Source: Escherichia phage V18 | DNA length: 64,000 nucleotides | Reading direction: 5' to 3' (one strand) | Sequence record: NC_041937.1 | In this document: positions 1 to 64,000 of the stretch, in pieces | How the letters are laid out: every line of letters begins with the position of its first letter | Position numbering within the stretch: the stretch's first letter is position 1 | Translations under genes and position numbers: made by a program | The notes under the pieces: generated by a model | What the model saw: only the letters and a program-made list of their open reading frames with translations | Told to the model about the DNA's origin: nothing | Database searches by the model: none

Positions 1-144
1 GTCACCTTCAAATATCAAGCAAGGACAGAAGACAACAACTACCAATTCCCGGAGTGGTGGGATGCTGTATGCGTCAGAAAATCCGCAGAATATGCAAAAC
101 ATGATGATTCGTTGGAAGAGTGGTTTAATCGGAGGTTTAAATGA
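1..144 (+). CDS. 3' end of an upstream gene, partial (runs off window start), product unknown
   Basis: Open frame from position 1 (…EWFNRRFK) ending at TGA 142-144, overlapping the endolysin ATG (ATGA arrangement). Confidence 0.35.
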   Translation, partial: VTFKYQARTEDNNYQFPEWWDAVCVRKSAEYAKHDDSLEEWFNRRFK

Positions 145-620
145 AGCTAGATAAAAATGTACAATTGAGAGCATTTTTTTCGATGATTTCACACTCAGAA
201 GGTACTGACAGGTATGGTGGCGAAGATGCTTCGTACCACATCCTTGTTGGTGGAAAATACATAGAGGATCTCAGCAGGCATCCCGGTATTTATGTCAAAT
301 TAAGACCGGGCCTTACCTCTTCAGCATTTGGCAGATACCAAATTCTGGAGAAATACGCTAAGCATTACATGAAGCAGCTTGGCTTAAGAGATTTTGGTCC
401 GGCAAGTCAAGATGCCATAGCAAAACAGTTGATCCGCGAATGTAAAGCCCTTGATGACATTTATGAAGGAAGGATCCGTTCAGCTATCTATAAATGCCGT
501 AGCCGTTGGGCAAGTTTCCCACCACCACCGGGGGCTGGTAAACTGTATGATCAGCGTGTAGAAAACATAGAGAAGATGCTGGACGTCTTCCGAAAAGCCG
601 GAGGCACAGTACTGGATTAA
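141..620 (+). CDS. endolysin, phage lambda R-like lytic transglycosylase
   Basis: 159 aa; SEGTD, GRYQ, KQLGLRDF, DAIAKQLI, WASFP and C-terminal AGGTV align by eye with lambda R lysozyme along its whole length. Confidence 0.85.
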   Translation: MKLDKNVQLRAFFSMISHSEGTDRYGGEDASYHILVGGKYIEDLSRHPGIYVKLRPGLTSSAFGRYQILEKYAKHYMKQLGLRDFGPASQDAIAKQLIRECKALDDIYEGRIRSAIYKCRSRWASFPPPPGAGKLYDQRVENIEKMLDVFRKAGGTVLD

Positions 621-683
621 TGGTTGACATAACCACACGGACGTGGTATTGTCACCTCATAAGATGTTCAGGAGGGTTTAACC

Positions 684-890
684 ATGAAAGATTTTCTGTT
701 GGCAATTTTGTTCATGGCGGCATGTCTGGCCTGTGGTGTAGTGTTTGCAGGTGAAACAGCGTATCTTGTCGATGTATATCGGGACAATGGTAAACGTATT
801 TGCCTTTATGAGACAAGCCAAGGTGAGCTCTACGAGCTTGTGAAACAAGGCGAGGCAGGTTCCTGCCCTCGCACCCATTTCTTTGAATAA
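684..890 (+). CDS. small secreted or lipoprotein-like protein next to the endolysin (possible lysis accessory)
   Basis: 68 aa; hydrophobic N-terminus LLAILFMAACLACG with Cys after the signal-like segment; position directly downstream of endolysin. Confidence 0.3.
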   Translation: MKDFLLAILFMAACLACGVVFAGETAYLVDVYRDNGKRICLYETSQGELYELVKQGEAGSCPRTHFFE

Positions 891-899
891 GGGGGATAC

Positions 900-1363
900 G
901 TGGAAGACGGACGTTTAATGAAGTCTGAACGCAGGCTTATTGTGCAACTGATCCCAGAAACAGCTTGGTATAATAACCTCCGAAACGCTGTGAAGGAGAG
1001 TGAGTGGGATAAGATCCGCAAGAAGTGCTATAGAGAAGCCAACTACACTTGTGAGGTGTGTGGCGGTAAAGGCAGCAAACACCCAGTGGAGTGTCATGAA
1101 CTTTACACTTTCGAAGAGGGAGTGATCCGGCTTGTCGGACTGATAGCGTTGTGCCAGATTGTCACACATCGGTGCATCCTGGGTTAGCAAATATTCGTGG
1201 AAAGTATGCTCAGGCAGTTAATCAGTTGGCTAAGGTGAATAAGATCACCAAAGGTATGGCAGAGGCGTATTACCGAGACTGCTTTGCAGAGTGGCGTGAG
1301 CTTAGTAAAGTTCCAGAGTGGAAGACTGACTTTTCGTGGATAGAGGGTTACCTTGATGGCTAA
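900..1363 (+). CDS. HNH-type zinc-finger endonuclease, reading frame interrupted near 1150-1160
   Basis: ORF 900..1187 carries CEVCGG…HPVECHELY and ends GLIALC; ORF 1151..1363 in the next frame starts PDCHTSVHPG. Joined they give the HNH signature LCPDCH; the break lies in a CC run. Confidence 0.5.
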
Positions 1364-1642
1364 GAGATCTGTAAAAGAGAAATTCGATAAGACAGCTTTT
1401 GTATTCGATACACCTCTGGACGATATCATCAGAGGTATGCAAGCCTTGTATCGGAAGGCTGAATCTGAGCAGTTGTCTGAATCAGAACTTTACTGGCTTG
1501 GTTGGTGGGAGTTAAACCTGCCTAAAGCTGAAAGTTCTTGTCTGAGAACTGTTAAAACGTGCGCCCAAGAAAACGCTGCACTTGGAATCTACCACAAAAG
1601 GAAAAGATCAACAAAAAGCTCTCCAAGAAAGACTAAAAAGTC

Positions 1643-1672
1643 TTGACAAAAGTGTTATTAATCTGATATTAT
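1643..1672 (+). promoter_or_regulatory. sigma70-like promoter
   Basis: TTGACA at 1643-1648, 17-18 bp spacer, ATATTAT at 1666-1672; upstream of 1747..2013. Confidence 0.4.
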
Positions 1673-2005
1673 CGGTCAGATATCTATAAACTAGGAGAAC
1701 TAGATATGCTTAAATTTTTATTGTTGAAGATAAAGATATTGTCCAGTTGTATGCAAACGAGAATCATAAAGGTATGATTCTAAAGAAGGCAAGCAACCTT
1801 CATGAAAACACAATTCAACCTGGTGATGTAATTAAGATCTGTGGTTATATGATACCAGACTCCTTGATGAAAATAACCCACCACTGGGGGTCTAATCCGT
1901 TCCTTTTTGAAAAGTATTGGGATGTTGAGTCACTTATTGCAGAGAGTGATGATGCCTTCCATTGCAGCATCCAACCATCTTGCAGAATAACTAACAGGAG
2001 GGTCT

Positions 2006-3145
2006 TTGAGTAGAGAATATCCACTTATTGAGTCCATAGATTGTCTGGCTGATCTTCTTGAACCTGACGCTATAGTTTATTATGACTTCGATCAGGTTGC
2101 ATATCAAGCTGCAGCAAGTTGTGAAAAAAGGACAATTGAGGTAACACACAAAGCCTCCGGACGTAAGAAGATGTTTAAAACACGAACAGAGTTCTGGGGG
2201 CGGCAGAAGAACACCGTTGGTGGTTGGTTAAAAGCTGAGAATACCAACCGTGAAGCTGCATGTAAAAAGGCTGGCAAGGAGTTTATTCCGTGGACACGAG
2301 AAGATTTCGATGTCTTGGATATCCAAACCCCTGATCCTGTAGAGAACTGCTTGCACACAATTAAGTGTAAAGCCAATGCAGTCCTTAATTATCTCGGTAT
2401 TCCGGAAGATCGGTGCGTGGGGGTACTTGGAGGCACAGGTAATTTCAGACTAGATCTTCCCATGCCGGAAAGATATAAAGCCAACCGTAACAATACTCTT
2501 CGACCACTGCTGCTTGGAGATGCAAGACAGTATCTCCAAAAGCAGTATAATGCTCAAGTGATCAACGGTATCGAGGCTGACGACTGGTTAGCTATCCAGC
2601 AATTTGAAGGTTGGAACCACTACCAAAAAACAGGTAAGTTCAACAAGTTTATTATCTCTATTGATAAGGACCAAAGAACACTACCGGGGCTTGTGTTCGA
2701 TCCCATGCGAAACGATAAGGGAGATTTTGTAAGGGAAACCCCTATGCTGATCGATAACGGTATGGGGAACATCTTCATGAAGCCTAATGGAGAGGTTGGT
2801 GGTTACGGAATGCTGTTCTTCGGATACCAAATGCTGTGTGGTGACTCTGCTGACAACATCAAGCCGTATCAAGGACTTATCGGTAAGGGTAAGTTCGGAG
2901 ATGCCTCAGCATTCTACCTACTGTCTCAGTGCAGCACTCCAAAGGAGATGTGGGTGGCTATTATTGATCAGTACAAGAAGTGGTTCCCGAAAGGTGTTGT
3001 TAAGTATACTGACTTCAATGGTATTGATCGTAGAATTTCCGTAGGTCAATGGATGAGTATAATTTTTGACTGTTTGTATATGAAGCGAACATTCAATGAT
3101 CAAACAAAACTTGTTAACGTTCTTAGAAATGTTGGAGCAATTTGA
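2006..3145 (+). CDS. 5'-3' exonuclease / flap endonuclease (T5 D15 / Pol I 5'-nuclease family)
   Basis: 379 aa; acidic clusters YYDFD, RYKANR, GIEADD, CGDSADNIKPYQGLIGKGKFGDA (helix-hairpin-helix region). Confidence 0.7.
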   Translation: MSREYPLIESIDCLADLLEPDAIVYYDFDQVAYQAAASCEKRTIEVTHKASGRKKMFKTRTEFWGRQKNTVGGWLKAENTNREAACKKAGKEFIPWTREDFDVLDIQTPDPVENCLHTIKCKANAVLNYLGIPEDRCVGVLGGTGNFRLDLPMPERYKANRNNTLRPLLLGDARQYLQKQYNAQVINGIEADDWLAIQQFEGWNHYQKTGKFNKFIISIDKDQRTLPGLVFDPMRNDKGDFVRETPMLIDNGMGNIFMKPNGEVGGYGMLFFGYQMLCGDSADNIKPYQGLIGKGKFGDASAFYLLSQCSTPKEMWVAIIDQYKKWFPKGVVKYTDFNGIDRRISVGQWMSIIFDCLYMKRTFNDQTKLVNVLRNVGAI

Positions 3146-3473
3146 TGACTAAAAATTCTGTAGATAACGCAATTATGGAAGCTGTTTTTGAGGATGATCA
3201 CACAACAGGGACACTTAAAACAAAAAATACATTCGTTGTTGCCACAGGTATGTGGCGGTTGTATGAAGATGACACCATTTCATACATCCTGTACACGGAT
3301 GATTACGCAGATGACCGTGTATGGTCTGCTGTTTTAAAAGAGGATTGTGAGCTGATTGAGGGCGAGCGGTTATGCATGTTCACCAGTGTGGAAACAGATG
3401 TTAAGCTTTGCTCTCTCGTCTTGTTCAAAGATAAGGCTTATGCTCCTGATGAAGGAGAGGAGGATGAGGAAGC

Positions 3474-4103
3474 ATGAGAGAGCGTCTATTATCCATAGAC
3501 CAGTCGTTGACACACACAGCTTGCGTTGTATGGGACGATGGAAAGCCTGTTCATAAGGTTGTGTTACGAACTCAAAGCTCATCTGCAAAAGAGATGAAAC
3601 CAGGGACGGTTTCTTTTGCAACAGCTGCTGAGCGTATTGACTGGATCTGCAAACAGGTCAGATATTATATCCACACGCACGGCGTTGACACCGTAGTTAT
3701 GGAAGGGCTTTCCTTTGGATCACGCGGGGATGCCACACGTGAACTGGCTGGGTTGTTTTACGGTCTTGAAGTTATGCTTTGGGATGCCTTAGCTGATTGT
3801 GAAAATGACGGCCTGTTTAAGGTCCACACAGTGACACCAACAACTGCCAAAAAGTTTGCTCGTAGTCATCTTCCTGAGGAACTTGCTTTCGAGGAGAAGA
3901 AAAAGCTTGACAAAAAGACAGGTAAAGAGCATACTGTGAAGAAACCTGTTACGATGGATAAAAAGTTGATGGTTAAGGCCTGCGAAGTATCTGAACCTGG
4001 GTTCCTAGATGGGATCAATTTGGTACAAGGTAAGGCCGATCTCGCAGATGCTTATTGGATAGGCAGGGCGCATCTGGAGGGATTATCGCAAAGCGTAAAA
4101 TAA
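3474..4103 (+). CDS. RuvC-like Holliday junction resolvase (putative)
   Basis: 209 aa; N-terminal LSIDQSLTHTACVVWDD, central VVMEGLSFGS, C-terminal DLADAYWIG, matching the spacing of RuvC-fold catalytic acidic residues. Confidence 0.45.
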   Translation: MRERLLSIDQSLTHTACVVWDDGKPVHKVVLRTQSSSAKEMKPGTVSFATAAERIDWICKQVRYYIHTHGVDTVVMEGLSFGSRGDATRELAGLFYGLEVMLWDALADCENDGLFKVHTVTPTTAKKFARSHLPEELAFEEKKKLDKKTGKEHTVKKPVTMDKKLMVKACEVSEPGFLDGINLVQGKADLADAYWIGRAHLEGLSQSVK

Positions 4104-4660
4104 GAAAGAAAGCTGTCAAAGCCCCCGTTCATAACGGGTGGTTAAAAGATTCTAAGGACATAGCCAACTTTCGAAAAGAATTGTCAGAGGAGCAGGATGG
4201 TCTTGATCCGATCTTGTGCGAGCCACTTCGTAAGCCTTGTTTGGATCATGACCATCTAACTGGTCGTTGCAGGGGTGTTTTGTCACAATGCACTAATACC
4301 TTTGAGGGGTATGTGCTTAAATACTGGATGAAATACTGTAACGAGTATACAGATTGCAGTTTATCAGAGGCGTTGCGCCGGATGGCTGACTATTTGGAGA
4401 AAGACTACAGCGACTTCCCGCTCCACAAAAACTACAGAGATGATATGACAAAGTTCTTGAGGAGATGCTCTAAAGCTACGATCATTGCACGAGCAGAATC
4501 AGATCTCAATCTTGTCATTAATCCAGAGTGCACCAAGCATGAGGCTATTGAGTTCTACATGCAGGAGTTTATAAAGAAAACTGAGGAGAGAGATTTCTAT
4601 GGGGATGAAAAAGGTATTCAATCCTTGCGATTCAGTTCTGATCAGGATGAAATACCGTAA
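4055..4660 (+). CDS. endonuclease VII-like (T4 gp49 family) protein
   Basis: Motif CEPLRKPCLDHDHLTGRCRGVLSQCTN (C..C…DHDH.TG..RG.L..C.N). The start is a non-ATG codon overlapping the upstream gene, so the true start is uncertain. Confidence 0.55.
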   Translation: MDRQGASGGIIAKRKIRKKAVKAPVHNGWLKDSKDIANFRKELSEEQDGLDPILCEPLRKPCLDHDHLTGRCRGVLSQCTNTFEGYVLKYWMKYCNEYTDCSLSEALRRMADYLEKDYSDFPLHKNYRDDMTKFLRRCSKATIIARAESDLNLVINPECTKHEAIEFYMQEFIKKTEERDFYGDEKGIQSLRFSSDQDEIP

Positions 4661-4826
4661 CTGGAAAGGTGTTGTTGCAGATCGCTGCGTTACTGAGCCT
4701 AATTTATGGTTTGGCTCTACAGAGTATCATAAAGAAGAGCAGTGGTTGATGCATGCCTTTGATGTAGACAAGGGCGAATATCGTGACTTCGCTTTAAAAG
4801 ACATTCTTCAGTTTTACTAAGGAATC

Positions 4827-5816
4827 TTGACGATGATGACAAAGTTAACTCTTGAGCAAATTTTAACACTAAAGCAACAGGGATACACTAATAGACAAAT
4901 TGCTCGTGAATTTTTAGGCCGTGAGTCACGTGAGAGCTGGATCCGACTACAGCTTAAACGTGCACAGGAGAATATGTCAGAGATTGTAGGAGAAGCAACG
5001 GAGCGCTTCCTTGAAGAGCACAAAGGTGCTAAAGTTTGGGTGTATGATACAGAGACATCTCCAACAAACGGCTGGTTCTTTGGGCACTATAAGACCAACA
5101 TTCAAACCTGCGGTATTGAAATTATGCCCTACATGCTAACTTTCGCAGGTAAGTGGTTAGACAGTCCTAGTGTGGTTGACTGCGCTCTTCCCGATTACAA
5201 AATGTGGGATGAGGATATTCACAATGATCTCGAATTGATTCAGGATTTGTGGTATTATCTGGATAAATGTGATGTCGCAGTAGCCCACAATTCAGGTTTT
5301 GACTGTGGGTGGGCCAACCAACGATTTGCATTTCACGGGTTGCCTCCAACAAGCCCCTACAAAGAGGTTGACACCCTTAAAATGATCAAGAAGGCATTCC
5401 GTTTGAATGCAAACACTTTGGAGTATGCATGCAAATACTTCCAACTGGCCCGACAGAAACTGATTGATCACACATTTGAAATGTGGATCAAGTGTGTCCA
5501 TGGTGATCTTGAGGCATTTAAACAGATGCGGGAGTATAATGTTGGTGATATCCTGTCTCTGGAAGGACTGTATTTGCTGGCTCGCCCGTTTGCTAAGCAG
5601 CACCCAAACATGTCATTGTACTATCAAGACGAGGAGCCAAAAGTTCGTTGTCCACGCTGTGGTGGAGAACACCTTCACGAGGAAGAAGCTTTGGCGTATA
5701 CTCAACTGAGTGCATTTAAAACATACCGCTGCGAAGGTTGTGGATCTGTTGTTCGTGACCGTAACAACATCCGCACCAGAGAAGAAATGAAAAATACCCT
5801 GATTCAGATAATCTAA
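4827..5816 (+). CDS. DEDD-family 3'-5' exonuclease with N-terminal HTH-like segment
   Basis: 329 aa; WVYDTETSP (Exo I), VAHNSGFDCGW (Exo II), YNVGDILSLEGLY (Exo III, YxxxD); N-terminal QGYTNRQIAREF; C-terminal CPRCGG…CEGCG zinc ribbon. Confidence 0.55.
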   Translation: MTMMTKLTLEQILTLKQQGYTNRQIAREFLGRESRESWIRLQLKRAQENMSEIVGEATERFLEEHKGAKVWVYDTETSPTNGWFFGHYKTNIQTCGIEIMPYMLTFAGKWLDSPSVVDCALPDYKMWDEDIHNDLELIQDLWYYLDKCDVAVAHNSGFDCGWANQRFAFHGLPPTSPYKEVDTLKMIKKAFRLNANTLEYACKYFQLARQKLIDHTFEMWIKCVHGDLEAFKQMREYNVGDILSLEGLYLLARPFAKQHPNMSLYYQDEEPKVRCPRCGGEHLHEEEALAYTQLSAFKTYRCEGCGSVVRDRNNIRTREEMKNTLIQII

Positions 5817-5824
5817 CAATTATA

Positions 5825-5850
5825 GGGAGGCTTGCGCCTCCCTTTTCCTT
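5825..5850 (+). terminator. rho-independent terminator
   Basis: GGGAGGC-ttgc-GCCTCCC stem-loop followed by TTTT, just after the stop of 4827..5816. Confidence 0.5.
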
Positions 5851-6678
5851 TTGGAGGCACTTTGAGCAAGAAAGAGTCCAACGACAAATACTACACAAAC
5901 CCTGAGTATGCAGAATATCTTGTTGGTAAAGTAAAAGATAAGTATGGGAATTGTGCATACGTTGAGCCTTCTGCTGGAAGGGGTTCTTTTTCAAAACTAT
6001 TTTCAGAGATACTGTCGTACGATTTAGTACCAGATCCTGAATTTGAAGGACCAACACCGTGCATTCAGGCAAACTTCTTGGAGGTGCATCCCAAGGCAGA
6101 TGTCTTCATAGGTAACCCACCATTTGGCAAGAATTCATCCTTAGCTTGCAAATTCTTTAACCATTGTGCATCATTGCTAGAGCTTGGAGGGGCTATAGCC
6201 TTCATCTTGCCACGGACATTTGAAAAAATTTTTTTCAAACAAACTGGACATGTCGATGCACCTTGTCTACAGCGAAAGGTGCCCTAAGAATTCGTTTTTA
6301 CTTAATGGCAAACCTTATGACGTGCCATGTGTTTTCCAAATTTGGGAGAAAAAGGCGTGCAATAGGGATCCTGTAGAGATTGGAGAGAATAAGTTATTTT
6401 CTTTTAGCACACCAGATGACTACGACTTCTGTGTAAGACGTGTTGGGTATAATGCTGGAAAAGTATTGGGGGATGATGACCCAAAATCTGAAGAATCAAC
6501 ATATTTCATAAAATCTTTAGTTAACGGTGTTGACAGAGTGTTTGCTGAATGCTATTCTTCTTTTCAAGAAGAAGCAGGTAAGACTGCTGGAATGAAGAGT
6601 ATAGGTAAGAAAGAACTACAATACATTTTGGAGACCAGGTATGATCAAAAGCATAGACTTGACCAAAGAACTTACTGA
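5832..6678 (+). CDS. N6-adenine DNA methyltransferase, frame interrupted near 6220-6290
   Basis: AdoMet motif EPSAGRGSF and catalytic IGNPPFGKN in ORF 5832..6287; continuation (…CVFQIWEKK) in ORF 6220..6678 in another frame; break in an A6T7 homopolymer stretch. Start codon uncertain. Confidence 0.5.
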
Positions 6679-7099
6679 TGCAAAAGCTTTTGGTGAGACA
6701 GCGGTACAAAGAGGACAGGCGATGGGACTGGCACTACCTTTCGTCTTAAAAGAGCACTTTACAGATTTTCAACTTATCAAAGGTGATAAGGGAATGCTTA
6801 TCCTGGAGCATAAGTTGAGTAAGAAACGCTATAAAGTCGTTTTTAATTCTAAAGCTCCAACAAAACTGGGATTCAGAACTTACAATCTTAACCCATCCTA
6901 CACTAAGGGTGTTGGAAGGGTAGAACAACAGCATTTCAGTGCCAGAGCTTCTTTAGCCCCTTTGATGCTAAATTTCTCAGGGGTGGCTTTAGGATACCTT
7001 GATAAGAAAAGGGTTCTTCATGTTCGTTTCACAGACTTTGTAACGCTTTTAGCTAACAACGAGGTTGATGAGAAGGGACGTGTAAAAACAAACTTCTAA
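6641..7099 (+). CDS. hypothetical protein
   Basis: 152-aa ORF, no recognisable motif. Confidence 0.3.
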   Translation: MIKSIDLTKELTDAKAFGETAVQRGQAMGLALPFVLKEHFTDFQLIKGDKGMLILEHKLSKKRYKVVFNSKAPTKLGFRTYNLNPSYTKGVGRVEQQHFSARASLAPLMLNFSGVALGYLDKKRVLHVRFTDFVTLLANNEVDEKGRVKTNF

Positions 7100-7325
7100 T
7101 AACGCATAGTATGATTGGAGACCGAAATGACACAATGACACTAGAGTTAACAATTCCAGACAGCTTTTCAGAAAACTTTATCCCAGAAATGATGAGTAAG
7201 ATGCGATCATTGCTTGATCAGATTGAGGAGGCTGTTTGGGAAGACGATGCTGTAGTGGCTAACGAGCTGGTAGATAAGTGTAAAAGTATTATTGATGCAG
7301 TTGAAGAATACCACGGAGGTTTTTA

Positions 7326-7940
7326 ATGGATATTATTGTTCTTAACGCCCCACCCAGCAGTGGTAAGGATCACATTGCAGATCTCTTGTTGGAAGCTATT
7401 CCTAACTCACACCACCGTGAGGTTAAGGAAATGCTCTTCAGTGTGGCAATTAAGGCAGCTGGTGTAACTCCTCAACTCTGGAATGCACTTTATGACCGCC
7501 ACTACAAAGAAGAGCCTTGCCCTTTCTTAATGATAGACGGCAAGCATGTTTCTCCGCGAGAATGGATGATCCATTGTAGTGAAAATCTGATTAAACCTAT
7601 CTTTGGTGAAGATGCTTTCGGTAAAGCCGCAGTCGCATCTTTGAAGAAAGATTTCCCTGAAGGTAAAGGGGTTATTGTTTACTCCGATGGGGGATTCAAA
7701 GAGGAGCTGGCATGCCTTAGCGAGTACGCATACAGCACAGGTGGAGATCTGTTGTTGTTCCGTATTCACCGTGTAGGATATGACTGGGGAAATGATTCCA
7801 GAACCTATCTAAGTCTGGAAAAGAACGGAATAAAAGGGGTTGAGTTTGATGTTGTAAACCCTGAAGGTGCACCTTGGGAGTGTGCATCGGAGATTGTGTG
7901 CAAGTATATTGATGTTAAAGAGGCCCAAGAAGAATGTTAA
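7326..7940 (+). CDS. P-loop deoxynucleoside monophosphate kinase-like protein (T4 gp1-like)
   Basis: N-terminal Walker-A-like LNAPPSSGKDHIAD, resembling the GxxxSGKD.xAD start of phage dNMP kinases; 204 aa. Confidence 0.45.
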   Translation: MDIIVLNAPPSSGKDHIADLLLEAIPNSHHREVKEMLFSVAIKAAGVTPQLWNALYDRHYKEEPCPFLMIDGKHVSPREWMIHCSENLIKPIFGEDAFGKAAVASLKKDFPEGKGVIVYSDGGFKEELACLSEYAYSTGGDLLLFRIHRVGYDWGNDSRTYLSLEKNGIKGVEFDVVNPEGAPWECASEIVCKYIDVKEAQEEC

Positions 7941-8527
7941 TCGGAATTGATGTAGATCTGACACTGGTAGATTCAGGAACAGCATGGTGGGAGTGGTTGG
8001 AGCGTTTGTATGGTCCAGCCAGTAAGACAGTAGCTAAACCTTCTAATGGGCTAATGTATTACGATCTGTCAAAGTATTGGCCTGATCGTCCCAAAGAAAA
8101 CATCATAGGACCTTTTGATTTCTGGAGTGATCCGTTCCTCTACGACTTCCTTAAGCCTGAAGAGGGGGCTATTGAGGTTATGAAAGATTTGGTGGCTCGT
8201 GGTCACAAGCTTGCATTTATCTCGGTATGCAAGAAAGGTCACCTTGCATCTAAATCAAGGTTCTTAAAGCGTTGGACCAGTGATTTTATGGATCTGGACG
8301 ACCACACCCAGGGCCACGGCTTCTACGCCACACATTTCAAAGGGAATGTGGCTGTAGATGTTATAATTGACGACAGGCATGAATACCTGAACCAATTCGC
8401 TTCACGACCTGAAGTTATTAAAATCCTAAAAGATACGCCTTATGAGCAATTCGAGGAGTTAAAGGTCAGTGTTGACTATACCGCTAATAGCTGGTATAAA
8501 ATAGGAAAATTTTTAGAAGGTATTTGA
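7934..8527 (+). CDS. HAD-superfamily phosphatase (putative 5'-deoxynucleotidase)
   Basis: N-terminal IGIDVDLTLVDS (DxDxT HAD motif I) and C-terminal VDVIIDDR (motif IV-like); 197 aa. Confidence 0.5.
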   Translation: MLIGIDVDLTLVDSGTAWWEWLERLYGPASKTVAKPSNGLMYYDLSKYWPDRPKENIIGPFDFWSDPFLYDFLKPEEGAIEVMKDLVARGHKLAFISVCKKGHLASKSRFLKRWTSDFMDLDDHTQGHGFYATHFKGNVAVDVIIDDRHEYLNQFASRPEVIKILKDTPYEQFEELKVSVDYTANSWYKIGKFLEGI

Positions 8528-8728
8528 AATGGGCAGATGTTCTAAAGGTGGCGATCCTGTAGTCAGATATGGTGACTGGCTAGAGGTGTATGATCTAGAA
8601 GGTAAGCTAGTGTATGCCTCTAGGATCACCCAAGATATGTGCTCTGACATGTTCAACAGATACCTTGCATTTAAGGCCAACATAAACCCAGACGAAATTT
8701 CCAAAATTAAAACAAGGAGAGCTAAATA

Positions 8729-9712
8729 ATGCTAAAACTGTGCACTGCAAAGATTATTGCTGACAGCATTTCCGAGAAAGGTAAGCGTATCACCACTTTT
8801 GAACTAGAGTATCCTCGAATTATTCACTCAGAGCTTATGACGCACCGAGTGTTCAGCCGAAACGCCATGTCTTCCCGTGCAGTACCTGTCGGCAAGATGC
8901 TGCAACAGATTGTGGAGAATCCGGCAATGCCAGTTCGCTTCGGTGTAAATAAGCGAGGAATGGAAGATGGTGGGGAACACGATCAAAAGATCCGTGTAGA
9001 GTACACTGACATGGAGCTAACTCCTGAAGAGTTTTGGAAAGAAGCTGCAAAAAACGCCGCTTGGCATGCAGAGAAGTTCGCCCTTGCTGGTTACCATAAG
9101 CAAGTATGTAACCGCTTAGTGGAGCCGTTCCAGCGCATGAAAACAGTTGTAACAAGCACCGAGTGGAATAATTTTTTCCACCTCCGTTGCTGGCACGATG
9201 CGGATCCTACGATTCAGATGTTAGCTAATTGTATGTGGGAGGCTCTTGAGAATAGCACTCCTGAAATCCTTAAACCGGGTCAATGGCACACCCCATATGT
9301 AGAGCACGTTTATTTGGACGGAGAGTTTAACTACGCTGTACGTGACACAGAAGGAAAGCTTTGCATTCTCGATACTAAAGAAGCTCTGTCTATCAGTGCT
9401 AGTTGCTGTGCACAAGTATCTTATCGAAATATTGACAGCACGTTTGAAAAGGCAGATAGTGTTGCTAAAAAATTGATTGGTGGGGATCGTATTCATGCAA
9501 GCCCTTACGAGCACCAGGCAACACCTATGGATCACGATAATGCAATGGAACGTTTAAACTACTACCTGTCTTCATGTGAAATCACACAAGACATCAGTAC
9601 TTGGCAGGAAGGTGTAACCCATCAAGACCGTGATGGTAAATTCTGGTCTGCCAACTTTTGTGGGTGGGTTCAGCACAGACAACTGCTTAATAACCACTTC
9701 GTGAAAGGTTAA
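8729..9712 (+). CDS. thyX: flavin-dependent thymidylate synthase
   Basis: ThyX signature MTHRVFSRNAMSSRAVP (RHR…S…S.R); 327 aa. Confidence 0.8.
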   Translation: MLKLCTAKIIADSISEKGKRITTFELEYPRIIHSELMTHRVFSRNAMSSRAVPVGKMLQQIVENPAMPVRFGVNKRGMEDGGEHDQKIRVEYTDMELTPEEFWKEAAKNAAWHAEKFALAGYHKQVCNRLVEPFQRMKTVVTSTEWNNFFHLRCWHDADPTIQMLANCMWEALENSTPEILKPGQWHTPYVEHVYLDGEFNYAVRDTEGKLCILDTKEALSISASCCAQVSYRNIDSTFEKADSVAKKLIGGDRIHASPYEHQATPMDHDNAMERLNYYLSSCEITQDISTWQEGVTHQDRDGKFWSANFCGWVQHRQLLNNHFVKG

Positions 9713-9741
9713 TCCTATCACAGCGATAGGTAACTTTTGTG

Positions 9742-9770
9742 TTGACTAATAGTATCAGATAATCTATAAT
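9742..9770 (+). promoter_or_regulatory. sigma70-like promoter
   Basis: TTGACT 9742-9747, 17 bp spacer, TATAAT 9765-9770. Confidence 0.5.
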
Positions 9771-9771
9771 A

Positions 9772-10272
9772 ATGGCTCACTTTGTTAGTGAGCCAGAAAT
9801 GGAGACAGATATGAGTAATGTTATGATTCCTAAAAAGACATTTATTTCAGTTACTTTGGATTTCCTATCTACCGTTCCAGGGTTTAACGTTCGCACACGA
9901 AACGGTCTCCGAGCTGCACTCTTTGCCGTAGGGTTTGATTTAAAAAGTATTGATGTTCTTCGTGGAAAAAACGTTCGATGCAAAAATAAGCCAACACATT
10001 ATCGAAAGGCAGATGTATTTGCTGGTGTCATGCGTGCAGACTTTAGATACCCGCAAATGTATAACGGTGTAGATATTTTAGATGTAGATAAAGCACCCGG
10101 TGAGGCAATGCTTGTTCAAGATCTTCCGTATGATATCCCTGTAGAGGATCGTGTTAATGTAAGAAAGTATACAAAACAATCTGAAAAGGCTGAAGATATT
10201 CATATTGTTGATGAACCTTTCAATTTTGAAGATCTGCATCGCCTGGAAAAATTATTCGGTATTGAAAGCTAA
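9772..10272 (+). CDS. hypothetical protein (true start probably at the internal ATG near 9811)
   Basis: The ORF ATG at 9772 lies 1 nt after the -10 box; GGAGA at 9802-9806 precedes the ATG at 9811. Confidence 0.35.
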   Translation: MAHFVSEPEMETDMSNVMIPKKTFISVTLDFLSTVPGFNVRTRNGLRAALFAVGFDLKSIDVLRGKNVRCKNKPTHYRKADVFAGVMRADFRYPQMYNGVDILDVDKAPGEAMLVQDLPYDIPVEDRVNVRKYTKQSEKAEDIHIVDEPFNFEDLHRLEKLFGIES

Positions 10273-10509
10273 GGTGGTGAAGATGAGTCATAACTCCAAG
10301 TGGAAGGATCTTGGTTTTGCAAGTCGGGCAGAGTATGTTGGTTGGCTTTGGTTCAACGGCCTGACAAACGATATTAAAATGTATGATGATGTTTATTATG
10401 ACGAGTATACAGGTAAAATTATAAATATCTCTGTAGAAGAGGATACCTTTATCCAGCAAGATACTGATACCTGCCTTGATAAATACGTTAATGAAGTGGA
10501 GGAAGCAAA

Positions 10510-12825
10510 TTGATCACCAAGGTAATTAAAAGCAACGGATGTGAAGTGGCATTCGATCCAGAACGTTTAAATAAGGCAGCTATTTTCGGTGACGACGGTA
10601 ACGGCAATTGGTCACATATTGCACTGGATGCCTACAAGCGGTTGTATGATGGATGTACAACCAAAGAAGTTAACCAAGCTATTATAGACTCTTGTGTTAG
10701 CCGTAAAGACGAAGCACATTCCCGTATGGCTGGTCGTGTTCTTATTGGTCAGATCTATAAAGAGGCTTTTGGAGGGTTTACAAAGATCCCTTCCTTACCA
10801 TCATTTTACAATGACATGGTTGAGAAAGGTTATTGGGAGGATATGGGTTATAGCTTTACCGAGCTAAACACTTTAGACGCTGTTATTGACCACAGTAAAG
10901 ATCTCGGTTATGGCTATGCAGTCCTTAAACAGTTTCGCGACAAATACGGGATCAAGGATACTCTTAAAGACACCTTGTTTGAATCTCCCCAGATGATGTT
11001 TATGGGGATAGCAATGGCTGTCATGAAGAATATGCCGAAAGAACGTCGTATCAACGATGTTGTAAAATTATACACTTATCTGTCCGACTTAAAGATCAAT
11101 GCCCCGACACCGTACTTAAACGGGCTGCGCACAGGTAAGACAGGGTATGCATCTTGTTGTGTAATAAAAGCTGACGATACAGCAAAATCTATTGGTGTGG
11201 CACGTGAAGTTGCGTACACAATGACGGTTAACCAAGCAGGTATCGGCTACTACTTATCCTCAAGATCTGCAGGCGATGGTGTTCGTGGTAACACTATTAA
11301 ACATATGGGTAAGATTCCATATTATCGAGGTATTGATGCTGGTGTTAAGGAGAACAGACAACAATCACGTGGCGGTTCTGCAACAGTATCATTCCTTGCA
11401 CTGGACCCGCAGATTGATGAGCTAATCCGTTTGAGAAACCCTATGACTGTTGCTTCAAAAAGAATCAACACCATGGACTACTCCATCGGTATTAATAGGT
11501 CGTTTATCAACCGTGTGGCTAAGAATTTAGATTGGATGCTTGTTTCTTATAAGCACGCTCCTCAACTGCATGAGGGTATCTTCACCATGTCTATGGAGGA
11601 GTTCGATGCAGAGGTTGAGCGTATTGCTAAAGATGACAGTATTCCTAAGACATGGATCCGGGCTAGAGATCTTGCTGTTGAGCTGATCACGCAGCGTACT
11701 GAGGTGGGAAGACTGTACGTATACTGGACAGATGAGATGAATAGACATACACCTTTTAAAGATGTGATCTATTCAAGCAACCTGTGTGCAGAAATAGCCC
11801 TCCCGACAAAAGGCTATTCAGATATGCGTAATATCTTCAAGTACGATGTTGATGATGGTGAGGTTGCATTGTGCTTCCTGTCATCTCTTGTAGCTGGAAG
11901 GGTTACCCCAGAGGAGTATGAGGATGTTGCATACTACACGGTGCTTATGATTGACAATGTTATGGAAATCATGACATATCCGTATGAAAACATGGAGAGT
12001 ACTGTTAAAAAACGCAGATCCATCGGGGTTGGCCTTACCAATGTTGCACATTTTATTGCCAGCCACAAGGTTACTTACGGATCTCCTGAAAGTAAACAGC
12101 TTGTTCACGATCTTGCAGAACTTCACAGCTACAGCTTGCATAAGGCAAGTTTACGGTTGGCAAAAGAGCGTGGTGTCTGCGAGTGGATGTATAAAACAAA
12201 ATATCCAGAAGGTTGGTTACCAATCGACACTTATAACAAAGAGGTCGATAGTGTGGTGAAAGATCCTTCTCTTAAACAGGATTGGGAAGGGTTACGTAAA
12301 GAAATCATTGAAAATGGTGGGCTACGTAATAGCGTTCTTGAAGCATATATGCCTAATGAAAGCTCTTCGCTGGCAACAAACACCACTAACGGGGTTTATC
12401 CTGTCCGTGAGCACATTATCTTTAAAAAGTCGCCACAAGGGCAGGTGCTGTTTATCGTTCCTGAATACGATGAGTTGAAAGAGTATTACACTTCGGCTTG
12501 GGACGTTGATACTAACGACATGATCGATATGTATGCTGTGATTCAAAAATTCACAGGTCAGGCAATCAGCGCGGATTTATACATAGACTACACCAAGTTG
12601 AAAGATGGTAAAATTTCAATGAAGGAGCAGCTAGGGTACCTTATCCGTGCCACTAAATTCGGGATGAAGACATGGTATTATTTAAACTCTAGGGTTGGTG
12701 CTGGTGACTCCTTGGCAGAGGAACTTCATGCCAAGAAACAGGCTGAAGATGAAACCAGAAAGAACTATCCTTTGATTGCAGATAGTTCAGTTGAAGATCC
12801 GTATTGCGAAAGTTGTGCACTATAA
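10510..12825 (+). CDS. nrdA: ribonucleotide reductase class Ia large subunit
   Basis: 771 aa; N-terminal ATP-cone-like VIKSNGCEVAFDPERLNKA, SSNLCAEIALP active-site region, C-terminal CESCAL redox Cys pair. Confidence 0.85.
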   Translation: MITKVIKSNGCEVAFDPERLNKAAIFGDDGNGNWSHIALDAYKRLYDGCTTKEVNQAIIDSCVSRKDEAHSRMAGRVLIGQIYKEAFGGFTKIPSLPSFYNDMVEKGYWEDMGYSFTELNTLDAVIDHSKDLGYGYAVLKQFRDKYGIKDTLKDTLFESPQMMFMGIAMAVMKNMPKERRINDVVKLYTYLSDLKINAPTPYLNGLRTGKTGYASCCVIKADDTAKSIGVAREVAYTMTVNQAGIGYYLSSRSAGDGVRGNTIKHMGKIPYYRGIDAGVKENRQQSRGGSATVSFLALDPQIDELIRLRNPMTVASKRINTMDYSIGINRSFINRVAKNLDWMLVSYKHAPQLHEGIFTMSMEEFDAEVERIAKDDSIPKTWIRARDLAVELITQRTEVGRLYVYWTDEMNRHTPFKDVIYSSNLCAEIALPTKGYSDMRNIFKYDVDDGEVALCFLSSLVAGRVTPEEYEDVAYYTVLMIDNVMEIMTYPYENMESTVKKRRSIGVGLTNVAHFIASHKVTYGSPESKQLVHDLAELHSYSLHKASLRLAKERGVCEWMYKTKYPEGWLPIDTYNKEVDSVVKDPSLKQDWEGLRKEIIENGGLRNSVLEAYMPNESSSLATNTTNGVYPVREHIIFKKSPQGQVLFIVPEYDELKEYYTSAWDVDTNDMIDMYAVIQKFTGQAISADLYIDYTKLKDGKISMKEQLGYLIRATKFGMKTWYYLNSRVGAGDSLAEELHAKKQAEDETRKNYPLIADSSVEDPYCESCAL

Positions 12826-12832
12826 TTTTAAA

Positions 12833-12852
12833 GGGGCTTCGGCCCCATTTTA
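12833..12852 (+). terminator. hairpin with UUCG tetraloop after nrdA
   Basis: GGGGC-ttcg-GCCCC followed by ATTTTA. Confidence 0.4.
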
Positions 12853-12864
12853 GAGGTTAGAATA

Positions 12865-13953
12865 ATGGCTGTATTTAATGCTGAGAACACCGCTCATAAA
12901 ACTGGTGACTATCCGCTGTTTTTAGGACAGCAAATGGGTATGTACGACTCTATCAACAAAAAATATCCACAACTGTTTGAACTATACAAAAAACAAAAAG
13001 AACAAGATTGGGCAGAGGATGAAGTGGATTTGTCGCAATCTATTTCAGATTTTGTAACATGCTCAAAGTCAACTTATGACGTGATGGTACAGACCTTGAT
13101 GTGGCAATGGGAGGCTGATAGCGTTGCGGCAAGATCGATCATCTGCCTCTTTTCACCGTTCATCACTAATAGTGAGCTTTTCACTCTATTGATGAAACAG
13201 TCGGAGATTGAAGTTCTTCACGCACTAACTTACTCAGAGATTGTTAGACAATGCCTCCCCAATGCCCGTGAGATTATAGAAGAGATTCAGGAAAACCAAA
13301 ACGTTCTGAGCAGATCCGGTGTTATTGTCAAATACATGCAAGAGCTAGAGGTTATTGGTGCAAAATACCGACTGGATCCTTCTAGTGTTGAAGAAGATGT
13401 TGTGCGGAAATGCATTCTTAGAGCGCTTTTTGCACTTTTAGCTCTGGAAAGTATTGAGTTTATTGCAAGTTTTGCATGCACTTTCGCAGTAGCTGAACAG
13501 GGTATCTTTGTTCAGGTGGCGCAGCTTGTTCAAAAAATCATGCTTGACGAAATGCTACATTCGAAAGGTGATTTTGCCATCATTGATATCTTGCTTAACG
13601 ATCCCGCATGGGAGAAAAGCTTCCTGGAGATAAAAGGGGAGTTAAAAGAGATTCTTGATGAAGTACGAACCAAAGAGTACGGTTGGAGTGACTATATTTT
13701 CAGCGAAGGAAGAGCGATTATAGGTCTTAACTCACCGTTGCTTAAAGAATGGGTTGACTATAACTGCTCACCGATTTATGATTACTACGACATCGACAAA
13801 GACTTTGTGCCGCCAACAAAGGACCCGCTACCGTTTATGCAGGTGTGGATGAAACCTTCATTGCAACAGACGGCGAACCAAGAAATGTCGAACACTGACT
13901 ACCGCGTCAACACAACTGTTAACGACGCTGAAGAAGAAATTTGGGAGTTTTAA
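12865..13953 (+). CDS. nrdB: ribonucleotide reductase class Ia small subunit
   Basis: 362 aa directly downstream of nrdA; ferritin-like E/H-rich helices (EIEVLHALTYSEI), acidic C-terminal tail …EEEIWEF. Confidence 0.8.
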   Translation: MAVFNAENTAHKTGDYPLFLGQQMGMYDSINKKYPQLFELYKKQKEQDWAEDEVDLSQSISDFVTCSKSTYDVMVQTLMWQWEADSVAARSIICLFSPFITNSELFTLLMKQSEIEVLHALTYSEIVRQCLPNAREIIEEIQENQNVLSRSGVIVKYMQELEVIGAKYRLDPSSVEEDVVRKCILRALFALLALESIEFIASFACTFAVAEQGIFVQVAQLVQKIMLDEMLHSKGDFAIIDILLNDPAWEKSFLEIKGELKEILDEVRTKEYGWSDYIFSEGRAIIGLNSPLLKEWVDYNCSPIYDYYDIDKDFVPPTKDPLPFMQVWMKPSLQQTANQEMSNTDYRVNTTVNDAEEEIWEF

Positions 13954-13956
13954 TAT

Positions 13957-14235
13957 ATGAGCTGCGAAAAATCTTTTTTCATCATCATTTACGGTAAGGA
14001 TAACTGCCCACACTGTGTCAGAGCAAAAGAATTTGCAATCAGCAAAGGTCTGCCTTTTGTATATAAGACACTTGGCGATGGCTACACAAAAGAAGAGCTT
14101 ATTGAGAAGTGTAGTCCAATTGTCCCCAGAACGTTGCCGCAGATCTTCTTAGAAAGCGATCTTGACAGTATCCATATAGGCGGTGCCGACGATTTCATCT
14201 CTTTTGTTAAGAATGGTTTTGGAGAGAAAAAGTGA
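13957..14235 (+). CDS. glutaredoxin / NrdH-like redoxin
   Basis: 92 aa; CPHC active site in IYGKDNCPHCVRAKEF; between the aerobic and anaerobic RNR genes. Confidence 0.7.
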   Translation: MSCEKSFFIIIYGKDNCPHCVRAKEFAISKGLPFVYKTLGDGYTKEELIEKCSPIVPRTLPQIFLESDLDSIHIGGADDFISFVKNGFGEKK

Positions 14236-16354
14236 AAGTTGTAAAACGGGACGGTAGAGAAGAGTTCTATAACGGAATTAAGGTGATCAAGGCGGCAGAG
14301 TCCGCCTTACTTGAGTCTGGACATACTGAAGAAGAAGCTTACCGGATCGCCTGCGCGGTTAATGAAGTTGTTGCTAACAATCTACCAACCGACCAGTGCA
14401 CGATCTCTGTAAAAAATATCCATATCCTTGTTGAAGATGCTCTTATGGATATGGGTTTAAAATGTGCAGCCAGAGAATACATCCAGTATAGACAGACAAG
14501 AGATAATAACAGAGAGGCAGGTGGAAAACTGCTTGCAGATATTAGTGGCTTCTTGGATCGAACTTGTGATGAATTTACAAAAGAAAACGCAAATAAGCCC
14601 ACTAATCATGTACACACTCATCGTGACCTGCTTGCAGGCATCCTTAGCAAACACCTTGCATCAACACAGATCCTGCCAGACCGTGTTTCAGAAGAGCACA
14701 ATAAAGGCTTCATCCATGTGCATGATCTTGACTACTTGATCAGTCCGTTAACAAACTGTTGTTTGGTAAATTATCCAGATATGTTGGAAAACGGATTCAA
14801 CATTGGCAACGCCCATGTCAGTAAGCCGAAGTCAATAGGGGTTGCAACAACAATCCTTAGCCAAATCTCTAGTGCGGTAGCTAGTGCTCAATATGGTGGT
14901 CAGACTATGAGCCATATTGATCATTATCTGGCACAGTATGCTGAAGCGACCTATGAGAAGAACCTTAAATTTTGCCAGGAACATTGGTTGCCAGATGCTG
15001 AGACTGTTGCAATGCAAATGACAGATAAAGACGTGTTTGACAGCATGCAGACGTTGCTTTATCAGATCAACACACTAACCTCGGTAAACGGTAACCCCTT
15101 TTATCACATTAAGTTTAGGTTTGGACACTTCGGTCTTTGGTAGAATGATTACCAAAAACTACCTGAAAGTCCACAAAATGGGTCTTGGTGAAGAACGTAT
15201 TACACCTGTGTTCCCTAAAGTGCTGTTCTTCCTAGAAGAGGGTGTCAACATGAACCCTGGGGATCCTAACTACGATTTGAAACGATTAGCTCTGGAATGC
15301 TGTGCAGAACGTATCTACCTGACTTCGTATCTGTACCACTAAATAGAAAAGTGACAGGCTCGACAGATGGCAAAGTAACGAGCATGGGATATGTAGAAGT
15401 TTCTTATCGAAATATAGCGACCCTGTAACAGGCGAGGAGAAATACCTTGGCAGATTTAACTTAGGCGTTGTTAGCCTTAACCTGCCAATGATTGCGGCAA
15501 AAGCTAAGACGGAAGGTGTTGATTTCTTTGCAGTTCTTGACGAATACTTGGATCTTGCATACGAGGCTCACCTTGTAAGGGTTAATCGTCTAAAAGGAAC
15601 AAAGGCGGGGCAGAACCCCATCATGTGGTGTGAAGGCGCTCTTGCTCGCCTGGATCCCGAAGAGAGTATTGATAAACTCTTCTATGACGGGTACGCTTCC
15701 ATCAGTATTGGGTATATCGGTGTGTATGAAACCTGTCAGATTTTGGGTAGAGAAGGCGACAAGGCTTTAGCTCTTGGAATCCTTCAGCACATGAGAGATG
15801 CTTGTGAGCGATACAAGAAGGAAAGTAGACTAGCATTTAGCTTGTACGGCACTCCTTCTGAGAGTCTATGCTATAAAGCTGCAACCTGTCTGGATCGTGA
15901 ATATCCGGAAGTGTTGAAGCACGAGCATGAATATCTCACCAACAGTTTCCATCAGCCAGTATGGATAAATAGCTCTCCTTTTGATAAGTGGGAGTATGAG
16001 GAAGGTTTTGCTATGATCTCCTCTGGTGGCAACATCGGATACGTAGAGACACCTAACCTGAAAAACAACCTGGATGCTTTAGAGGCCCTTGTTGACTTCG
16101 GGTATAAACACATTATGTATTTTGGTATTAACCAACCTGTAGATAAATGTCTCAAGTGTGGTTTCTCTGGTGAGTTCAGTGCAACAGCTAAAGGCTTTGT
16201 ATGCCCAGAGTGTGGAAACCATGAAGAGGGAACGATCAGTGTAATTCGACGTGTGTCTGGATACCTTTCCAGTCCTAACTCCCGTCCTTACAATAAAGGT
16301 AAGCAAGCGGAAGTTATCGAGCGAGTTAAGCACTACGGAAGTTGTGGTTGCTGA
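14232..16354 (+). CDS. nrdD: anaerobic ribonucleotide reductase (class III), reading frame broken in three places (possible pseudogene or indel errors)
   Basis: N-terminal ATP cone in frame 0 (14232..15143); middle segment …ITLSLGLDTSVFGRMITK…CCAERIY in frame +1; …PDFVSVPLNRKVTGSTDGKVTSMG in frame 0; C-terminal …CRSFLS…GRFNLGVVSLNLP…RVSGY (glycyl radical) and CLKCG…CPECG in frame +2 to 16354. Fragments sum to about 700 aa. Confidence 0.75.
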
Positions 16355-16530
16355 TTCTTGACAAAAGCCACAAGGATGTGGCATATTATTGACACACAGT
16401 GAGCTAGGAGGTGCAGTATGTCATCAGGTATTTATAAAATTTGCAAGTGTGGTTGTCGTTGCAATCTTCGTTGGTGCAAGGCACTAGACGATTTTATTTG
16501 GCATTGCCCTAAATGTGATGCGGAGTATCT

Positions 16531-17004
16531 ATGAACATTGTCGGATACACAGAAATATCTTACACCGAAGGGCCAGGTATTAGAACTGCCTTGTGGGTAT
16601 CTGGGTGCCCACACGCTTGCCCTGGTTGCTTTAATCAGGCATTTTGGTCAAAAGATAAGGGGAGGGAGTTCACTGAAGAAGATTTGCAAAAAATCTTGTC
16701 AGATTTAGATAACCTGTCTGTGTGCGGTATCTCTCTGCTGGGTGGAGAACCCTTAGCATACTATAATGAGCCAGATATTATTAGCCTGATGGAGAAAATT
16801 AAGGAAAAATTTGGTGACAAGAAAACTATTCTTGTATATACTGGGTTCACATTTGACCATATCTCTAGTGATGTTCTTAAACTGGCTGATATCATCATTG
16901 ACGGTAAGTATGTAAAAGATTTACCAACCAAGAAACCGTTCCGAGGCAGCGATAACCAAAGAATGTTTAAAAAAGTAGCAGGCGGTTGGGTTCAGGTAGA
17001 CTAG
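16531..17004 (+). CDS. nrdG: anaerobic RNR activating enzyme (radical SAM)
   Basis: 157 aa; CPHACPGC (CxxxCxxC radical SAM cluster motif); directly downstream of nrdD. Confidence 0.8.
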   Translation: MNIVGYTEISYTEGPGIRTALWVSGCPHACPGCFNQAFWSKDKGREFTEEDLQKILSDLDNLSVCGISLLGGEPLAYYNEPDIISLMEKIKEKFGDKKTILVYTGFTFDHISSDVLKLADIIIDGKYVKDLPTKKPFRGSDNQRMFKKVAGGWVQVD

Positions 17005-17007
17005 TTG

Positions 17008-17037
17008 TTGACAAAGCTTGGTTTAGATAGGTATAAT
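17008..17037 (+). promoter_or_regulatory. sigma70-like promoter
   Basis: TTGACA 17008-17013, 18 bp spacer, TATAAT 17032-17037; shares extended similarity with the promoter at 18400. Confidence 0.5.
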
Positions 17038-17068
17038 TATCGTAAAATGAAAGCAGAGGAGGTGCCAA

Positions 17069-17182
17069 ATGGCTAAAAAAGCCTTGAAGAAGGCGTACAA
17101 AAAAGAGATTGCGCTTGAGCTTAAGAAAAAACACAAGCGTGAAAAGAAACATCATGAAGATGAAGAGGGGGTGCAACAGTGA
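17069..17182 (+). CDS. small lysine-rich basic protein (37 aa)
   Basis: ATG at 17069 preceded by AGAGGAGG; translation MAKKALKKAYKKEIALELKKKHKREKKHHEDEEGVQQ; below the 60-aa ORF-track cutoff. Confidence 0.3.
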   Translation: MAKKALKKAYKKEIALELKKKHKREKKHHEDEEGVQQ

Positions 17183-17567
17183 CACAAGAACGTATCGATT
17201 TGGCTAATAAGTTTGTAGATCTCATTTTGCCACGGTTAGTTACTCAACATGCAGATGCTATTTCTACTAATCTTGATGGCTTACGCCTAATGCTGAATCG
17301 CACAGATGACCCTCGTATTCGGGCTGATTTAGAAGCCTCTGCCAACAAACTGGAAAAGTTCTTGCAAGTAGACACGCAAGAAGCCTTACACAAGATTATG
17401 GTGGAAGGTTTCTCTAAAGAATTTACCATTAAAGAGCTTAAGGAGCTGATCCACCAAGAAGAGATGAATATCCGAGTTCAGGCTGTTGCAAGCAGCATGG
17501 AAGCGGCTATTGAAAAACTGTTGCAGTAAAAGTACTTGGCACATCTCAATCTGAAAGGAGTCCCAAC

Positions 17568-18355
17568 ATGGGTCGAGCTAAAGAAACAAAACGCATGCGT
17601 GATGAAGCTAGAGAGGCTCGCAAATCTGATCGCCTGCGTAAGGCTGCTGAGAAATTTGCTGACGAACGAGAGCACACTGCTCCAGCTCTCCGACCAATGA
17701 ATAAGAAGCAGCAAAAGTATCTTGATTACCTAGGGTCGCGTAAAATTATCATTGTAAACGGAGTGTTTGGGTCTGGTAAAACATTCATGGCATCTGCTAT
17801 GCAGGTGACCTTCTGCGTAAGAATGAAATTGATAAGATCATTGTTGCACGTCCTTACGTTCAGACAGGAAAGACTTCAGGATTTAAACCTGGAAATGCAA
17901 TGCAGAAACTGTGGCCCTATCTTCGAAGCATGATGGACACGATTTGTCGTCGTGTTGGCAAAGGTGCTTTTGCCGCAATGCTGGGAGACGGTCAGAACAG
18001 CCGTATCGAGATTTGTGAAGTTGAAAGCATTCGTGGTCGTAGTTTCGATGAGCGATGCTTTGTCCTGATTGACGAGGCACAGCAAACTAACCCTGAAGAA
18101 ATGTTGTCAATTATCACAAGGATCTCTGATCAAGCCACCCTTGTAATTATGGGTGATAATAGCCAACGTGACATCCCTGGTAAATCTGGCCTTGCATGGG
18201 TGACGGATTTCTTTACTCGTCATCCAGATCCTGAGGTTGGAATGATCAGCTTTGATAGTCCAGACGATGTCGTTCGTTCTGGGTTGGGTCGTCAGATCGC
18301 ACTCAATCTTATTGAGGATCGTGCAAATCATATTTGGACCCCTGTTTCCGAGTAA
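17568..18355 (+). CDS. phoH: PhoH-like ATPase, frame interrupted near 17795-17815
   Basis: Walker A GVFGSGKTFMAS in ORF 17568..17933; the PhoH-like continuation (…KIIVARPYVQTGKTSGF…LIDEAQQT…VIMGD) is in the next frame and joins ORF 17900..18355. Confidence 0.65.
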
Positions 18356-18360
18356 TACAG

Positions 18361-18381
18361 AAGGGTGGTTATTCCACCCTT
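18361..18381 (+). terminator. hairpin after phoH
   Basis: AAGGGTGG-ttat-TCCACCCTT perfect stem. Confidence 0.4.
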
Positions 18382-18399
18382 AAATATCTAAAACAGTTG

Positions 18400-18428
18400 T
18401 TGACAAATAGGTAAGCTTTAGATATTAT
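18400..18428 (+). promoter_or_regulatory. sigma70-like promoter
   Basis: TTGACA 18400-18405, 17 bp spacer, TATTAT 18423-18428. Confidence 0.5.
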
Positions 18429-18828
18429 TATCGGACAAAACAGAGAGAAGGACAGTATGGCTACAATACAAGAGAAACTGAATAAAATATACTGCCTGTT
18501 TGTCTATAACGGCGAGACAATTTTGGCAAATAAAGGATCCAAGAATGTGTGGACCAAGGACAGCGGTGGTAATATAATTAACTTAGCGTTGCTACGTGAG
18601 CGCCGACACAGATTCTTTATCGAGTCTCGAATTATTGAAAGCAGCACTTGCTACAGAACAGGCGATAAAGTAATTGTTGACAATGATACGTGGTATGTGG
18701 TAGACTGGCAATCATTGAGTTGTGATGCTTCTGACAATCGTAAGTATTCCATAGTGATTGCTAAATAAAGGTAAATGTGAATCAGGTTTAAATAAATAGC
18801 TTTCAACTTCCAATATTAAGGATTTCTC

Positions 18829-19875
18829 ATGAATTTAACACCTCGCAGCACCATGGTACACGGCATGAAAGAAAAACAGAACGGTTTCGAACCTATGAGT
18901 AATAAAATGTTTGGTATGCCGGGTGGTATCATGGAAACATACAGCTACCCAACACCTGTTGTTGACCACGTTCTTTATATCGACGATTTGGAAGACCTGC
19001 AGGATCATATGTCTCGTCTGCAGACGATCCGTATGGCTCAGCCGGAAGAAAGCATTCGGGTGATCATCAATAGCCCTGGGGGTTGCGTGCACATTGCAAT
19101 GGCTTATCTACAGGCATTCCGCGAGTCTCAGGCAAGCGTTGTTGCACATGCTGAAGGGATGTGCTGCTCTGCGGGAACAATCTTATGGCTGGGTTGTAAA
19201 GAACGCACTGTGGCTCCGGACACAGAATTTATGTTCCACTACTATCAAGGTGGCACTTATGGTAATGGTGTGAACATGAATACTCAGGTCAGCTACTGGA
19301 AAAAACGTTTTGAACGCCTGATCGAAAAATACTACGGTGGGGTGCTGACAGAAGATGAGATCGCATCCATCACAGCTGGTGGTGAAGTGTGGTTGGACGG
19401 AGAGGAGCTGGCAGCTCGAACTGGAGCCATCATTCTGGATGAAGGCAACATACAACGCATCCAGAATGGACAAAAACCTAAAAAGCTTCTGGCAAAAGGT
19501 GATGAAGGCGTGTTAGGTGAAGCAGGTCTTCCGGAGATTCACCAGTGCACCTCTTTAGATGAGCTAGTTCATGCTGTTGAATCTGCGAAAGCGGTTGGTT
19601 CGAAAGGTGATGTTCACACTGTGTTCCTGAATCTGCAGATGGAAAGTGGTGAGACCATTAAGATTGCCTTAGGTGAGATTACCTCAGAAGATCTGCAGCG
19701 ATTCTCTGTCGTTGAACTTCAAGACATTCTGTCCCAATTGAAGACAACCCTGAACGGCGGTGAAGAGGTTAAGGTAAAAGATAAGACTCGCAAGCGTCTG
19801 GTGGACAATATTATTAAAACAGCAAAAGAACTCAATGAAAAAATCCTGGGTGCAGGAATTGTCGAAGAAGCTTAA
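18829..19875 (+). CDS. ClpP-family serine peptidase with about 150-aa C-terminal extension
   Basis: 348 aa; INSPGGCVHIAMA and AEGMCCSAGTILWLG correspond to the ClpP INSPGG and active-site Ser segments. Confidence 0.5.
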   Translation: MNLTPRSTMVHGMKEKQNGFEPMSNKMFGMPGGIMETYSYPTPVVDHVLYIDDLEDLQDHMSRLQTIRMAQPEESIRVIINSPGGCVHIAMAYLQAFRESQASVVAHAEGMCCSAGTILWLGCKERTVAPDTEFMFHYYQGGTYGNGVNMNTQVSYWKKRFERLIEKYYGGVLTEDEIASITAGGEVWLDGEELAARTGAIILDEGNIQRIQNGQKPKKLLAKGDEGVLGEAGLPEIHQCTSLDELVHAVESAKAVGSKGDVHTVFLNLQMESGETIKIALGEITSEDLQRFSVVELQDILSQLKTTLNGGEEVKVKDKTRKRLVDNIIKTAKELNEKILGAGIVEEA

Positions 19876-19887
19876 ACATTAATTCTA

Positions 19888-19910
19888 AAGCCCTCTTCGG
19901 AGGGCTTTTA
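19888..19910 (+). terminator. rho-independent terminator
   Basis: AGCCCTC-ttcg-GAGGGCT followed by TTTTA. Confidence 0.5.
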
Positions 19911-19926
19911 TGATCTGGAGATTTGC

Positions 19927-20460
19927 ATGACTTGTGCTAGAAAACCTGATGAACAACGTAACGCCTACGATGAGTATGTGACACCGGAGTGGTGTGCAGA
20001 AGGGCTGTATGACCTTATTCCGTTCCCAGAAGACTGGACCTACTTAGAGCCTTGCAGGAATAGTGCCTCAGGTGTGTTCTACTCCCGTATGCCGTTAGGA
20101 TCTGCATGGGGAGAAATCCAAGAAGGTGTTGACTATCTGAATACAGAATACAACCATGTTGACTGTATTATCACCAACCCACCATACAGTTTGGCTCGTG
20201 AGTTTGTAGACAAGGCGTTGAAAGATGCTGACGTAGTTATTATGCTTTTGCGTCTTAATTTTCTGGAAAGCAAAGCCAGATTTGAATGGTGGCTTGATAA
20301 TGCACCTACCACTGTGATCACAATATCTAAGCGTCCATCTTTTCAATCAAATGGCAGAACTGACGGGCAAGCATATGCATATTTTGTGTGGGATAAGAAA
20401 AACCGTTTAGGCTTGCCGCCATTTATGTGGTTGGCACCACCAGAGGTAGACCTGAAATGA
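19927..20460 (+). CDS. small N6-adenine DNA methyltransferase (phage Dam-like)
   Basis: 177 aa; catalytic motif CIITNPPYSLAREF (NPPY). Confidence 0.5.
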   Translation: MTCARKPDEQRNAYDEYVTPEWCAEGLYDLIPFPEDWTYLEPCRNSASGVFYSRMPLGSAWGEIQEGVDYLNTEYNHVDCIITNPPYSLAREFVDKALKDADVVIMLLRLNFLESKARFEWWLDNAPTTVITISKRPSFQSNGRTDGQAYAYFVWDKKNRLGLPPFMWLAPPEVDLK

Positions 20461-21013
20461 AGATGAGTGCTAAGGACAAATTACACCAGTTAGCGCTAAA
20501 ACGTCCTGTAACGCTCCCTGACGAGCTTAACTCCATTTATGATGCGATTGTAGGGGAGATACAAAATAAAGCGTTAGCAGGCTTTCTGGGATGCGGATTT
20601 TCGATAAATCTACCCTCGCATCTCTCAGATTACTTCCCGCACATTGTTGGAGATTTGAGAGCAGGAGGTCTGCAGGTAGATGTTGTTGGCATCTCCCCAG
20701 AGAAAAATAACACGGTTGCCTACTTGACAGTAACCTGGTAGTTGTGTATTGTTGTTCTCAACAAGGGGGAGTCATTTATGTACAAGTCATTTTCAATTTA
20801 CTCAAGACAGGGGAAACACTACACAGAGATCCTGATCACTCAGAAAAAATCTGTAGAAGGTGAGTGGGAATATCACCATAAAATGTTGCGTCCAGATTGG
20901 GTTTTTGATAGACTTATTGCCATGATCCCTCTTGGAGAAGTATATCCTCTGACAGGCGGGAGGGATGTTTGGGATTTAATTGCTTACATAGATTCATTTA
21001 AGGAGCCCAGTGT

Positions 21014-21415
21014 ATGAAGATTGAGATCACCAAAGAAGGCAAGAAAGTGTCTGGCGACTATGCAACAGTAATTCGGGATTTAATGTTTGAAGCCACCAAG
21101 ATCGGTACATCTAAAGTTGGTCAAACTGTTAGTGTGCAAAGTAATATCGCCACAGGAGAGAAGGTATTCATTGTGGTCAAAGGGCAGGATCCTGTGGAAG
21201 GAACAGTGGGCCGAGGAGGTTACCTGTGCATTTCTGAAGAGCCTCGTATGCTAGTGGCTGACTCCGCTACTATAGGTGGGAAACGTGTGTGCGAGGCGGA
21301 TGAGGTAATGATTATCCAGCCTGTTGACCCAGATGATCCAGCAACTTGGGTGGTAGGAAATGAAATCTTCTCTTTAGAAGAGTTATCCTTCCCAGCCCCG
21401 CGCTCTGTTCAGTAA
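21014..21415 (+). CDS. hypothetical small acidic protein (MKIEIT N-terminus group)
   Basis: 133 aa; N-terminus resembles 25218, 27368 and 30797. Confidence 0.35.
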   Translation: MKIEITKEGKKVSGDYATVIRDLMFEATKIGTSKVGQTVSVQSNIATGEKVFIVVKGQDPVEGTVGRGGYLCISEEPRMLVADSATIGGKRVCEADEVMIIQPVDPDDPATWVVGNEIFSLEELSFPAPRSVQ

Positions 21416-21454
21416 TAATTTATCTTACCAGGGACGGTAGAAGCAGGAGGTAGC

Positions 21455-21688
21455 ATGAAAGTTAAATTTCTTACAGATTTAGGGTACCCTTCCTTGGTTG
21501 ACTGTGTTGGTAAAATTGTGGAAGCAAAACGGCTATCTGCAAACGAGAATGTTGTCCTGGTTAAAGGGAAGGATTTACTAGCTGCAGGTGCAGAGTCTGG
21601 CAGGATCTCTCCTGATTATATGTATTACCTATCTTTAAGTAATCTGCCAGAGCGAGGCGGTAAAGGCCTTGAAGTTGTGGAGGAGTGA
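21455..21688 (+). CDS. small acidic protein, paralog family A (DL[IL]AAGA motif)
   Basis: 77 aa; MKVKFLTD… KDLLAAGAESG …EVVEE. Confidence 0.45.
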   Translation: MKVKFLTDLGYPSLVDCVGKIVEAKRLSANENVVLVKGKDLLAAGAESGRISPDYMYYLSLSNLPERGGKGLEVVEE

Positions 21689-22072
21689 CAGGTATGCTTC
21701 TGATTAACTGGGAAGACCTCTATGGGCCTTTATGGGAAAAGAGCATGTATTTAAAATGGTGCGTTAATTTAGGGAGGCCTTCCAGTGTTTCAAGCCATGT
21801 TTATTGAGATGCTATCTGGGGTATTGTTACTGGTAGCCATCTTAGGTGGTGCAGTTCTGATGTATAACTATCTTGAAAAAGGAGACAGCAATGGTAAAAA
21901 ATAAATCTTTAGAGCAGGCTGAAAACCTTCTCCACGAGCTGGTAAAGGAGTGGAAAGTTGAATACTCAGATTTTAATGCACGAGAGGGTGAAGATTATTG
22001 GCCTACGGAGCGCTCAGAGGGCGAATGGTATCAAGATTTTATAGAGTGGTTATATCAGACGTGCGATGAGGG

Positions 22073-22537
22073 GTGACGATGTTTGTTAAATATGTAAAAA
22101 CGTGCCTCAACAGTCTTGGCAGAGAGCATTGGTACACCTTGCTTGAAAAAGGGGAAATTTTAACAAAATCTGGAAAGATAACTTTTATACATAGTAAAGG
22201 TAAAGACCCGTCACGACTTGTTATAGATGATTACGTTACAGGTGTGACGTTCGAGGTCTCTGTGGAGAGGTTAATACGCAGAGCTGGCGGCCCTTATGAC
22301 CGAAGAGAGTATGTTTTCGATTCCGTTACAGAGATGGGGGAGCATCCGTCTTTAATGTTCAGGATGGTAATCAGAGATATGAGGTCATCTATAGATAGGA
22401 TTGTAAAGGACATTAAGGAACCTTTTAGAGTAAAAGTTAAGAAGTTTTTCGATTCTAAGATTAACATACTCGCCGTTGCACTAGGTGTAGTTCAACTTCT
22501 GTTAATTTTGCACTATTTTGAACTACTATTTAAGTAG
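22073..22537 (+). CDS. hypothetical protein with C-terminal transmembrane segment
   Basis: 154 aa; C-terminal ILAVALGVVQLLLILHYF hydrophobic helix. Confidence 0.35.
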   Translation: MTMFVKYVKTCLNSLGREHWYTLLEKGEILTKSGKITFIHSKGKDPSRLVIDDYVTGVTFEVSVERLIRRAGGPYDRREYVFDSVTEMGEHPSLMFRMVIRDMRSSIDRIVKDIKEPFRVKVKKFFDSKINILAVALGVVQLLLILHYFELLFK

Positions 22538-22599
22538 TAGTTGAGATATGGCACAAAGGATGTGCCATAGTGAAATAAACTAAGAAAGAGGTAGAGAGA

Positions 22600-22947
22600 A
22601 TGCCAAAGATTAAAACGTTATTACTGTGGGTAACTGTTTTAGCTTTTATAGGGTACTGGACTTGGGAAACTGAATTAAAAGATATAGGATATACCAGTCT
22701 TGAGAGCAAGGCGTGCATTGGCATAACCGATGCGTTCAGGCAAAATGCTATGGATCACGAATGTGTTGATGCAGATATAGATGAGAAACTGTCTAAGGAC
22801 AAAGATTTTTACCATGGGCATGCTTTACTTGATAGTGGTGACACTGTAGAGTTCTGGTCGTGGTTTCGTGAAGATGGAACAATAAAAACAGCAGTAAAGA
22901 TCTCTAACAAAGAGTTAATGCTGTTGCAGCAAAAGGAGGCTCAATGA
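22600..22947 (+). CDS. hypothetical protein with N-terminal signal/TM segment
   Basis: 115 aa; LLLWVTVLAFIGYW hydrophobic N-terminus. Confidence 0.35.
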   Translation: MPKIKTLLLWVTVLAFIGYWTWETELKDIGYTSLESKACIGITDAFRQNAMDHECVDADIDEKLSKDKDFYHGHALLDSGDTVEFWSWFREDGTIKTAVKISNKELMLLQQKEAQ

Positions 22948-23484
22948 TCTGGATATCCTATGCTGATGGCACCATGCTGTATACTGCAGGTACCAGATAT
23001 GAAGTTCAGGAGAACGATAAAAAATTTATCGTAAAAACATTTGACAAGGACGACAACCTTTTGCTAGAATTGACTTACAAGGTTGGAGAGGTATCCAATA
23101 TCCAATTGGATTGTGGTCATAAAGATAACCCACTCAAAAAACCTGGAATAGGCAAGGCTTCAGAAGAACGTTTGTCTCGTATTGCAGAAAGCGTTTCTAC
23201 ACAAAAATCTAAGAAGGGGACTAGAAAATGAAAAACTTACGTTTTAACACTGGCGCAATGGAAGAAGCAATATTCTAAACCAGGCGGGAGGGTTTTATGA
23301 AGCACTATTGCCTGTCTGGTAGAATGGGTACAGATTGTGATTGGGTTTTCTTAAAACTTGTCAGCATTCGAGAGTTCATCCCAGAGGAAGAGCAAGAAAG
23401 CGAGCTGATGTCATGGATCAACCATTACGGTAACACTTTTCGGCATGTTAAGGTAGAAGAGTTGCCAAGCGAGGCTGATTGACT

Positions 23485-23574
23485 ATGATTGCATCAATAT
23501 TAACGTTTATGGGTGGCGTGGCATTCGGATTCATTGTTTGCCTGTTTATAGTGATTATGTCTATGCGAGGCTGA
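23485..23574 (+). CDS. 29-aa hydrophobic peptide (putative)
   Basis: ATG at 23485; MIASILTFMGGVAFGFIVCLFIVIMSMRG; fills the gap between 23297..23482 and 23578..23949. Confidence 0.25.
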   Translation: MIASILTFMGGVAFGFIVCLFIVIMSMRG

Positions 23575-23945
23575 ATTATGAAACTTTTTGAGTGGTTTAA
23601 AAAGTTTAAATATAAAGCTGTAGCCATCGTGCCGTGGTCAATTCAGTGGGTTGATGAAGGTGGTCTACCAATACCTGGTGACAAAGATACTGGGTACTGG
23701 ATTATGATGGAGAACGGGTTTGGAAAGCGAAAGTATACGTGCACAAACTCTACTCGATCTGCCACTAACTGGTCTAAATTCTACTGGGGAGCCAACGAGT
23801 GGGGAAGATACGCCACCAAATCAATGGCACTTATTGGTATAGCAGAGTACATTGCAGCCAGAGATAGGGTTGGAGACACTTATTACTATACTGCGGACGA
23901 TATTCGTAACAGTGTTTACGTCCCACAACCACCTGATGGAGACCG

Positions 23946-24173
23946 TTGATGAAAGTTAAAGTTTTAGATTCAAGCTTCTATATTGGTCAGGAGCCCTTAG
24001 TGGGGAAAGTGTTTACTGCTGTCCCTAACGAAGATTACCCCGACCTTTTAAAAATAAAAGGGGCAGATCTTATTGCCGCTGGTGCATCTCATGAATGCTT
24101 TGACAGTCAGTGGACCTACAACTTTGCCCTAGGTGAGGATGTAGAGATAGTGGAGGACGATCATGAAGGTTAA
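23946..24173 (+). CDS. small acidic protein, paralog family A
   Basis: 75 aa; MMKVKVLD… ADLIAAGASHE …VEIVEDD. Confidence 0.45.
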   Translation: MMKVKVLDSSFYIGQEPLVGKVFTAVPNEDYPDLLKIKGADLIAAGASHECFDSQWTYNFALGEDVEIVEDDHEG

Positions 24174-24417
24174 AATTCTTGATTCTAACGTCTACTTGGG
24201 ACAATCCTTCCTGAAGGGAAAGGTAGTTCCTGCGGTATACTTTGAAGGGTTGCCGTGGGATGATCCTGTGCGGCAACATCACAGTTATGTAGGCCACAAC
24301 GTAGTGTTTATCTTAGGATCAGACCTGATCGCTGCTGGTGCACCGGAATATTATTTCGGGGAAGAATCCTATTATGCCTTTGGGGCAGGGTCAGATGCAG
24401 ATATTGTAGAGCTGTGA
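24163..24417 (+). CDS. small acidic protein, paralog family A
   Basis: 84 aa; MKVKILD… SDLIAAGAPEY …DADIVEL. Confidence 0.45.
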   Translation: MKVKILDSNVYLGQSFLKGKVVPAVYFEGLPWDDPVRQHHSYVGHNVVFILGSDLIAAGAPEYYFGEESYYAFGAGSDADIVEL

Positions 24418-24429
24418 TGGGTAACCGTT

Positions 24430-24825
24430 GTGAAAAATAAACTGTTCAAAGTTACAATGAAAATTCGCGGAGCTTGGAGCGTAAAGCAAGGGCGTATCCC
24501 AGAATTTGAGAAAGACTTCTACGTAGTCTCCACCTCGGAGGAGGCTGCATGCTGGCAGGCTGGCTATGCCTATGCAAGAACCTGGTACGAAGGATACCAG
24601 ACTGGGGGCTATGACGGAGAAATTATCAGCAAGGGTGTGGAAGAAATTAATGTGTTGACAAGTAAAAATTTTGTTATAGTGCATCCAGATTCCAGAGTGA
24701 AGCATTACTGGAATGCCAGAACAAAAACTTGGACACCGTTTGCAGATTCTGCTACACCACTTTTAAACCAAAAAGCTCTTGACTCTGCCCCGAGCTACGG
24801 GGTTGTTGAAGAAAAGCTAGACTGA
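24430..24825 (+). CDS. 131-aa protein, paralog family B
   Basis: …VIVHPDSRVKHYWNARTKTWTP…; paralog of 26635..27030. Confidence 0.45.
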   Translation: MKNKLFKVTMKIRGAWSVKQGRIPEFEKDFYVVSTSEEAACWQAGYAYARTWYEGYQTGGYDGEIISKGVEEINVLTSKNFVIVHPDSRVKHYWNARTKTWTPFADSATPLLNQKALDSAPSYGVVEEKLD

Positions 24826-25139
24826 AACAGTGAGGTGCCACTATGATGGATTTAGTTCTGAATATTGATAACGCAGGGGAGTTTAAAGACGATGGTGTAA
24901 CAAGCATTGACCAACCATGCTCTGCCAAGATTGACTCAAAATGGGCCTACAAGTTTGACGGAGAGATCTTCGCAAATGATGAGAAGGTTGTAGATGCTGC
25001 AGCCATTTTGAACGCTCTAGGGTACGACCCTGTGAATTCTTTGATCAAGGATCCTGTTGAGTTTGCAGAGTATGTTCGAAAAATGGCAGATCTTGCTGTA
25101 GATATTTTAGATACTATCGATAATAAGCTGTAAAAACTG

Positions 25140-25168
25140 TTGACACAACGCTTCAGATTTAGTATCAT
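25140..25168 (+). promoter_or_regulatory. sigma70-like promoter
   Basis: TTGACA 25140-25145, 17 bp spacer, TATCAT 25163-25168. Confidence 0.4.
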
Positions 25169-25217
25169 TGTTTTCAAAGAGAGATAGTTATTCCCTCTTC
25201 CTTAAAAGGAACACGTT

Positions 25218-25538
25218 ATGCAAATTGAAATCACTGGCAACAATGTAGAAATCACAGAAGGTATGGTATCTTTTATTTCCCGCAAAATGTCCAAGCTGGA
25301 GCGTTTACATCCCTCTGTCAACTATGCACGTGTGAGTGTAAAAGTTGAAAATGATCACCAGGAAGTTATGGCGTTCATTTTTGACAATTCTGGAAAAGAA
25401 GTTATTGCCAAAGCTAAAGGCAGTGATGCTTACGAGGCAACTGACCGTATGGTAGATGTTGCAGCACGTCAGCTGGCTAAATGCGGTGGAAAGAAAGGTA
25501 AGGGGAAAGGCAAAGTAAAGATTGACTTTGGAGAATGA
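25218..25538 (+). CDS. hypothetical protein with lysine/glycine-rich C-terminus
   Basis: 106 aa; MQIEITGNN…; C-terminal GGKKGKGKGKVK. Confidence 0.35.
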   Translation: MQIEITGNNVEITEGMVSFISRKMSKLERLHPSVNYARVSVKVENDHQEVMAFIFDNSGKEVIAKAKGSDAYEATDRMVDVAARQLAKCGGKKGKGKGKVKIDFGE

Positions 25539-25675
25539 GGTGCTACAATGGGTGTGATTAAGAAATTAGTCACAAATGTAGAGATTGCATGCTTTGAAAT
25601 TATGTTTGCAATCGCAGTTGTAGTTAATGTGTTAGGTTACGGCTATTAATATCAAATAATTGAGGAGACCTCTAA

Positions 25676-25945
25676 ATGAAAATTAAATTATTCAAAACTG
25701 AGCTGGCAGACAAAAACTGTGGACTGGTTGAAGGCATGATTGTTGAAGCACAACCAGTGGACTATATGAAGGTGGTTCGTGATGCCCTAGGTGAAGGTTT
25801 TGATCTGATGGAGCCAGCTCTGCGAGAAGATGTTATCGAGATGGCTAAAAAGCACACACCTGAAGGTTTGGTGGTGTTTGTTGCACCGGGTAACGGAGAA
25901 GAGTTGATTGTAACTCCGGATGTGTATGAGATTGTAGAGGAATAA
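25676..25945 (+). CDS. small acidic protein (family A-like architecture)
   Basis: 89 aa; MKIKLFKTE… ending YEIVEE. Confidence 0.4.
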   Translation: MKIKLFKTELADKNCGLVEGMIVEAQPVDYMKVVRDALGEGFDLMEPALREDVIEMAKKHTPEGLVVFVAPGNGEELIVTPDVYEIVEE

Positions 25946-26276
25946 TCCTGCTTGGATTAGCATACTTCCTCGATAAGGAAGATTTGTAATTATTTGTGGG
26001 AAAGGAATCCCAATCTCTTACCAGAGGTGATACTATATGATTGTTTATTTTAAAACTTCAGGTGGATACCCTGATTCTCAAAGCTTGATCGGAAAAACGT
26101 GCACAGCATACTCACCTCTTGATGAGGAGGTAAGCGATATTCTACGAAATATGTATCGGATTGACCCCCAAGAAGCTTTGATCAAAACCTTGTATTTGTC
26201 AAGGGCTCAGATATGAAGTCTTTGGGAGCATTCCCTGAAGCAGATGATGATGCCGTTTATTCGTTCATGACTCCTT

Positions 26277-26636
26277 TTGAAGCTATGGTTGTTGGGTGAT
26301 AATATGAAAGTACGCTTTATTGGTGAAACAATTCCTGTGCATCTCCGGTCTCCTGAGGATTCTGCAGATCTTGCATCTCAAAAGGCGAGAGGTTATGATA
26401 AGAAAGTAACCTCAACCGATGTAGTGCTTGAGGCTACTAGCTACCTGACCCTGCTGCATTCTTTAATCATTATGGGTACTATTTCAGCAACCTGATGAAT
26501 ATCGGTGAGCTTGTATTTATTAGTGGTGGAGAAATTGTTAGCAAGCTCGGTGGCGATCCAGATGTCTTTCATGAAACCTGTCCTTTTGCATTTGTGGTAG
26601 GTTCAGATGTGGAAGTTATTGAGGAGGTGCGGTAAT
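26277..26636 (+). CDS. family A paralog, apparently frame-disrupted
   Basis: N-terminus MKVRFIGE… in ORF 26277..26495; C-terminal half LVFISGGEIVSKLGGDPDVF…VVGSDVEVIEE in a small ORF 26496..26636 in another frame; mirrors 24163..24417. Confidence 0.35.
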
Positions 26637-27030
26637 GGTAAGCCTATACCGTGTCGAGTATAGCTCGGATACTGTATACAACGTAAGAAGCAAAGATCGC
26701 AGCGACAGAGTGCAAGAAATGTATGTTCTTGCCGACAGTCCGTTATCTGCAGCGTTCAAGGCAGGGGCTCTTGCATCTCGTTGGAAATTTGAAGGTGGAT
26801 CTTTCTATGAAGAAACCCTTGAAGATTCTGTTGTTATTTCTTCTGTAGAGGTTTCAGATGACTACGAAGGGAAAAAGTTCGTAATGCGGCACCCACACAG
26901 CAATATTGCGTACTACTGGGACGTTCTGAACAACGAGTGGACCCCAGATCTTCAGAAGGCTACTGTGCTAACACCGTTTTTGGCAGATAAGTTCCCACCA
27001 GAAGGTAATTTATCTGCACTGTTTCAGTAA
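26635..27030 (+). CDS. 131-aa protein, paralog family B
   Basis: …VMRHPHSNIAYYWDVLNNEWTP…; paralog of 24430..24825, same length. Confidence 0.45.
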   Translation: MVSLYRVEYSSDTVYNVRSKDRSDRVQEMYVLADSPLSAAFKAGALASRWKFEGGSFYEETLEDSVVISSVEVSDDYEGKKFVMRHPHSNIAYYWDVLNNEWTPDLQKATVLTPFLADKFPPEGNLSALFQ

Positions 27031-27048
27031 TTTTCTTGCACACAGGTG

Positions 27049-27077
27049 TTGACAACGCCAACCCTGTGTGAAATAAT
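27049..27077 (+). promoter_or_regulatory. sigma70-like promoter flanked by inverted repeat
   Basis: TTGACA 27049-27054, 17 bp spacer, AATAAT 27072-27077; CACAGG…CCTGTG inverted repeat brackets the -35 element. Confidence 0.35.
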
Positions 27078-27106
27078 ACCTTCATCTTAACAAGACAGGA
27101 GACCGA

Positions 27107-27367
27107 TTGATGAAGATTAAATTGAAAAACCTTGAAACGGCAGAGATTCAGGACGGTGTTGATTTCCGTTCTAAAGATGGTGACATCTTAGAGGTAAATA
27201 TTCCAACCTACGATCTGATCAAAGGTTTTGGCAACGTCCCCGAGGAAGGTATCGCAGACGTTCTTCTAATGTTAATCGTTAGTGGGACAGTGTTCTTGGG
27301 TGAAGGTGAGAACGCTATTGCAATCCCAAGCCATTTTTATGAAGTAGTTGACGAAGAGGTGCTGTAA
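27107..27367 (+). CDS. small acidic protein
   Basis: 86 aa; MMKIKLKN… ending YEVVDEEVL. Confidence 0.4.
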   Translation: MMKIKLKNLETAEIQDGVDFRSKDGDILEVNIPTYDLIKGFGNVPEEGIADVLLMLIVSGTVFLGEGENAIAIPSHFYEVVDEEVL

Positions 27368-27718
27368 ATGAAAGTAGAAATTACTGGTTTTGATGTGAAT
27401 GCGGTTCCGGAAGATATTTTAGCTAAACTTCCGGAAGGTTTTGGTAACGGTGTTGTGGTGGATGCTGTTCCTCCTACCAAAGACATTCTGCTGCAGTATG
27501 GTGTAGCAGAGGAAGATGTCGATAAAGTTCTTACAATGATGGCAATCGATCGTGTTGTCGTTGTTAAAGGTCTCGATAATTTTGAGAGTGATCCCCTGAT
27601 TATTCGTGGAGATGACTACAAAATCATCGATAATGAAGGCCAAGAGTTCTATGAACCTTGTGCAGAAGATATTCTTAACTTATTACTGGAAGCAGGCACC
27701 GAAGAGGAGGACGAATAA
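27368..27718 (+). CDS. small acidic protein
   Basis: 116 aa; MKVEITGF…; acidic C-terminus GTEEEDE. Confidence 0.4.
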   Translation: MKVEITGFDVNAVPEDILAKLPEGFGNGVVVDAVPPTKDILLQYGVAEEDVDKVLTMMAIDRVVVVKGLDNFESDPLIIRGDDYKIIDNEGQEFYEPCAEDILNLLLEAGTEEEDE

Positions 27719-28047
27719 TGAAGATTGACCCGTTACTGAAGGCTCGTGCAGAAAAAGCGTACACCATTAAGCTGACCACCCTGGTTCCTGCTTGTCATCC
27801 GGATGTAGGTTGGCCCGAAGGTCTGGTAGAGGGGACTGTAACAGCCGCATACCTTCCTAACATCAAATACCTTATGGAAATCTTAGAGATGGATGAGGAA
27901 ACTGCAGAACAGTTCCAGTTGGATATGAAACAAAGTGGGACTTTGGTTATTCACGGGTGGTATAATACTAAAGATGCAGAAGACCCTCTGGTAACTTCTA
28001 ATCTGGCATATGAAATCTTAGGGCCTTTGAACCTGGGGGAAGACTAA
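27718..28047 (+). CDS. hypothetical protein
   Basis: 109-aa ORF, start overlaps the preceding stop (ATGA). Confidence 0.35.
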   Translation: MKIDPLLKARAEKAYTIKLTTLVPACHPDVGWPEGLVEGTVTAAYLPNIKYLMEILEMDEETAEQFQLDMKQSGTLVIHGWYNTKDAEDPLVTSNLAYEILGPLNLGED

Positions 28048-28334
28048 TGAAAGATCTGGTTAAGATTAAGATTAAAGATACCAATGGAGAACTCAGCCAT
28101 TTTGGAATTAATGATGGTGACGAGCTGATCGCACACTTGCCTACCAAGGAAGTTGTAAGCAAAGCGGTTGCCGGAGAAGAAGCTGCAATGCAGGCTGCAG
28201 GTGTGGATGAAAACTATGTAGCCATGTGCATGTGCCGAGATCAGGTTGTTCTGTATAAAGCGTATCGACCAAACGGAGCCACGGAGTGGCTTGTATTCCG
28301 ACCTGAAGGATATGAAATCTTAGAGGCACTATGA
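28047..28334 (+). CDS. hypothetical protein
   Basis: 95-aa ORF, start overlaps the preceding stop. Confidence 0.35.
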   Translation: MKDLVKIKIKDTNGELSHFGINDGDELIAHLPTKEVVSKAVAGEEAAMQAAGVDENYVAMCMCRDQVVLYKAYRPNGATEWLVFRPEGYEILEAL

Positions 28335-28714
28335 TAAATCTTGCCAAGGTTGCAATGGTCCTGCTAATTATTTGCTGGTCAGTAACCTTAACACTGTGTC
28401 TTGTATTTCAGTAAGGTGCTTATATGAACATCCTGATGTGGGTTGTAGCAGTGGCGTTTGTTGCATGTTTTTGCTGCTGGGTTGCGGTGAGGATTTCTGT
28501 AGCTACCTTCGGAAGTTGGGGTTCTCAGAGTGGGATATTAATATCCTTTCTTTTCGCAATGAAACAATCTCAGCCGCCCTGCTCTGTAAGAAATTCAAGT
28601 GGGAACCTTGTGAGGTCATGAACTATCTAAGAACGGGGGATATCCCTGAAAGATTTAAAAAAGTTCTTGACGGCAAGGATAAATGATAGTATAGTGACTA
28701 ACAAGAGGTGAGGA

Positions 28715-28855
28715 ATGACTGATTTTACTGAAGCTTTGATGATGGCCTTGTCTGTTTTAGCGCTATCGGTATGTTTTGGGGCGTTATTCACATCTCTGGT
28801 TAAAGTTTTACATACAGTATTATTACCCAAGGAGCGCAGTAATGACGAAGATTGA
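28715..28855 (+). CDS. 46-aa membrane peptide (putative)
   Basis: ATG 28715; MTDFTEALMMALSVLALSVCFGALFTSLVKVL…; overlaps the start of the next gene. Confidence 0.25.
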   Translation: MTDFTEALMMALSVLALSVCFGALFTSLVKVLHTVLLPKERSNDED

Positions 28856-29093
28856 CTTGAATGCTGGCGACCATGTTGTTGTCAAATGCATCGGAGATTA
28901 TCTTGGATTCACAATCGGCAATACTTACGAGGCGGTAGTGTCGAAGGTTTATCATGATAAAGTCCTCAGTCTTGTATTTGACTGCGATGATGATGGGGAT
29001 GACCGATACGTCTGTGAGGTGCTGGCACGAGACGATAGTGAAGACCAGAAATTCCTGGTTATTGAACTGAACGGTATTTTTGTAGAACGTTAA
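28842..29093 (+). CDS. hypothetical acidic protein
   Basis: MTKIDLNAGD… preceded by AAGGAG at 28829-28834; within ORF-track entry 28776..29093. Confidence 0.4.
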   Translation: MTKIDLNAGDHVVVKCIGDYLGFTIGNTYEAVVSKVYHDKVLSLVFDCDDDGDDRYVCEVLARDDSEDQKFLVIELNGIFVER

Positions 29094-29121
29094 TTTAAAA
29101 CAACATAAGGAGACTCTTACT

Positions 29122-29427
29122 ATGGCTAAATCTAAAGTTGAACTGTTCACCTCTCTTCCTTCTGACACTGCAGAACGTGATCGCCTTCGCAAAACAATCG
29201 AAGAACTGGTGGAACTCCAGCTTCAGATTAAAGACCTGAAAGATGCCATCAAGGATATCATTCTCGTTGAGAAGCAGGATCATCTATATTCTCCTAAATT
29301 CATCAAATCTCTGGTGGCTACAGAGTTTGATATCCGCTACGAAGCTGAAAAACGTCGCGCTAAGATTGAAGAAGAGGTTGAGCACATGTCTGAGGCAGAC
29401 ATTCTGTTCAAACGCTCTGTAGAATAA
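29122..29427 (+). CDS. hypothetical protein, predicted helical/coiled
   Basis: 101 aa; charged heptad-like sequence; followed by terminator. Confidence 0.4.
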   Translation: MAKSKVELFTSLPSDTAERDRLRKTIEELVELQLQIKDLKDAIKDIILVEKQDHLYSPKFIKSLVATEFDIRYEAEKRRAKIEEEVEHMSEADILFKRSVE

Positions 29428-29433
29428 TGACAA

Positions 29434-29460
29434 AAAGAGGGGCCCAAGCCCCTCTTTTTA
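29434..29460 (+). terminator. rho-independent terminator
   Basis: AGAGGGG-cccaag-CCCCTCT followed by TTTTT. Confidence 0.55.
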
Positions 29461-29482
29461 CTATCTATGAAGGAGATTTGAG

Positions 29483-29809
29483 ATGGGTATACCGATCACT
29501 GTAAAAGAATTGAATGAACGTGATGCAGGCGGTCTATGGCCTGCACGAAAAATACGCTGCGTCTATATGAAAGAGAATCTTGAACATCTTGATCAACAGA
29601 TAAAGGTCGGCGATATTTTCGAGGTCTTCTATTCCAATCGGCGCAACTGGGAAACCATTCAGCCTTCTGGTTTTGTTCTTGCCAAACTTGACACTGGAGA
29701 AGTGATTATCCCTGGGTTGGATATTGTCTTCGAAATTATCCAGGAGTGGGATCCGGATAAGATTAGATACGAAGAACTATTCGGTAAAGGTATTATCAAA
29801 CCTGTGTGA
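29483..29809 (+). CDS. hypothetical protein
   Basis: 108-aa ORF. Confidence 0.35.
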   Translation: MGIPITVKELNERDAGGLWPARKIRCVYMKENLEHLDQQIKVGDIFEVFYSNRRNWETIQPSGFVLAKLDTGEVIIPGLDIVFEIIQEWDPDKIRYEELFGKGIIKPV

Positions 29810-30796
29810 GGTGGATTATGTCTACAAAGGCGGCTAAATACTCTTACATGCCATCAACCTCTGCAGAGGTAGACTTTAGTTTCGATGTGTTTCCACTGTT
29901 TGAGGTGGTTCTGGCATACCCAACAATACTATCTACTCCTGAATCACTTGTGCCTGTTAAGTTGCAGAACGCTATGCATTCTATGCACTACAACAATAAA
30001 TGTAGGCACAGATGGTGTCAAGACGAGGAAAAAGATTTGGATAGTTTGAGGGATTTTGACAGTCACCTTTTGACACCTTTCAGCTACTCCAACCTTGATA
30101 AGCCTCATGGGTATAGCAAAATATCAAATTTAAGACACCTAGGACGCTCTGTGGCGTCCTTTTCTTTATCTGGTGCACGATTGCATACCTTGGACAGATA
30201 ATCCCGTTACAGAGCGTTTAAGAGCTTCCTACAAACAAATCTCTCTTTCGAGCGTAGCGAGAACGCACGTCCGTTTTGACCCAAATCACCATACGCTCGG
30301 ATTTTAACCAAACCCTCGCGGCGTTTCTGTTGACACATTACCGCTACCGTGATAGTATCCACACAGTTTGGAGAATATGGAATACACAATGAGAACATTG
30401 TCTGAAGTTTTAGTGGTGATCCTGATGATCATTACGTCTATAGCGGCTGTTGCCGGAATACTCACGGGTGGAACATGATCAACACACATGCATCTGAAGG
30501 AGTGACGACATGTAGCCTGGATGAGCCAGTTAAAGAGGAAAACTTAGATTCTGATGACTCTTCATCTTCGTCCCAGACAGATCCTGAGGCTGATGACCTA
30601 ACGTGGGAAGACATCGTAGACATCTGGTTCTCTATTATGCCTGAGCACGAAGAGTTCAGAGGTGGTAGACTATGAAGCACCGAGCCCACACAGATTCCTC
30701 ATGCTAAAGCATGGCCTGAAGAGGCAAACGTGCATAATTCCAGCGTATTGGAACGTATAAAACCCTGTTCACACTCTCATTTCCAGAGGAGATTTC

Positions 30797-31012
30797 ATGA
30801 AGATAGAAATATTTGGTGGAGCTGACAACACTCGTGGCCTGATTTACCTTGAATTTGATGAATCATACCTGCCAGAGGTGTTAAATATAGACTCTGTTGC
30901 TGAGGCTTTGGGAGTAAACCCTAAAGAACTCCACTCTTGTGCTGAGATCGATGGTTGGGAAGAGACCATGAACATTGATTTCAGTGAAGTGGAGGATGAA
31001 CCGCTAGACTGA
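30797..31012 (+). CDS. small acidic protein, last gene of the plus-strand arm
   Basis: 71 aa; MKIEIFGG…; acidic C-terminus. Confidence 0.4.
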   Translation: MKIEIFGGADNTRGLIYLEFDESYLPEVLNIDSVAEALGVNPKELHSCAEIDGWEETMNIDFSEVEDEPLD

Positions 31013-31362
31013 CGCACAATTAGCTGCCCGGCTAAAGTGCTGGAAGCACCTATAACACATCTTTCAACTAAATTTCCTACCACCACAATCACTTACCTCC
31101 CGCACATGACTGTTTGCTTGTTTAGTGAGCAGTCATGCCTTGACATTCTTGCCTATCCTGATAAAATTAAGTTCTTCTCTTTTCTTTTACCGAGTAATTC
31201 GGGTTTTCTGTTCTCTTCGGTTTGAAGGGGTATGGAGATACACCTGAGTGAACAGGGTGAACAACCGAACCATTAGCTATGGCATTAGCATGGCGAAGCG
31301 GACGGGTGACGAAAGAGGGGCCGGAGGACACCAGTCACTGCCATATGATATATGGGTGATAA

Positions 31363-31902
31363 CCTGAAGAGTCTGAATAAGTGTTTAAGTACCAGTCAGA
31401 GGAAAAGGTGAATGGTAGCCGAAGGGGGGAGGGGGGTTTCTTGTATCTTTAATTTGTATATTATGTATACACTTGTAAACCAATCTAATCTGAATCTGTT
31501 TACCACACAAAGCGGATAGAGACAAATATTGCCTATTAAACTTGAATTATTTATAGAAAATACCACAACACCCCTTAAGTCTTTGATTTACACACAAATC
31601 CTACAGATATTCAACCTCCATATTTAACATACTTGTAACATATTCCATACTCTACCTGTCTGATCAATTTCCCAACTACATTCTCATATTTTCCCTGTCT
31701 GTACTACCCCTGCCCCGCCGGGAGTCCCGTCATATCTGGCTTTCCAGCAAATATCACACCCACAAATATCATTGCCTGAAGAGGGTTTCATCCCATAATA
31801 CCTGCCTTACCTGAAGAGCGCTTCATACACCACGTAAATTTTTTAATTGACCTCCCCCTGCCCCTCCGGAGAGGTTGGCTTTTCCCACACAGACCTGAAG
31901 AG
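31363..31902. repeat. dispersed CCTGAAGAG repeat family in the inter-arm non-coding region
   Basis: Exact 9-mer at 31363-31371, 31775-31783, 31810-31818, 31894-31902; also CCCTGCCCCGCCGGGAG (about 31708) and CCCTGCCCCTCCGGAGAG (about 31853). Confidence 0.5.
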
Positions 31903-32495
31903 TCAGCCAGAAATATCTGAATAGGCCCGATCTGCCCAGTCAGGAGCCAGTAGCGACTGGAGTGCTGCCAGGCGGACGGAATGGGAATACTTCTCATTCT
32001 TATAACAATTCTCAAATATCGAGGCAGTGAGAGAAATTAATAGGCCAGGCCGTTCACACAGTGGCACAACATTTGCAACCTATCCTGTGGGGATGAATGA
32101 GAATACCTATCATTGTGAGAACTATTATCATTACGGGCAATTTAACATAATACCCATTATGCGCACCACTGGCGATACATACAGGGATTGATACCATGAG
32201 TTACAGTTTACACACATAACAATTATATTTCTTACTATTTGTGTGGGATATAGTTAGCAGCCAATAGATTAGATATTGACCTGTAGACTTCCAACCGTCT
32301 GGACGTCTAAACGCCCACACACCAAGGGTTATACATACATCGCTGAATGTAAACAGGGCCGCAAAAATGCTACCATACCAGTTTGTAAATTTTTCATGCA
32401 GCACTTGACAAAGAGGAGAAAAACTTGTCTGACACAATGTCACACAATATGACACTTTACACTGGACACACTAGGCACAAAAAAAAAAAACTGCA

Positions 32496-32720
32496 GTGAC
32501 TAGGTCACCCCTTCAGGTGTTTCTATGACATAATATAAAAGCAGGGCAACTATTACAAATCTAAAGTTGCCTTGCTTGTTATGTCATGATTAACTAAATA
32601 CAAGGCAACTATGATCTGATTAATAGTTTGCAGACAAACTATCACGGGGGTGATGGTTACTGCTTTTATATTATGTCGCGACTCCGTCGCGCCATGCCAT
32701 TCGTTTGCATAGTTGCCTTA
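32496..32720. repeat. iteron-like locus: nested inverted repeats and GGCAACT repeats (candidate origin/operator)
   Basis: Palindrome GTGACTAGGTCAC 32496-32508; 18-bp perfect inverted repeat GACATAATATAAAAGCAG 32527-32544 vs 32660-32677; CAAGGCAACT(T/A) at 32601-32610 (+) and 32564-32574 (-); AAGGCAACTATG at 32602-32613 (+) and 32708-32719 (-). Confidence 0.55.
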
Positions 32721-33370
32721 TTGTTACAGATAAAATAATTGTATTGTTAATTATTTCTTATCTTTCTATTAGTCATCTAATGATTCCAGTTAGTATAGTA
32801 ACGTATAGTAAACATTAGACGACTAAATATTTCTCTGTTTATGATAACTCACCGTAATAATTTCGGACTGTTTACGAAAAATGTTGACACCCTGGCTGAT
32901 TTATGTTATGCAATTTAAACGAATAATTATTTTATGCAGGTATTGACTATTCCGTTATTCTATGGTTGGAATAAATACTTAGCAGGCTATAGAATGGTGA
33001 GCGTACGTAAATTCTGAGATCTGTCGGCTATAGTTATACCCGATTTTTCACGTAGAACACGCTTTCGATGCTGTGTAAGTGTATGACTTATAAAGATTTT
33101 TAGTTGTTGACAAGATATTGGAGATGTGCATCAGGTTAAAATTTGTGCAATAGCGGCATTACGTGCACTTTTGGGAGAGAAAACGGGTAAAAATGGACTT
33201 GCTACCACACAATGAAAAATTATGCAATAGCTATTTTACATGTATGTTTGTACAGTGCGGGCAATTGATGGCTCGTCAATTATTCCACTTGCCAGGTAGG
33301 GCCGTTTATGGTAGGGGGAAGAGCAGACAAAAAGAAAGGGGCCTAAGCCCTTGATAATTCAGTTAAAAAA

Positions 33371-33790
33371 TTATAATGATTCGTATATTTCAAAAATCCG
33401 ATTTGCCAGGTCGTTACGGTAGCGGAATTTTTCCTCACGTTTGATCATCAGATCTTTAAAGCCATATTCTTTAAGCACTTCATTAACTTTATGGCGGCAC
33501 ACCTTCATATTATCTTGAGCGTCACCAATAAACTTGTTGCTGTGGTGCATTGCTTTAATTTCTTCTTCCAGGACCAGGGCAACTACCCGGACCGGATCAA
33601 GCTGGTAGGCGGTAACATCGATGCGGCATTGTAGACGGCTTTTAACGTCTGCCACCGGATATACTGCAACCTCTTCCCCGTCAACATTGACAATAACTAG
33701 TTTACCATCGATCTCGAATCCTTTCGCCGCCGGACCGTGACAAAAAGCGTTATCAAAGCTATATGCCGGATTATTAGATTTAATGTTCAT
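33371..33790 (-). CDS. hypothetical protein, first gene of the minus-strand arm
   Basis: 139-aa ORF; hairpin GGGGCC-taa-GCCC at about 33330-33350 downstream. Confidence 0.4.
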   Translation of the reverse strand: MNIKSNNPAYSFDNAFCHGPAAKGFEIDGKLVIVNVDGEEVAVYPVADVKSRLQCRIDVTAYQLDPVRVVALVLEEEIKAMHHSNKFIGDAQDNMKVCRHKVNEVLKEYGFKDLMIKREEKFRYRNDLANRIFEIYESL

Positions 33791-34945
33791 GGTGTTTTTA
33801 CCTCTTAGTTAATTTTCTTACAACTTCCCTTCAAAAAAGAATATAGCAAAACTGCCGATCCCTGTCAACCAAGGATGGCATAATTTTTATGTGATCAAGG
33901 GGCTTTATTGCCCCTGACCATGTAACTTGTTGTATTATTTGTTATTCATCCAGTTTTCCCAAGCTGCCTGATAATCTGCCTCACTGCGGCGGATCTCTTC
34001 TTGCTCTTCAAGCCGGATCTCTTCTTCCAGGTACCCCAAGATATCGGCTTTTTTGGTCTGGCGTAACATCCAATCATCTTTTTTACGGGTAAAGATCTTA
34101 TATGCTTTCTCGCAAACCTCTTTTTTGCTACCTTTTTGGACTTTAAGAACTTTGTAGGCCATGTACTGAACTAGTTTGAGCTGATCAAGACGTTTCATGA
34201 TGTTTACCTCTTTATGAGGTTCTGGTTTGGTGTGGGCCTTTTGGCCCGTGTCATTATCTTATTACTTACGGCGGCAAAATTCAAGTGTTTTTAATTGATA
34301 ATCTTCCTCAGCTTGGAGTACAACCGCTCGATCATTTCGTTGGCATTGGTGAAGCCATACCCTTGAGCGAACTCATCCGCGCCACCTTCGTGATCATGTT
34401 CTGCGTTCATCGCTTCCACAAAATGGAATTCAAGATTATTGAGGTAAGGGCTTGATGTTCCGTCCTCTTTTTCGATGAGATCCCAGATAGCATTAAAACG
34501 TGATTCAACTTCTTGATTAATCCAGCTTGACATAATGTTTTCCTCTCTTCTGGTTGTTGTGTGGGCACTTTTGCCCCTTCAAGATAAATAATATCCCACC
34601 ACCTGGCAGATGTCAACGGTTTTTATAGTTTTTATATAACAGGCACCCCCGGTGATTGTCTCCCCCCGTCGCCAGGTGCCACCCGTGAAACAAGTATAAC
34701 AAAAAACAGGACAAAAACAAGCCCTGTTTTGTAGATATAAGGATTATATTTTTTCGCCTATGTAGTCCGGCCTATTCTTTTCGGTCATACGCTTAAGCAT
34801 TTTTTGCAAAGAGTTAATATATAACACCAGATCGCTGACTACCAGGACAACATTAATCAGCACATACCTAACCATAAAGGGAAAGATCGCCAACATTGCC
34901 GCCACGATCCCCATGGTAATAATTACCTTTCTCATGGTTAGCGGT

Positions 34946-35221
34946 TTACGTAGCTTTACCGTTTACGGTTATCGGCAGATCCTCCAGGTCTGGATCTTCT
35001 TTAAGGTCGCGAGCAAGTTCACCGCACCGAACGCCCTCGAATCCGTAGTACTCTGTCGTGCCATCCTGGAAAGTTTTAGCGGCAAGGCATAGGCGATAAG
35101 TAACACCGATTTGATTGACGGCATGGATATCAGTTAGATCTACCTCTTTTGCCAGCTCTTTGGCCATTACAGGCGCATTAAGTCCAACAACCAGGGCAAC
35201 CACTGCGATCATCTTTTTCAT
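34946..35221 (-). CDS. small secreted protein (signal peptide)
   Basis: 91 aa; MKKMIAVVALVVGLNAPVMA N-terminal signal-like segment. Confidence 0.4.
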   Translation of the reverse strand: MKKMIAVVALVVGLNAPVMAKELAKEVDLTDIHAVNQIGVTYRLCLAAKTFQDGTTEYYGFEGVRCGELARDLKEDPDLEDLPITVNGKAT

Positions 35222-35537
35222 TGTATCTATCCTCTTTCTGCTACGTTTAAGGCGGCGGCAACCGCCTGTTTATGCTTTGTTGGTTAATTTTCGGGTATCG
35301 GTATAAATTAAACTATGCTGTACGCTCAACTATAACAACGGCTTGAGGGATCTCACCTTCCACCACTATCAAGGCTTTTTTCTGCGTAATGGATATCTTT
35401 ACCCGCTTCAGCGTGGCGGTAAAGTCTTTCATTTCGTCACGTGGTGTTTTAGTGCAATACCAGATCTCAGGCTTGCCGATCTGTAAGTTGCGTAAAAATT
35501 CCGTTTTGCCTGTTTTGTTAGTGATCATTTGCCAACC

Positions 35538-35642
35538 TCACCCGATACCGTTGGAAGACAAGATCACATTAGCCATGGTTGCAATCAGGCCAATACCCAG
35601 GGCAATAACCAGGATCACCGCATCAATTAATTTCTGTTTCAT
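35538..35642 (-). CDS. 34-aa hydrophobic peptide (putative)
   Basis: ATG (minus) at 35642; MKQKLIDAVILVIALGIGLIATMANVILSSNGIG. Confidence 0.25.
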   Translation of the reverse strand: MKQKLIDAVILVIALGIGLIATMANVILSSNGIG

Positions 35643-36326
35643 GGTGTTTATCCTCTTCCTGTTGCGTTTAATGGGGCGCTTGTCTCCCCTACTTATTATG
35701 TTTTAATCTTCTTGTTCCAGGTGGCGGACCATTCCACCGCCTTATGTATTATGCTTTGTAAGATGGTTGTTTGTTTTCAAACTATTTTAACGATAATCAT
35801 CGTACGCTTTATTAACCTGGCGAATATAACATTCAAAAGCCAGATCAATAGATTTATATTCACGGATATACTCACCATAGGAAACCACATACATTTCTAT
35901 AGCTTCCTCATATGCGAGGAGAGTAGAATCCAAGCCTACGATCTCAGTCTTTGCAATAATAGCCATGATTTTTATCCTCTTTGTGGTTGGTGGGCTTGCC
36001 CCTTTGATTTATATACTACAGTCTTATATGGTCATGTCAACTATTTTCAAAAAATTTTTCTGCCGTGATATTCTTCCCGGTGGGGTTCGCCACCTTCAAA
36101 ATTTTATCATGCACTGGACGCCCAAAAGAATAAGCGCCGTACGCAGTAAGCCAATAATCCCCGTCAGGCTGTACTATTACCGCCGCATATGGTACGCCTT
36201 TTTCGTTTTTGCTGACAAAATAGATCACATTGCCATTAATAGCCTCAGCGCGTTTAATTTGTTCCATCATGATGATTCACCTATCTTTATTTTTAATAGT
36301 TTCAGGCCTTTTTGGCCCCGCCAGGT

Positions 36327-36611
36327 TTATTTATTGATAGCGTGCAACGGGAAAGGTACGCCAGGTTGATAGATAACTTTTACAACCTCATCGGGGCAAA
36401 AGAAATTACAAAATTCACCCCGATAAGCTTCATCTTCTTTTAATTCTTCATCAACATACTCAAAAAAGTAGTCGATGCTTGGATAATCCTGACCGGGATT
36501 ATAGTCAACCATTGTCAGGACTAGTTCAAGATCGTTGCGTAGGATATGCATACCTGCTTTTAAGTATTTTGCTTCCATTTCTACTACATCGCCAACGGTA
36601 ACAATAGCCAT
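36327..36611 (-). CDS. hypothetical protein
   Basis: 94 aa; a 17-nt poly-C/G tract lies 37 nt upstream of its start codon. Confidence 0.4.
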   Translation of the reverse strand: MAIVTVGDVVEMEAKYLKAGMHILRNDLELVLTMVDYNPGQDYPSIDYFFEYVDEELKEDEAYRGEFCNFFCPDEVVKVIYQPGVPFPLHAINK

Positions 36612-36647
36612 GATTTTAACTCCTATCTATCCGGTTAATGATTGGAG

Positions 36648-36664
36648 CCCCCCCCCCCCCCCCC
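36648..36664. repeat. homopolymeric C17 (G17 on minus strand) tract
   Basis: 17 consecutive C at 36648-36664 in the 5' region of gene 36327..36611. Confidence 0.8.
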
Positions 36665-36844
36665 GACACCCTTTATTATCCATATTGTAGGGCTTGATGC
36701 AAGTACTTCTTTAAAAATTTTTTAAGCGCCTTGGGGGCCGCTGTAGCGCTAAAATAATAAAGGCCATGCAACCGCATAGCTTTATGTGATTATATCGCTG
36801 CAGGCCCTACCATGGGCCTTATTTTGCATCATTTGCTGGAATTA

Positions 36845-37162
36845 TTAAGAGAAAACATCGTTCACAATAGCGATCACAATGCCGCCCACCTTGTCACGGT
36901 CAACAATGCACAAATCACCATAGATCATGTGGTAGTCTGGATGATCTTTCACGGAATAGTCAATGAGTGTCTTCTTATCGTCCAGCTTACTAACTTCCAT
37001 TCTCATAAAGATATGAGAATCATCAAAGGCATTATTCCGAAAAGTCATAACCTGACCGCCAGGGCACCCGGTGATTTCCACCTCCACGCCGTCTACGATC
37101 TGACCATCAAAGAAATAAAGATTATTAGCGGGTATAAACATGATCATTGCTCCTTTTTGCAC
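36845..37162 (-). CDS. hypothetical protein
   Basis: 105-aa ORF. Confidence 0.35.
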   Translation of the reverse strand: MQKGAMIMFIPANNLYFFDGQIVDGVEVEITGCPGGQVMTFRNNAFDDSHIFMRMEVSKLDDKKTLIDYSVKDHPDYHMIYGDLCIVDRDKVGGIVIAIVNDVFS

Positions 37163-37185
37163 TGATTATTTTAACAGGGTTTAAA

Positions 37186-37230
37186 TTTACTTTATTGATG
37201 GCCCTGGAGTCAAGGCCATCTAAAAATAAA
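37186..37230 (-). promoter_or_regulatory. repeated promoter/operator-like element, copy 1
   Basis: Inverted repeat GATGGCC…GGCCATC (37197-37203 / 37214-37220); minus-strand reading gives TTGACT-N18-TAAATT; upstream of 36845..37162. Confidence 0.4.
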
Positions 37231-37910
37231 TTTTACAGGCCTACAATCTCTTTATTCGTTTTACTGCTGCCTCAGCGCCTTGAGGGTAAAAATTATGGTA
37301 ACCAATCACGCGGGTAATACTGATCGCCGCCTGATGATCTTCATAATACCCCTTGAATATTTCTTGACCATCAACCAGCACAGCAATTTTTTCTTCTTTT
37401 TTGAAGTTAATAACGCGGATATTGTTGCTCATTTTGTTTCTCCTTTTGGAACTTTGTCTGTGTGGTGGGGAGTGTCTCCCCGTTGATTGTTATTATCCAT
37501 ATTCAGGACCGGATTGCAACACCCAGGGAGAAAAAATTTGAAAAGTTAGGCCCCAGGGATCGGGGCCGTTATCAGGCACGTACAGCGATAAAATACATCC
37601 CTACGCCTAACAATATTTCAAGGGCGATGATCTCCAGCCATACCATAACACGGCGCGCCTTATCGGTGCTGGGCTTATCCTTGGGTGTCATCGTCTCCCC
37701 CTTTCCTCCTGTTAGTAGTGACGTGGTTTGTAATGGTCCCCAGGAGTATTATCACCACGCACATTACAAGAAAAATTATCTCTGTCGTTGTTCGATCCAT
37801 TGTTATAAAACTCCTTAAGATCAGGCCTGAAAATAAAGCTTTCGTTATTGAATCCATCCCGCCAGGCGGCTGGCTTCAAATCTTCACTAAATGGATTAAT
37901 TAACGTGGTA

Positions 37911-38315
37911 TTATTTAAACGGCTGGCCCACATATTTTCTATTCCTCTCAAATAAGCGATCCGCCTCAGTTAAACAAATCTCATGGGCGTGATCTCTGGT
38001 TTTAGCTTCATCGAAAACCTGTTGTGCAAGGCTGCAACGTAGGGAGACTGGAAGATCACTATAATAGGCGTTGACAAACGTTTGAGCGTCGTACAGGTCT
38101 GAAAATACTTTACCCTTTCTATTATTCCCCTTGTCAACAATTGCAAGGATAACCAATACAATAGTTGCAACCACCCCCAGGAAAATAGATATAATAAACC
38201 ATAAAAAGGCGGATCTTCCCATCTTGCCAGCGATCCAGGCGTTAAACAAGGCAACCAATACAGCCAAAATAATAAATTCCATTCTATGTACCTCTTTTAC
38301 AGTTCTGATTAACAA
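37911..38315 (-). CDS. membrane protein
   Basis: 134 aa; two hydrophobic helices (ILAVLVALFNAWIA, FLWFIISIFLGVVATIVLVILAIV). Confidence 0.4.
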   Translation of the reverse strand: MLIRTVKEVHRMEFIILAVLVALFNAWIAGKMGRSAFLWFIISIFLGVVATIVLVILAIVDKGNNRKGKVFSDLYDAQTFVNAYYSDLPVSLRCSLAQQVFDEAKTRDHAHEICLTEADRLFERNRKYVGQPFK

Positions 38316-39043
38316 TAAGGCGGCAAATATGCCGCCTGTTACCTGATTAAAAATTATCGCCGTAAAGCTTTCCGCTTTCTGCCCATACCACCACGCGAGG
38401 CATACTATCCCACACGTCTTGTTTTAGATTAACGCGTGCAATTCTTCGGTGGTGCTCATACCGGGCACGGGCTGATTGTATACTGCAAAACGACCGCCTG
38501 CATAATCATAGGCCAGGGTTAAATCACACTGGATCATCTTTTTGATCATGGCATTAAGCATGGCGTTAGCCGCATATTGATCACGTTTTAAAGGCAACTC
38601 TTTGATTAGTTTGCGATAGTTTTCGATATGGTCGCACACTGTTTCACGAGGAAGATCTTTCATATCCTCGCGAAAGGTAACCAGGTTAAACATAACGGTG
38701 TCAATAGCTTTGGTAGTGTTTTTCATGATGTTATCCTCTTTGTTTTGTGTGGGGCAAATCATCGCCCCCTTGAGTTTTAATATAGCAGGTTTTTAGGTTA
38801 TTGCAACACTTTATTTATGAAAAAGTCATCTCACCATATTCATCGACATCAAACCGCCAATCATTGGCCTCGATAAGGCCGATCAGGTTTTCTGCGGTGA
38901 ACTGTTCTAGATAGGCCTCCTCCAGGTCTACGTAAACCTTGCGGGATAGCTCCCGTACCGTCTCGGTGATCAGTTCTTCCAGTCTTCCACTTTGTTTTCT
39001 TGTTTGGCGGTCAGATCTAGCCAAGTGGTATCAATGTACCCGC

Positions 39044-39436
39044 TTACAGTGTTTTCATGGCTGTAATGGCTGTACTTGTCGCGTTCAACACTGGCTGATA
39101 ACTCGCATCGTGCATTGTGCCGAACAAGTGACGAATTGATCGGAACTTGGTCAGGGCCCTTACTTTACGCAAAAATTTTTCTAAATCCACGTTTTCAGCA
39201 CTGATTGAAGCGCCGTCACCCTGGCACCAAAAGCCGGACCAATGTACTTCGGTATCTTCAAGGCCGTACTCTGGAAAGATATATTCTTTGTAGTGTTCAA
39301 TTACACTTTCTGCAAAAAAGTCATCCCCGCTGCGTTCTTCTCTTTCGCGGACCATTTCAATGGCTTTTTCTTTTTGTTCGTCGGTCAGCACGTCGAAAGA
39401 TAAATTGCAACCTGTAGTAATGTTAACGGTAGTCAT
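39044..39436 (-). CDS. hypothetical protein
   Basis: 130 aa; conserved 5'-leader hairpin CGGGAAGTTTTCCCG at 39466-39480 and promoter-like TTGACA-N16-TATACT (minus) at about 39493-39522. Confidence 0.4.
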   Translation of the reverse strand: MTTVNITTGCNLSFDVLTDEQKEKAIEMVREREERSGDDFFAESVIEHYKEYIFPEYGLEDTEVHWSGFWCQGDGASISAENVDLEKFLRKVRALTKFRSIRHLFGTMHDASYQPVLNATSTAITAMKTL

Positions 39437-40625
39437 GATGTTTTCTCCTATTTTCTTTGTTAGTGGCGGGAAGTTTTCCCGTTTACGTGTTTAAGTATAC
39501 TTATCAAGATTTACTTGTCAACACTATTTTTTAAATTATTGTGGCGCAAAATGTTTAAAATCTCCTCAACGTCATCAACACGGCGGCAATTTTTAAACGC
39601 TACCAATTGCCCCATGATTTTAATCACTGGGCGGCCTTGCCAGTGCCCCTGGAGAAAGCGCGCCTTGACTTTATCGGTGGAACTATCACGCCACCAAATA
39701 GCCTTGTTGTTGCAGTAGTAAAAATTATTCAGGACAACATCAACTTTATCAAAATTTTTTAATTTACGCATGGCGTTTACTCCTTTCTCTCTTTGATGTG
39801 GTTAGTATAGCTAACCTGTTGACGATGTCAAGGTTAAATAAAAAACTGTCAATGATATTTTTAACGCCATAAAACGGCCCTAAGCGATGTTTTCAGGTTA
39901 AAGGGGGGGCGATTGCATAGGTGGGGCCTTTTTGGCGCTTACAGGGCCAACCAGGGGCGCTATTCGTAGGATAGAAATAAAAAGCCCCGCACAATGGCGG
40001 GGCGTTGGTTGTTATTTGTCTTTATGGCGGTATCGTTCTGCCTGTCGTTCACGTTCCAAAAGTAGGCCGGGCAATTTACGATCATAATGATTGCGCCAGA
40101 TCTTCCCAAACCTTTTTGGCTTATTCAGTTTATTGTTACGCTGGCGGCGTTCTGGCAGCTCTTCGGAATCATGAGGGCGCTTTACAATTTTCTCGAAATT
40201 AATTTTCATATATTCCCCCCTTGCTAACTTCAATATTGGCCTGAATAGCCGATACGGCGCTTTATAACTTCCTGATCTGTGTGGTCATATCCCCAAAAGT
40301 CTACGATTTTTGCGCCTCCAGCCTTTAGGCGGTATAGTGTTTCTTGCATCTTGTAAGCTGGGATCGGTCGCGGTGTTACCTGGTCGCCTCTCTCATCCTT
40401 GTACTTGATAATGTAGTCTTCGTTGTCGTTGAATGCCCAAAATGGGTATTCTGTGAGCGCGTTGCTATCTTTTTCGTTTTTAGATTGGATCTTGTTTACA
40501 ATTAAAGCCGTAGCAATAGCGCCAATGATAAAACTAGCCCCGCTAATCATGTACTTTCTCCTTTCATGGTGTTAATAAATTATCTTTATAGATGGCCCTG
40601 CAACCAGGACCACCGAAAAAACAGC

Positions 40626-40871
40626 TTATTTGACGATACCGACAAAACAGATCCCGCCTTCCCCTATATAGGCAATATCGGTAATTTTATAATTTGTCAA
40701 GATCTGCTTATTTAGTTCATTAATAAAATCGGTCATTGCGTTGGTGTAGTTGTCTTCCGTGTCTAAGGCATAATCCCAGGTGTACACCTTTTTACGTCCG
40801 AAGCCTTTTACCATGATACGGGCGCTTTTGGTGTTGGTAGGGGCATAATATTTGGTGATTAGTGCTGCCAT
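40626..40871 (-). CDS. hypothetical protein
   Basis: 81 aa; same RBS/start context as 36327..36611 (ATAGGAGTTAAAAnCATGGC). Confidence 0.4.
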   Translation of the reverse strand: MAALITKYYAPTNTKSARIMVKGFGRKKVYTWDYALDTEDNYTNAMTDFINELNKQILTNYKITDIAYIGEGGICFVGIVK

Positions 40872-40912
40872 GGTTTTAACTCCTATGCATTAGTTCAGTG
40901 TTAACAGTATAA

Positions 40913-40962
40913 AGTTTACTTTATTGATGGCCCTGGTGTCAAGGCCATCTAAAAATAAGCTT
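40913..40962 (-). promoter_or_regulatory. repeated promoter/operator-like element, copy 2
   Basis: Near-identical 50 bp to 41533-41582; GATGGCC/GGCCATC inverted repeat bracketing a TTGACA on the minus strand. Confidence 0.4.
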
Positions 40963-41301
40963 ACTCGTTTTCTTCCAGCTCCGCAAGCTCTTCTTTTGCT
41001 TCTTCCAACCCTGTCTGTAATTCCTGGTATTCTTCATCGTCCTCAATATCCAGCTGTCGATGTAGTCGCTAAATCCGCAGCGGTAAGCGATAGGATCTAG
41101 CTCCTTGAGGATACGCGACGGAAGAAAAGAAATGTTTCCGATCATAATTTCGCCGTAGATCTCGTCTAACCATTCATCATAGTTTTCGTCGTACTTGTCC
41201 TCGTCGATTTCAAAGTTATCGATCTTATTCTCAAGGTCTGCGATCTGTTTTTTCAGCGCGGCGATCTGCATGGCTTTTTCTGCGGCGGTCATAGTAGTCA
41301 T
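40939..41301 (-). CDS. hypothetical coiled-coil/acidic protein (C-terminal part possibly out of frame)
   Basis: 120 aa; N-terminal KKQIADLENKIDNFEIDEDKYDENYDEW; leader hairpin GGGAAGTTTTCCCG at 41328-41341. Confidence 0.35.
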   Translation of the reverse strand: MTTMTAAEKAMQIAALKKQIADLENKIDNFEIDEDKYDENYDEWLDEIYGEIMIGNISFLPSRILKELDPIAYRCGFSDYIDSWILRTMKNTRNYRQGWKKQKKSLRSWKKTSKLIFRWP

Positions 41302-41380
41302 GGTGTTTTTCTCCTTTTGTGTGTTCTGGGAAGTTTTCCCGTTTATGTGCTTATTATAGCGATTTAAGTTAGCTTGTCAA

Positions 41381-41500
41381 TTAAAAGTTTAAGAAAAATT
41401 TTGCGACACCGTTGGCGCTACCCATCAACATTTGCGCCAGGATGTACCCAATGATGCAAACGATGATGGTTACCTTTGTGTGCTGGCGTGTAGTGCTCAT
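41381..41500 (-). CDS. 39-aa hydrophobic peptide (putative)
   Basis: ATG (minus) at 41500 preceded by GGAGGC; MSTTRQHTKVTIIVCIIGYILAQMLMGSANGVAKFFLNF. Confidence 0.25.
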   Translation of the reverse strand: MSTTRQHTKVTIIVCIIGYILAQMLMGSANGVAKFFLNF

Positions 41501-41532
41501 CTTCAAGCCTCCTTTTTCGCTTAATTGAGATT

Positions 41533-41582
41533 AGTTTACTTTATTGATGGCCCTGGTGTCAAGGCCATCTAAAAATAAGCTT
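41533..41582 (-). promoter_or_regulatory. repeated promoter/operator-like element, copy 3
   Basis: Inverted repeat GATGGCC 41546-41552 / GGCCATC 41563-41569; upstream of the 41381..41500 peptide ORF. Confidence 0.4.
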
Positions 41583-42024
41583 AGTAAATTTTCAGTACTT
41601 TACCGTCCAACCTGTCAAGCTGGATCTCGATAGCTGCAGAAAACCTATTGTACACCACGTCGCCCATAGAATCCAACCAGTCTATGACGTTATACACTTG
41701 CTCTTTGTTCTTGCAGGTCCGGATCCGTTTCATGATGTAAGCCGGATCAATATTGGTACTCTCGTTGGGGCCTTTACCACCACCTGGAATGGCTTTAAGG
41801 TGCCTTTTGCGTTCATCTCACGCGCTTTTGCGGCGCGGTTGTTATATGTTACACAACGGCGGCAAATGTTGATCAAATGCATGTCAATAATTTTTTCATC
41901 GTTTGCCAACTCGTTCATGATGCGGCGTACGTTCTTATTCATGATCTTTTTCCTTTGTGCTGGCGGGAAACATTCCCGCCTTTTGTGTCTAGTTTACTTA
42001 AATTTTGCAGCGTGTCAATGATTT

Positions 42025-42423
42025 TTATTCGTGGGCGCATGTTACAATGTGCTTTTTATAACCCAGGTGGTCAGCAAGTGCCGACAAAAACTCTTCTTCG
42101 TAGATCCAGCCGTCGGCAGTGATCCCCATAGCATCTAATGCGCTTTCAAGTGCTGCGTTGGCTTTATCGTAACCGTGACCGCTCGCCTTGCCGCCAGTAT
42201 AACCGTACTTATTGTTCTTGTTGTCGTGAATCCAAAACACGCAGTAGTAAGTGTTCCCGCTGGCTGCGGCATAATACCGGATCTCAGCTACTTCGTGCAA
42301 ATTATTGTCATCGTCCAGGCCCACCAGATTATAAGCCTTGTAAAATCCACGATCACGGCGGCAGTTCTTAACATCAGAAAAAGAGAAGTTAGCATTATCA
42401 AAATTAAAGGTAGTGGTTTTCAT
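42025..42423 (-). CDS. hypothetical protein
   Basis: 132-aa ORF. Confidence 0.35.
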   Translation of the reverse strand: MKTTTFNFDNANFSFSDVKNCRRDRGFYKAYNLVGLDDDNNLHEVAEIRYYAAASGNTYYCVFWIHDNKNNKYGYTGGKASGHGYDKANAALESALDAMGITADGWIYEEEFLSALADHLGYKKHIVTCAHE

Positions 42424-43031
42424 GATTTTATCCTCTTAGTGTCTTTTGTGCTTTCAGTGTATTTTGTGTCAGACTATATGTCAATACTTATTTTTTATTA
42501 AACCAGTGGTTGATCTGACCTTTTGTCAGGGCGCAACGGTTAAGCTGTTGCAGGGTATAGCTATGACCGCGACGGAATTTATAAAGGCCTTGCCCGTTGT
42601 TGATGGTTACATCCACCCGGCAAATCACTTGATTGGTGACCACCTGGCGAGTATTGCGACGTACTTTAATTCCGTAGGCGTTCATGATTTTTATCCTCTC
42701 TGTTAATTAGTGTGGTGTTGTTCACCTTGCGAGGATAAGAATAACAGAACTATCCGAGCTGTCAACCATTGGTTAGAATTATTTTTTGGGCAGAATCCCC
42801 GCCCAGGTTAACCATCATTTTTTCGTACTCTTCTTTATGTTCCAATGCTTCCGTTTTAGCCTTTTCGACCAGGGTGATAGCCTCAGCGTCATTAATCGCT
42901 ACATTTCCCAGGTGAGTAGCATTACCTTTCATTTTTGTACCTCCTCTTCAATTGTTTACCCTACAGCATGGGCCTACCAGGTTTGCAAGATTTCACCCTC
43001 TCCCACCTGGTCAGTTAGGTCCTGCCAGGCT

Positions 43032-43320
43032 GGCCCCGCCAGGTTGCAGCGGTTGGCGCATTATGTTAGAAAAAAAATTTTGAAAAGGTGTTGACAGCGG
43101 CCCCGCCAGGTGGCACAATATACCTATCGAAAGGACGGCAGGCACCGGTGACGGGGGAGACAACCACCGGGGATGGGCGCTGCATAAAATGAGAACGGTT
43201 ATCATTATCATTTAAAAATTTATGCAAAAAATCCTTGCTTTCTTTGTCCTGTGTGATACTATAATAACAAGCCGGGGCAACAGGGGCCGGGAGACAATCA
43301 CCGGGCCTGCCCGTTATTCT
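43032..43320. repeat. non-coding repeat block: GGCCCCGCCAGGT copies and GGGAGACAAYCACCGGG units
   Basis: 13-mer at 43032-43044 and 43099-43111 (third copy at 36314-36326); 17-mer GGGAGACAA(C/T)CACCGGG at 43155-43171 and 43289-43305, exact reverse complement at 34648-34664; each 17-mer followed by a GAGAAYGRTTATCATT…AAAA segment. Confidence 0.5.
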
Positions 43321-43380
43321 GCAAACGAGAATGATTATCATTCAAAATTCTAAATGAGAACTCCTCGCATTTAACAAATT

Positions 43381-43900
43381 TAATTAGCATGCTAATTACC
43401 TTCCGTAACAATTTCCTATAAAATAGTACCCCATAAAATATTCCCATATAGAAATTTTAAAAATCCATTTCTGAAAACGAAAAATCGATTTCGTTCCCAA
43501 AAATTTTAGACCTGGTGCTGGACCAATTTCAAGAAAATCCGATTCAGAAAACGAAAAACAGATCGAGTACCGAAAAATTTATCGAGAAAAATTTTCAGAA
43601 AATTCAATCTTTGAAACGAAAAACAGATCGAGTACTTGGAAAGCTGTGCCGCAACTTCAAGATAGTGGTTGGATTATTACCATAAAAGGTCAAGGGTAAG
43701 CGGAGGAAGTTCCCGTAGAAGGGTGTGAGCATGTGCGGGAAATCTGTAATGGTGATCTGGAATATGGTGCAAACGATAGGATGAGTGATTCATCTCGTCG
43801 TGCCTGCTCTGAAAAATCCATTTTAGTTTTCGATCCATTTTCTGATTTTCTAAGGATTTTAAAATATCCGGGCAGGTAAAATATCAAAAGGAGGAAATCC
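43381..43900. repeat. direct-repeat array and palindrome in non-coding DNA
   Basis: Perfect 16-bp palindrome AATTAGCATGCTAATT 43381-43396; GAAAACGAAAAA(C/T)(A/C)GAT(C/T)G units at 43472-43492, 43546-43569, 43612-43634; AAATCCATTTT recurring near 43460, 43802, 43883. Confidence 0.5.
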
Positions 43901-45798
43901 ATTTTAGAAATCCCCCTTACACTTGATATGCCAGGAATTTTCAAGTATCAGCTGTTTTTGTTTTTAGGTTTGTACATGCGCAGAGGTATGGTCGTAACAG
44001 TCCATCTCCCCAGCCCTTCCCAGTTCCAGTTGTAGGCATGGTACCCGGTTATGCATGCACTGCTAGAGTGGTCATAGGCATAAGAGAACGCTATACGCAC
44101 CAAATGGAACCAGTCTTTCCACGGTTGTGGTCCGTAAGCTTTTCTCCAACACCGACACAAACTAAATGTCTCAAGAATAGGCAGGATAACAAATCCATAC
44201 ACCGCCACCAGAATAGCCAGCGCAATGATTGTCAGGAATACATACCCTGCAGTTGAAACGATGATCTCTGTCATTTGTCGTCCCCTTTCTTACGGATATA
44301 GATGTGAGAGCCTGCCTGTATATAAATTTCTCGACCATCTTCTGCAAAGATATGAAATACACGATCACCTTCATACTCGATACGTGATATCTTCATAATG
44401 GTCTTTCCACCTGGGATGCGGATCTCGTCCCCCACAGCGATGTTCCATGCAGATTTAAGCTTAAACATCTGCACCCTCCTTTGGGAGCTCTAACTCTGGC
44501 ATAGCCATATACGCCACAACAGGGTTGTAATCAAAGTAGAAATGACCGTTAATTATCCCAGTTTTGTGAGCATAGTCACCAGATCCTGCAAGAACAACCT
44601 CGCAAACTCCGAAATCCACCTTGCCATTCTCATCTGCCATGGCTACAATATACTTTCCTAGAGGCATGTTTTTAACGCCGTCTACAAATGTCCACCCTTT
44701 GTTCATACTTTATCTCCTGCATTCTCTTAAGGTAACCAGTAAACAATCTCGCCTTTCAGCTTCATGTCGTTTCCAACATAAATTTGCCAGCCATCCATCT
44801 TAGCAGCTGCAGGCCCAAAGTCATCCGCACCCCTTACCTCTTTCCAGGTCCCGTAGTCAGGTTGCCAGATGTAAAATCCACCATCTTTATCCCATGCTCC
44901 GTACACTACGTTTAACAGGTTTCCCATTGCAACAATGGTGGGCCGTGGGAATAATACATCTACAGATGCGCCACAATTTCTGGTATCTTTTAAGTTGCAA
45001 TCCCAAAAGATGTCTGCCAGTGTGGCGGCGATAGCTTTACGTCTTTCCAATGTTACCATATCATACTCACTTTGTTAATAAGTTCTAAAACTTTCTGTCT
45101 TACTTTGTCAAGGTCTGTGGATTCAAAAACTGTACGGTATCCCCAACTTTGCCCATAGGAGTGACTGCAATCCCCGTAGCACCATTGCTCAATTTGATAG
45201 TATTCAAGGAACGGGTGCTGTCTAACTATGATACCATCTCGGTTAAAAATTACCATAATACATCGCTCTCTGTTAGTTTATGCGTATATTATACACTGCA
45301 GTCTTCAGATGTCAACCTCTTACAGATTGCTCCAGTACAATCGGCATTTACATTTTGGGCAATGAGGTTCTTTTATGTAATAACCGTCAGTCTTTGGAAC
45401 ACTTTTTGGTGCAGTTTTAAGATTGTACCTGGTAAAACATCGGAAGCAGGTTACCTCTCCCACCTGTTGATCGTTGATCCACTCACCAGAGTAAAGTTCT
45501 TTCTTGTTTCTCATAATTCTCTCCCAAATCATCTGCAATCTTATACCAAAATCTCCAGCCAGAAAGCACACGGGAACACTTTGAGGATTGAATCTTTACT
45601 TGGCTCGGAAGTTCTTTTCCGTATGGTAGGTAGAAATACCCTCCTGCAGATTCGAATATAGCTCCTTCGGTTGTATCTACCACAGCAAGAATTAAGATTT
45701 TAGTCTCCACAGTGCTCTCCTCTCTTAGTTGTTGTGGAAACTATATCACCTCAGAAGATGGTCGTCAACACTTTTAACCTTTCATGATTGAAAAGTAT

Positions 45799-46107
45799 TC
45801 AGCATTGGGTCCTGGGTAGAACTGGGTATACAGCTAGATTGCCATAAGCAGTCTCTTTGTCGGCTGCCAGTGCTTGAGGGAACTCACGGGCAATATCTTT
45901 CGCTATACCTGCACCCATTGTGTGAAAGCAGTTACAACCGTGGATCATGTGGCCTGACCCTTTCTTGAAAATGGAGATTAGATCTCCCTTTACAGTATCA
46001 ATAATCACGGTATGCCAACTCCTCTTCCGCAATTTCAAAAAACTCAGTCCAGCACTGTGGCATATTGGAGTTACCGAAGTGGCTTTCATAGTAAAGGTTC
46101 TCACCAC
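45799..46107 (-). CDS. macro-domain-like fragment (possibly truncated or frame-disrupted)
   Basis: Segment IIDTVKGDLISIFKKGSGHMIHGCNCFHTMGAGIAKDIAREFP resembles the N-terminal ADP-ribose-binding core of macro domains; ORF is too short for a full domain and overlaps 45998..46423. Confidence 0.3.
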   Translation of the reverse strand: MVRTFTMKATSVTPICHSAGLSFLKLRKRSWHTVIIDTVKGDLISIFKKGSGHMIHGCNCFHTMGAGIAKDIAREFPQALAADKETAYGNLAVYPVLPRTQC

Positions 46108-47221
46108 TTGGAAGGTAGAAATCTGTTACCTCATAGAATCCACAATCGTCGCACTCACCTTCTTCAAACTTGGCCTCAACCTTAATACCGAGGAAGGTAA
46201 AAAGTTTATGGATATCTTCAGTTTCGAACTCCCAGTGAATGTTGTTTTCCGCATCGGTATAGAACTGGATCAGCAGACCATTGTCCAGTTTACCAAAATA
46301 CTCTGTGAAGTAACTTCCTTCCCAGAAATCTTTATGACAAATAATATCCATGCGTTTACCCATAATAATGGTGTGAGCGTTTTGGGCATCGTCACGAATC
46401 AGTTTTGGCATTTCATAGCTCATCTTAGTTCTCCGGGTTCAACAGGTGGTGGCGCTACAGGAAGATCATAAAACATGGCTATCACAGTCTCTTACACAGG
46501 AATTGCTTCAAATAGACCGTTATCTATACCGTCCTTCAGGTAGAGGTTATATTCTATGTCGGTATCTGTATAAAGGGCAGCATCCAGCATTCTATCCGTG
46601 AGTCCATCCATCGGGGGGAGAAACCACCACCCACGCCAGTCAAAGTAACAGCCTGGTGCATCTTCTCTTACACGGATTCGATAAATCATGAGCAGTGGCC
46701 TCCTGTTAGTTATACATCCCAGTTTTCTTCGTTCATCACGTCCTCCCGTTCTATGAAGTTATAATTGCACACCTTTCAACCTGTGTCAACAGAAAACTTC
46801 AACAAATTCTTCCACAGTTTTAATGTCGTGGGAAAAAGGTTTACGGCTATAACGGGCAATAGCACTATCAACCACCGCCCGGTACTCCAAATCTTCAGAA
46901 TATTTCATGAAGCATTGTAGCGTCTCTGGACAGATAGCTAAATAGCTCCACCACCCCTCTTCAGATTGGTAGTCGAATCCCATACTCTCCAACCATGAAG
47001 CATATACGCCTGCACCCTCAAGCCAGTGAGTGTTTTCATCCAGGAACTTGTTAACAGACATGTGGGCTTCCAAGCATTTATCCAACTCTTTTCCGTTAAC
47101 CAGCCACGCACTGACCGTGGCGCATCCAAGGTCTACAGATTGAGTTGACAGGTTGTATTGGTCATAGTTCTCAGGCTTAACAATGATATCTTCTAATGTC
47201 ATTTTTCAGATCTCCTTATAC

Positions 47222-47250
47222 AAAAATGCCCCACCCTTTCGGGCAGGGCT
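47222..47250 (-). terminator. rho-independent terminator (minus strand)
   Basis: GCCCCACCCTTTCGGGCAGGGC hairpin 47228-47249 followed on the minus strand by a U-run; identical hairpin at 57908-57929. Confidence 0.45.
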
Positions 47251-47264
47251 ATGTCAGTTAGGTG

Positions 47265-47699
47265 CTAAAAGTATTCATAGAAGTATCCATCTGGAGCTGG
47301 AATTTTTTCATGAATGTAGTAACCAATATATATTCCGGTTTCTCTGCTACAAGAGTTGTGGGATACCCATTCTTTAAGAACGTTACCATTCATGTCCAAC
47401 CTCCTTACATTTTTGCACCGTCTACCGCTGGTGCTTCTATGCAACAGAATATCCTCCGTCTGCTTATCTTTATTTTCTCCCCAAGTCGTTAAACGGATAT
47501 TATCAAAAGAGTACCCTTTGAAATCATCTATCCTGTCACAAGAAGGCTTTTTCCTTTTGTCGTATCCGCTGGCTACCCACTGATCATACAACTCTTTGTA
47601 ACCGTTTAGGTATAGCCACTCCTTAAACTCTTTTTTGGTGTAAGTCGGAGGAGGGTGACCTCTTTGCTTGCTGTTGCACTTTTGAGCCTTGTACAACAC
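47265..47699 (-). CDS. hypothetical protein, weak HNH-like resemblance
   Basis: 144 aa; CDRIDDFKGYSFDNIRLTTWGEN loosely resembles the HNH_3 pattern H-IDGN…N-R—T-EN but lacks the first His. Confidence 0.25.
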   Translation of the reverse strand: MLYKAQKCNSKQRGHPPPTYTKKEFKEWLYLNGYKELYDQWVASGYDKRKKPSCDRIDDFKGYSFDNIRLTTWGENKDKQTEDILLHRSTSGRRCKNVRRLDMNGNVLKEWVSHNSCSRETGIYIGYYIHEKIPAPDGYFYEYF

Positions 47700-47809
47700 A
47701 CGTATTACACCTTTTTCTGAAGAGTCTTTAGCAAATTGGTCAGCCTCCCTGCTGGCCTTCTTGCAACACTCTTTGCACGTTGATTTGTTGCTGGTATAGA
47801 AGTCGGACC

Positions 47810-49036
47810 TTAGAAAGGGATCGAGTCATCGAACTCATACTGTGCTGGATTCTGATCCATTGGGTCATCTTCCTCATCATTTACAGGAGGAGCGTCTACA
47901 GTGTTTTGCTGTGGAGCTGCTTCCTGTTTGGCAGCTTGAGGTTCTTGATGGTCAGTGGACCCAGCACCGTTCTTGATCCAATCGTACAACGGCTCAGCCA
48001 GATTAGTCAAGACATCTTTTGCTTCTGCAGTAATTGCCGCTGCAAAATCATCAACTTTCGTTTTCTTGTCAATACGGCGACAAGCGTTCAACACCGCATT
48101 GCCGACACTGGCACCTACTTCATCTTCAGTTCGGTTGGTGGCTTGAGCATACTCTTTCTTAAGCTCAATGGTGACTACGTGCAGTGTTTTAGCCACGCCT
48201 AGTGGGTCGTCCACCTTAAACCCGCGATCCAGGATGATCTGCAACGCATTGATGCTATGTCCCGTCTCCACACCGATAGGGTCGTAAGAGGATTTACGCT
48301 TGCCACCAGAGCCTTGAGTGCCGTTCTCTGCCTTAGGAGGATAGGCCTTGAAACCACTGATAATGTTTCCGGTGTCTTTGTCAACAATGGCTGCAACACG
48401 ACCACCTACCACCAGGTCTTTAAGCTGCTCATCAGTGACAACCATAGCACCTTCGCCAATCTTGTGGTCATTAACAGTAACCACGTTGCCAACAATCTGA
48501 GTCACATCACCATAGATGCGTAAAACGTCCTGATTGGCATTCTGCTGAGGTTTCTGCTTCTGGCCTTGTGATTGTGCACCTTGTTGCTGTTTTTGCTGCT
48601 GAGTCGCTGCTGGAGCCTCTCCTGCACCCAGCTTAACCATCTTAGCCAGTGAGCCTTTGTAATAGGTCTTACCGTTATGCTCGTTTGCCTTCAAAGGGAT
48701 ATTTACGATCCATCCTGGCGTTACGGTTTCCCACTTGTCATCAATCTTAACAGAGACAGAGTCTTGATGACCCGGTTTAAGCAGTTTATCACCCATGCTG
48801 ATCCAGACTTCTTCACCACCTTGAAGCAGGTTATCAGAGGAATCCAGTTCAGAAATCAGTAAAGAGATGGTGTGGCTGGATTCAATTTTCTTACCTTGCC
48901 ACACAGTGGTTTTAATACCTGTTGTAGGATCAGTACCTTTGATAGGCTTGATGCTGACACGTTTAATCATGCCGTGAGCCAGTAAAACAGTTTCACGCGG
49001 ATTCATCGGGTTAGCGAATTGTTGAATAACGCTCAT
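47810..49036 (-). CDS. ssb: single-stranded DNA-binding protein
   Basis: 408 aa; Gln/Gly-rich linker; C-terminal acidic tail …EFDDSIPF matching the SSB C-terminal D-D-D-I-P-F type motif. Confidence 0.6.
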   Translation of the reverse strand: MSVIQQFANPMNPRETVLLAHGMIKRVSIKPIKGTDPTTGIKTTVWQGKKIESSHTISLLISELDSSDNLLQGGEEVWISMGDKLLKPGHQDSVSVKIDDKWETVTPGWIVNIPLKANEHNGKTYYKGSLAKMVKLGAGEAPAATQQQKQQQGAQSQGQKQKPQQNANQDVLRIYGDVTQIVGNVVTVNDHKIGEGAMVVTDEQLKDLVVGGRVAAIVDKDTGNIISGFKAYPPKAENGTQGSGGKRKSSYDPIGVETGHSINALQIILDRGFKVDDPLGVAKTLHVVTIELKKEYAQATNRTEDEVGASVGNAVLNACRRIDKKTKVDDFAAAITAEAKDVLTNLAEPLYDWIKNGAGSTDHQEPQAAKQEAAPQQNTVDAPPVNDEEDDPMDQNPAQYEFDDSIPF

Positions 49037-50427
49037 TATTTGTCTCCTTGTTCTTCGTTAGTGTTTGCCGTGTGTGCAAACCCTGCCTGAATTAATTTGT
49101 CCTGAACTTGAGCCAACAGGCCCATTGCAAAACTTGTGGTCCCAGAGAGAGCCATCAGCATATCTCGTTGTTGAGCTACCCAACCTAAGGCATAGTCCAA
49201 ACGACGATATTTTTCTTCTTCGCGCAGAGCCTGAAATAATTGTTCAGCCTCCGGTTGTTGTGTGAGCTCCTGAAGTCTTCCCATGAAAGAAGAAAGCACT
49301 AGCAAAAGAGACACTTGATCTTTACTTAACCCTAAGAAAAATTCTTGAGGTTGTTCTTGCTCGTTCATTGCAACCGACGTTTGATCGTTCATTTGTTCCA
49401 TTATGGAATCTCCGATTTTATTTGAACAACATAGAAGGAGACACTATTTTAGCATCCCCTTCTGCAAATTACAATAGGTATTTGTTAGCCAATCACTTCA
49501 AAAGTTCCCCAATTCCCGTCCAGCAGGCAGGTGATCGGATCCCCATCGTCGTCAAAGATTTCAAAGTTTTCAGCATCCAGGATGTGACCCTCGAACACGA
49601 TACTTTCGTCTCCACCACCAGAAATAACAGCGTATTCCTTACCTTGAGTCAAGTTTTGACACCCTTTGCCACCAAAACCTACTTCAACACAACGTACTTT
49701 CTGTCCTGCGCGAGCAACTGCTTCAGTCATCTTAAGGTCTCCTGATATTAATCGTCAAGTTCAAAATAGATTTTAACAGCTTCATCAAAGATTGGAATCC
49801 CGATGTTGTTGATAAGCTGCCAAACTACCATATCTTTACCTGGATCTGGGAGAATGTCAACCTTTCTCCATGCGCTGTATACCCAGTTCGGACCGCCTTC
49901 TGCACTAACTGGCAGATTTTCACCAGCTTCTTGTAGATACTTATACAGCAAAAGATATTCTGGATACTCTAGAACACTGTCCTCTGTAGTATATAGCAGT
50001 TCACGGTATACTTTTAAGAACCCTGCTGGGGTAATGTTTTCAGTCTTCATTTGCCGCTTCTCCTGCATTCATCAGGTCTGCCATAGCGTCACCCACGAAG
50101 AGGACAACCACATCGTTGACAGCGTCAGCATCATCTTTGTTGACGTTGCTGAATTTAGGACACACAGCAATGATCATATAGACACCGTTACCAACCTGAA
50201 CTGTCCGTGTGGTGCACATCATGGCGGTATTTGTGCCTTCTTTGAAGGCGAAGCTTGAAGACGCTCCTCTAAAGTGTTACCGGTAGATTTCAGAAGCGCC
50301 AGCTCGTCCAAGGCATAGATGATATCTCCGGAAGTTAGTGTTGCCTTGCCATCAGACACCATAATCACTCCATCAGCACCGTCAAGCTTAGAGGCTTCAA
50401 AGATATCAATATCCCAAATATTTTTCA

Positions 50428-50760
50428 TTACGCTTCCTCGTCGTCTAAGTAATCATCAAGAGAGGTGAAGATTTCACCGAAGTATTCTAAGATTTCTAGC
50501 TCACGTGTGGTGCAGCAAACATAATCTCCTTGGTCGTCCTTAATAGTGGCCTCTTTACCCAGAACATCTACTTCAAATTCATCGTTCAGCAGGACGGCCC
50601 CTGTGTAAACTTTGTCAGCTGTGCAGTCCCGAAAAGCAGAGTCCTTTTCCAGATAGTCTGGCTTAACCTTGGCTTTAATTCGTTGATATTGTTTGGTCAT
50701 TGCTGTGGTCTCCTTTCGTTTTGATAGGGCCATTATATTAGGCCCCATCACTGTTGTCAA
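50428..50760 (-). CDS. small acidic protein, tandem paralog 1
   Basis: 110 aa; KPDYLEKDSAFRDCTADKVYTGA… vs KPECVANDRAFKDCTVGAIYEA… in 50764..51018. Confidence 0.4.
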   Translation of the reverse strand: MTTVMGPNIMALSKRKETTAMTKQYQRIKAKVKPDYLEKDSAFRDCTADKVYTGAVLLNDEFEVDVLGKEATIKDDQGDYVCCTTRELEILEYFGEIFTSLDDYLDDEEA

Positions 50761-50763
50761 GTA

Positions 50764-51018
50764 TTAATGTTCAGGTTTTACAAAAACTACTTCATTAACA
50801 GTGCACCAGACAGAGTCTCCTTCGTCATCTTTAAAGGTAAGGCACTGTGCTGAGTTTTCCAGCTCATCAATCTCTTCTTGTGATAAAGGGGCCCCTTCTT
50901 CCAGAAGGGCTTTTACCAGAGGGTTCTCACAAAACTCTGCTTCATAAATTGCACCGACTGTGCAATCTTTAAAAGCTCGGTCATTTGCAACGCATTCTGG
51001 CTTCAAAGTAATTTTCAT
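50764..51018 (-). CDS. small acidic protein, tandem paralog 2
   Basis: 84 aa; see 50428..50760. Confidence 0.4.
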   Translation of the reverse strand: MKITLKPECVANDRAFKDCTVGAIYEAEFCENPLVKALLEEGAPLSQEEIDELENSAQCLTFKDDEGDSVWCTVNEVVFVKPEH

Positions 51019-52225
51019 CTTGGCAGTCTCCTTAGTTATTTAAAAATCAACGCTCTGTTTGTGTGAAGCATCTTATATCTAATCTTACTTCTTGTCAATG
51101 ACTATTTTCAATCAGCCACACAGGGTCGAGGTAGATTTGTTGGCGTGTTGCCCAATGACAAACTTCATTGTACATCTGCACCTCTTTGTCTGTCAATTCA
51201 CGAATAGGCTCATCTATACCCTCATTTTTGTGGTAATCCCAGTCGGCATCGATTTCCCACAGCCATGACTTGTTGTCACCACGCTTACGCACACAGAAGT
51301 CACCAGGACGGCCTGCCAGTGCATTTAAGAACTCGTTCTCTGCTCGCTCTTGAAGAATGCTAAGGAGCAAAACGTTGGAGCATGACCGTAAAATATGCTT
51401 CAGCTCACAATCATCAATCTCAACTTCAATACGTTGTTTGACTGTGTGGGTACCTTTTACTAACATCCTACCTCCTCTAAACGAACTCTGCAAGGGTTGT
51501 GTTGTTCACTGCACCACAGTAAATGGAGTATCCCAGCCCATTAGAGTGCAGAAACCACGGCGTGCCGAAATTATCTTTCACGTAGACATCGCCGTTGCTT
51601 GTAAAGGGCCAATATTCTTCACCAAGGGTGAAATACCTACTCATACCCTCAGCCAGATACTTTACTTTCATAGGTCCTCTTCAACAGCTACAAACTTGGC
51701 AAGCAGGGTGGTTCCGTAGATATGATACTCACCGTTTGCCAGATGGGAGATAAACCAGGCAATCCCTTCCTCGTCTTTAATCATCTTGTTTGCACGATTT
51801 TTATCGTAATAAACCTCGTAGGTCTTTCCTTCTTTAAAGAAGGACAGGTCTGTCATCTTTTCTTCTACAAAAGTAGCTTTAACCAAAGTTGTCATTGATC
51901 GGTCTCCTTCTTGTTAAGTCTGAATACTGCAATAATAGCATTCCCAAGGTGCAGTGTCAAATCATTTCCAAGATACCACAGCATCCCACGGTCATCTTTA
52001 ATGAAAGGGTAACAATCTGGTGCCTTCCAGACATTGTACACTTTGCCAACCTGAAAGAAATCAGGCCCTGTTGGGATTTTAGTTCCAGGCCACACTTGAG
52101 ATACCTGAACACATTCCACCTGCATAATAACAGGGATAGTCATGGATGTAAATGTTTTTGTTGGTTCTACTACCATAAAAGTCTCCTCTTTGCTCAACAA
52201 CACTTCCATGTGTTGATAGTTTACA

Positions 52226-55003
52226 TTAGTGACAATCACCCCAATTACGACCACACAAGTATTCACCTGTGATCTGGAACGGGACTCCCATCATTTTAGA
52301 AGCTTGCCAGAAGCAATGCACCACCATTTCACCCACAGGGCTCCAGATAAGCTCAAGCTTTCCGTCATCGTTCAGGATAGGATCGTACACCGTGTTTCCG
52401 TCTCTGTCAACCACTTCGTTTCCGTCCTCATCCTTGCGTGCCTTTTTGTACTTATGACCGTCGAACACATGAAGTTTGGCCTCCTGCTCTGCCTTAAATG
52501 CTTCCAGTTCTTCGATTGTGTCGAAGGTGTACACAGTCTTATACTTCGGTGTGTCAGGGACTTGAAGCTGATATTCGTCATGGTAATAGATAATACGACG
52601 AACACCTTCATCGTACCACCCACGCTTCACCATTTGGTGGTGCATGAGTATCCCAACTAAGTCACACAGCGATGCACCACCATTCTGTTGGTATGCATTA
52701 AGTAAAGAGTGTTTAGATCGGGTCCAGATAGCATGACCATCAAAAGAGTAGATAAACTTCTTACCCGTTGCTTCCCAGAATTTCTCCAGATCTTCTTTAC
52801 GCCCCTTAAGACCGGGGTTGGCATCCCAAAGTGCATCGATTACCCTTTGTCCCAACTCTGGAGAGATGTCCAGCATATCTGCAACTTTATCTTTTTGTGC
52901 CCCATACATAACCCCATACGTGATAGGTTTACCGTCGTTACGAGACACCTCTCTGCCTGCTACTTTTGTATATGCTTCAGCATTGTTTTGGTGTGCGTCC
53001 CCGTTACTTACAACATCATAATACAATCCGTTGTCGAACTCAAAGGCACCCCAAGCCCCGATAAGCTGCTCTAAGTTGGACCCGTCAATACCGATCTCAA
53101 AGTATCCTGGAGGAACACCCCACAGACTACGCATCTCTTTACCCATGACCACTTTAGGAGATGGTTTAGGCATGTTTGCACAAATACTGTGTTTCTGTCG
53201 GGAAGTGTTTGTTAACCCAGAGCTTTTAGCAGGAAGCTTATGGTCAATCTTCAAACGTGGATGATTAAGAAGACCAGTATCAACCTTATCCTCCTTGATT
53301 GGATCAAGTACCGATCTGCGGTTTCGCAATGATAACCACAAGACGATATCTTTAGCCATCTCTCCGTTCAATTTTTCAAGATTCGGGCATAGGTGTCCAA
53401 ACGTATCTTTCAGTTGCGGAGAAGTAATAAGTGCCCTAGCTTTTCTACGTATTTTCCCGAATACTTCCTTTTTAATCCTTTCGGAGTTAGGAAAGCTTCG
53501 GAACTTGTGCACGGTTGTCTGGAACTTAGCATCAGTTTTGTTCCAGAAGTTGATAATCAGGTCACAATACTCTGACTCTAAAAGCTCGTCCATATATGCA
53601 TATACTCGTGCATCAACATCTGCATCAGGTAGAGCTTTCTTCTTGCTGTCTTTAGTTACATCCTTAGTTCTCCACATTGTCGGAAGCCAACCAGCACTGA
53701 TCAGGTATCGCTTAATGTCGTCCTGGTTGCTGATTTTCATAGGTATCTTGCAGTCCGGCATTCGCTTCTGCTGTAGATCACTTATTGCCTGATCCATTAG
53801 CTCTTTAGGTAAAGGTTGTGGTGTGGAGGTGCCCTTAATATAGCCTCTCAAGAAATCAGCCATCTTATCGGGGTCTTTGCAGCCCATCTCTTCACACCAT
53901 TTTATCCCCATCTTACTGACATCTCCTGTAGAGGTAAATGCTCGCTTAGGCGGGGCTTTGAACTCTAAAGCGCTCATATCTACAGGATAGCCAAGCTTAT
54001 CTTTTAACCATTTCCAACCATTATTGGAGATTGTCCCATCTTGGTTAAACGGCTTTTCAGGGAACTTGGGCCGCTGAGACATTGACAGCTCTTTTAAAGG
54101 TAGTTGCGGTTCAACACGATCAGCGATTTCTTTCATCCACGCATCGCAACGGTCACGTAAAGCAATAGCTCCATCTATGTCAAAATACACACCCTGACGG
54201 GCCTGCAGCTCCATCAGGAAGTGCTGCAGCATGCCTCGGCGTAATGCGTTCTTCCAGGTGATCTTCTTGAACCCTTTCGGCTTCTCTTTGGCAGGATCGT
54301 ACATAAAGTTCTGCATGTCAGATTTGCCGTAGAATACACCTTTTGATTCCGCTACCAGCTCTTTCCAGAGCAGCTCCTGGATGATAACGTCCTCGAATAC
54401 ACGATCCACATACTTCCACAACGGAAGATCGCGCCAGTCATCAATTTGAACTTTCTGGTTACCAAGGGCGTAGCCCCATGCCATAAGGCCGTGAGGACCA
54501 ACAGGTTGCATTTTCTTAGTAACCGGGTTGAATACAGCGTCCGGACAACCTTTTGGTAAAGGGCGATCAGGCCACAAGATTCGGCTCATAGCCAACGTAT
54601 CAAACAGGTTAACCTGGTGGTCGTTGATAGTCCCCATGCATTTAGGATCACGGAACATATCAAAATGAATACCGGATAATCTTTCCATCAGCATAAAGTC
54701 ATAACTGTAGCAGTTATGGCAGTTCAAAGCTGTTGGTGACCAGTCGGAATTGCCTGTAAGCCAACCTTCCAACTCCGAAAAATCTGCTATGCGAACTTCA
54801 AAATCTTTATAAAGAGTTTTCTTTGCCAGAATAAAGTTCTTAGCCTTTTCTATATCCTCCTCGGAGTAGTGTGTGCGGCTATTTAGAGGAAGGAACAGCA
54901 TAAAACGGTTCTTATTCAGCTCTTTAAACAGACCGCAGTGATAATAAAGATCTGGGTCTTCCAGCAAACCGGATGACTCAAAATCGAACGACCACATACT
55001 CAT
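52226..55003 (-). CDS. DNA polymerase, family A, with N-terminal 3'-5' exonuclease domain
   Basis: 925 aa; N-terminal FDFESSGL (Exo I); polymerase motif B …KPITYGVMYGAQ and motif C YYHDEYQLQV. Confidence 0.85.
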   Translation of the reverse strand: MSMWSFDFESSGLLEDPDLYYHCGLFKELNKNRFMLFLPLNSRTHYSEEDIEKAKNFILAKKTLYKDFEVRIADFSELEGWLTGNSDWSPTALNCHNCYSYDFMLMERLSGIHFDMFRDPKCMGTINDHQVNLFDTLAMSRILWPDRPLPKGCPDAVFNPVTKKMQPVGPHGLMAWGYALGNQKVQIDDWRDLPLWKYVDRVFEDVIIQELLWKELVAESKGVFYGKSDMQNFMYDPAKEKPKGFKKITWKNALRRGMLQHFLMELQARQGVYFDIDGAIALRDRCDAWMKEIADRVEPQLPLKELSMSQRPKFPEKPFNQDGTISNNGWKWLKDKLGYPVDMSALEFKAPPKRAFTSTGDVSKMGIKWCEEMGCKDPDKMADFLRGYIKGTSTPQPLPKELMDQAISDLQQKRMPDCKIPMKISNQDDIKRYLISAGWLPTMWRTKDVTKDSKKKALPDADVDARVYAYMDELLESEYCDLIINFWNKTDAKFQTTVHKFRSFPNSERIKKEVFGKIRRKARALITSPQLKDTFGHLCPNLEKLNGEMAKDIVLWLSLRNRRSVLDPIKEDKVDTGLLNHPRLKIDHKLPAKSSGLTNTSRQKHSICANMPKPSPKVVMGKEMRSLWGVPPGYFEIGIDGSNLEQLIGAWGAFEFDNGLYYDVVSNGDAHQNNAEAYTKVAGREVSRNDGKPITYGVMYGAQKDKVADMLDISPELGQRVIDALWDANPGLKGRKEDLEKFWEATGKKFIYSFDGHAIWTRSKHSLLNAYQQNGGASLCDLVGILMHHQMVKRGWYDEGVRRIIYYHDEYQLQVPDTPKYKTVYTFDTIEELEAFKAEQEAKLHVFDGHKYKKARKDEDGNEVVDRDGNTVYDPILNDDGKLELIWSPVGEMVVHCFWQASKMMGVPFQITGEYLCGRNWGDCH

Positions 55004-55061
55004 ATACAGTTCTCCTTAAAGGGGAGGCGGTTGTACTACCCCTCCCACTCTTTGTTAAACA

Positions 55062-57055
55062 TTAAAAAGGCGTTTCATCATCCTCAAAACCAGGGACCGG
55101 GTCAGAGGATGGATCATCGTACTGGAGGTCTTCCTGCGTGTCAACAGGCTTAACAGTAGGAGTTACAACCTTATCAGCCACAACCTTGCCCATAGGTGTT
55201 TCTACAACTGCATGCTCCTGATCCTCAAACATAGCCTGAGGTCTCCAAACAACCTCCCCGCCTTCTCCGTCTGTAAACATTTGCATTTCTTTGTCCCAGT
55301 ACCAATTACTGGCATCATGGAACTTACCTGTGTGCGGGTCCATAACCAAAGTGTCAGCAATACCTAGAGTTTTTGCTGGACGGTTTTTAAGACCTACCAG
55401 ACGGACACGTCCACGAGAACGATCCACCATTTCTTCGGCCTCGACACCTATGACTACCCAACTCAACTGTTCAAGCCCAGCCGATCCTCGCAAATTCTCT
55501 TTTCGCACAGGATACCAGAAAGGTAACGGGTTACCATCCTTGTCCTTAGGAGGCACAATCTCTGTACGTTTGAGGTGAGCGATCACCAAGATAAACACAT
55601 TAAACTGCTTACAAAACGCAGCCAGTTGGGTCATAGCCATGTCCAGTTCTTTTCGCTCATCCTTAACATTAAGCCCTGAAATTACCATGGACAGGTGATC
55701 CAGCACAATATAACGACAATGGTACAGGCAAACCATTTGCTTAAGCTTGGTAATCAACTCGTCCACCGGAATAGACCCGAAATGTTTGAACACTTTGATT
55801 TTTCCAGCTTTTGCCCATGATTGGTGAATCTCTGCGTGTTCTTGATCAGTTAAAAACTGGCTAGGATCTTCAACAAACTCTTTAACATCAAACCCTAACT
55901 GGTTTGCATACAAGGAGTTAATTGCTTCCTCTGGGTCCTCCTCAAGATGGATCATGCATAGACGATCATCCTCTTCATAGTCATCAGCCTTCGGGCATGT
56001 CGGGTCCATTAGGTATCTTGCAATACAGTGTTCCAGTTTTTTAGCCACGGTTGTTTTACCGCCCCCTGATGGCCCTGTAAGCATTACGAGTGTCCCTTTG
56101 TGCAAGCCTTTTAGCATTTTTTGCAGTTTTGGGAACTCTGCGCTGATATCTACCCCGTTGGAAGTCTTTTTCCGCAAAGACTCGATAGAGAAGTCTTCTA
56201 AATCCGACACAGCATCAGGCACATATTTAACAGGATGCCGGAACATGTTGACAATATCTTCCAGCTTTTTAGCCTTCAGCATGTCACGGATATCTTTTAC
56301 ACCGTCAGGATCGTTTACCTCACCGGGGTATTCTACGTGGTAAACGTTATCAGCCATCAAAAATGCTGCAATATTGTGCGTGGCCTCGACACCTTTAATG
56401 ACGTGTTTTTGCTTCTCTACCTCGTTAGCTGCATCGTTATCCATTGCCAGCACAACTGTTCCATAGCTACGGATAAACTTCTCATTGTTTGCAAAAGTAT
56501 CTACTGCGTTTGCACATCCACAGTTAATTCCAACAAAAGGTAGGCAAGGTTTTCCTGCCAGATCACCACCGTTGATAACTGCGTCGATCCCGTCCTGGAC
56601 CTCTTTAGCCCACTGCTTCACCTTTGCCGGGGCTTTAGCGTTGGTGAGAATCCCTTTTACTTGTATCTGATATGCAGCCTGCCATGCTGCAATAACATCA
56701 CCTTCTCCCTCACAAACGTTAATCTGCTTACGGTTGTTGGAAGATGCACACAGCTTTTGACCAAACATCTGGGAGTTGGCCTTTACTATGCTACTACAGA
56801 CCAGTGCCCTTTCTGCTCTTTCGGCTTAGACCAGTCACGCTTTTTGAAACCAGACAGATTTCCGTAGCGGTCGTAATATGGGAAATATGTTGCAGTGACT
56901 GTCACACCGTCTTCTTGGGACAATGCTGATCGCACACCAAAATATTGTGCAGCCATCAGACCGATATTTTGTTGTGGGACAGGGACAATTTTAGTATTTT
57001 CTAAAACAGTCTCTACAGTTTCAACCTCTTTTTCATCACGATAGTCTCGTTTCAT
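55062..57055 (-). CDS. primase-helicase (TOPRIM primase domain + DnaB-family helicase), N-terminal part in a different frame
   Basis: ORF 55062..56768: TOPRIM EGEGD and LAMDNDAAN; Walker A LTGPSGGGKTT; Walker B-like FILVIAHL. A separate 89-aa ORF 56786..57055 immediately upstream ends 18 nt before it in another frame; I did not identify a primase motif in it, so the join is positional. Confidence 0.65.
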
Positions 57056-57128
57056 ACTACCCCCACTTTTGTATCTTGTTGCAACTGGGTTAGGTTCTCC
57101 ATAGCGGCTATATGCAGAGGATATAAAC

Positions 57129-57914
57129 TTATTCCCCTCTCCTTACTACAGGCTCGTTTGCTAAGAATACAGCTTTTGCCCAGCCACGTGGTGTGAGGCT
57201 TCGAATCATCTTCGTTCTTGCACTCTTTCCACCAAGCTTGGCGTGTTGCATGGAATACCCGCTAACCACGTCAACTATTTGCGGGACAGGTTTTGTGTCC
57301 GGGATTATAAATCCATTACCTATCCAGCCGCAAGTTATTTTTGGATAGGCATCACGTGGAGCTATAAATTCAGGAAACCATGGGTTTACATCATCCTCAG
57401 GTAAATACCCGCCATAGTCAGAAGGATGAAAACGGTAATCAGGTTTGCGCCACAGTGTGGACATAACACCAACAGGATTCTCTACATGCCACGGGCAATC
57501 GTAAATCTCTCCCAGCTCTTCCGCAACCCGAGCATCCTTTACAGCATTAATTTGGATCATGGGGTCCTTAGCCAGCTTTTTCTTAAAATGTGCAGCACCC
57601 GATACCGCTAAATGCGTGCACGGAGGAAATGCAAGAATAAAGTCTGGAGCTGGATACATGCAAAAAGTTTCCTGAGGGAACCACGGGTCAATCCAATAGT
57701 CAACATAGTGAATGTTGGGATGATCGGTTATCACCTCTGCATAACTGCCGTGATCAGCACCTTCTGCGTTAAAGCACAGGCACAGATATCCAGCTTTTGC
57801 CCAGTCAATGACTGCACCACCAGACCCGTCAAATAGACTCCACACAACACCTTTGTGGTAGTGTTCTTTGTAGATAAATTTCAATTTGCTGTCTCCTAAT
57901 GCAAAAAGCCCCAC
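57129..57914 (-). CDS. C5-cytosine DNA methyltransferase-like protein
   Basis: 261 aa; LFDGSGG (motif I F.G.GG), FPPCTH (motif IV PC), HVENPVG (motif VI ENV); shorter than typical Dcm-type enzymes. Confidence 0.35.
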   Translation of the reverse strand: MGLFALGDSKLKFIYKEHYHKGVVWSLFDGSGGAVIDWAKAGYLCLCFNAEGADHGSYAEVITDHPNIHYVDYWIDPWFPQETFCMYPAPDFILAFPPCTHLAVSGAAHFKKKLAKDPMIQINAVKDARVAEELGEIYDCPWHVENPVGVMSTLWRKPDYRFHPSDYGGYLPEDDVNPWFPEFIAPRDAYPKITCGWIGNGFIIPDTKPVPQIVDVVSGYSMQHAKLGGKSARTKMIRSLTPRGWAKAVFLANEPVVRRGE

Positions 57915-57930
57915 CCTTTCGGGCAGGGCC
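57902..57930 (-). terminator. rho-independent terminator (minus strand), identical to 47228-47249
   Basis: GCCCCACCCTTTCGGGCAGGGC at 57908-57929 followed by a U-run on the minus strand. Confidence 0.45.
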
Positions 57931-57935
57931 TAGTG

Positions 57936-58418
57936 TTAAACCCGGATACCTATTGTATACTCGGTGGATACCAATGTCAAATCTAAATTTAAAATTTCTT
58001 GCATCTCATAATATGCGTCCAGGGTGAGATACATTTCCCCATCCTTTTCTACATACTTGTCCAAGTGCTTGAGGCATTTCGGATAACTATCAAGTGCAGC
58101 TTTCAGACACTCAAATTCTGTGCTGTTGATGAATCCTTCCATCTTAGCTACCCGTTCTGGAGTAACGATAGCACTGTAGTGAGATTTAGCTTCCTGAATG
58201 CAATGGGTCCAAGCATCAACTTTCTCTTCAAAAAGTCCGAAGAACTTCTTTTTGGTGAGCTTCAGATTCTTTAAGTGCTTAAGCACTCGGTTGCCGATCA
58301 CAGCTACATCACGAAACTTAAGGATCACTTTGTCGATATCCTCGCGGCCTATTTTCACAAAGCAAGCCTCGCACATTTCAGGAGTGGCATAGCCTACTTT
58401 CCACATAAAATCTGACAT
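57936..58418 (-). CDS. hypothetical protein
   Basis: 160-aa ORF between two methyltransferase-like genes. Confidence 0.35.
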   Translation of the reverse strand: MSDFMWKVGYATPEMCEACFVKIGREDIDKVILKFRDVAVIGNRVLKHLKNLKLTKKKFFGLFEEKVDAWTHCIQEAKSHYSAIVTPERVAKMEGFINSTEFECLKAALDSYPKCLKHLDKYVEKDGEMYLTLDAYYEMQEILNLDLTLVSTEYTIGIRV

Positions 58419-58430
58419 AGCACTCTCTCC

Positions 58431-58826
58431 TTATTCCTGAAAAGCAACGATATCATATGAACTTGCAGATGATCCTGGTGAAGAATGACTCCAGTCTAGG
58501 TCATCAGAGTAGTCAGCGTACTGTGCACCACTACGTAGTTTGTATTTTACCCACTTACCTGGTGCAGGGTTTTCACCACCTTCCCATACTTCCCAGCCTT
58601 CTGGCAGGCCGTCCTGGGGGTAGTCATCCACCTCACTAATAATCTTAGGGTTTGGCACCAAGATCCCCGCAGGCTCTTCCTTCCGGATAAGTGTCCACAC
58701 AGCGCAGGTGTCTGAGCAGGCGCATGATAGCAAAGTATATCCACTATTCAGAACTTCTGCAAGCTCTTTTTCAGCATCTTCTAATTTGGTTAAGTGGTAT
58801 TGGATAATCTTCACACCTGTAATCAT
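58431..58826 (-). CDS. hypothetical protein
   Basis: 131-aa ORF. Confidence 0.35.
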   Translation of the reverse strand: MITGVKIIQYHLTKLEDAEKELAEVLNSGYTLLSCACSDTCAVWTLIRKEEPAGILVPNPKIISEVDDYPQDGLPEGWEVWEGGENPAPGKWVKYKLRSGAQYADYSDDLDWSHSSPGSSASSYDIVAFQE

Positions 58827-59170
58827 CAGAAACCTCCCACTTCTTCAGCAAATGCAGCTGCTGTCGTCGCTGCATCCAGATAGGACTCTAGTTCACGGGA
58901 TGCACGTTTGTAAATTGAGTGGCGCATATCGTTTGGCAGTTGGTGGAAGTCCACCTCTTCACCGTTGTGGTAAACATGCACATCGGTAATTTGTCTAAAT
59001 CCGTAATAGTCAACATCAGAATCACGGCACTCTGGGTCTGGCAACTGGACAACTGCCTGAGCTTCCACAGTGAACATATCGTCAAGTTCGAAATCGATTT
59101 CAAAAGTGTATGGTTTATAACGTTTCATCATTTGATTGTGCTCTTTATTGATCAGACTTATCTTTCGCAA
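58826..59170 (-). CDS. hypothetical protein
   Basis: 114-aa ORF. Confidence 0.35.
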   Translation of the reverse strand: MRKISLINKEHNQMMKRYKPYTFEIDFELDDMFTVEAQAVVQLPDPECRDSDVDYYGFRQITDVHVYHNGEEVDFHQLPNDMRHSIYKRASRELESYLDAATTAAAFAEEVGGF

Positions 59171-60470
59171 TTAAGGTCGGGGTAAGTTTGTAATAACGGA
59201 AGCCACCACCACCTTTCCAGTTTACAGACTTAGAAATACCACCTTGATCTTCGCCATCGATCACTTTTTCCAAGCGCGGAATAATATGGGTATGACAATG
59301 ATCACCTAGCTCGATTGAGATCCAACGTCTTTTCATCTTGTGAGCTACAGCAGCAGTAGTTCCCGAACCACCGAATGAATCCAATACCAAATCGCCTTCT
59401 CGCGTACACATTTCTAAAATCCGCTTCAAAAGAGCTTCTGGTTTTTTCCCATTTTTGAAACTGACGCCGCCTTCATTTGCTATTCCATTCCAACTAATGT
59501 CTGTCCAAACATCAGTTATTAGTTCCGCAGGTTGCATCTCACCGTCAATTTCCAAAAGTCTATTGGAGTAAAAGACCATTTGCCTACCATTTGCGATATA
59601 AAATCCTTCAACATCCTCATTTGGATGTACATAAACCTTATCCCTATCTTTCTTTGACTTCTCGATAGTTTCTTTTCTCTTTATTTTAGCACCACCACCA
59701 ATTGCAACAGATTGAAATACACGTTCTGCATTATCAGTTGCGAATTGTGCTAATTCATCATCGAATGTATCAGGCAGTTTTTTCTTGGCTTCTTTTGCAT
59801 CTTTATAACCATTGGCCTTTGCAAACGCATCGGCAATACCGCACCACGTCCAATTTTTATAATGGTCATCCGGGTTTAATAGGTATTTGTTATATCCTGT
59901 ATCATACCCTTTAGGTATATAGATTTTGTTAAGCGGTTTCTGGGTGCGATCTTTTGCATATACAAGCAAAAAGTTTGCTGTGGAGAAAACTGTGGCTCCT
60001 GTTGCCTTAAATCCCGAAGGGGAATTTGTGGTCATCGATATGGTATTTAACTGATTTGCACGACCAAAAATCTCGTCCATCAAAACTTTTAAATACGCCA
60101 TTTCGCAATCATCTAAGTGAACGAATATTACCCCATCATCACTTAGAAGATTACGAATTATTTCTAACCTATCCCTCATTAAGCCCAGCCAAATGGAATG
60201 CTCCAGGCTATCATCGTAGTGCTCAAAAGCCCTTCCGGTATTGAATGGTGGGTCTATGTAAACACACTTCACTTTGCCTGCATACTCTTGCTCTAGCGCC
60301 TTCAATGCTAATAAGTTATCTCCAAAAATCAGTTTATTATCAAAAATATCGTTTTCGGTCACTTTCTGGCTGTGGTAAGACTTGCTAGAATCCTCTAACA
60401 AAATGTGCGGCTCTAACTTTTTGCGCTCGTTTTTACCTATCCAGGTAAGTTCTAATTTGGTTTTGCTCAT
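59145..60470 (-). CDS. DNA methyltransferase, beta-class N6-adenine/N4-cytosine type
   Basis: 441 aa; catalytic VYIDPPFNTG upstream of the AdoMet motif VLDSFGGSGTTAAVA (beta-class order). Confidence 0.7.
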   Translation of the reverse strand: MSKTKLELTWIGKNERKKLEPHILLEDSSKSYHSQKVTENDIFDNKLIFGDNLLALKALEQEYAGKVKCVYIDPPFNTGRAFEHYDDSLEHSIWLGLMRDRLEIIRNLLSDDGVIFVHLDDCEMAYLKVLMDEIFGRANQLNTISMTTNSPSGFKATGATVFSTANFLLVYAKDRTQKPLNKIYIPKGYDTGYNKYLLNPDDHYKNWTWCGIADAFAKANGYKDAKEAKKKLPDTFDDELAQFATDNAERVFQSVAIGGGAKIKRKETIEKSKKDRDKVYVHPNEDVEGFYIANGRQMVFYSNRLLEIDGEMQPAELITDVWTDISWNGIANEGGVSFKNGKKPEALLKRILEMCTREGDLVLDSFGGSGTTAAVAHKMKRRWISIELGDHCHTHIIPRLEKVIDGEDQGGISKSVNWKGGGGFRYYKLTPTLIAKDKSDQ

Positions 60471-60531
60471 CGTTTGGTGCTCTCCTTAGTTTTTGTGGGG
60501 AGGAGTGCCTCCCCTTTATACTCACATCTTA

Positions 60532-60873
60532 CTACTCAAGGTCTTCAGAGTCAAGCTCAAAAAGAATCAAACTGTGCATGCCTGCAGAGAGATTAACACA
60601 CCCTGCAACAATAAGGGTTTGATAGTAAGGTTCAGCACCCTCAATGTCTTCGTTAAAATCCACAACAAGGTAGTCACCTTTGTTAAAGGTGTATTTGTCC
60701 GATGTAAACGCAAAACCTGCCCAGTCCCCTACTGCAGGATCTTTATCAGTCACCTTTGTTAGCAGTAGATCTTTTTCACGAGATCTTTTAGTAAAATCGT
60801 GAATCACAACATCCTTCTCTTCAGGAGTCGGATTGCCACACACGTAGTTAACGATATTTCTCCACAAACTCAT
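60532..60873 (-). CDS. hypothetical protein
   Basis: 113-aa ORF. Confidence 0.35.
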   Translation of the reverse strand: MSLWRNIVNYVCGNPTPEEKDVVIHDFTKRSREKDLLLTKVTDKDPAVGDWAGFAFTSDKYTFNKGDYLVVDFNEDIEGAEPYYQTLIVAGCVNLSAGMHSLILFELDSEDLE

Positions 60874-62240
60874 ACGTCCCCCTCTTCTGCTCTGGTTTCA
60901 AAATCTTTCCTGACAATTTTGTCTAAGTCAGGGAATGTTGTATTGTAAAACTCTACGACTCGCGGGTCAACAATAATGTCAACTTCTCTTAGCGGACGCA
61001 ACAAGTTTATTCCTTGTATTGTCTTAACTCTACTCAAAGCGACATACGTCATCCCAGGAGAGAAAGCTCCGTTCTTTCCAAGGTCTAGGTTGTAACAATC
61101 TAGCGTAAGTCCTTGACTTTTATGAGATGTTACGGCGTACCCAGATTTCAGAGGAAGTTGCTTGTATGACCCAATCACTACCCTCTCTATAAACTTCTCC
61201 ATCTTCCTTTCTGCAATGTTGTATCTCTGAGATGGCTTATACTCGTTATTCTCCCACAACCTCTGCTCTATGTCAACCTGTGTTCCATCTTCAAGCTCTA
61301 CCACCACCGCCTTGTTCTTAAATTTAACAATCGTGGCACGTGTTCCGTTAACATAATAAGGTACTTTGTGCGTCGGGTCAACATCGTTGGCGGTTATCAT
61401 AACTTTCATGCCAATTTTCAACTTCATCTCCTGCTCAACTGGCAGGGTGGAGGGAAACTTACCCTTCATTTCACCAGTGTATACCTTCTCTGGGGCGTTG
61501 ATGGCATCATAGAACCTTCTGTTCACTTCCTCTGCTTGTTTGTTGGTGGCGCAAATTGTGAGAGCATCTGTTGGTACACCACCTTTGTAACAGCGAGCAT
61601 TAAGTTCTGCTACAACCTCTTTTATGCGACGACCCTCACGAACACAGTTGAGCATTGTGGCAAATCGAATAGACTCCTGTCGGAACTGATCTATTAGGGC
61701 TATGTTGTGGAGGTCAAGCTCTTTCCAAGATTCGGTATAGCAACACAGGTCCGTATGGTAGAAGTTGAAATAGGCTTCCTTCTCCATAGAAGAGACAACA
61801 GGAGGTGCCTGGTAAAAATCGCCAAACAATATGACCTGTATGCCTCCGAAAGGTTTGTCATTTTTTCGAAGGAAGCGGAGTTTCCTATCCATCTCTATAA
61901 ACTTATCAGCGCGGATCATAGAGATTTCATCGATAATTAGGATGGTAAATGCCTTGCTTTTCAAAGGCTTTGCTGTTTTTGCCCTTATTGCGGTCCAGTC
62001 TGACTCCATGCTCACACCTGCTGCAAGATCGAAGGTTCGGTGTGCTGTTGCTCCATTAACGTTTAAAGCGGCTACCCCTGTCGGGGCAACCGTTATGCAA
62101 GAGTCTCCATACATTGACTGGATCATGTTGATGAGATACGTCTTCCCACAACCTGCAGGCCCTGAAACGAAGACATTCTCACCACTCATGATTGCAACGA
62201 GGGCAGCATCTGTGCCTACATCATACTGCCCTTTTTCCAT
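60870..62240 (-). CDS. superfamily 1 DNA helicase, Dda/RecD/Pif1-like
   Basis: 456 aa; Walker A VSGPAGCGKTYL, Walker B ILIIDEISM, further SF1 motifs (VILFGDFYQ, GYAVTSHKSQGLTL, VALSRV). Confidence 0.7.
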   Translation of the reverse strand: MEKGQYDVGTDAALVAIMSGENVFVSGPAGCGKTYLINMIQSMYGDSCITVAPTGVAALNVNGATAHRTFDLAAGVSMESDWTAIRAKTAKPLKSKAFTILIIDEISMIRADKFIEMDRKLRFLRKNDKPFGGIQVILFGDFYQAPPVVSSMEKEAYFNFYHTDLCCYTESWKELDLHNIALIDQFRQESIRFATMLNCVREGRRIKEVVAELNARCYKGGVPTDALTICATNKQAEEVNRRFYDAINAPEKVYTGEMKGKFPSTLPVEQEMKLKIGMKVMITANDVDPTHKVPYYVNGTRATIVKFKNKAVVVELEDGTQVDIEQRLWENNEYKPSQRYNIAERKMEKFIERVVIGSYKQLPLKSGYAVTSHKSQGLTLDCYNLDLGKNGAFSPGMTYVALSRVKTIQGINLLRPLREVDIIVDPRVVEFYNTTFPDLDKIVRKDFETRAEEGDV

Positions 62241-63481
62241 TACGCCTCCTCGTAAAGAATGTCGATAGTGTTACCGTCACGATCAACTACATATTCAATA
62301 GGGTCTCCATCTTTGCGTGCTTCCGGAGCTACCACAATCTCATAGCGGCATGCACGGCACTTAGCGCTATTGTGTTGGTATGGCACACTAACCACATCTG
62401 CAGGGTCAACCATAACAGTCATTACAGTGCCGTAGCTCTTTGCATACTCTTTGCTGGCGCAGTGTAGGCCATAGGAGCACGCAGCTTCAGGATCATCCTC
62501 TACAAAGTTACGAGGCATGGATACAAAAGCACCTTGGTATTGTGGGACTTTACCACTGTGCCAATCCACCCACTTGCTGCCGTTAAACTGAACCCCTTTG
62601 TAGCAAATGATTCGACCATCTTCTGCAATCTGGATATCGTTGGCCTGCATAAAGTCGTAGAGCATGTTTACAGATTTTGCAGAAGGATTGCGTAGCAGGC
62701 GAACGAGGAATTTCACATAGCGGTCATCTAGTGTTCCGTCTGCATAATCTTTCTCAATTTTCTTTGCAATGGTGGATCGCATCTCTACACCGTAGTAGTA
62801 GAGCTTACCATCTTTCATAATCAGGTTGTCTGCAAGTGTGGTGAACTCATTCTTGCGTTCCAGCCAGACAAGGATTTCACCAATTGCCTCATCATATTCC
62901 TGAACAGAGATATGGTCGAAGACTTTCTGGTAAACTTCCTCACTTTCGCTGCGGCGAATTTCAAAAATGCCTTCGTTGCAGGTGATCTGGAGAAGTTCCC
63001 CGCAAATAACTACCAAAGGCTCGATGCTTCGAGTCTGTTGCTGAGACACACTGCTCACCACCTCCAGCACCGGATCTTTGACTTCTACTAAAGGTTCTTC
63101 TGACTTGATTGCTACTCCAGTTAACCCCACACCGTGAACAACACACAGTGGGTATACCACGCCCCAACGTTTAACGGAACCTTCGCCTAAATCTAAGATC
63201 ATGGCGTACTTACCGTTATCTTCCAGACCGTATCGAAATAAACGGGCCTCTTCGCGGGTTTCAAAATCCTCACGGGTGTAGCAGACGCTGTCACGGTCAG
63301 GATCGAACAACTCTGGGGCACCCACTGCCAGTGTCCAGGTTGTGTCGCCTTTCTCAATAGCACATGTGAAACCCTTCTTCTCAAGTTCTGCACGGCGGTC
63401 GCGTGCTTCTTTACGAGTTTTGAAGTGTTCGTAGATGAAAATCATAACTGTCTCCTTATTTGGTGTTATTCTTTGTATCAA
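62240..63481 (-). CDS. hypothetical 413-aa protein
   Basis: Long ORF, start overlaps the helicase stop; no motif I can assign with confidence. Confidence 0.45.
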   Translation of the reverse strand: MIQRITPNKETVMIFIYEHFKTRKEARDRRAELEKKGFTCAIEKGDTTWTLAVGAPELFDPDRDSVCYTREDFETREEARLFRYGLEDNGKYAMILDLGEGSVKRWGVVYPLCVVHGVGLTGVAIKSEEPLVEVKDPVLEVVSSVSQQQTRSIEPLVVICGELLQITCNEGIFEIRRSESEEVYQKVFDHISVQEYDEAIGEILVWLERKNEFTTLADNLIMKDGKLYYYGVEMRSTIAKKIEKDYADGTLDDRYVKFLVRLLRNPSAKSVNMLYDFMQANDIQIAEDGRIICYKGVQFNGSKWVDWHSGKVPQYQGAFVSMPRNFVEDDPEAACSYGLHCASKEYAKSYGTVMTVMVDPADVVSVPYQHNSAKCRACRYEIVVAPEARKDGDPIEYVVDRDGNTIDILYEEA

Positions 63482-63531
63482 TCAGCTCACGGTATTCAAT
63501 CATAGCAGGGGTGTCCCAATATTTCAAGCGA

Positions 63532-64000
63532 AAGCTAGATAAAAATGTACAATTGAGAGCATTTTTTTCGATGATTTCACACTCAGAAGGTACTGACAGG
63601 TATGGTGGCGAAGATGCTTCGTACCACATCCTTGTTGGTGGAAAATACATAGAGGATCTCAGCAGGCATCCCGGTATTTATGTCAAATTAAGACCGGGCC
63701 TTACCTCTTCAGCATTTGGCAGATACCAAATTCTGGAGAAATACGCTAAGCATTACATGAAGCAGCTTGGCTTAAGAGATTTTGGTCCGGCAAGTCAAGA
63801 TGCCATAGCAAAACAGTTGATCCGCGAATGTAAAGCCCTTGATGACATTTATGAAGGAAGGATCCGTTCAGCTATCTATAAATGCCGTAGCCGTTGGGCA
63901 AGTTTCCCACCACCACCGGGGGCTGGTAAACTGTATGATCAGCGTGTAGAAAACATAGAGAAGATGCTGGACGTCTTCCGAAAAGCCGGAGGCACAAGAC
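63532..64000 (+). CDS. second copy of the endolysin coding sequence (partial; runs off window end)
   Basis: 63532-63996 matches 144-608 by eye; lacks the ATG (CGA at 63529-63531); in-frame GTG at 63511 or TTG at 63460 upstream; diverges at 63997-63998. Confidence 0.45.

What the first reader, a model, noticed from the sequence alone, without database searches (positions are those of the whole stretch)
1..64000. Replication and nucleotide-metabolism genes present, but no virion structural, packaging or integration genes
Across the 63.4 kb between the endolysin copies I recognise DNA polymerase, primase-helicase, helicase, SSB, nucleases, both RNR classes, thyX, kinase and phosphatase, phoH, methyltransferases and an endolysin. 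I find no terminase, portal, capsid, tail or integrase candidates; the remaining ORFs are mostly under 160 aa. So this is either part of a larger phage genome with structural genes beyond the endolysin, or an unusual replicon lacking them.
Basis: inference. Interest (0 to 1): 0.5.

Follow-up and report, generated by a model that had tools for sequence, protein, structure and literature searches.

The report
Non-structural half of an rV5-like phage
The window is simply the replication, nucleotide-metabolism and early-gene half of a well-known ~136 kb E. coli phage (rV5-like, genus Vequintavirus); the capsid, tail and packaging genes sit in the other ~70 kb, so their absence here is ordinary.

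Summary
The gene inventory is correct. PHROGs scans of all 132 ORFs and Pfam scans of about 115 of them found no terminase, portal, capsid, tail or integrase family. The explanation is ordinary. Window 1-63529 is collinear, at 94-98% nucleotide identity, with more than 100 Vequintavirus (rV5-like) genomes of 131-143 kb. It runs from the DNA ligase 3' end and the endolysin to rIIB and the rIIA 3' end, about 49% of the genome. In the references the remaining ~70 kb holds the tail fibres, baseplate, tape measure, sheath, capsid, portal, terminase, spanins and tRNAs.

Caveats:
- Three small ORFs are homologues of rV5 proteins detected in virions by mass spectrometry.
- A ClpP-like protease could be the head-maturation protease.
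- The "second endolysin copy" is not a gene. It is an exact 465-nt fragment (codons 2-156) joined to a truncated rIIA. This junction occurs in no public sequence searched.
- The source also carries private frameshifts (PhoH, primase-helicase and others) and a private 806-nt deletion that removes the putative holin.

A simple 63.4 kb circle or tandem unit is excluded, because the sequences flanking the two copies differ. Whether the junction is an assembly artefact or a real ectopic insertion cannot be decided: only 4 nt follow it.

Verdict: already known, low interest.

The parts
1..144 (+). 3' end of the ATP-dependent DNA ligase gene. Its stop codon TGA (142-144) overlaps the endolysin ATG.
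   Evidence: Lies under the ligase CDS of slur16, rV5_ev147 and EduardKellenberger. Exact 16-mer match found.
141..620 (+). Endolysin, 159 aa, a lambda R-like lytic transglycosylase. The allele is shared with EduardKellenberger, JEP1 and YP-6 and differs from the rV5/slur16 allele.
   Evidence: phrog_90, E 9e-40. PDB 1am7 lambda lysozyme, E 6e-31..
900..1363 (+). HNH homing endonuclease, split by a private 1-nt deletion near position 1154.
   Evidence: phrog_5200. Indel seen against three references.
2006..5816 (+). Nuclease cluster: 5'-3' exonuclease (2006-3145), RuvC-like resolvase (3474-4103), endonuclease VII (4055-4660) and DnaQ-like exonuclease subunit (4827-5816).
   Evidence: phrog_107, phrog_159, phrog_423 and phrog_403.
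5832..6678 (+). N6-adenine DNA methyltransferase, split by a net -2 indel in an A/T run at 6230-6236.
   Evidence: phrog_5172. rV5 gp100. Indels.
7326..9712 (+). dNMP-kinase-like protein (7326-7940), NT5C 5'-nucleotidase (7934-8527) and ThyX thymidylate synthase (8729-9712).
   Evidence: phrog_139 and phrog_85. Pfam NT5C.
10510..17004 (+). Ribonucleotide reductases: class Ia NrdA and NrdB, glutaredoxin, class III NrdD (in three ORF pieces because of private indels) and the NrdG activase.
   Evidence: phrog_84, 86, 22, 487, 4218 and 626. Pfam NRDD, Gly_radical and Fer4_12. Indels.
17568..18355 (+). PhoH-like ATPase, split by a private 1-nt deletion at 17798.
   Evidence: phrog_170 and Pfam PhoH. 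All 73 matching phage records have one more base.
18829..19875 (+). ClpP-like serine protease with a ~170-aa C-terminal extension. Candidate head-maturation protease (inference only).
   Evidence: phrog_5410, E 3e-152, with secondary hits to head-maturation-protease PHROGs at E 7e-21. Pfam CLP_protease. The reference head module has no recognisable protease.
22073..22537 (+). 154-aa protein with a hydrophobic C-terminal segment (rV5 gp133 is listed with 1 TMD). Corresponds to rV5 gp133, 'structural protein (MS evidence)'.
   Evidence: phrog_7821 'virion structural protein', E 8e-70. rV5 Table S3. No Pfam or PDB relative. Homologues found only in Vequintavirus-size contigs.
23297..23482 (+). 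61-aa ORF matching rV5 gp137 ('structural protein, MS evidence') in length and position.
   Evidence: Gene order and sizes compared with rV5 Table S3. phrog_2381, unknown function.
27718..28047 (+). 109-aa ORF matching rV5 gp152 ('structural protein, MS evidence') in length and position.
   Evidence: rV5 Table S3. phrog_12457, unknown function.
21726..21727 (.). Private 806-nt deletion junction between TATGG microhomologies. It removes most of rV5 gp128, all of the putative holin gp129 and the 5' part of gp130.
   Evidence: Alignment to slur16. tblastn. None of 118 matching records is contiguous across it.
31230..33370 (.). About 2.1 kb stretch without credible ORFs where the two convergent transcription units meet. 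It equals the rV5 'non-coding' box.
   Evidence: PMC3606486.
33371..47699 (-). About 40 small ORFs (49-144 aa) of unknown function, with many sigma70-consensus promoters and stem-loop terminators. Typical early, host-takeover region.
   Evidence: PHROGs: unknown function only, plus one EndoVII. Pfam: only T7 1.1-like, a zinc-binding domain and a DUF. Promoter and terminator excess. Repeat family D2.
47810..49036 (-). 408-aa SSB-like protein: beta-rich OB-like N-terminal domains, a Q-rich disordered linker, a helical domain and an acidic C-terminal tip ...EFDDSIPF.
   Evidence: phrog_4477, unknown function. The family consensus ends in DFDDDIPF, with P and F invariant. AlphaFold model pLDDT 73; weak Foldseek hits to RPA, SSB and phage SSB.
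52226..57055 (-). Family A DNA polymerase (52226-55003) and primase-helicase (55062-57055, split by a net -1 private indel at 56791-56813).
   Evidence: phrog_17, phrog_8888 and phrog_239. All 87 matching records have one more base.
57129..62240 (-). Two DNA methyltransferases (57129-57914 and 59145-60470), small ORFs and a Dda/RecD-like helicase (60870-62240).
   Evidence: phrog_757, phrog_67 and phrog_325.
62240..63445 (-). rIIB homologue, 401 aa counted from the ATG.
   Evidence: phrog_609. Annotated rIIB in slur16 and bov10K2.
63456..63529 (-). Last ~74 nt of rIIA. The gene is cut off here; the references continue CTACATGC...
63532..63996 (+). Exact 465-nt copy of window 144-608 (endolysin codons 2-156). 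It has no start codon of its own. It is preceded by a GA filler and an AAGC microhomology and followed by AGAC.
   Evidence: The junction was absent from all collections searched.

Best explanation
The window is a contiguous ~63.5 kb piece, about 49%, of the genome of a virulent rV5-like E. coli myophage (genus Vequintavirus, 131-143 kb). These phages package by the headful mechanism and have circularly permuted genomes.

The window covers two convergent non-structural transcription units. In rV5 numbering these are gp89-gp163 on the + strand and gp164-gp238 on the - strand. Together they encode:
- the endolysin;
- nucleases and nucleotide-metabolism enzymes;
- DNA methyltransferases and the replisome;
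- rIIB;
- about 90 small early ORFs, apparently transcribed from host-type promoters (consensus matches only).

The virion, packaging and tRNA genes are not missing from the phage. They lie in the other ~70 kb, between rIIA and the ligase. An integrase is absent because rV5-type phages are described as lytic.

Shown: identity, collinearity, gene content, and the position of the structural module in relatives.

Inferred: the source molecule itself carries that module beyond the window. The terminal rIIA'/endolysin-fragment junction is more likely an assembly or chimera artefact (my estimate ~0.5) than a real ectopic insertion (~0.3).
For: Similarity to known genomes:
- Megablast gave 113, 52 and 106 records that cover at least 80% of window thirds 1-20000, 20001-44000 and 44001-64000 in one place. 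The records listed are 131-144 kb; those with a taxonomy line are Vequintavirus.
- Coordinates in slur16 are 104476..136896 followed by 1..34078.
- The slur16 annotation for 34-104 kb lists rIIA, tail fibres, baseplate, tape measure, sheath, tube, major capsid, decoration protein, portal (phrog_113), split TerL, spanins and 7 tRNAs.

Published background:
- The rV5 paper reports a 137,947 bp circularly permuted genome with four transcription units and structural genes gp27-81.
- PhageTerm indicated headful packaging for another Vequintavirus, and genus genomes are 131-140 kb (PMC13211470).

Gene content of the window:
- PHROGs and Pfam scans found only replication, nucleotide-metabolism, methylation, lysis and unknown-function families.
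- The GC-skew sign flips near 30 kb, where the coding strand switches.
- There is an excess of sigma70-like promoters in the small-ORF region.

In favour of an error-prone source: private frame-breaking 1-nt indels, mostly contractions of short base runs, occur in conserved genes including the primase-helicase.
Against: The window itself never shows a structural gene, so the presence of the structural module in the source is inferred from relatives.

The right end is not native. rIIA is truncated after ~74 nt and joined to an endolysin fragment. In this particular molecule the sequence beyond position 64000 is therefore unknown.

The source has several private lesions: an 806-nt deletion that includes the putative holin, plus frameshifts in the primase-helicase, PhoH, NrdD and a methyltransferase. 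If these are real rather than errors, the genome would be defective.
Confidence: 0.92

Rival explanations
1. The junction is real. A 465-nt piece of the phage's own endolysin gene has been copied ectopically into the 3' part of rIIA, by microhomology-mediated template switching or break repair. The result is an otherwise full-length ~136 kb genome with a disrupted rIIA and two direct repeats 63.4 kb apart.
For: - There is an AAGC microhomology on both sides of the left junction with a 2-nt filler (CAAGC-GA-AAGCTAGAT). This is typical of illegitimate recombination.
- The two nt after a possible AG filler (AC) agree with the rIIA continuation CT|ACATGC.
- The same source carries another clearly recombinational private event, the 806-nt deletion between TATGG repeats, and an 8-nt tandem duplication.
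- The endolysin locus is a homing-endonuclease hot spot in relatives: a putative homing endonuclease lies upstream in EduardKellenberger, and an extra unnamed ORF follows the lysin in rV5_ev147.
Against: - Only 4 nt follow the fragment, and a 2-nt agreement has a 1 in 16 chance.
- The junction is absent from 116 related phage records and from the viral, genome and metagenome collections.
- Chimeric reads and assemblies also join at microhomologies.
Confidence: 0.3
2. The window comes from a self-contained ~63.4 kb replicon. This would be a circular or tandemly repeated deletion derivative that keeps the replication and nucleotide-metabolism genes and has lost all virion genes. It would correspond to the reader's 'unusual replicon', for example a defective mini-genome propagated with a helper.
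For: - An exact direct repeat with 63,388-nt spacing brackets just the non-structural half.
- The rIIA'|endolysin joint is what a deletion of the whole structural half would leave.
- The source carries lesions in genes that a helper could complement.
Against: - A circle or concatemer predicts that window 1-143 equals 63389-63531. Instead 109 of 143 positions differ, and 1-143 is the native ligase 3' end.
- The 4 nt after the repeat (AGAC) differ from copy 1 (GTAC).
- No such element occurs in E. coli genomes, plasmids, phage records or metagenome contigs.
- The only plasmid-labelled relative is a full-length 137.6 kb genome.
Confidence: 0.04
3. Structural genes are present in the window but hidden among the small or unannotated ORFs.
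For: - Three small ORFs correspond to rV5 proteins found in virion preparations by mass spectrometry. One of them falls in a PHROG labelled 'virion structural protein'.
- The ClpP-like protease resembles ClpP-type prohead proteases.
- The reference head module has no recognisable protease.
Against: - No capsid, portal, terminase, sheath, tube, baseplate or fibre family was found for any ORF in PHROGs, or in the Pfam scans that covered about 115 of the 132 ORFs.
- All of those functions are accounted for in the other half of related genomes.
- The largest unknown ORF (408 aa) models as OB-like domains plus a helical domain, not as a capsid or portal fold.
- The mass-spectrometry-detected proteins are 61-154 aa, one has a membrane anchor, and they could be carry-over from lysate.
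Confidence: 0.05

Closest known systems
Escherichia phage rV5 and the genus Vequintavirus (e.g. slur16 NC_028248, bov10K2 MT884008, rV5_ev147 LR597647, BASEL phages Bas48-59 such as EduardKellenberger MZ501061 and RudolfGeigy MZ501102)
   Same: Window 1-63529 has the same gene order and 94-98% nucleotide identity. It also shares the two convergent non-structural transcription units, the ~2 kb non-coding box between them, and the same replication, RNR, ThyX, PhoH, ClpP and rIIB gene set.
   Different: - The mosaic is private: the best reference changes along the window (rV5_ev147 98.5%, RudolfGeigy 95.4%, bov10K2 97.4%).
- The endolysin allele is that of the murica-type phages, but without their adjacent homing endonuclease.
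- There is a private 806-nt deletion of the putative holin region.
- There are private frameshifts.
- rIIA is truncated and joined to an endolysin fragment.
T4-type genome organisation: virulent myophage with an rIIA/rIIB pair, an endolysin placed away from the other lysis genes, and headful packaging (compared from general knowledge of T4)
   Same: Replication and nucleotide-metabolism genes are clustered apart from the morphogenesis genes. Homing endonucleases are scattered through these genes.
   Different: The window has a family A DNA polymerase and a T7-type primase-helicase. As I recall it, T4 uses a family B polymerase with separate gp41 helicase and gp61 primase. There is no sequence relationship beyond individual domains.
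Deletion mini-genomes and defective interfering genomes of headful-packaging phages; tandem duplications of the kind I recall from classical T4 rII genetics (not checked here)
   Same: A novel joint between rIIA and a distant gene, with a direct repeat, is the kind of joint such rearrangements leave.
   Different: The periodicity test fails at both ends of the repeat. No independent evidence exists for a 63 kb molecule.

Membership tests
Vequintavirus (rV5-like) phage genome segment | High nucleotide identity across the compared length to genus members. As I recall it, the ICTV genus criterion is about 70% or more. | tested here: met
   94-98% identity over window 1-63529 to more than 100 records. 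This was tested only for the half of the genome that is visible.
Vequintavirus (rV5-like) phage genome segment | Conserved synteny: ligase, lysin, nucleases, ThyX, NrdAB, NrdDG, PhoH, ClpP, then small ORFs, the non-coding box, small ORFs, and then DNA polymerase, primase-helicase, helicase, rIIB and rIIA. | tested here: met
   Collinear BLAST blocks against slur16. Gene-by-gene agreement with rV5 Table S3 and the slur16 annotation.
Vequintavirus (rV5-like) phage genome segment | Myovirus structural module and intron-split large terminase in the same genome. | not testable with these tools
   This lies outside the window. It is present in all full-length relatives inspected.
Autonomous 63.4 kb circular or tandem replicon (mini-genome, phage-plasmid) | Sequence periodicity: everything beyond one unit length repeats the start of the unit. 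| tested here: not met
   Only 465 of the 612 overlapping positions repeat. Positions 1-143 against 63389-63531 differ at 109 sites, and the last 4 nt differ at 2 sites.
Autonomous 63.4 kb circular or tandem replicon (mini-genome, phage-plasmid) | Plasmid-type maintenance genes (Rep initiator, partition system), or occurrence as a plasmid or episome in host assemblies. | tested here: not met
   No such family appeared in PHROGs or Pfam. The only PLSDB relative is a full-length 137.6 kb phage genome. Complete E. coli genomes share only a ~480-nt stretch of a DNA methyltransferase gene with window 60000-63900 and have no match to the junction region.
Temperate phage or integrated prophage | Integrase or transposase, attachment sites and flanking host genes. 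| tested here: not met
   No integrase family was found. The only 'transposase' label is an 88-aa ORF (phrog_14449) with no Pfam domain. There is no host DNA in the window. E. coli chromosomes share only a ~480-nt stretch of a methyltransferase gene with the 3.9 kb stretch queried, window 60000-63900.
Endolysin gene duplication (two functional copies) | The second copy is a complete ORF with a start codon, a stop codon and translation signals. | tested here: not met
   Copy 2 starts at codon 2 and has lost its ATG. It departs from copy 1 twelve nt before the stop codon. It lies antisense to the rIIA remnant and has no ribosome-binding site of its own.

The most novel reading that the evidence does not exclude
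The rIIA'/endolysin joint is real. The source phage then carries two exact 465-nt direct repeats that bracket precisely its replication and nucleotide-metabolism half. Homologous recombination between them, within a genome or a concatemer, would release a 63,388-bp circle. That circle would contain the polymerase, primase-helicase, helicase, SSB-like protein and RNR genes but no virion genes. It would be a potential self-replicating, helper-dependent mini-genome of a virulent myophage. The private lesions in the window (holin-region deletion, frameshifts in the primase-helicase and PhoH) would then be decay tolerated because a full-length helper complements them.
Probability: 0.06. Interest if true: 0.5.

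Novelty: already known. Interest (0 to 1): 0.1.

Why it matters
It matters little for biology. The absence of structural genes comes from looking at 64 kb of a ~136 kb genome whose modules are well separated, and this layout has been described for rV5 since 2013.

It has some practical value:
- The source sequence should be treated with caution. It has a non-native terminal junction, private frameshifts in conserved genes and a private deletion.
- It shows that 'no structural genes in this window' must be checked against genome size before an unusual replicon is proposed.
- It flags two small open points in this phage group: whether the ClpP-like protease encoded among the metabolism genes is the head-maturation protease, and whether the three small proteins detected by mass spectrometry are true virion components.

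Tried and rejected
1. Circular or wrap-around origin of the repeat. Rejected by base-by-base comparison at a 63,388-nt offset. The 4 nt before the window start in the references (GTTT) also do not match the window end (AGAC).

2. Simple insertion with rIIA resuming immediately. The references continue CTAC... where the window has AGAC. The result is inconclusive with 4 nt.

3. An endolysin allele ending ...GGCACAAGAC in relatives. None was found in five fetched loci or in IMG/VR.

4. Finding the source contig:
   - The junction 38-mer and a gapped version were searched in viral, genome and metagenome contigs.
   - BLAST was run against phage records and E. coli genomes.
   - Exact-product look-ups were done for the chimeric ORF and for the truncated PhoH and primase fragments.
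   - All were negative.

5. An exact-pattern test of the PhoH frameshift in IMG/VR was uninformative, because the repaired control pattern was also absent. It was replaced by BLAST against phage records.

6. Rfam over the whole window and, more permissively, over the non-coding box gave no hits.

7. The 'transposase' PHROG label on an 88-aa ORF was rejected as evidence for integration. The ORF has no Pfam domain and the label is inherited.

8. A weak PhoH hit to a terminase PHROG (E 1e-4) was rejected as probable P-loop similarity.

9. The slur16 gp061 'endolysin' next to rIIA was considered as a source of copy 2. It was set aside on orientation and position alone: it lies on the other strand, upstream of rIIA. 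Its sequence was not compared.

10. A structure prediction for the 154-aa virion-associated ORF was not run. Its homologues are all 60% identical or closer, so the alignment is too shallow.

Full report
**Observation**

The window has 132 plausible ORFs, 85% coding. Genes lie on the + strand up to ~31.2 kb and on the - strand from ~33.4 kb. The GC-skew sign flips at the same place. There are no tRNA genes.

I scanned every ORF against PHROGs, using concatenated polyproteins so that all 18.3 k residues fitted into three calls and mapping hits back by coordinates. I then scanned ORFs g19-g132 against Pfam, together with ten picked ORFs, six of which are not in those two batches.

- family A DNA polymerase, T7-type primase-helicase and Dda/RecD-like helicase;
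- 5'-3' exonuclease, DnaQ-like exonuclease, RuvC-like nuclease and two EndoVII nucleases, plus an HNH endonuclease;
- NrdA/NrdB with glutaredoxin, and NrdD/NrdG;
- ThyX, a dNMP-kinase-like protein and an NT5C nucleotidase;
- PhoH, four DNA methyltransferases and a ribosome-hibernation-factor homologue;
- rIIB and an endolysin that resembles lambda R (PDB 1am7, E 6e-31).

The SSB call is indirect. The 408-aa ORF (47810-49036, - strand) has no named family. Its family consensus ends in DFDDDIPF, which as I recall it matches the tip of E. coli SSB. An AlphaFold model (pLDDT 73) gives beta-rich OB-like domains whose best, weak Foldseek matches are RPA, SSB and phage SSBs.

No terminase, portal, capsid, sheath, tube, baseplate, fibre or integrase family appeared. 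110 of the 132 ORFs are shorter than 160 aa.

**What it is**

Megablast of the three thirds of the window against 50,697 phage records found 113, 52 and 106 records that cover at least 80% of each third in one place. Identity was 94-98%. The records listed are 131-144 kb, and those with a taxonomy line belong to the genus Vequintavirus (rV5-like).

In slur16 (136,896 bp) the window corresponds to 104476..136896 followed by 1..34078, about 49% of the genome, in collinear blocks. The left edge of the window is the last ~144 nt of the DNA ligase gene. The right edge of the native part is rIIB plus the last ~74 nt of rIIA.

The slur16 annotation for the remaining 70 kb lists the following (portal confirmed by PHROGs):
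- rIIA, homing endonucleases and a 5.6 kb Ig-like protein;
- tail fibres, baseplate, tape measure, sheath and tube;
- neck proteins, major capsid, decoration protein and portal;
- the split large terminase, spanins and seven tRNAs;
- a few metabolic genes up to the ligase.

The rV5 paper describes the same layout. The genome is 137,947 bp and circularly permuted. There are four transcription units, with structural genes gp27-81, lysin gp89, DNA polymerase gp228, primase-helicase gp230 and helicase gp237 (PMC3606486). Another Vequintavirus was assigned headful packaging by PhageTerm, and genus genomes are 131-140 kb (PMC13211470).

The small-ORF region between 33.8 and 43.5 kb carries many sigma70-consensus promoters on the coding strand and an excess of stem-loop terminators. 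That is what an early, host-takeover region looks like. The lack of structural genes is therefore a consequence of the window size and the modular genome. It is not a property of the replicon.

**Qualifications to 'no structural genes'**

rV5 Table S3 labels three small proteins in this region as 'structural protein (MS evidence)': gp133 (151 aa, one TMD), gp137 (61 aa) and gp152 (109 aa).

Their counterparts in the window, matched by order and length, are 22073-22537, 23297-23482 and 27718-28047. The first falls in phrog_7821 'virion structural protein' at E 8e-70. None has a Pfam relative, and the first, the only one searched against the PDB, has no PDB relative either. Homologues of the first occur only in Vequintavirus-size contigs. 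They may be minor virion components or lysate carry-over.

The ClpP-like protease (18829-19875) has secondary similarity to ClpP-type head-maturation proteases (E 7e-21). The head module of the reference has no recognisable protease between the portal and capsid genes. This enzyme may therefore be a morphogenetic function encoded away from the head genes. That is an inference and was not tested.

**The 'second endolysin copy'**

Window 63532-63996 is an exact copy (465/465) of 144-608, which is codons 2-156 of the 159-codon endolysin, on the same strand. It lacks the ATG. It is preceded by the rIIA remnant plus a GA filler, with AAGC present on both sides of the joint. It is followed by AGAC. 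That sequence matches none of the candidates: the endolysin continues GTAC, rIIA continues CTAC, and the sequence upstream of the window start is GTTT.

A 63,388-nt circle or tandem unit is excluded. Window 1-143, the native ligase end, differs from 63389-63531 at 109 of 143 positions.

The joint was not found in:
- 116 related phage records;
- IMG/VR, GTDB genomes or JGI metagenome contigs;
- complete E. coli genomes;
- the only plasmid-labelled relative, CP057073.1, a full-length 137.6 kb phage genome whose match also stops at window 63529.

Exact-product look-ups for the chimeric ORF found nothing either.

**Other private features of the source**

Relative to three or four independent references, the window has frame-breaking indels in:
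- the HNH endonuclease;
- the adenine methyltransferase;
- NrdD;
- PhoH;
- a small ORF;
- the primase-helicase.

There is also an 8-nt tandem duplication. For PhoH and the primase-helicase, all 73 and 87 matching phage records contain one more base than the window. Most of these indels are contractions of 2-3-base runs, the pattern of sequencing error.

There is also an 806-nt deletion between TATGG microhomologies. It removes most of gp128, the putative holin gp129 and part of gp130. None of 118 matching records is contiguous across it.

The endolysin allele is that of murica-type phages such as EduardKellenberger. There a homing endonuclease sits immediately upstream. In rV5_ev147 an extra ORF of about 230 aa of unknown function follows the lysin. 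The locus is therefore a recombination hot spot.

**Weighing the joint**

An error-prone or chimeric assembly explains the frameshifts in an essential gene and a joint seen nowhere else. I put this at about 0.5.

A real microhomology-mediated ectopic insertion into rIIA is plausible, given the other genuine-looking rearrangements, and would leave a viable ~136 kb genome if rIIA is dispensable. I put this at about 0.3.

A tandem or mini-genome structure is contradicted by both flanks. I put this at 0.05 or less.

Four nucleotides after the fragment are not enough to decide. One further kilobase of the source, or reads spanning the joint, would settle it.

**Comparison, novelty and verdict**

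The sequence is a member of a well-described genus. The features that define membership and can be tested on this half, identity and synteny, are met. The features of an autonomous replicon, of a prophage and of a functional endolysin duplication were tested and not met.

The finding is an accurate observation with an ordinary explanation. It is already known and of low interest.

The only non-ordinary reading left is that the joint is real and that the two direct repeats could excise a 63.4 kb replication-competent circle. I give that about 6%.

Noticed in passing
window 63456-64000: rIIA is cut off after its last ~74 nt and joined, through a GA filler and a duplicated AAGC, to an exact 465-nt copy of endolysin codons 2-156. 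The 4 nt that follow (AGAC) match no expected continuation. The joint is absent from every public collection searched.
   Followed up: yes
window 21726/21727: A private 806-nt deletion between TATGG microhomologies removes most of rV5 gp128, the whole putative holin gp129 and the 5' part of gp130. None of 118 related phage records is contiguous across it.
   Followed up: yes
window 1154, 6230-6236, 7126, 15093, 15318, 17798, 50254, 56791-56813: Private frame-breaking indels in the HNH endonuclease, adenine methyltransferase, a small ORF (8-nt tandem duplication), NrdD, PhoH, another small ORF and the primase-helicase. Most are 1-nt contractions of short runs, which suggests sequencing or assembly error in the source.
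   Followed up: yes
window 31230-33370: A ~2.1 kb stretch without credible ORFs, with the lowest GC in the window (0.387), lies where the two transcription units converge. It equals the rV5 'non-coding' box. There was no Rfam match even at E<=1. The 9-mer CCTGAAGAG occurs 8 times in the window (0.6 expected), 5 of them on the + strand between 30715 and 31902. It could be an origin, a pac region or an RNA gene.
   Followed up: partly
window 18829-19875: The ClpP-like protease, with a ~170-aa C-terminal extension, lies among the metabolism genes. It has secondary hits to ClpP-type prohead proteases, while the reference head module shows no recognisable protease. It might be the head-maturation protease.
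   Followed up: partly
window 141-620 and relatives L009 1759-2951, L007 530-1694: The endolysin locus is mosaic. The window carries the lambda R-like allele of murica-type phages but lacks their upstream homing endonuclease. rV5_ev147 has a different lysin allele, followed by an extra ORF of about 230 aa annotated only as hypothetical.
   Followed up: partly
window 37184-37234, 40578-40628, 40913-40963, 41533-41583: A 51-nt repeat family combines a GC-rich stem-loop (GGCCCTGG...CAAGGCC) with a TTGACA-type promoter on the - strand. These look like terminator/promoter cassettes between early genes.
   Followed up: partly
window 43451-43635: Three ~46-nt direct repeats, spaced 65-74 nt apart, lie in a 242-nt intergenic gap of the early region. 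They overlap a long AT-rich hairpin (43467-43504). Function unknown; iterons or a promoter array are possible.
   Followed up: no
window 60000-60484: The 5' part of the 441-aa DNA methyltransferase gene (59145-60470, - strand) is 94% identical at nucleotide level to a site-specific DNA methyltransferase gene in 29 complete E. coli chromosomes. This indicates recent exchange with host or prophage DNA.
   Followed up: no
window 45572-45997: The Tk.4-like macro-domain gene of the references (annotated 'phosphatase' or Poa1p-like) appears truncated. About 274 nt of slur16 are replaced by ~58 nt in the window, and only ORF fragments remain.
   Followed up: no
window 47810-49036: The SSB-like protein has no PHROG or Pfam function. 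Its family consensus C-terminus is DFDDDIPF, which as I recall it matches the E. coli SSB tip (the window protein ends EFDDSIPF). This suggests that it recruits host SSB-interacting proteins.
   Followed up: partly

Follow-up and report, generated by a model that had tools for sequence, protein, structure and literature searches.

The 64,000-nucleotide stretch of Escherichia phage V18 analysed here (NC_041937.1; the window) has 24 of 134 mapped reference coding sequences broken (24 of 125 in a second count), and these frame breaks are probably artefacts of an assembly or consensus of draft quality, although they differ from the classic long-homopolymer signature. The presence of the lesions is shown, as is their nature: they are unique to the window, deletion-biased, run-associated and without evolutionary trace, and they occur alongside structural anomalies. 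From this pattern we infer a technical cause and a technology or pipeline behind it. An earlier note had reported frame breaks in at least five conserved genes. All five named genes are indeed broken at positions where relatives have single intact open reading frames, and the scale of breakage, although real, had been undercounted.

The window derives from an rV5-like Escherichia coli myovirus (Vequintavirus) and shares 95–98% identity with more than 100 GenBank phages. Its gene order and content match those of intact rV5-like phages (JohannBauhin, rV5_ev147, bov10K2, EmilHeitz and rV5_ev168) over 63.5 kb at 95–99% nucleotide identity. Unlike these phages, the window has 24 broken genes and at least four missing segments of 141–805 nt, and its collinearity stops at 63529, where the endolysin region recurs. 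Since IMG/VR gave just three to four close relatives, the reference set was enlarged with unannotated GenBank genomes. The letters of the window are A, C, G and T only. In a reference-versus-reference control, 6 of 163 coding sequences were broken, with 0–7 per genome in 12 control genomes. Window-unique deletions of 1–2 nt are the cause in ~20 of the 24 broken genes, and only one lesion disrupts the frame in any broken gene other than nrdD, the primase/helicase gene and the gene at 38815–39436 (two deletions). Overall, 35 window-unique indel clusters were found in 62.75 kb, 30 of which are not multiples of three, compared with 0–11 clusters per comparable span in controls. Relative to unique coding substitutions, frame-breaking lesions occurred at ~0.08 in the window versus 0.004–0.02 in those control genomes that had any broken coding sequence.

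The comparison with independent isolates, which had been proposed as a check, showed that every lesion was missing from all of the 3–10 independent genomes that cover its site. Exact k-mer matches to the phoH lesion were not found in GTDB genomes or JGI metagenomes, nor were exact matches to k-mers of the first nrdD scar, a recoded nrdD patch or the end junction found in IMG/VR. BLAST comparison with E. coli genomes and plasmids likewise gave no second copy of the sequence, and no protein identical to a lesion-specific or unique ORF of the window was retrieved. After frame correction, the ratio of synonymous to non-synonymous codon differences was 87:17 downstream of the lesions and 88:21 upstream. 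Downstream changes are thus as synonymous as upstream ones, which leads us to reject evolutionary pseudogenisation. Among window-unique substitutions 32% are non-synonymous, similar to most controls.

Three of the genes named earlier have simple breaks:

918–1363, plus strand: HNH homing endonuclease gene, in two parts after loss of 1 nt at 1153 (CCC to CC)
5862–6678, plus strand: putative N6-adenine methyltransferase gene, net loss of 2 nt at 6229–6235
17568–18355, plus strand: PhoH-like ATPase gene, isolated A lost at 17797 (TGC[A]TATGC), outside a homopolymer

The HNH gene, in which a break near 1150 had been correctly placed, is an intact 447-nt coding sequence in four relatives, and its deletion was absent in 6/6 genomes. 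It matches phrog_5200 (HNH endonuclease, E=2e-72) and four other HNH PHROGs; a Pfam search gave no match at E≤0.001. The putative methyltransferase gene is an intact 819-nt coding sequence in relatives, and the net loss of 2 nt is unique to the window (6/6 genomes). Its name was taken from the GenBank annotation: there was no Pfam match, the best PHROG is of unknown function, and similarity to a DNA methyltransferase family is weak (phrog_799, E=3e-13) and covers residues 3–118 only. The earlier note had linked its break, which it placed at about 6225–6245, to an A6T7 run. The break is real but does not reflect a miscounted homopolymer: with AAAAAATATTTTTTG in the reference and AAAAAATTTTTTT in the window, the A6T7 tract itself results from the loss of an isolated A and a G. 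Similarly, the suspected phoH break at about 17800 was confirmed, but a homopolymer is not its cause. The reference orthologue of phoH matches PF02562 (E=4e-47), and the window copy is 98.1% identical to it with one deletion. Position 17797 was intact in 7/7 genomes, one of which is an independent ENA metagenome scaffold. ENA scaffold L017 was considered as an independent case of split phoH and dismissed, as it is split by a run of N and is intact at the lesion site of the window.

Further breaks affect small genes:

1706–2013, plus strand: 102-aa gene (phrog_14449), 1-nt deletion at 1711 (AAAA to AAA) in codon 3–4
26037–26635, plus strand: two adjacent small genes, one 1-nt deletion each (26176 and 26440)
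28424–30116, plus strand: small genes, one C lost from a CCC run at 28505 and again at 30102
34262–41295, minus strand: nine small early genes with 1–2 nt deletions (34326, 34951, 37253, 38428, 38982, 39105, 40250 and 41052) or a nonsense substitution within 36842–37141
45067–45710, minus strand: two small genes, deletions at 45071 (2 nt, TTGTTG to TTTG) and 45614 (T5 to T4)
50040–50428, minus strand: 129-aa gene, 1-nt deletion at 50253 (CC to C)

Three cases listed earlier as possible (26277–26636, 40939–41301 and 50040–50428) are accounted for by the 1-nt deletions at 26440, 41052 and 50253, and the warning that small-ORF boundaries are unreliable across the window was justified. The first reading of the window missed the breaks at insert sites, the unique large deletions and the non-collinear junction with its 465-bp duplication, all of which are described below.

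Two genes combine frameshifts with breaks at sites where relatives carry inserts:

14445–16354, plus strand: nrdD (anaerobic ribonucleotide reductase), three lesions, at 15092/15093 (insert-1 site, −2), 15317 (−1) and 15389–15391 (insert-2 site, +2)
55062–57137, minus strand: DNA primase/helicase gene, 1-nt deletion at 56790 (CC to C) and loss of the ATG at 57134–57137

The intact nrdD reference matches PF13597 (NRDD) over its full length (E=8e-161) and also PF01228 (glycyl-radical domain); the window copy, at 96.8% DNA identity, is split into three frames. The primase/helicase gene (phrog_239, E=2e-159; DnaB_C domain at residues 332–589) is frameshifted at approximately codon 116; the break suspected as probable at about 56770–56900 proved real and is accompanied by loss of the start codon. 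Three of the breaks, namely those at 15092/15093 and 15389–15391 in nrdD and the lost ATG of the primase/helicase gene, are located exactly at the sites of group-I-intron-like or homing-endonuclease inserts of relatives. There, the window has insert-type flanks, no insert, and small scars.

In relatives, the first nrdD insert follows ...GTAAACGGT and consists of 257 nt without an ORF or of a larger, ORF-containing version, and the second (~760 nt with an HNH ORF) precedes the catalytic Cys motif. The Dcm-like methyltransferase and primase genes of relatives are separated by a homing-endonuclease gene; in the closest allele (EmilHeitz) this is a free-standing gene of ~670 nt at the primase/helicase start site. 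The flanks of these sites in the window match those of alleles with inserts, down to a patch of synonymous recoding. Excision of insert 1 (boundaries GGT/TAAC...ACCG/CAAACC) would join the exons in frame as V-N-G-Q-T-P-F, and excision of insert 2 (GGGT/AAAC...AATG/TGTAGA) as S-M-G-C-R-S-F. With these boundaries, the 5′ exon would end in U and the insert in G at both sites, as expected of group I introns. Against RF00028, the inserts of three relatives scored 29–35 bits at both sites (E=5e-6 to 5e-4; the gathering score is 50), and no group I intron was found in the window at the RF00028 gathering threshold. AlexBoehm nrdD is annotated as a two-piece joined coding sequence. A close parallel is offered by the mobile group I introns of large E. 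coli phages and by their free-standing homing-endonuclease genes (nrdD and DNA polymerase in Vequintavirus, and classically nrdD/sunY in T4). Compared with the mobile introns and homing endonucleases of Vequintavirus, the window is insert-free but shows −2, +2 and a lost ATG instead of clean junctions; a natural insert-free allele at these sites would be in frame. That three breaks coincide with biologically meaningful insertion sites nevertheless counts against an artefact. An assembly from RNA or cDNA with introns spliced out was rejected as a candidate explanation: the exon junctions are inexact and out of frame, and what is missing at the third site is a gene standing on its own, not an intron.

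The window also differs from its relatives in larger structures:

21726–21727: junction of an 805-nt window-unique deletion, where the frame of a 'glycosidase' gene continues from its codon 11 into codon 25 of a small gene
23251/23252: 144-nt window-unique deletion
23762–23768: window-unique deletion of ~209 nt with the 5-nt filler CACTA, yielding a fused ORF at 23578–23949
34808: 141-nt window-unique deletion
63529–63996: non-collinear junction (63529–63532), with the rIIA 3′ end, the 2-nt filler GA and endolysin from codon 2, then a 465-bp copy

The large deletions were missing from every sampled relative, including one that is 99.1% identical locally. Their junctions are without microhomology and some have filler bases, for which reason microhomology-mediated deletion finds no support. 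Paralogue collapse was discarded as the origin of the fusion at 23762, as the two proteins have no similarity. Three of the four large deletions examined keep or create an open frame (chance probability ~0.1), another observation that speaks against an artefact. The 465-bp copy after the junction at 63529–63532 is 100% identical to positions 144–608 of the window, and the rIIA-to-endolysin junction is present in no other phage record compared.

Nearly all lesions are 1–2 nt deletions by which a short run is trimmed (for example CCC to CC or CC to C). Deletions outnumbered insertions by ~25:5 in the window, compared with 15:28 in controls (p=4e-5). Isolated bases were lost in only 3/21 deletions versus 52% expected (p=3e-4), and runs of two to four bases are the main sites. 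Long homopolymers are near-intact: 56/58 six-base and 218/224 five-base runs equal the reference, and the three discordant runs of at least six bases are all intergenic, with at least one of them (42687) varying among references too. The long-read homopolymer signature proposed earlier thus holds for the link to short runs and fails for long runs. These are where nanopore, 454 and Ion Torrent reads classically go wrong, yet almost all are correct here, again an argument against an artefact. No consistent motif common to the deletion sites was seen (Dam, Dcm and AGCC-like methylation-site errors; inspected by eye only). The idea that ambiguous bases had been stripped out of the source was also rejected, as only 2 of ~24 deleted positions are polymorphic among references, no more than chance. 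Lesion position along gene length is uniform (KS p=0.41), suggesting mostly mid-gene knock-outs. Genes of at least 900 nt (19.5 kb) had 2 lesions versus 9.3 expected (p=0.0015, with a threshold chosen post hoc), and lesions are regionally heterogeneous (p=0.015), with a depletion in the replication-gene third of the window. This unevenness would fit selection on real mutations better than a uniform error process.

It is conceivable, although we consider it unlikely, that the lesions are real and very recent, the phage being a laboratory-passaged, mutagenised or defective variant with losses in dispensable genes. The rarity of lesions in large conserved genes and in the replication-gene third agrees with this, as do the intact long homopolymers, the clean substitutions and the in-frame state of several large deletions. 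The phage could plausibly do without most of the broken genes in laboratory culture (HNH, methyltransferase, nrdD, PhoH and small early genes), and the absence of downstream decay is compatible with recent events. However, the primase/helicase gene is both start-less and frameshifted, and ~20 null mutations, none common to any relative, would have had to be present simultaneously. The two nrdD inserts and the homing-endonuclease gene would have gone by imprecise deletion, yet random deletion would hardly yield three independent near-exact excisions with endpoints within ~2 nt of the insert boundaries. Illegitimate recombination in E. coli or its phages would not be expected to leave filler junctions that lack microhomology. 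Moreover, the rIIA-to-endolysin junction would mean that ~70 kb of structural genes had been removed, or that a duplication too large to package had arisen. A lineage with real lesions in which the two intron-like inserts and the homing-endonuclease gene were purged by near-exact but imprecise excision, together with run contractions in dispensable genes, appears more doubtful still.

The earlier note had alternatively envisaged a decaying element, and many broken genes and three lesions in nrdD could be read as an old phage-derived element shedding its genes. This is very improbable. Selection is not relaxed downstream of the lesions, the share of non-synonymous changes among window-unique substitutions is as in intact relatives, no lesion is inherited in common with any reference, most broken genes have one frame-breaking lesion, and the sequence is 95–99% identical to viable, plaque-isolated phages; the double hit in the primase/helicase gene, a replication gene, also disagrees with it. 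Programmed recoding, by ribosomal frameshifting or by split genes that function as separate subunits, can draw on the natural interruption of nrdD in many relatives and on the precedent of T7 gp4, a primase-helicase that can be made in two forms. We give it hardly any credence, as the genes of relatives run on in a single frame across the lesion sites or consist of exons that can be joined in frame, no sequence motif common to any two lesion sites was seen by eye, and the lesions are site-specific in kind and confined to the window.

If the breaks are assembly or consensus artefacts, the record would be a defective sequence of a genuine rV5-like phage in which substitutions are accurate and bases and segments were dropped. 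The ~25 single-base contractions of short runs would be residual indel errors from error-prone reads or a weak consensus. A second defect would be the missing segments, including the two intron-like nrdD inserts and the homing-endonuclease gene upstream of primase; their scarred junctions may have formed where contigs or reads were stitched or laid on an insert-free template, or where variable or mobile segments had caused a break in the assembly. Finally, a false join or contig concatenation at 63529–63532 would have produced the exact 465-bp duplicate of the endolysin region. The splitting of phage genes by short indels that were left uncorrected is a documented artefact of assembly; such indels are reported to stand out most in the coding regions of assembled phage genomes and to be removed by short-read polishing (PMC10438801). 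The window resembles draft phage assemblies (long-read-only, low-coverage flow-chemistry or stitched) in that conserved genes are split into two or three calls while substitutions are accurate, and it shares with draft-assembly indel errors the deletion bias and the association with runs. In contrast to such errors, runs of at least five bases are nearly all right in the window, large conserved genes are under-hit, and the missing segments are scarred. Scarred segment loss, intact long runs and the depletion in large genes suggest that stitching or a template-guided consensus contributed besides simple read error.

The main import of these findings concerns data quality. ORF boundaries, gene counts and calls of 'novel small gene' or 'split gene' are unreliable in the window, ~20 genes require frame correction ahead of annotation, and the final 470 bases and the junction at 63529–63532 should not be read as genome structure. 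The combination of unique lesions per unique substitution, deletion-to-insertion ratio, downstream synonymous fraction and reference-versus-reference controls is a reusable diagnostic for distinguishing artefact from decay. Were the lesions real, three mobile inserts would have gone almost exactly while their insert-type flanks stayed, which would bear on how phages shed introns and homing endonucleases. Real lesions would imply either an undescribed, scar-leaving route of mobile-element loss or a viable phage with ~20 knock-outs, and the tolerated knock-outs would include a split primase/helicase gene without a start codon.

The window is that half of an rV5-like E. coli myovirus genome (genus Vequintavirus) which holds the early and replication genes. 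More than 100 GenBank phages match each third of it at 95–98% identity with gene order kept, none of these matches being a near-identical record, and the window contains no tRNA and no Rfam family.

Gene order in the window
First part: endolysin, exonucleases, thymidylate synthase, nrdA/B, nrdD/G, PhoH, ClpP-like protease
Continued: long block of small early genes, DNA polymerase, primase/helicase, methyltransferases, helicase, rIIB

With so many close relatives sharing this order, every claimed frame break could be tested against independent genomes, and we compared 3–10 of them per site in the window orientation (reference loci L001–L017, L027, L028, L033 and L036–L040). In GenBank, the MG0656xx series (L008–L010) bears the title 'UNVERIFIED: Campylobacter phage'; its members are rV5-like Vequintavirus genomes without annotation. 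In this series the DnaQ-like exonuclease of C12 is frameshifted and D# has unique insertions in excess, suggesting indel-quality problems there too.

Annotated reference CDS were mapped onto the window, and 24 of 134 were broken. The same procedure applied between references yielded 6 broken CDS in 163, with frameshifts in small hypothetical genes only, and 12 control genomes had 0–7 each, many of them compensated indel pairs without stops. Three of the 24 genes were also variable in control genomes, and a small minus-strand gene (36842–37141) carries an in-frame stop created by substitution, the sole broken gene without an indel cause. Setting these aside leaves ~20 genes broken by window-unique deletions of 1–2 nt. 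Under a stricter count, in which all covering genomes had to agree against the query, 35 indel clusters were unique to the window over 62.75 kb (30 not multiples of three), compared with 0–11 per comparable span in control genomes. The lesion excess in the window over controls is real.

The earlier note had listed broken frames in at least five conserved genes; all its items are present, and its tally was too low. The HNH endonuclease is broken near 1150 (CCC to CC at 1153), the primase-helicase at 56790 (CC to C) and nrdD by three lesions, and the three cases given as possible are 1-nt deletions at 26440, 41052 and 50253. The putative adenine methyltransferase gene (net −2, 6229–6235) and phoH (17797, near the proposed 17800) are also broken, but neither by a homopolymer miscount: the methyltransferase A6T7 tract is the product of the loss of an A and a G from AAAAAATATTTTTTG, and phoH lost an isolated A.

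We compared the codons of 18 broken genes, after frame correction, with the nearest reference on either side of the first lesion. Upstream there were 88 synonymous and 21 non-synonymous differences, downstream 87 and 17. Window-unique substitutions over all genes were 201 synonymous and 94 non-synonymous (32% non-synonymous); controls had 13–38% non-synonymous, excepting rV5_ev147 with 12 unique substitutions only. The substitutions look like normal evolution under purifying selection, with no change since the frames broke, and so the lesions must be extremely recent if they are real at all. The suggestion that the element is decaying is contradicted by codon changes as synonymous past the lesions as before them, and ancient pseudogenization was rejected on the same counts and on a non-synonymous share within the control range. 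Programmed recoding was also rejected as an account of the frame breaks.

The small lesions are contractions of runs. Deletions and insertions stood at ~25:5, against 15:28 in pooled controls (Fisher p = 4e-5), and an isolated base was removed in only 3 of 21 single-base deletions, where 52% was expected (p = 3e-4). Most contracted runs have two to four bases. Six-base runs equal the reference in 56 of 58 cases and five-base runs in 218 of 224; three runs of at least six bases are discordant, all intergenic tracts, and at least one of them (42687) is variable among references too. The homopolymer signature proposed earlier thus holds for the association with runs but not for long homopolymers. 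Intergenic tracts include a poly-C of 17 bases (36648–36664), which exceeds that of two references by 3–4 bases, and a poly-A of 12 bases (32479–32490). At 7118–7133, an 8-nt sequence (AATGACAC) is repeated in tandem, in the window only; this doubles the ATG that begins a small gene, which stays intact from the second copy.

Three breaks, two in nrdD and one in the primase, lie at mobile-element insertion sites and are not run contractions. In many relatives a first nrdD insert follows ...GTAAACGGT; it has 257 nt in nom, bov10K2 and AlexBoehm (annotated in AlexBoehm as a two-piece join), and is larger and carries an ORF in phita32, where nrdD is annotated as three pieces. A second insert of ~760 nt with an HNH ORF is found in 18 phages, directly before the catalytic S-M-G-C-R-S-F motif. 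Both match the group I intron model below threshold yet significantly. Vequintavirus nrdD (L011–L015) is a hot spot for this pair of group-I-intron-like inserts, which may or may not carry HNH ORFs. The exon flanks of the window match insert-bearing alleles on both sides, including a recoded synonymous patch 3' of site 2; neither site has an insert and the junctions are displaced.

Junctions at the nrdD insertion sites (slash, junction in relatives)
Site 1, window 15092: GGTAACC instead of GGT/CAAACC, −2
Site 2, window 15389: GGGATATGTAG instead of GGGT/TGTAG, +2

In insert-bearing alleles the recoded stretch covers the catalytic Cys motif (GGT TGC CGG AGT TTT CTT AGC to GGT TGT AGA AGT TTC TTA TCG) and resembles a tract of co-conversion or of endonuclease resistance. 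In EmilHeitz, whose primase allele is the closest (98.4%), a free-standing homing-endonuclease gene separates a Dcm-like methyltransferase from the primase; the window lacks that gene and its junction deletes the primase ATG. Because an allele that naturally lacked the insert would keep the reading frame, these three near-exact, scarred absences need another cause. The DNA polymerase gene has an insertion site (window 52579/52580) that three relatives fill with 276 nt or 842 nt; WalterGehring, with 842 nt, annotates the CDS as joined and a homing endonuclease at the site. The window site is empty and clean, in contrast to the scarred nrdD and primase sites, and its flanks are unlike the single insert-bearing allele compared (D#).

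Collinearity with all relatives stops at 63529, within the last 83 nt of rIIA. A 2-nt filler (GA) is followed by the endolysin from codon 2 (to 63996); the 465 bp past the junction are 100% identical to window 144–608, and the last four window bases diverge. The junction at 63529–63532, spanned by none of 109 matching phage records, would jump ~70 kb of structural genes in relatives and is likely a contig boundary, a concatenation or a misjoin. Four large deletions were also found.

Deletions in the small early-gene block, window-unique against every reference
21726/21727: 805 nt
23251/23252: 144 nt
23762–23768: ~209 nt
34808: 141 nt

The 805-, 144- and ~209-nt segments are present in all 30 records spread-sampled from the 113 covering the region, among them rV5_ev168, 99.1% identical locally. 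No microhomology was seen at the large-deletion junctions, some of which have filler bases, and the deletion at 23762 joins two unrelated genes in a fused ORF (23578–23949). No window-unique insertion of at least 15 nt was found, and the window therefore departs from its relatives almost solely by loss, at every scale. Flanking the 805-nt deletion are two 10-nt sequences, CCTCTATGGG in front and CCTTTATGGG behind, that agree at 9 of 10 positions; both copies are kept side by side at 21717–21736, unlike the outcome of a repeat-mediated deletion.

Between small minus-strand early genes, a 51-nt intergenic repeat with an internal hairpin (GATGGCCCTGG...CAAGGCCATC) occurs at 37184, 40578, 40913 and 41533 and is probably a terminator or promoter cassette. 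A stretch of ~2.3 kb without conserved ORF (~31013–33370) separates plus- and minus-strand gene blocks; cumulative GC skew turns over there, relatives show much natural indel variation, and the stretch probably serves as a divergent control region or as an origin.

We consider it probable that the window is a draft-quality record of a genuine phage, with accurate substitutions, dropped bases, scarred joins and one false join. The consensus would have dropped single bases in short runs, contigs or reads would have been joined across gaps, variable and mobile segments included, leaving scars, and the join or concatenation at 63529–63532 would be false. There is good documentation of phage genes being split into several calls by short indels that were left uncorrected (PMC10438801). 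These genomes are also documented to be infested with homing endonucleases (PMC8594841), a likely cause of assembly breaks.

It is unlikely, in our judgement, that the lesions are instead real and mark a recently degraded or defective phage variant. The classic long-homopolymer error signature is absent, the three insertion-site breaks are at biologically meaningful places, three of the four large deletions preserve or create an open frame, and large conserved genes hold fewer lesions than expected (2 against 9.3, p = 0.0015 with a threshold picked post hoc; regional unevenness, p = 0.015), all of which would suit such a variant. However, it would have a primase/helicase without start codon and frameshifted as well, lesions fall evenly from one end of a gene to the other (KS p = 0.41), filler bases occur at deletion junctions, and the terminal junction is not a believable genome structure. 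Of the two explanations in the earlier note, indel errors are thus preferred to pseudogenization, though not with a simple homopolymer signature, and a second lesion class and the structural faults had escaped it. Its doubt about small-ORF boundaries is justified: ORF boundaries in the window are not to be trusted.

Follow-up and report, generated by a model that had tools for sequence, protein, structure and literature searches.

The window analysed here, a stretch of 64,000 nucleotides from Escherichia phage V18 (NC_041937.1), belongs to a Vequintavirus (rV5-like E. coli myophage) and is ~97% identical to many records. Six plus-strand sites of the form TTGACA/TTGACT-N17-18-TAnnAT had been claimed in a first-pass annotation of the sequence, and all six were recovered at exactly those positions (Table 1). 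The -35 hexamer is TTGACA at five of them and TTGACT at one, A2 and T6 of the -10 hexamer are retained throughout, and the spacers stay within 17 +/- 1 bp. At 27049 the first base of the -10 hexamer is non-canonical, which counts against a promoter at that site. The six sites are intergenic, located -4 to +44 nt past the preceding stop codon, with a Shine-Dalgarno sequence and ATG following after 28-49 nt, although only ~11% of the plus arm is non-coding. ORF93 of the window is frameshifted; the rV5 copy served for the Pfam search.

Table 1. Predicted promoters and terminators of the window, with their rV5 counterparts, core elements (-35, spacer length in nt, -10) and number of consensus bases out of 12.
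Feature	rV5 counterpart	Position	Strand	Core elements	Consensus bases	Remarks
Promoter	P093	1643..1672	+	TTGACA (1643-1648)-18-TATTAT (1667-1672)		TG-extended -10; -35 overlaps final 4 nt of upstream ORF; ATG at 1706, 33 nt past -10
Promoter	P107 (RefSeq P106)	9742..9770	+	TTGACT-17-TATAAT		preceded by hairpin 9714-9730 (after thyX); followed by leader hairpin 9774-9794
Promoter	P118	17008..17037	+	TTGACA-18-TATAAT	12/12	starts 3 nt past nrdG stop; small-ORF ATG at 17069, 31 nt past -10
Promoter	P121	18400..18428	+	TTGACA-17-TATTAT		preceded by PhoH-distal hairpin (~18362-18383); ATG at 18457, 28 nt past -10
Promoter	P144	25140..25168	+	TTGACA-17-TATCAT		49 nt 5' of RaiA/HPF-like protein gene (Pfam PF02482)
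Promoter	P150	27049..27077	+	TTGACA-17-AATAAT		TG extension; 8-nt inverted repeat CACACAGG/CCTGTGTG brackets -35
Candidate promoter	P090	624..652	+		10/12	TG-extended
Candidate promoter		20724..20752	+	TTGACA-17-TATTGT	10/12	ATG 26 nt downstream; PhagePromoter-annotated in Gotham
Site		23041..23070	+	TTGACA-18-TAGAAT	11/12	TG-extended; within ORF 22944-23231; hexamers conserved in 6/6 genomes
Candidate promoter		25522..25549	+	TTGACT-16-TACAAT	10/12	3' end of RaiA-like gene
Candidate promoter	P156	28667..28695	+	TTGACG-17-TATAGT	10/12	
Candidate promoter	P162	30330..30358	+	TTGACA-17-TAGTAT	10/12	
Site		31140..31167	+	TTGACA-16-TAAAAT	11/12	TG-extended; past last annotated plus-strand gene
Rho-independent terminator	t099	5824..5852	+			
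Rho-independent terminator	t109	12833..12851	+			between nrdA and nrdB
Rho-independent terminator	t122	19890..19911	+			after ClpP-like gene
Bidirectional terminator hairpin	at t158 position	29430..29461	.			after ORF158
Minus-arm promoter	P164	33840..33868	-		11/12	
Minus-arm promoter	P168	34588..34616	-		11/12	
Minus-arm promoter	P185	39494..39521	-		11/12	followed by leader hairpin CGGGAAAACTTCCCG
Minus-arm promoter	at P186 position	39804..39831	-		11/12	
Minus-arm promoter	P192	41353..41380	-		12/12	
Minus-arm promoter	P205	45288..45315	-		12/12	
Minus-arm promoter		50732..50760	-		12/12	absent from rV5 list
Minus-strand site		51167..51196	-		11/12	possibly intragenic; absent from rV5 list
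Minus-arm promoter	P224	51932..51960	-		11/12	
Minus-arm promoter	P231	57952..57980	-		11/12	

The same six sites are carried by phage rV5, where they are listed as predicted sigma-70-type promoters (Kropinski et al. 2013, Virol J 10:76, Table S4, PMC3606486). They match one-to-one the 'regulatory' features of the rV5 RefSeq record (NC_011041) and the PhagePromoter features of phage Gotham. The six promoters are therefore already known, having been predicted and annotated in rV5 in 2013, and their detection in the window is correct but ordinary. The rV5, Gotham and RefSeq annotations were all predicted from one consensus, so that their agreement is not independent evidence. Gene-relative positions, hexamers and spacer lengths are the same in rV5 and in the window, and the sequences differ little or not at all, with 0-1 base differences over the listed 46 nt for P093 and P107. 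The window represents a different Vequintavirus isolate than rV5: the spacer of P118 differs at 5 positions, with no substitution in its hexamers, and P121 differs at 1.

As a full set, the list of six in the first-pass annotation does not hold. It misses the 11/12 sites at 23041 and 31140, several 10/12 sites and the entire minus arm, where 10 sites with at least 11 of 12 consensus bases span 33.8 to 58 kb. The site at 23041 may be a promoter internal to its ORF or may have arisen by chance. The one at 31140 faces the ORF-poor region between the arms and is followed by a terminator-like hairpin (31190-31202); among the six genomes compared, this region hardly varies. Rfam yielded no match, whether the whole window was searched with gathering thresholds or the inter-arm region at E<=1. 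The six promoters had also been proposed to divide the plus arm into operons. The boundaries are plausible, but the six alone are insufficient to define them, given that the arm carries four terminators (5824, 12833, 19890 and 29430) and at least six further promoter candidates. Promoters and terminators of the plus arm are not paired one-to-one, so that its transcription units overlap or lie nested within one another.

Sites with at least 11 of 12 consensus bases number 18 in the window, while 100 dinucleotide shuffles gave an expectation of 1.88 +/- 1.19. A position weight matrix with background statistics, the check that the first-pass annotation had proposed, came out clearly in favour of the sites. 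Using an approximate E. coli matrix and the lowest score among the six as cut-off, 38 sites were obtained against 3.3 +/- 1.8 for the background. All 18 sites are co-oriented with their own arm (p about 4e-6), as are 36 of the 38 matrix hits.

Conservation was followed in six Vequintavirus genomes, which are close kin. Variable columns amount to 3 of 72 in the hexamers against 68 of 344 in spacers and flanks (Fisher p=8e-4), and to 0 of 36 in the -35 hexamers. The sole hexamer change in this panel is a 3-nt deletion in ECP26, which restores TTGACA-N17-TATTAT, and spacer lengths are retained in the relatives, this deletion included. Judged from these alignments, purifying selection acts on the hexamers, and the spacers drift. 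As to other genera, Mydovirus AV124 and NDO71 and Seunavirus KE22 carry TTGACA-N17-TATGAT 5' of their homologues of the small ORF, the copy of NDO71 having a wholly different spacer. At the gene junctions that hold P118 and P121 here, no counterpart was found in Mydovirus and Seunavirus, because the genes abut there and leave no equivalent intergenic gap. The P118 analogue in these two genera sits farther upstream, in or beside the 3' end of nrdG.

The -35 and -10 hexamers, the spacers and the co-oriented placement upstream of genes are all of the sigma-70 (RpoD) housekeeping type at the six sites. We thus consider with a probability of about 85% that they are genuine sigma-70-type promoters of an rV5-like coliphage, a reading drawn from their presence and enrichment, their orientation and geometry, and the selective conservation of their hexamers, all of which were observed. 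Their proposed use by the host RNA polymerase is backed by the enrichment, the strand concordance, the intergenic position ahead of a Shine-Dalgarno sequence and ATG, and the selective conservation of the hexamers. From these features we infer actual initiation at the six sites, its strength and its early or middle timing. A search of the literature on Vequintavirinae retrieved no TSS, RNA-seq time-course or in vitro transcription study.

Published work infers that rV5-like phages have no RNA polymerase of their own, so that near-consensus hexamers would be bound by E. coli Esigma70. The holoenzyme would contact the -35 TTGACA and the -10 TAnnAT, 17-18 bp apart, assisted by the TG of the extended -10 at 1643 and 27049. 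Transcription would then start ~7 nt beyond the -10 hexamer, giving 5' UTRs of ~20-40 nt with a Shine-Dalgarno sequence. The family comprises at least 30 such predicted promoters on both arms of the window, always oriented with the genes, and the units of the plus arm would be nested and partly read-through. P093 would drive recombination and nuclease genes, and P107 the ribonucleotide reductases (predicted: ORF107/108 and nrdA). PhoH would depend on P118, ClpP and Dam on P121, the RaiA/HPF-like factor on P144 and small ORFs of unknown function on P150.

That the sites are mere consensus matches arising by chance in AT-rich intergenic DNA is hardly credible. The genome has 57% A+T, and a simple scanner at >=9/12 reveals a modest excess only (51 vs 39.5 and 56 vs 46.1); however, the excess is about tenfold at high stringency, the strand concordance is complete (18/18) and the hexamers are conserved while the spacers change. 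Chance is effectively refuted. The question of timing is less clear-cut. Early transcription is plausible, considering the consensus strength and the downstream genes (nucleotide metabolism and small unknown ORFs). The sites may also be real sigma-70-type promoters that are not specifically early, being active throughout infection or mainly in the middle phase, or tuned by phage-encoded factors, for instance the Srd-like anti-sigma gp11 or the product of ORF158, a 'transcriptional regulator'; the plus arm would then not be a simple set of early operons. We regard this as possible, though clearly less probable than not. In rV5, sigma-70-like promoters occur genome-wide and also 5' of late genes (P036, P051, P074 and P081), and 'early' can therefore not be derived from the sequence. 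This spread was seen by the rV5 authors as an argument against class-specific promoter recognition (PMC3606486). Genes of the plus arm serve DNA metabolism and are typically delayed-early or middle, and the lack of pairing between terminators and promoters points the same way. On the other side, near-consensus hexamers require no activator, and an analogous motif was attributed to early, possibly middle genes by the Certrevirus authors (PMC7344957).

The first-pass annotation further stated that the sites at 1643, 17008 and 18400 share flanking sequence. From exact words and all-pairs identity, only the last two are marginally alike, and no extension common to the three was found. The word GTTGTTGACAAA occurs only at 17004 and 18396, with AGTCTTGACAAA as counterpart at 1643, and ATTATCGG only at 1668 and 18427, with ATTATCGT as counterpart at 17008. 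Flank identity between 17008 and 18400 is 21/36, which ranks second of 595 pairs. It was nevertheless considered whether the three form a sub-family, either as duplicated promoter cassettes or through a common operator (GTTG...TTGACAAA / TATTATCGG) recognised by a phage regulator. Besides this identity, GTTGTTGACAAA and ATTATCG common to 17008 and 18400, it would be in line with the ECP26 deletion, which turns the -10 region of P121 into GGTATTATCG, similar to GATATTATCG of P093, and with the homing-endonuclease genes adjoining some promoters in relatives. We nonetheless judge a sub-family of this kind very improbable. The 1643 site is average against both others (11/36, with a mean of 10.7 for promoter pairs), and the next-best, unrelated pairs reach 20 and 19. 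ATTATCG is not enriched, with 13 occurrences on the two strands together vs ~11 expected by our own base-composition estimate, and 5 of its 7 bases belong to the -10 hexamer. Moreover, P093 has ATTATCGT in rV5 and FV3, P121 has ATTATTGG in FV3, and most large indels that distinguish the relatives are over 200 nt away from the nearest promoter. The promoter-early stem-loop (PeSL) modules of phage T4 are duplicated promoter cassettes, in which a promoter with a hairpin recurs beside variable gene insertions. Mobile cassettes of this type were rejected here: no long repeat is common to the six promoters, none of the repeat families contains them, and indel breakpoints are not clustered at promoters. 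Duplicated promoter modules occur in the window on the minus arm only (repeat family D2). Secondary structure of leader and core showed no enrichment across the promoter family (mean z ~ -0.5), with single cases only.

Extension signals across the whole family are weak, consisting of an A-tract and G/TG before the -35 hexamer, and of TG before the -10 hexamer in about half of the sites. TG before TTGAC is not specific to promoters, preceding it at 9 of 35 promoters and at 13 of 79 non-promoter TTGAC sites (p=0.30), and the A count upstream of promoters in the window is 3.6 vs 2.7 per 9 nt. At most, the shared extension is a weak A-tract and TG before TTGAC, as in the Certrevirus consensus. There is but a slim chance that P118 and P121, and loosely P093, constitute a genus-specific sub-class, whose flanks (GTTG before TTGACAAA, and TATTATCG(G) through the discriminator) would be a putative site for a phage regulator. 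Inverted repeats bracket the -35 hexamer at 27049 and in the D2 repeats of the minus arm; if the sub-class were true, it would, together with these repeats, suggest that Vequintavirus early promoters are shut off through an operator not recognised so far.

Strong early promoters of phages T4, T5 and lambda, like E. coli consensus sigma-70 promoters that have an extended -10 or a proximal UP subsite, are read by the host holoenzyme in its unmodified form as infection begins. The six sites resemble them in the layout TTGACA-17 bp-TATAAT, the occasional TGn extension and the A-rich upstream DNA. MotA-box middle promoters and T4-type late TATAAATA motifs play no part at the six sites, whose function is deduced. 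Closer to V18, a putative early promoter, AAAA(N3-4)TGTTGAC(N17-19)TATAAT, was described in phages CB7, CR3, CR8 and CR9 of the sister genus Certrevirus (Buttimer et al. 2020, PMC7344957). These belong to the same subfamily, Vequintavirinae, lack a phage RNA polymerase, and have sigma-70-like -35 and -10 hexamers, TG before TTGAC and an A-tract interpreted as UP element (PMC7344957). TGTTGAC is present at five of the six sites, and the entire pattern fits 18400 and 25140. The comparison is made at motif level with another genus, and both A-tract and TG are weak in the window.

The importance of these results lies mostly in annotation, with a checked promoter and terminator map of the V18 isolate as practical yield. 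They confirm the reliance of rV5-like phages, in wide use as candidates for biocontrol and therapy, on near-consensus host-type promoters along both arms.

The first-pass annotation had proposed six plus-strand promoters of the sigma-70 type with 17–18 bp spacers, and their coordinates and hexamers were all confirmed. With a weight matrix approximating E. coli sigma-70 and a spacer penalty, 38 sites scored no lower than 27049, the weakest of the six at 12.15 bits, compared with 3.3 ± 1.8 in shuffled sequences. Likewise, 18 sites in the window matched at least 11 of the 12 positions of TTGACA and TATAAT, against 1.88 ± 1.19 in 100 dinucleotide-preserving shuffles. All eight of these on the plus strand lie within 1–31.2 kb and all ten on the minus strand within 33.8–58 kb, and 36 of the 38 matrix-detected sites point the same way as the genes in their own arm. 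For the plus arm, eight plus-strand sites where 0.46 were expected correspond to a Poisson probability of about 3e-8. The site excess and the strand statistics exclude chance matches to the consensus.

Plus-strand genes (endolysin, nucleases, thyX, nrdAB, nrdDG, PhoH, ClpP, Dam and many small ORFs) extend to about 31.2 kb and minus-strand genes start at about 33.4 kb, two arms which correspond to rV5 transcription units 82–163 and 164–238. Each of the six sites starts between -4 and +44 nt relative to the stop codon of the upstream gene, and an ATG with a preceding Shine-Dalgarno sequence follows 28–49 nt past its end; the non-coding share of the plus arm is only about 11% on a generous ORF map. 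A TGn extended -10 was found at 1643 and 27049.

All six are listed in Table S4 of the rV5 study, in which 33 sigma-70-like promoters, 11 of them with an extended -10, and 20 terminators were predicted (Kropinski et al., 2013, PMC3606486). They appear as 'Sigma70-type promoter' features in RefSeq NC_011041 and as PhagePromoter features in Gotham. In the sister genus Certrevirus, which has no phage RNA polymerase, the putative early promoter is AAAA(N3-4)TGTTGAC(N17-19)TATAAT (Buttimer et al., 2020, PMC7344957), a pattern that the promoter family of the window fits loosely at most. The annotations in rV5, RefSeq, Gotham and Certrevirus are predictions not based on transcription start sites (TSS), and a literature search for TSS data on Vequintavirus or Vequintavirinae found none. 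The six sites are real and look functional, and they had been annotated as sigma-70-type promoters before; their interpretation as host-type promoters is essentially the published one.

Segment 16000–22000 (6 kb) matched 123 phage records at 90–99% identity, nearly all of them Escherichia phages of the genus Vequintavirus (rV5-like myophages). Among the matches, nineteen records named 'Campylobacter phage' share about 97% identity with this E. coli phage; mislabelling or contamination probably explains them. Conservation of the six sites was analyzed by per-site alignment with their homologues in Gotham, rV5, FV3, ECP26 and SophiaRose, a small and closely related panel. Only 3 of 72 hexamer columns varied, none of them among the 36 columns of the -35, compared with 24 of 104 in spacers and 44 of 240 in the 20-nt flanks (Fisher p=8e-4 against spacers and flanks; p=5e-4 against spacers alone). 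The comparison is fair because conservation in the other genomes is not forced by picking sites for their consensus match in one. A single 3-nt deletion at P121 in ECP26, which removes one TAT unit and leaves TTGACA-N17-TATTAT, accounts for all three variable columns. At 17008, 5–7 of 18 spacer positions differ in rV5, FV3 and ECP26 with both hexamers intact.

Outside the genus, no intergenic gap was found at the nrdG and PhoH junctions in Mydovirus and Seunavirus. A TTGACA-N17-TATGAT site precedes a homologous small ORF (MSKKALRKAY / MAKKALKKAY) in AV124, KE22 and NDO71; in NDO71, which has neither nrdD nor nrdG, the hexamers align and the spacer is entirely different. This site is a positional analogue of P118. 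In Mydovirus AV124 (L006 5607–5635) and Seunavirus KE22 (L007 5484–5512) it falls within the nrdG 3' coding end and would be a gene-embedded promoter.

Flanking sequence shared by 1643, 17008 and 18400 had also been proposed. Exact copies of GTTGTTGACAAA are limited to 17004 and 18396, and those of ATTATCGG to 1668 and 18427. When 36 flank and spacer-edge positions were compared among 35 candidate promoters (595 pairs; mean 10.7, sd 3.2), 17008 and 18400 shared 21 positions and ranked second, with unrelated pairs reaching 20 and 19; 1643 was only average with both (11 each). ATTATCG, which mostly overlaps the -10 hexamer, was not enriched (13 copies versus about 11 by our own base-composition estimate). 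The count of A per 9 nt upstream of the -35 was 3.6 at promoters versus 2.7, and 3.4 at non-promoter TTGACA sites. A G directly precedes TTGACA at 16 of 35 sites and lies two bases before the -10 at 18 of 35. TG stands before TTGAC at five of the six sites and at 9 of all 35 candidates (p=6e-4 versus dinucleotide frequency) and is not promoter-specific, non-promoter TTGAC on the same strands showing it in 13/79 (p=0.30). Family-wide, the flanks hold little information. Given these word positions, pair identities and weak flank signals, the three are therefore not a sub-family; the shared extension was overstated, with some resemblance between 17008 and 18400 at the most.

An origin of the six sites from mobile cassettes or duplication is unsupported, no repeat family containing them. 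Most large indels among relatives are over 200 nt away from the nearest promoter; the exceptions are a few intergenic insertions of homing endonucleases. In SophiaRose, inserted GIY-YIG genes adjoin the 16358 and P121 intergenic regions, and an HNH gene of FV3 lies just upstream of P090. Small-ORF blocks of about 800, 144, 215 and 227 nt are missing from the window at 21726, 23251, 23762 and 892 when it is set against the compared relatives. The nrdD gene (14232–16354) is split in two ORFs by several 1–2 nt indels versus rV5 (net -1), especially in 15091–15409. The first, at 15091, falls where insertions split nrdD in FV3 (801 nt, HNH gene included) and in SophiaRose (259 nt); the window itself has no insertion at that point, and Rfam detected no intron anywhere in it. 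ORF93 (1706–1780), the first gene after P093, is truncated at 23 codons by AAA, one A short of the AAAA of five relatives, just past its start codon. The breaks in ORF93 and nrdD suggest either that the source sequence has homopolymer or indel errors or that these are true pseudogenes.

A 51-nt repeat family on the minus arm consists of duplicated promoter modules (37184–37234, 40578–40628, 40913–40963, 41533–41583; two copies 100% identical). It carries a TTGACA-18-TAAACT promoter (minus-strand 40942 and 41562), with GATGGCC/GGCCATC enclosing the -35. Secondary structure is not a family trait (mean z -0.5 for leader and for core), and individual promoters are strongly structured: 9742 (leader z=-2.8) and 27049 (core z=-4.75, MFE -17.6 kcal/mol). 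At the latter, P150, an 8-nt perfect inverted repeat conserved in relatives (CACACAGG/CCTGTGTG, 27039–27068) brackets the -35; it could act as an operator, or end the upstream gene as a T-less hairpin. Stable hairpins a few nt past the -10, at the predicted transcript 5' end, were observed for several promoters, among them 9742 (9774–9794), 39521 and 41380 (39456–39493 and 41316–41353, with CGGGAAAACTTCCCG in common) and 42018 (about 41962–41980); such stem-loops may have a 5' stabilising role. Three imperfect 47-nt direct repeats in minus-arm intergenic DNA (43460–43645; spacing 74 and 65 nt), with long AT-rich hairpins, look like iterons.

Between the convergent arms, an ORF-poor region of about 2.3 kb (31013–33380) matches the box marked 'non-coding' in the rV5 paper (PMC3606486). 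It gave no Rfam match at E<=1 and contains an 18-nt perfect inverted repeat with nested repeats (32527–32544 / 32660–32677). The Gotham record end and its 459-bp terminal repeat appear to map to the homologous region, by an approximate coordinate offset, so this may be where the physical ends of the genome or its packaging signals lie. The endolysin gene body (144–608) recurs as an exact 465-nt copy at the far end of the window (63532–63996), adjoining the rIIA/rIIB/helicase block, and relatives are collinear only to about 63530. Either a genuine duplication or rearrangement, or an artefact of assembly or wrap-around, may account for the copy.

The full promoter set of the plus arm is larger than the six.

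Promoters and terminators of the plus arm
Feature	Position	Strand or arm	Remark
Candidate promoter	624	+	rV5 P090
Candidate promoter	1643	+	rV5 P093
Candidate promoter	9742	+	rV5 P107 (P106 in RefSeq)
Candidate promoter	17008	+	rV5 P118
Candidate promoter	18400	+	rV5 P121
Candidate promoter	20724	+	
Candidate promoter	23041	+	inside ORF
Candidate promoter	25140	+	rV5 P144
Candidate promoter	25522	+	
Candidate promoter	27049	+	rV5 P150
Candidate promoter	28667	+	rV5 P156
Candidate promoter	30330	+	rV5 P162
Candidate promoter	31140	+	11/12, TG-extended; past last annotated plus-strand gene
Terminator	5824-5852	plus arm	t099
Terminator	12833-12851	plus arm	t109
Terminator	19890-19911	plus arm	t122
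Terminator	29430-29461	plus arm	

The segment 31140–31212 is almost invariant in six genomes and has a terminator-like hairpin (31190–31202) with a T-run about 20 nt after the promoter; a very short non-coding RNA could be transcribed from it. The first gene after P144 encodes a RaiA/HPF-like protein (PF02482, E=4e-15), and Pfam gave no match for the first genes after the other five promoters. Hairpins devoid of a T-run lie upstream of 9742 and 18400. Promoters and terminators of the plus arm are unpaired; its transcription units are therefore likely to be nested, with read-through.

Follow-up and report, generated by a model that had tools for sequence, protein, structure and literature searches.

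The gene that most likely occupies positions 4833..5816 (+ strand) of the window analysed here, a 64,000-nucleotide stretch of Escherichia phage V18 (NC_041937.1), encodes a protein whose motifs and fold place it in the DnaQ-like (DEDD) superfamily, with a predicted metal-dependent 3′–5′ activity. We propose, as a preferred though tentative reading, that it is an accessory 3′→5′ DNA exonuclease that would process 3′ ends, tails and flaps. The evidence leans against its being a dedicated proofreading subunit, the role implied by several of its database names. A sequence-only reading of the window had described a stand-alone DEDD exonuclease with an N-terminal HTH-like segment and a C-terminal zinc ribbon, and all three parts were found.

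The ORF list gives a frame of 329 amino acids on the + strand (4827..5816), and the residue numbers used below refer to this frame. It opens at TTG 4827, and an ATG at 4833 yields a CDS of 327 amino acids (4833..5816, +). The bases directly upstream of the ORF are TAAGGAATCTTGACGATGATG. An AAGGAA ribosome-binding site (4819..4824, +), which overlaps the stop of the small upstream ORF, lies only 2 nt from the TTG and 8 nt from ATG 4833. Because AAGGAA sits too near the TTG and the deposited orthologue, bas55_0194 of phage JeffSchatz, begins at the ATG equivalent to 4833, the latter is favoured as the start. The two proteins are 100% identical across 327 amino acids. More widely, the region from 4000 to 7000 is 99.5% identical to Escherichia phage nom and 90–100% identical to 119 phage records, nearly all of them rV5-like Vequintaviruses, which identifies the window as a portion of the genome of an rV5-like myovirus. 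A chance or overlapping ORF is ruled out by this conservation and by the profile matches described below. By these sequence criteria the ORF is a real gene and a member of a large family, and it is an ordinary one: a routine annotation already present in the databases.

The DnaQ-fold 3′–5′ exonuclease core spans residues ~68–260 (5028..5606, +). Family alignments locate three motifs within it, namely Exo I (D74-T-E76; 5046..5054, +), Exo II (N155-SGF-D159; 5289..5303, +) and Exo III (Y237-NVG-D241; 5535..5549, +), the last of the DEDDy type. Conservation was read from alignments of 27, 7 and 26 relatives, with identity down to 25%. In these relatives D74, E76, D159, Y237 and D241 are invariant, while N155 is invariant or at least 90% conserved. 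The Y-x3-D form of Exo III is that of the DEDDy subgroup, which includes polymerase editing domains, RNase D and WRN; H-x4-D is absent. An inactive nuclease acting as a transcription factor was considered and ruled out, as all catalytic residues are invariant across the family. The AlphaFold2 model (mean pLDDT 87, pTM 0.75) is laid out as three N-terminal helices, a linker helix, an alpha/beta core with an RNase H-like fold and three C-terminal beta-strands, and the folds nearest to it are polymerase editing domains.

Sequence matches of the core to named domains are weak. The best exonuclease Pfam match is PF00929 RNase_T, at 21.7 bits (E 3.1e-4), which covers residues 137–211 in part and lies below the 24-bit gathering threshold; precomputed PF00929 matches are present on many close homologues. 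Among PDB sequences, E. coli epsilon is matched best, at E 7e-3 with the V18 protein alone and 1.7e-5 with the family profile, and the family profile also matches the exonuclease domain of Pol delta (E 1e-4) and MrfB (E 4.8e-3). PDB searches by sequence and by family profile returned no solved structure of any close relative.

The core is flanked by two small predicted domains. The N-terminal HTH-like segment (residues 8–48; 4848..4970, +) comprises three helices, modelled at residues 9–17, 22–29 and 33–48, with a block pLDDT of 85–91 for residues 11–40. When its profile was compared with the PDB, the significant named matches were all HTH DNA-binding domains (NarL, E 1.3e-3; RhlR; GcrA; resolvase), with those to NarL, RhlR and GcrA falling within E 1e-3 to 1e-2. 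Pfam HTH_38 was matched by 13 of 16 family members, in every case below the gathering score, and the turn of the segment is two residues longer than in the HTHs it matches. ‘HTH-like’ is a fair description, with DNA binding predicted from sequence and model. At the other end, the zinc ribbon (residues ~270–312; 5634..5762, +) consists of two CxxC knuckles flanking a small beta-sheet, for which metal binding is predicted. The knuckles, C275-x2-C278 and C302-x2-C305, show little or no variation among the relatives aligned and flank modelled beta-strands at 283–291, 296–302 and 308–310. Several zinc-ribbon Pfam models match this region below threshold.

The protein matches PHROG 403 (‘DNA polymerase exonuclease subunit’) over its full length (E 1.4e-110), with residues 4–328 aligned to profile positions 2–320 of 321. 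The earlier statement that the combination of HTH, nuclease and zinc ribbon matches no named phage protein is refuted by this match and by the identity to the annotated bas55_0194. The family is large. By tblastn, relatives occur in 1,526 of 50,697 phage records (3%), and searching 1.84 billion representatives of 50%-identity clusters with a profile gave 5,746 matches at E ≤ 1e-3, of which 2,581 reached E ≤ 1e-30; the family thus comprises some 5,700 such clusters. Throughout, the exonuclease and zinc ribbon form a constant core, and PHROG 403 shows a core identical in kind, with no structural difference from the V18 protein. The N-terminal module differs among members: HTH in the rV5-like, phi92-like and ICP1 proteins, a Myb-like domain in P0068, NUMOD1 in P0122, and none in short forms of about 250–265 amino acids. 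Other members carry longer N-terminal extensions without a Pfam match. The modules that can be named are all small DNA-binding modules.

Pfam PF13482 (RNase_H_2, a family named for YprB) connects relatives of the V18 protein to a bacterial enzyme. All 13 relatives scanned, including the phikF77, Stenotrophomonas P15 and JoeDirt proteins, passed its gathering score of 22 bits, and these share the family profile with the V18 exonuclease at E < 1e-25; the V18 exonuclease itself gave no match to PF13482 at E ≤ 1. In a structure search of BFVD, the matches were all uncharacterised phage proteins of ‘YprB/RNase H-like’ type, the LKA1 protein among them.

Database names for the family vary. The BASEL record of bas55_0194 reads ‘DnaQ-like 3′-5′ exonuclease’, RefSeq uses ‘DNA polymerase exonuclease subunit’, SEA-PHAGES uses ‘DnaQ-like DNA polymerase III subunit’, and other records give ‘putative DNA polymerase/exonuclease’ or simply ‘exonuclease’. 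To judge from the sequence scores, the name ‘polymerase subunit’ is an extrapolation from weak similarity to epsilon only. In the JG068 genome paper an HHpred match to epsilon is the basis for listing a ‘DNA exonuclease gp24’ (PMC3765740); the rV5 genome paper places an exo-deoxyribonuclease, gp94, among its nucleotide-metabolism proteins (PMC3606486). Our literature search found no paper characterising any phage member of the family and none on ‘ICP1 gp189’, and the exact PHROG 403 name returned genome announcements only. Several other hits were set aside: ‘rV5’ in a Cas9 paper is a primer name, a paper on a serine-integrase directionality factor concerns a calcineurin-fold nuclease, and the exonuclease domain in an ICP3 paper is polymerase-borne.

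The gene lies at the end of a run of same-strand genes whose ends overlap or abut. In order, these encode a FEN-type 5′–3′ exonuclease (PHROG 107; 2006..3145, +), a PHROG 7583 protein of no assigned role (3142..3477, +), a RuvC-like Holliday junction resolvase found in the PHROG scan (PHROG 159; 3474..4103, +), endonuclease VII found in both Pfam and PHROG scans (PF02945, PHROG 423; 4055..4660, +), a small conserved ORF also present in Klebsiella phage BIS47 (PHROG 3715; 4599..4820, +) and the exonuclease. The best sigma-70-like promoter match upstream of the run (1643..1672, +) agrees with the consensus at 11 of 12 positions and has an extended −10 TG. A strong terminator-like hairpin (5824..5843, +), with the sequence AGGGAGGC-TTGC-GCCTCCCT and a T-rich tail, begins 8 nt after the exonuclease stop codon and has an 8-bp stem with 6 GC pairs. 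Because of the promoter-like site and the hairpin directly 3′, both of them consensus matches and not proof, the exonuclease gene seems to close a nuclease transcription unit. In the orthologous record a DNA ligase gene stands upstream of the nuclease run, and genes for a methyltransferase, a P-loop NTPase, thymidylate synthase and NrdAB follow downstream.

The order FEN–(EndoVII)–exonuclease was found again in four other phage groups. Klebsiella phage BIS47 (Mydovirus) has the full gene set in conserved order, and in the phi92-like phage PHB05 the FEN gene overlaps the start of the exonuclease gene. FEN, EndoVII and exonuclease occur in the phiKMV-like phage phikF77, and in the same order in Burkholderia phage Bp-AMP1, Stenotrophomonas phage P15 and JG068 (PMC3765740). 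In podoviruses the exonuclease gene is less than 4 kb from PolA. Elsewhere the setting is different: in ICP1 a FEN homologue lies 4.5 kb upstream, in actinobacteriophages the exonuclease gene is placed after the lysis cassette, and in mycobacteriophage JoeDirt it lies near a tRNA cluster. Gene neighbourhood in phages is weak evidence of function.

Known exonucleases offer several points of comparison. Bacillus subtilis MrfB (YprB) is, as we take it, the characterised member of PF13482, a 3′–5′ DNA exonuclease that repairs mitomycin C damage together with the helicase MrfA. MrfB is a stand-alone exonuclease of DNA-repair type (PMC11194089), as is predicted for the V18 protein; MrfB is DEDDh, whereas the V18 family is DEDDy and has a C-terminal zinc ribbon. 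A gene for a helicase partner is not adjacent in V18. DEDDy chemistry is that of family B polymerases and Pol I (PMC12926913), and the exonuclease domains of Pol epsilon, archaeal PolB, E. coli Pol II and T7 gp5 have this active-site type in common with the V18 exonuclease, whose Exo III sequence EYNVGD resembles DYNVQD of T7. Unlike these domains of family A and B polymerases, the V18 exonuclease has no polymerase domain, possesses an additional HTH and zinc ribbon, and is encoded separately, far from the phage polymerase. With E. coli epsilon (DnaQ) it shares the DnaQ fold and weak sequence similarity over Exo II–III; epsilon, however, is DEDDh. Epsilon ends in an alpha-binding tail and a clamp-binding motif, in place of which the V18 protein has its zinc ribbon. 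T4 DexA is a non-essential stand-alone DnaQ-type 3′–5′ DNA exonuclease from a lytic phage with an editing site in its own polymerase; roles have been ascribed to DexA in the breakdown of host DNA and in the processing of ends during recombination and homing. Its likeness to the V18 exonuclease is a functional analogy only: DexA lacks both the HTH and the zinc ribbon, and Pfam, PHROG and PDB searches detected no sequence relationship between the two.

What the analyses above show is the architecture, active-site conservation and fold of the protein, its gene setting and the distribution of its family; the activity of the exonuclease, its DNA substrate, the roles of its HTH and zinc ribbon and the pathway in which it acts we infer as follows. 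The metal-dependent DEDDy core would strip nucleotides singly from free 3′ ends, yielding 5′-dNMPs. The zinc ribbon, as part of the conserved core, would most likely grip the single-stranded substrate or a partner protein, and the small N-terminal HTH could serve as an exchangeable DNA-binding tether that holds the enzyme on duplex DNA. Placed in this way, the exonuclease may trim the 3′ tails, 3′ flaps and nicked or gapped ends produced by FEN, the RuvC-like resolvase and endonuclease VII. Such trimming would belong to replication-coupled recombination, repair and the processing of concatemers and branches, and would leave ends ready for annealing, extension and ligation.

The question of proofreading turns largely on the polymerase of the phage itself. 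V18 encodes a T7-like family A DNA polymerase of 925 amino acids (52226..55003, −) with N-terminal exonuclease motifs D7, E9, D102, H171 and D205. Its N-terminus is 25% identical to T7 gp5, and these five residues correspond to T7 D5, E7, D65, H123 and D174, which we take to be the exonuclease-site residues of T7 gp5. As all five are conserved, the polymerase appears to carry its own exonuclease site, in agreement with the sequence-only reading, which had assigned it a proofreading domain. A phmmer search of the PDB with the polymerase N-terminus alone returned nothing relevant. The exonuclease and polymerase genes lie ~47 kb apart on opposite strands, and the polymerase gene adjoins primase/helicase. 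BLASTP between the two proteins showed no meaningful similarity; their relationship is visible through profiles only (PHROG 17).

Against the NCBIfam epsilon models NF004316 and TIGR01406 the exonuclease scored 26.8 bits (equivalog cut-off 196) and 23.0 bits (equivalog cut-off 222.7), far below the cut-offs in both cases. Clear orthology to a known proofreading subunit was not found. Epsilon's DEDDh histidine is not matched, and Y237 fills the general-base position of Exo III. Outside V18, the podoviral PolAs sampled retain Exo I and a recognisable form of Exo II, with E for the Exo II aspartate in phikF77. In the cluster-F1 mycobacteriophage Priscilla the family member, gp35, follows the lysis cassette, and no DNA polymerase is annotated in the 24–58 kb non-structural region. 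Another F1 phage, NormanBulbieJr, encodes a DnaQ-like protein, gp35, that shows cytotoxicity when overexpressed; a deletion mutant lacking gp35 forms normal plaques (bioRxiv 10.64898/2025.12.12.693979). Gene order, annotation and matching numbers (gp35, integrase gp44, RecA gp64, HNH gp65) suggest that this gp35 is the counterpart of that in Priscilla. Taken together, the polymerase's own site, the ~47 kb separation, the nuclease neighbours and the sub-cut-off epsilon scores favour a role in recombination or degradation over proofreading, as had been supposed from the sequence, although the case is circumstantial and falls short of proof.

The main rival to end-processing, which we regard as unlikely, is a DexA-like role in host-DNA breakdown and nucleotide salvage, in which endonuclease fragments would be converted to 5′-dNMPs for dNMP kinase, thymidylate synthase and the reductase. 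The exonuclease gene stands at the border between the nuclease run and the nucleotide-metabolism genes (P-loop NTPase, thymidylate synthase, NrdAB), such genes likewise follow it in PHB05, ICP1 and a metagenomic contig, and the downstream thymidylate synthase and ribonucleotide reductase genes suit salvage equally well. In T7, the pairing of a 5′ exonuclease with an endonuclease serves recombination and host-DNA breakdown alike, which we count in favour of salvage, together with the toxicity of the overexpressed F1 counterpart. The placing of rV5 gp94, the putative equivalent, under nucleotide metabolism (PMC3606486) points the same way. On the other hand, members are found in temperate phages too (cluster F1), where wholesale destruction of host DNA is unexpected, the upstream ligase and two junction resolvases suit repair or recombination better than degradation, and no search gave a sequence link to DexA. 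Proofreading in trans, with the protein bound to phage PolA, or to host Pol III in phages that lack a polymerase, so as to edit mismatched 3′ termini, is in our view quite doubtful. The PHROG 403, RefSeq and SEA-PHAGES names speak for it, as do the epsilon match (best in the PDB, though weak, at E 1.7e-5 with the family profile), the nearness of the fold to polymerase editing domains and the podoviral genes within 4 kb of PolA. It is difficult to reconcile with epsilon scores of 23–27 bits against cut-offs of 196–223, with a site that is DEDDy and not DEDDh, with a V18 PolA that retains all exonuclease-site residues aligned to T7 gp5 and sampled podoviral PolAs in which Exo I and Exo II are still discernible, with the distance between the V18 genes, or with an F1 counterpart that can be deleted without a plaque defect.

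Two further readings seem to us very improbable. A 3′ exonuclease of RNase D or RNase T type, with precursors of phage tRNAs, primers or host RNA as its substrates, would accord with RNase_T being the best exonuclease Pfam match, though below threshold, and with the position of the JoeDirt gene near a tRNA cluster; exonuclease domains of DNA polymerases, however, are matched more strongly in structure and by profile, the partners in the gene run are all DNA enzymes, and an HRDC or other RNA-binding domain is absent. The protein could also be a counter-defence nuclease that destroys retron msDNA or DRT cDNA, or else a trigger of defence in Vequintavirinae. Retrons Eco2 and Kva2 protect against Vequintavirinae, triggers in other phages are phage nucleases, and the Eco2 authors found no homologues of the DenB and A1 triggers in most Vequintavirinae (PMC12916289, bioRxiv 10.64898/2026.07.14.738597). 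Nothing links the exonuclease to any defence system, however, and the characterised triggers have unrelated nuclease folds. The sole PADLOC match, to a generic Cas-associated DEDDh model, is weak (E 3.7e-6) and therefore no evidence for a defence protein, and the gene is a conserved core gene within a DNA-metabolism run, not part of a variable accessory region.

The value of the analysis is mainly corrective, in that it casts doubt on the names ‘DNA polymerase exonuclease subunit’ and ‘DnaQ-like Pol III subunit’ for a very large family. The different active-site type, the apparently intact editing sites of the polymerases, the distance between the genes and the occurrence of the family in a phage without an annotated polymerase all argue against a name that implies proofreading. 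The recurrent FEN–EndoVII–exonuclease arrangement also provides a concrete, testable hypothesis for an abundant phage enzyme. More speculatively, and with little confidence, FEN, endonuclease VII and the DEDDy/zinc-ribbon exonuclease might form a portable three-nuclease cassette for DNA-end processing in unrelated phages (Vequintavirinae, Stephanstirmvirinae, phiKMV-like and Okabevirinae podoviruses), in which the swappable HTH, Myb or NUMOD1 module would direct the exonuclease to certain sites or structures in DNA; among rV5-like phages the exonuclease could, in addition, be the nuclease sensed by retron-type defences. To judge from the presumed F1 counterpart, at least one phage can do without its family member, which makes the family amenable to genetics.

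The residues K109 (window 5151-5153), D149 (5271-5273), D182 (5370-5372), W220 (5484-5486) and R310 (5754-5756) of the 329-aa exonuclease are non-catalytic, and show complete or almost complete conservation among very distant members of its family. D149 lies upstream of Exo II, within the conserved motif D-x-D-[IV]-x-V-A-H-N. Two family members recovered in the profile search of cluster representatives, P0134 (576 aa) and P0163 (587 aa), are each about 250 aa longer. The family profile aligns with each of them in two separate stretches. Together with the additional length, this suggests that the exonuclease gene has in these cases gained either an insertion (of an intein or a homing endonuclease) or a further domain within it. 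A Pfam scan gave no match for the extra part of either protein.

The DNA polymerase ORF of the window (52226..55003, minus strand) encodes 925 aa, with T7-like exonuclease motifs from residue 7 onwards, whereas the rV5 polymerase gp228 was given as 775 aa in the original rV5 paper (PMC3606486). Because of this difference in length, the gp228 annotation probably lacks the N-terminal exonuclease domain, which would have been cut off.

The gene run that ends with the exonuclease also holds two distinct junction-resolving nucleases, a RuvC-like resolvase (3474..4103, plus strand; PHROG 159) and an endonuclease VII (4055..4660, plus strand), which are adjacent with overlapping ends. Their presence in one run is a redundancy.

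On the 3' side of the exonuclease, a perfect, GC-rich 8-bp hairpin at 5824..5843, with a terminator score on both strands, separates it from an N6-adenine methyltransferase gene (5862..6680, plus strand). As called mechanically, the methyltransferase ORF begins at TTG 5832, a start that would fall within this hairpin. The gene is broken into two plus-strand ORFs in different frames, at about 5862..6287 and about 6220..6678. Compared with phage JeffSchatz, where the methyltransferase is one 819-bp CDS, the window has two bases missing within GAAAAAAT[A]TTTTTT[G]C, at about 6229-6235. Two methyltransferase CDSs are likewise annotated in phages nom, nimi, nomine, inoa and navn. Possible causes of the split are a frameshift variant of natural origin, a slippery tract, and a sequencing artefact common to these records.

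Window 4000..7000 is also matched, at 90% identity or more, by 20 MG0656xx records titled ‘Campylobacter phage’ with C. jejuni as host; those among the matches listed are about 98% identical to this E. coli rV5-like sequence. The host attribution is odd, and may stem from contamination or mislabelling.
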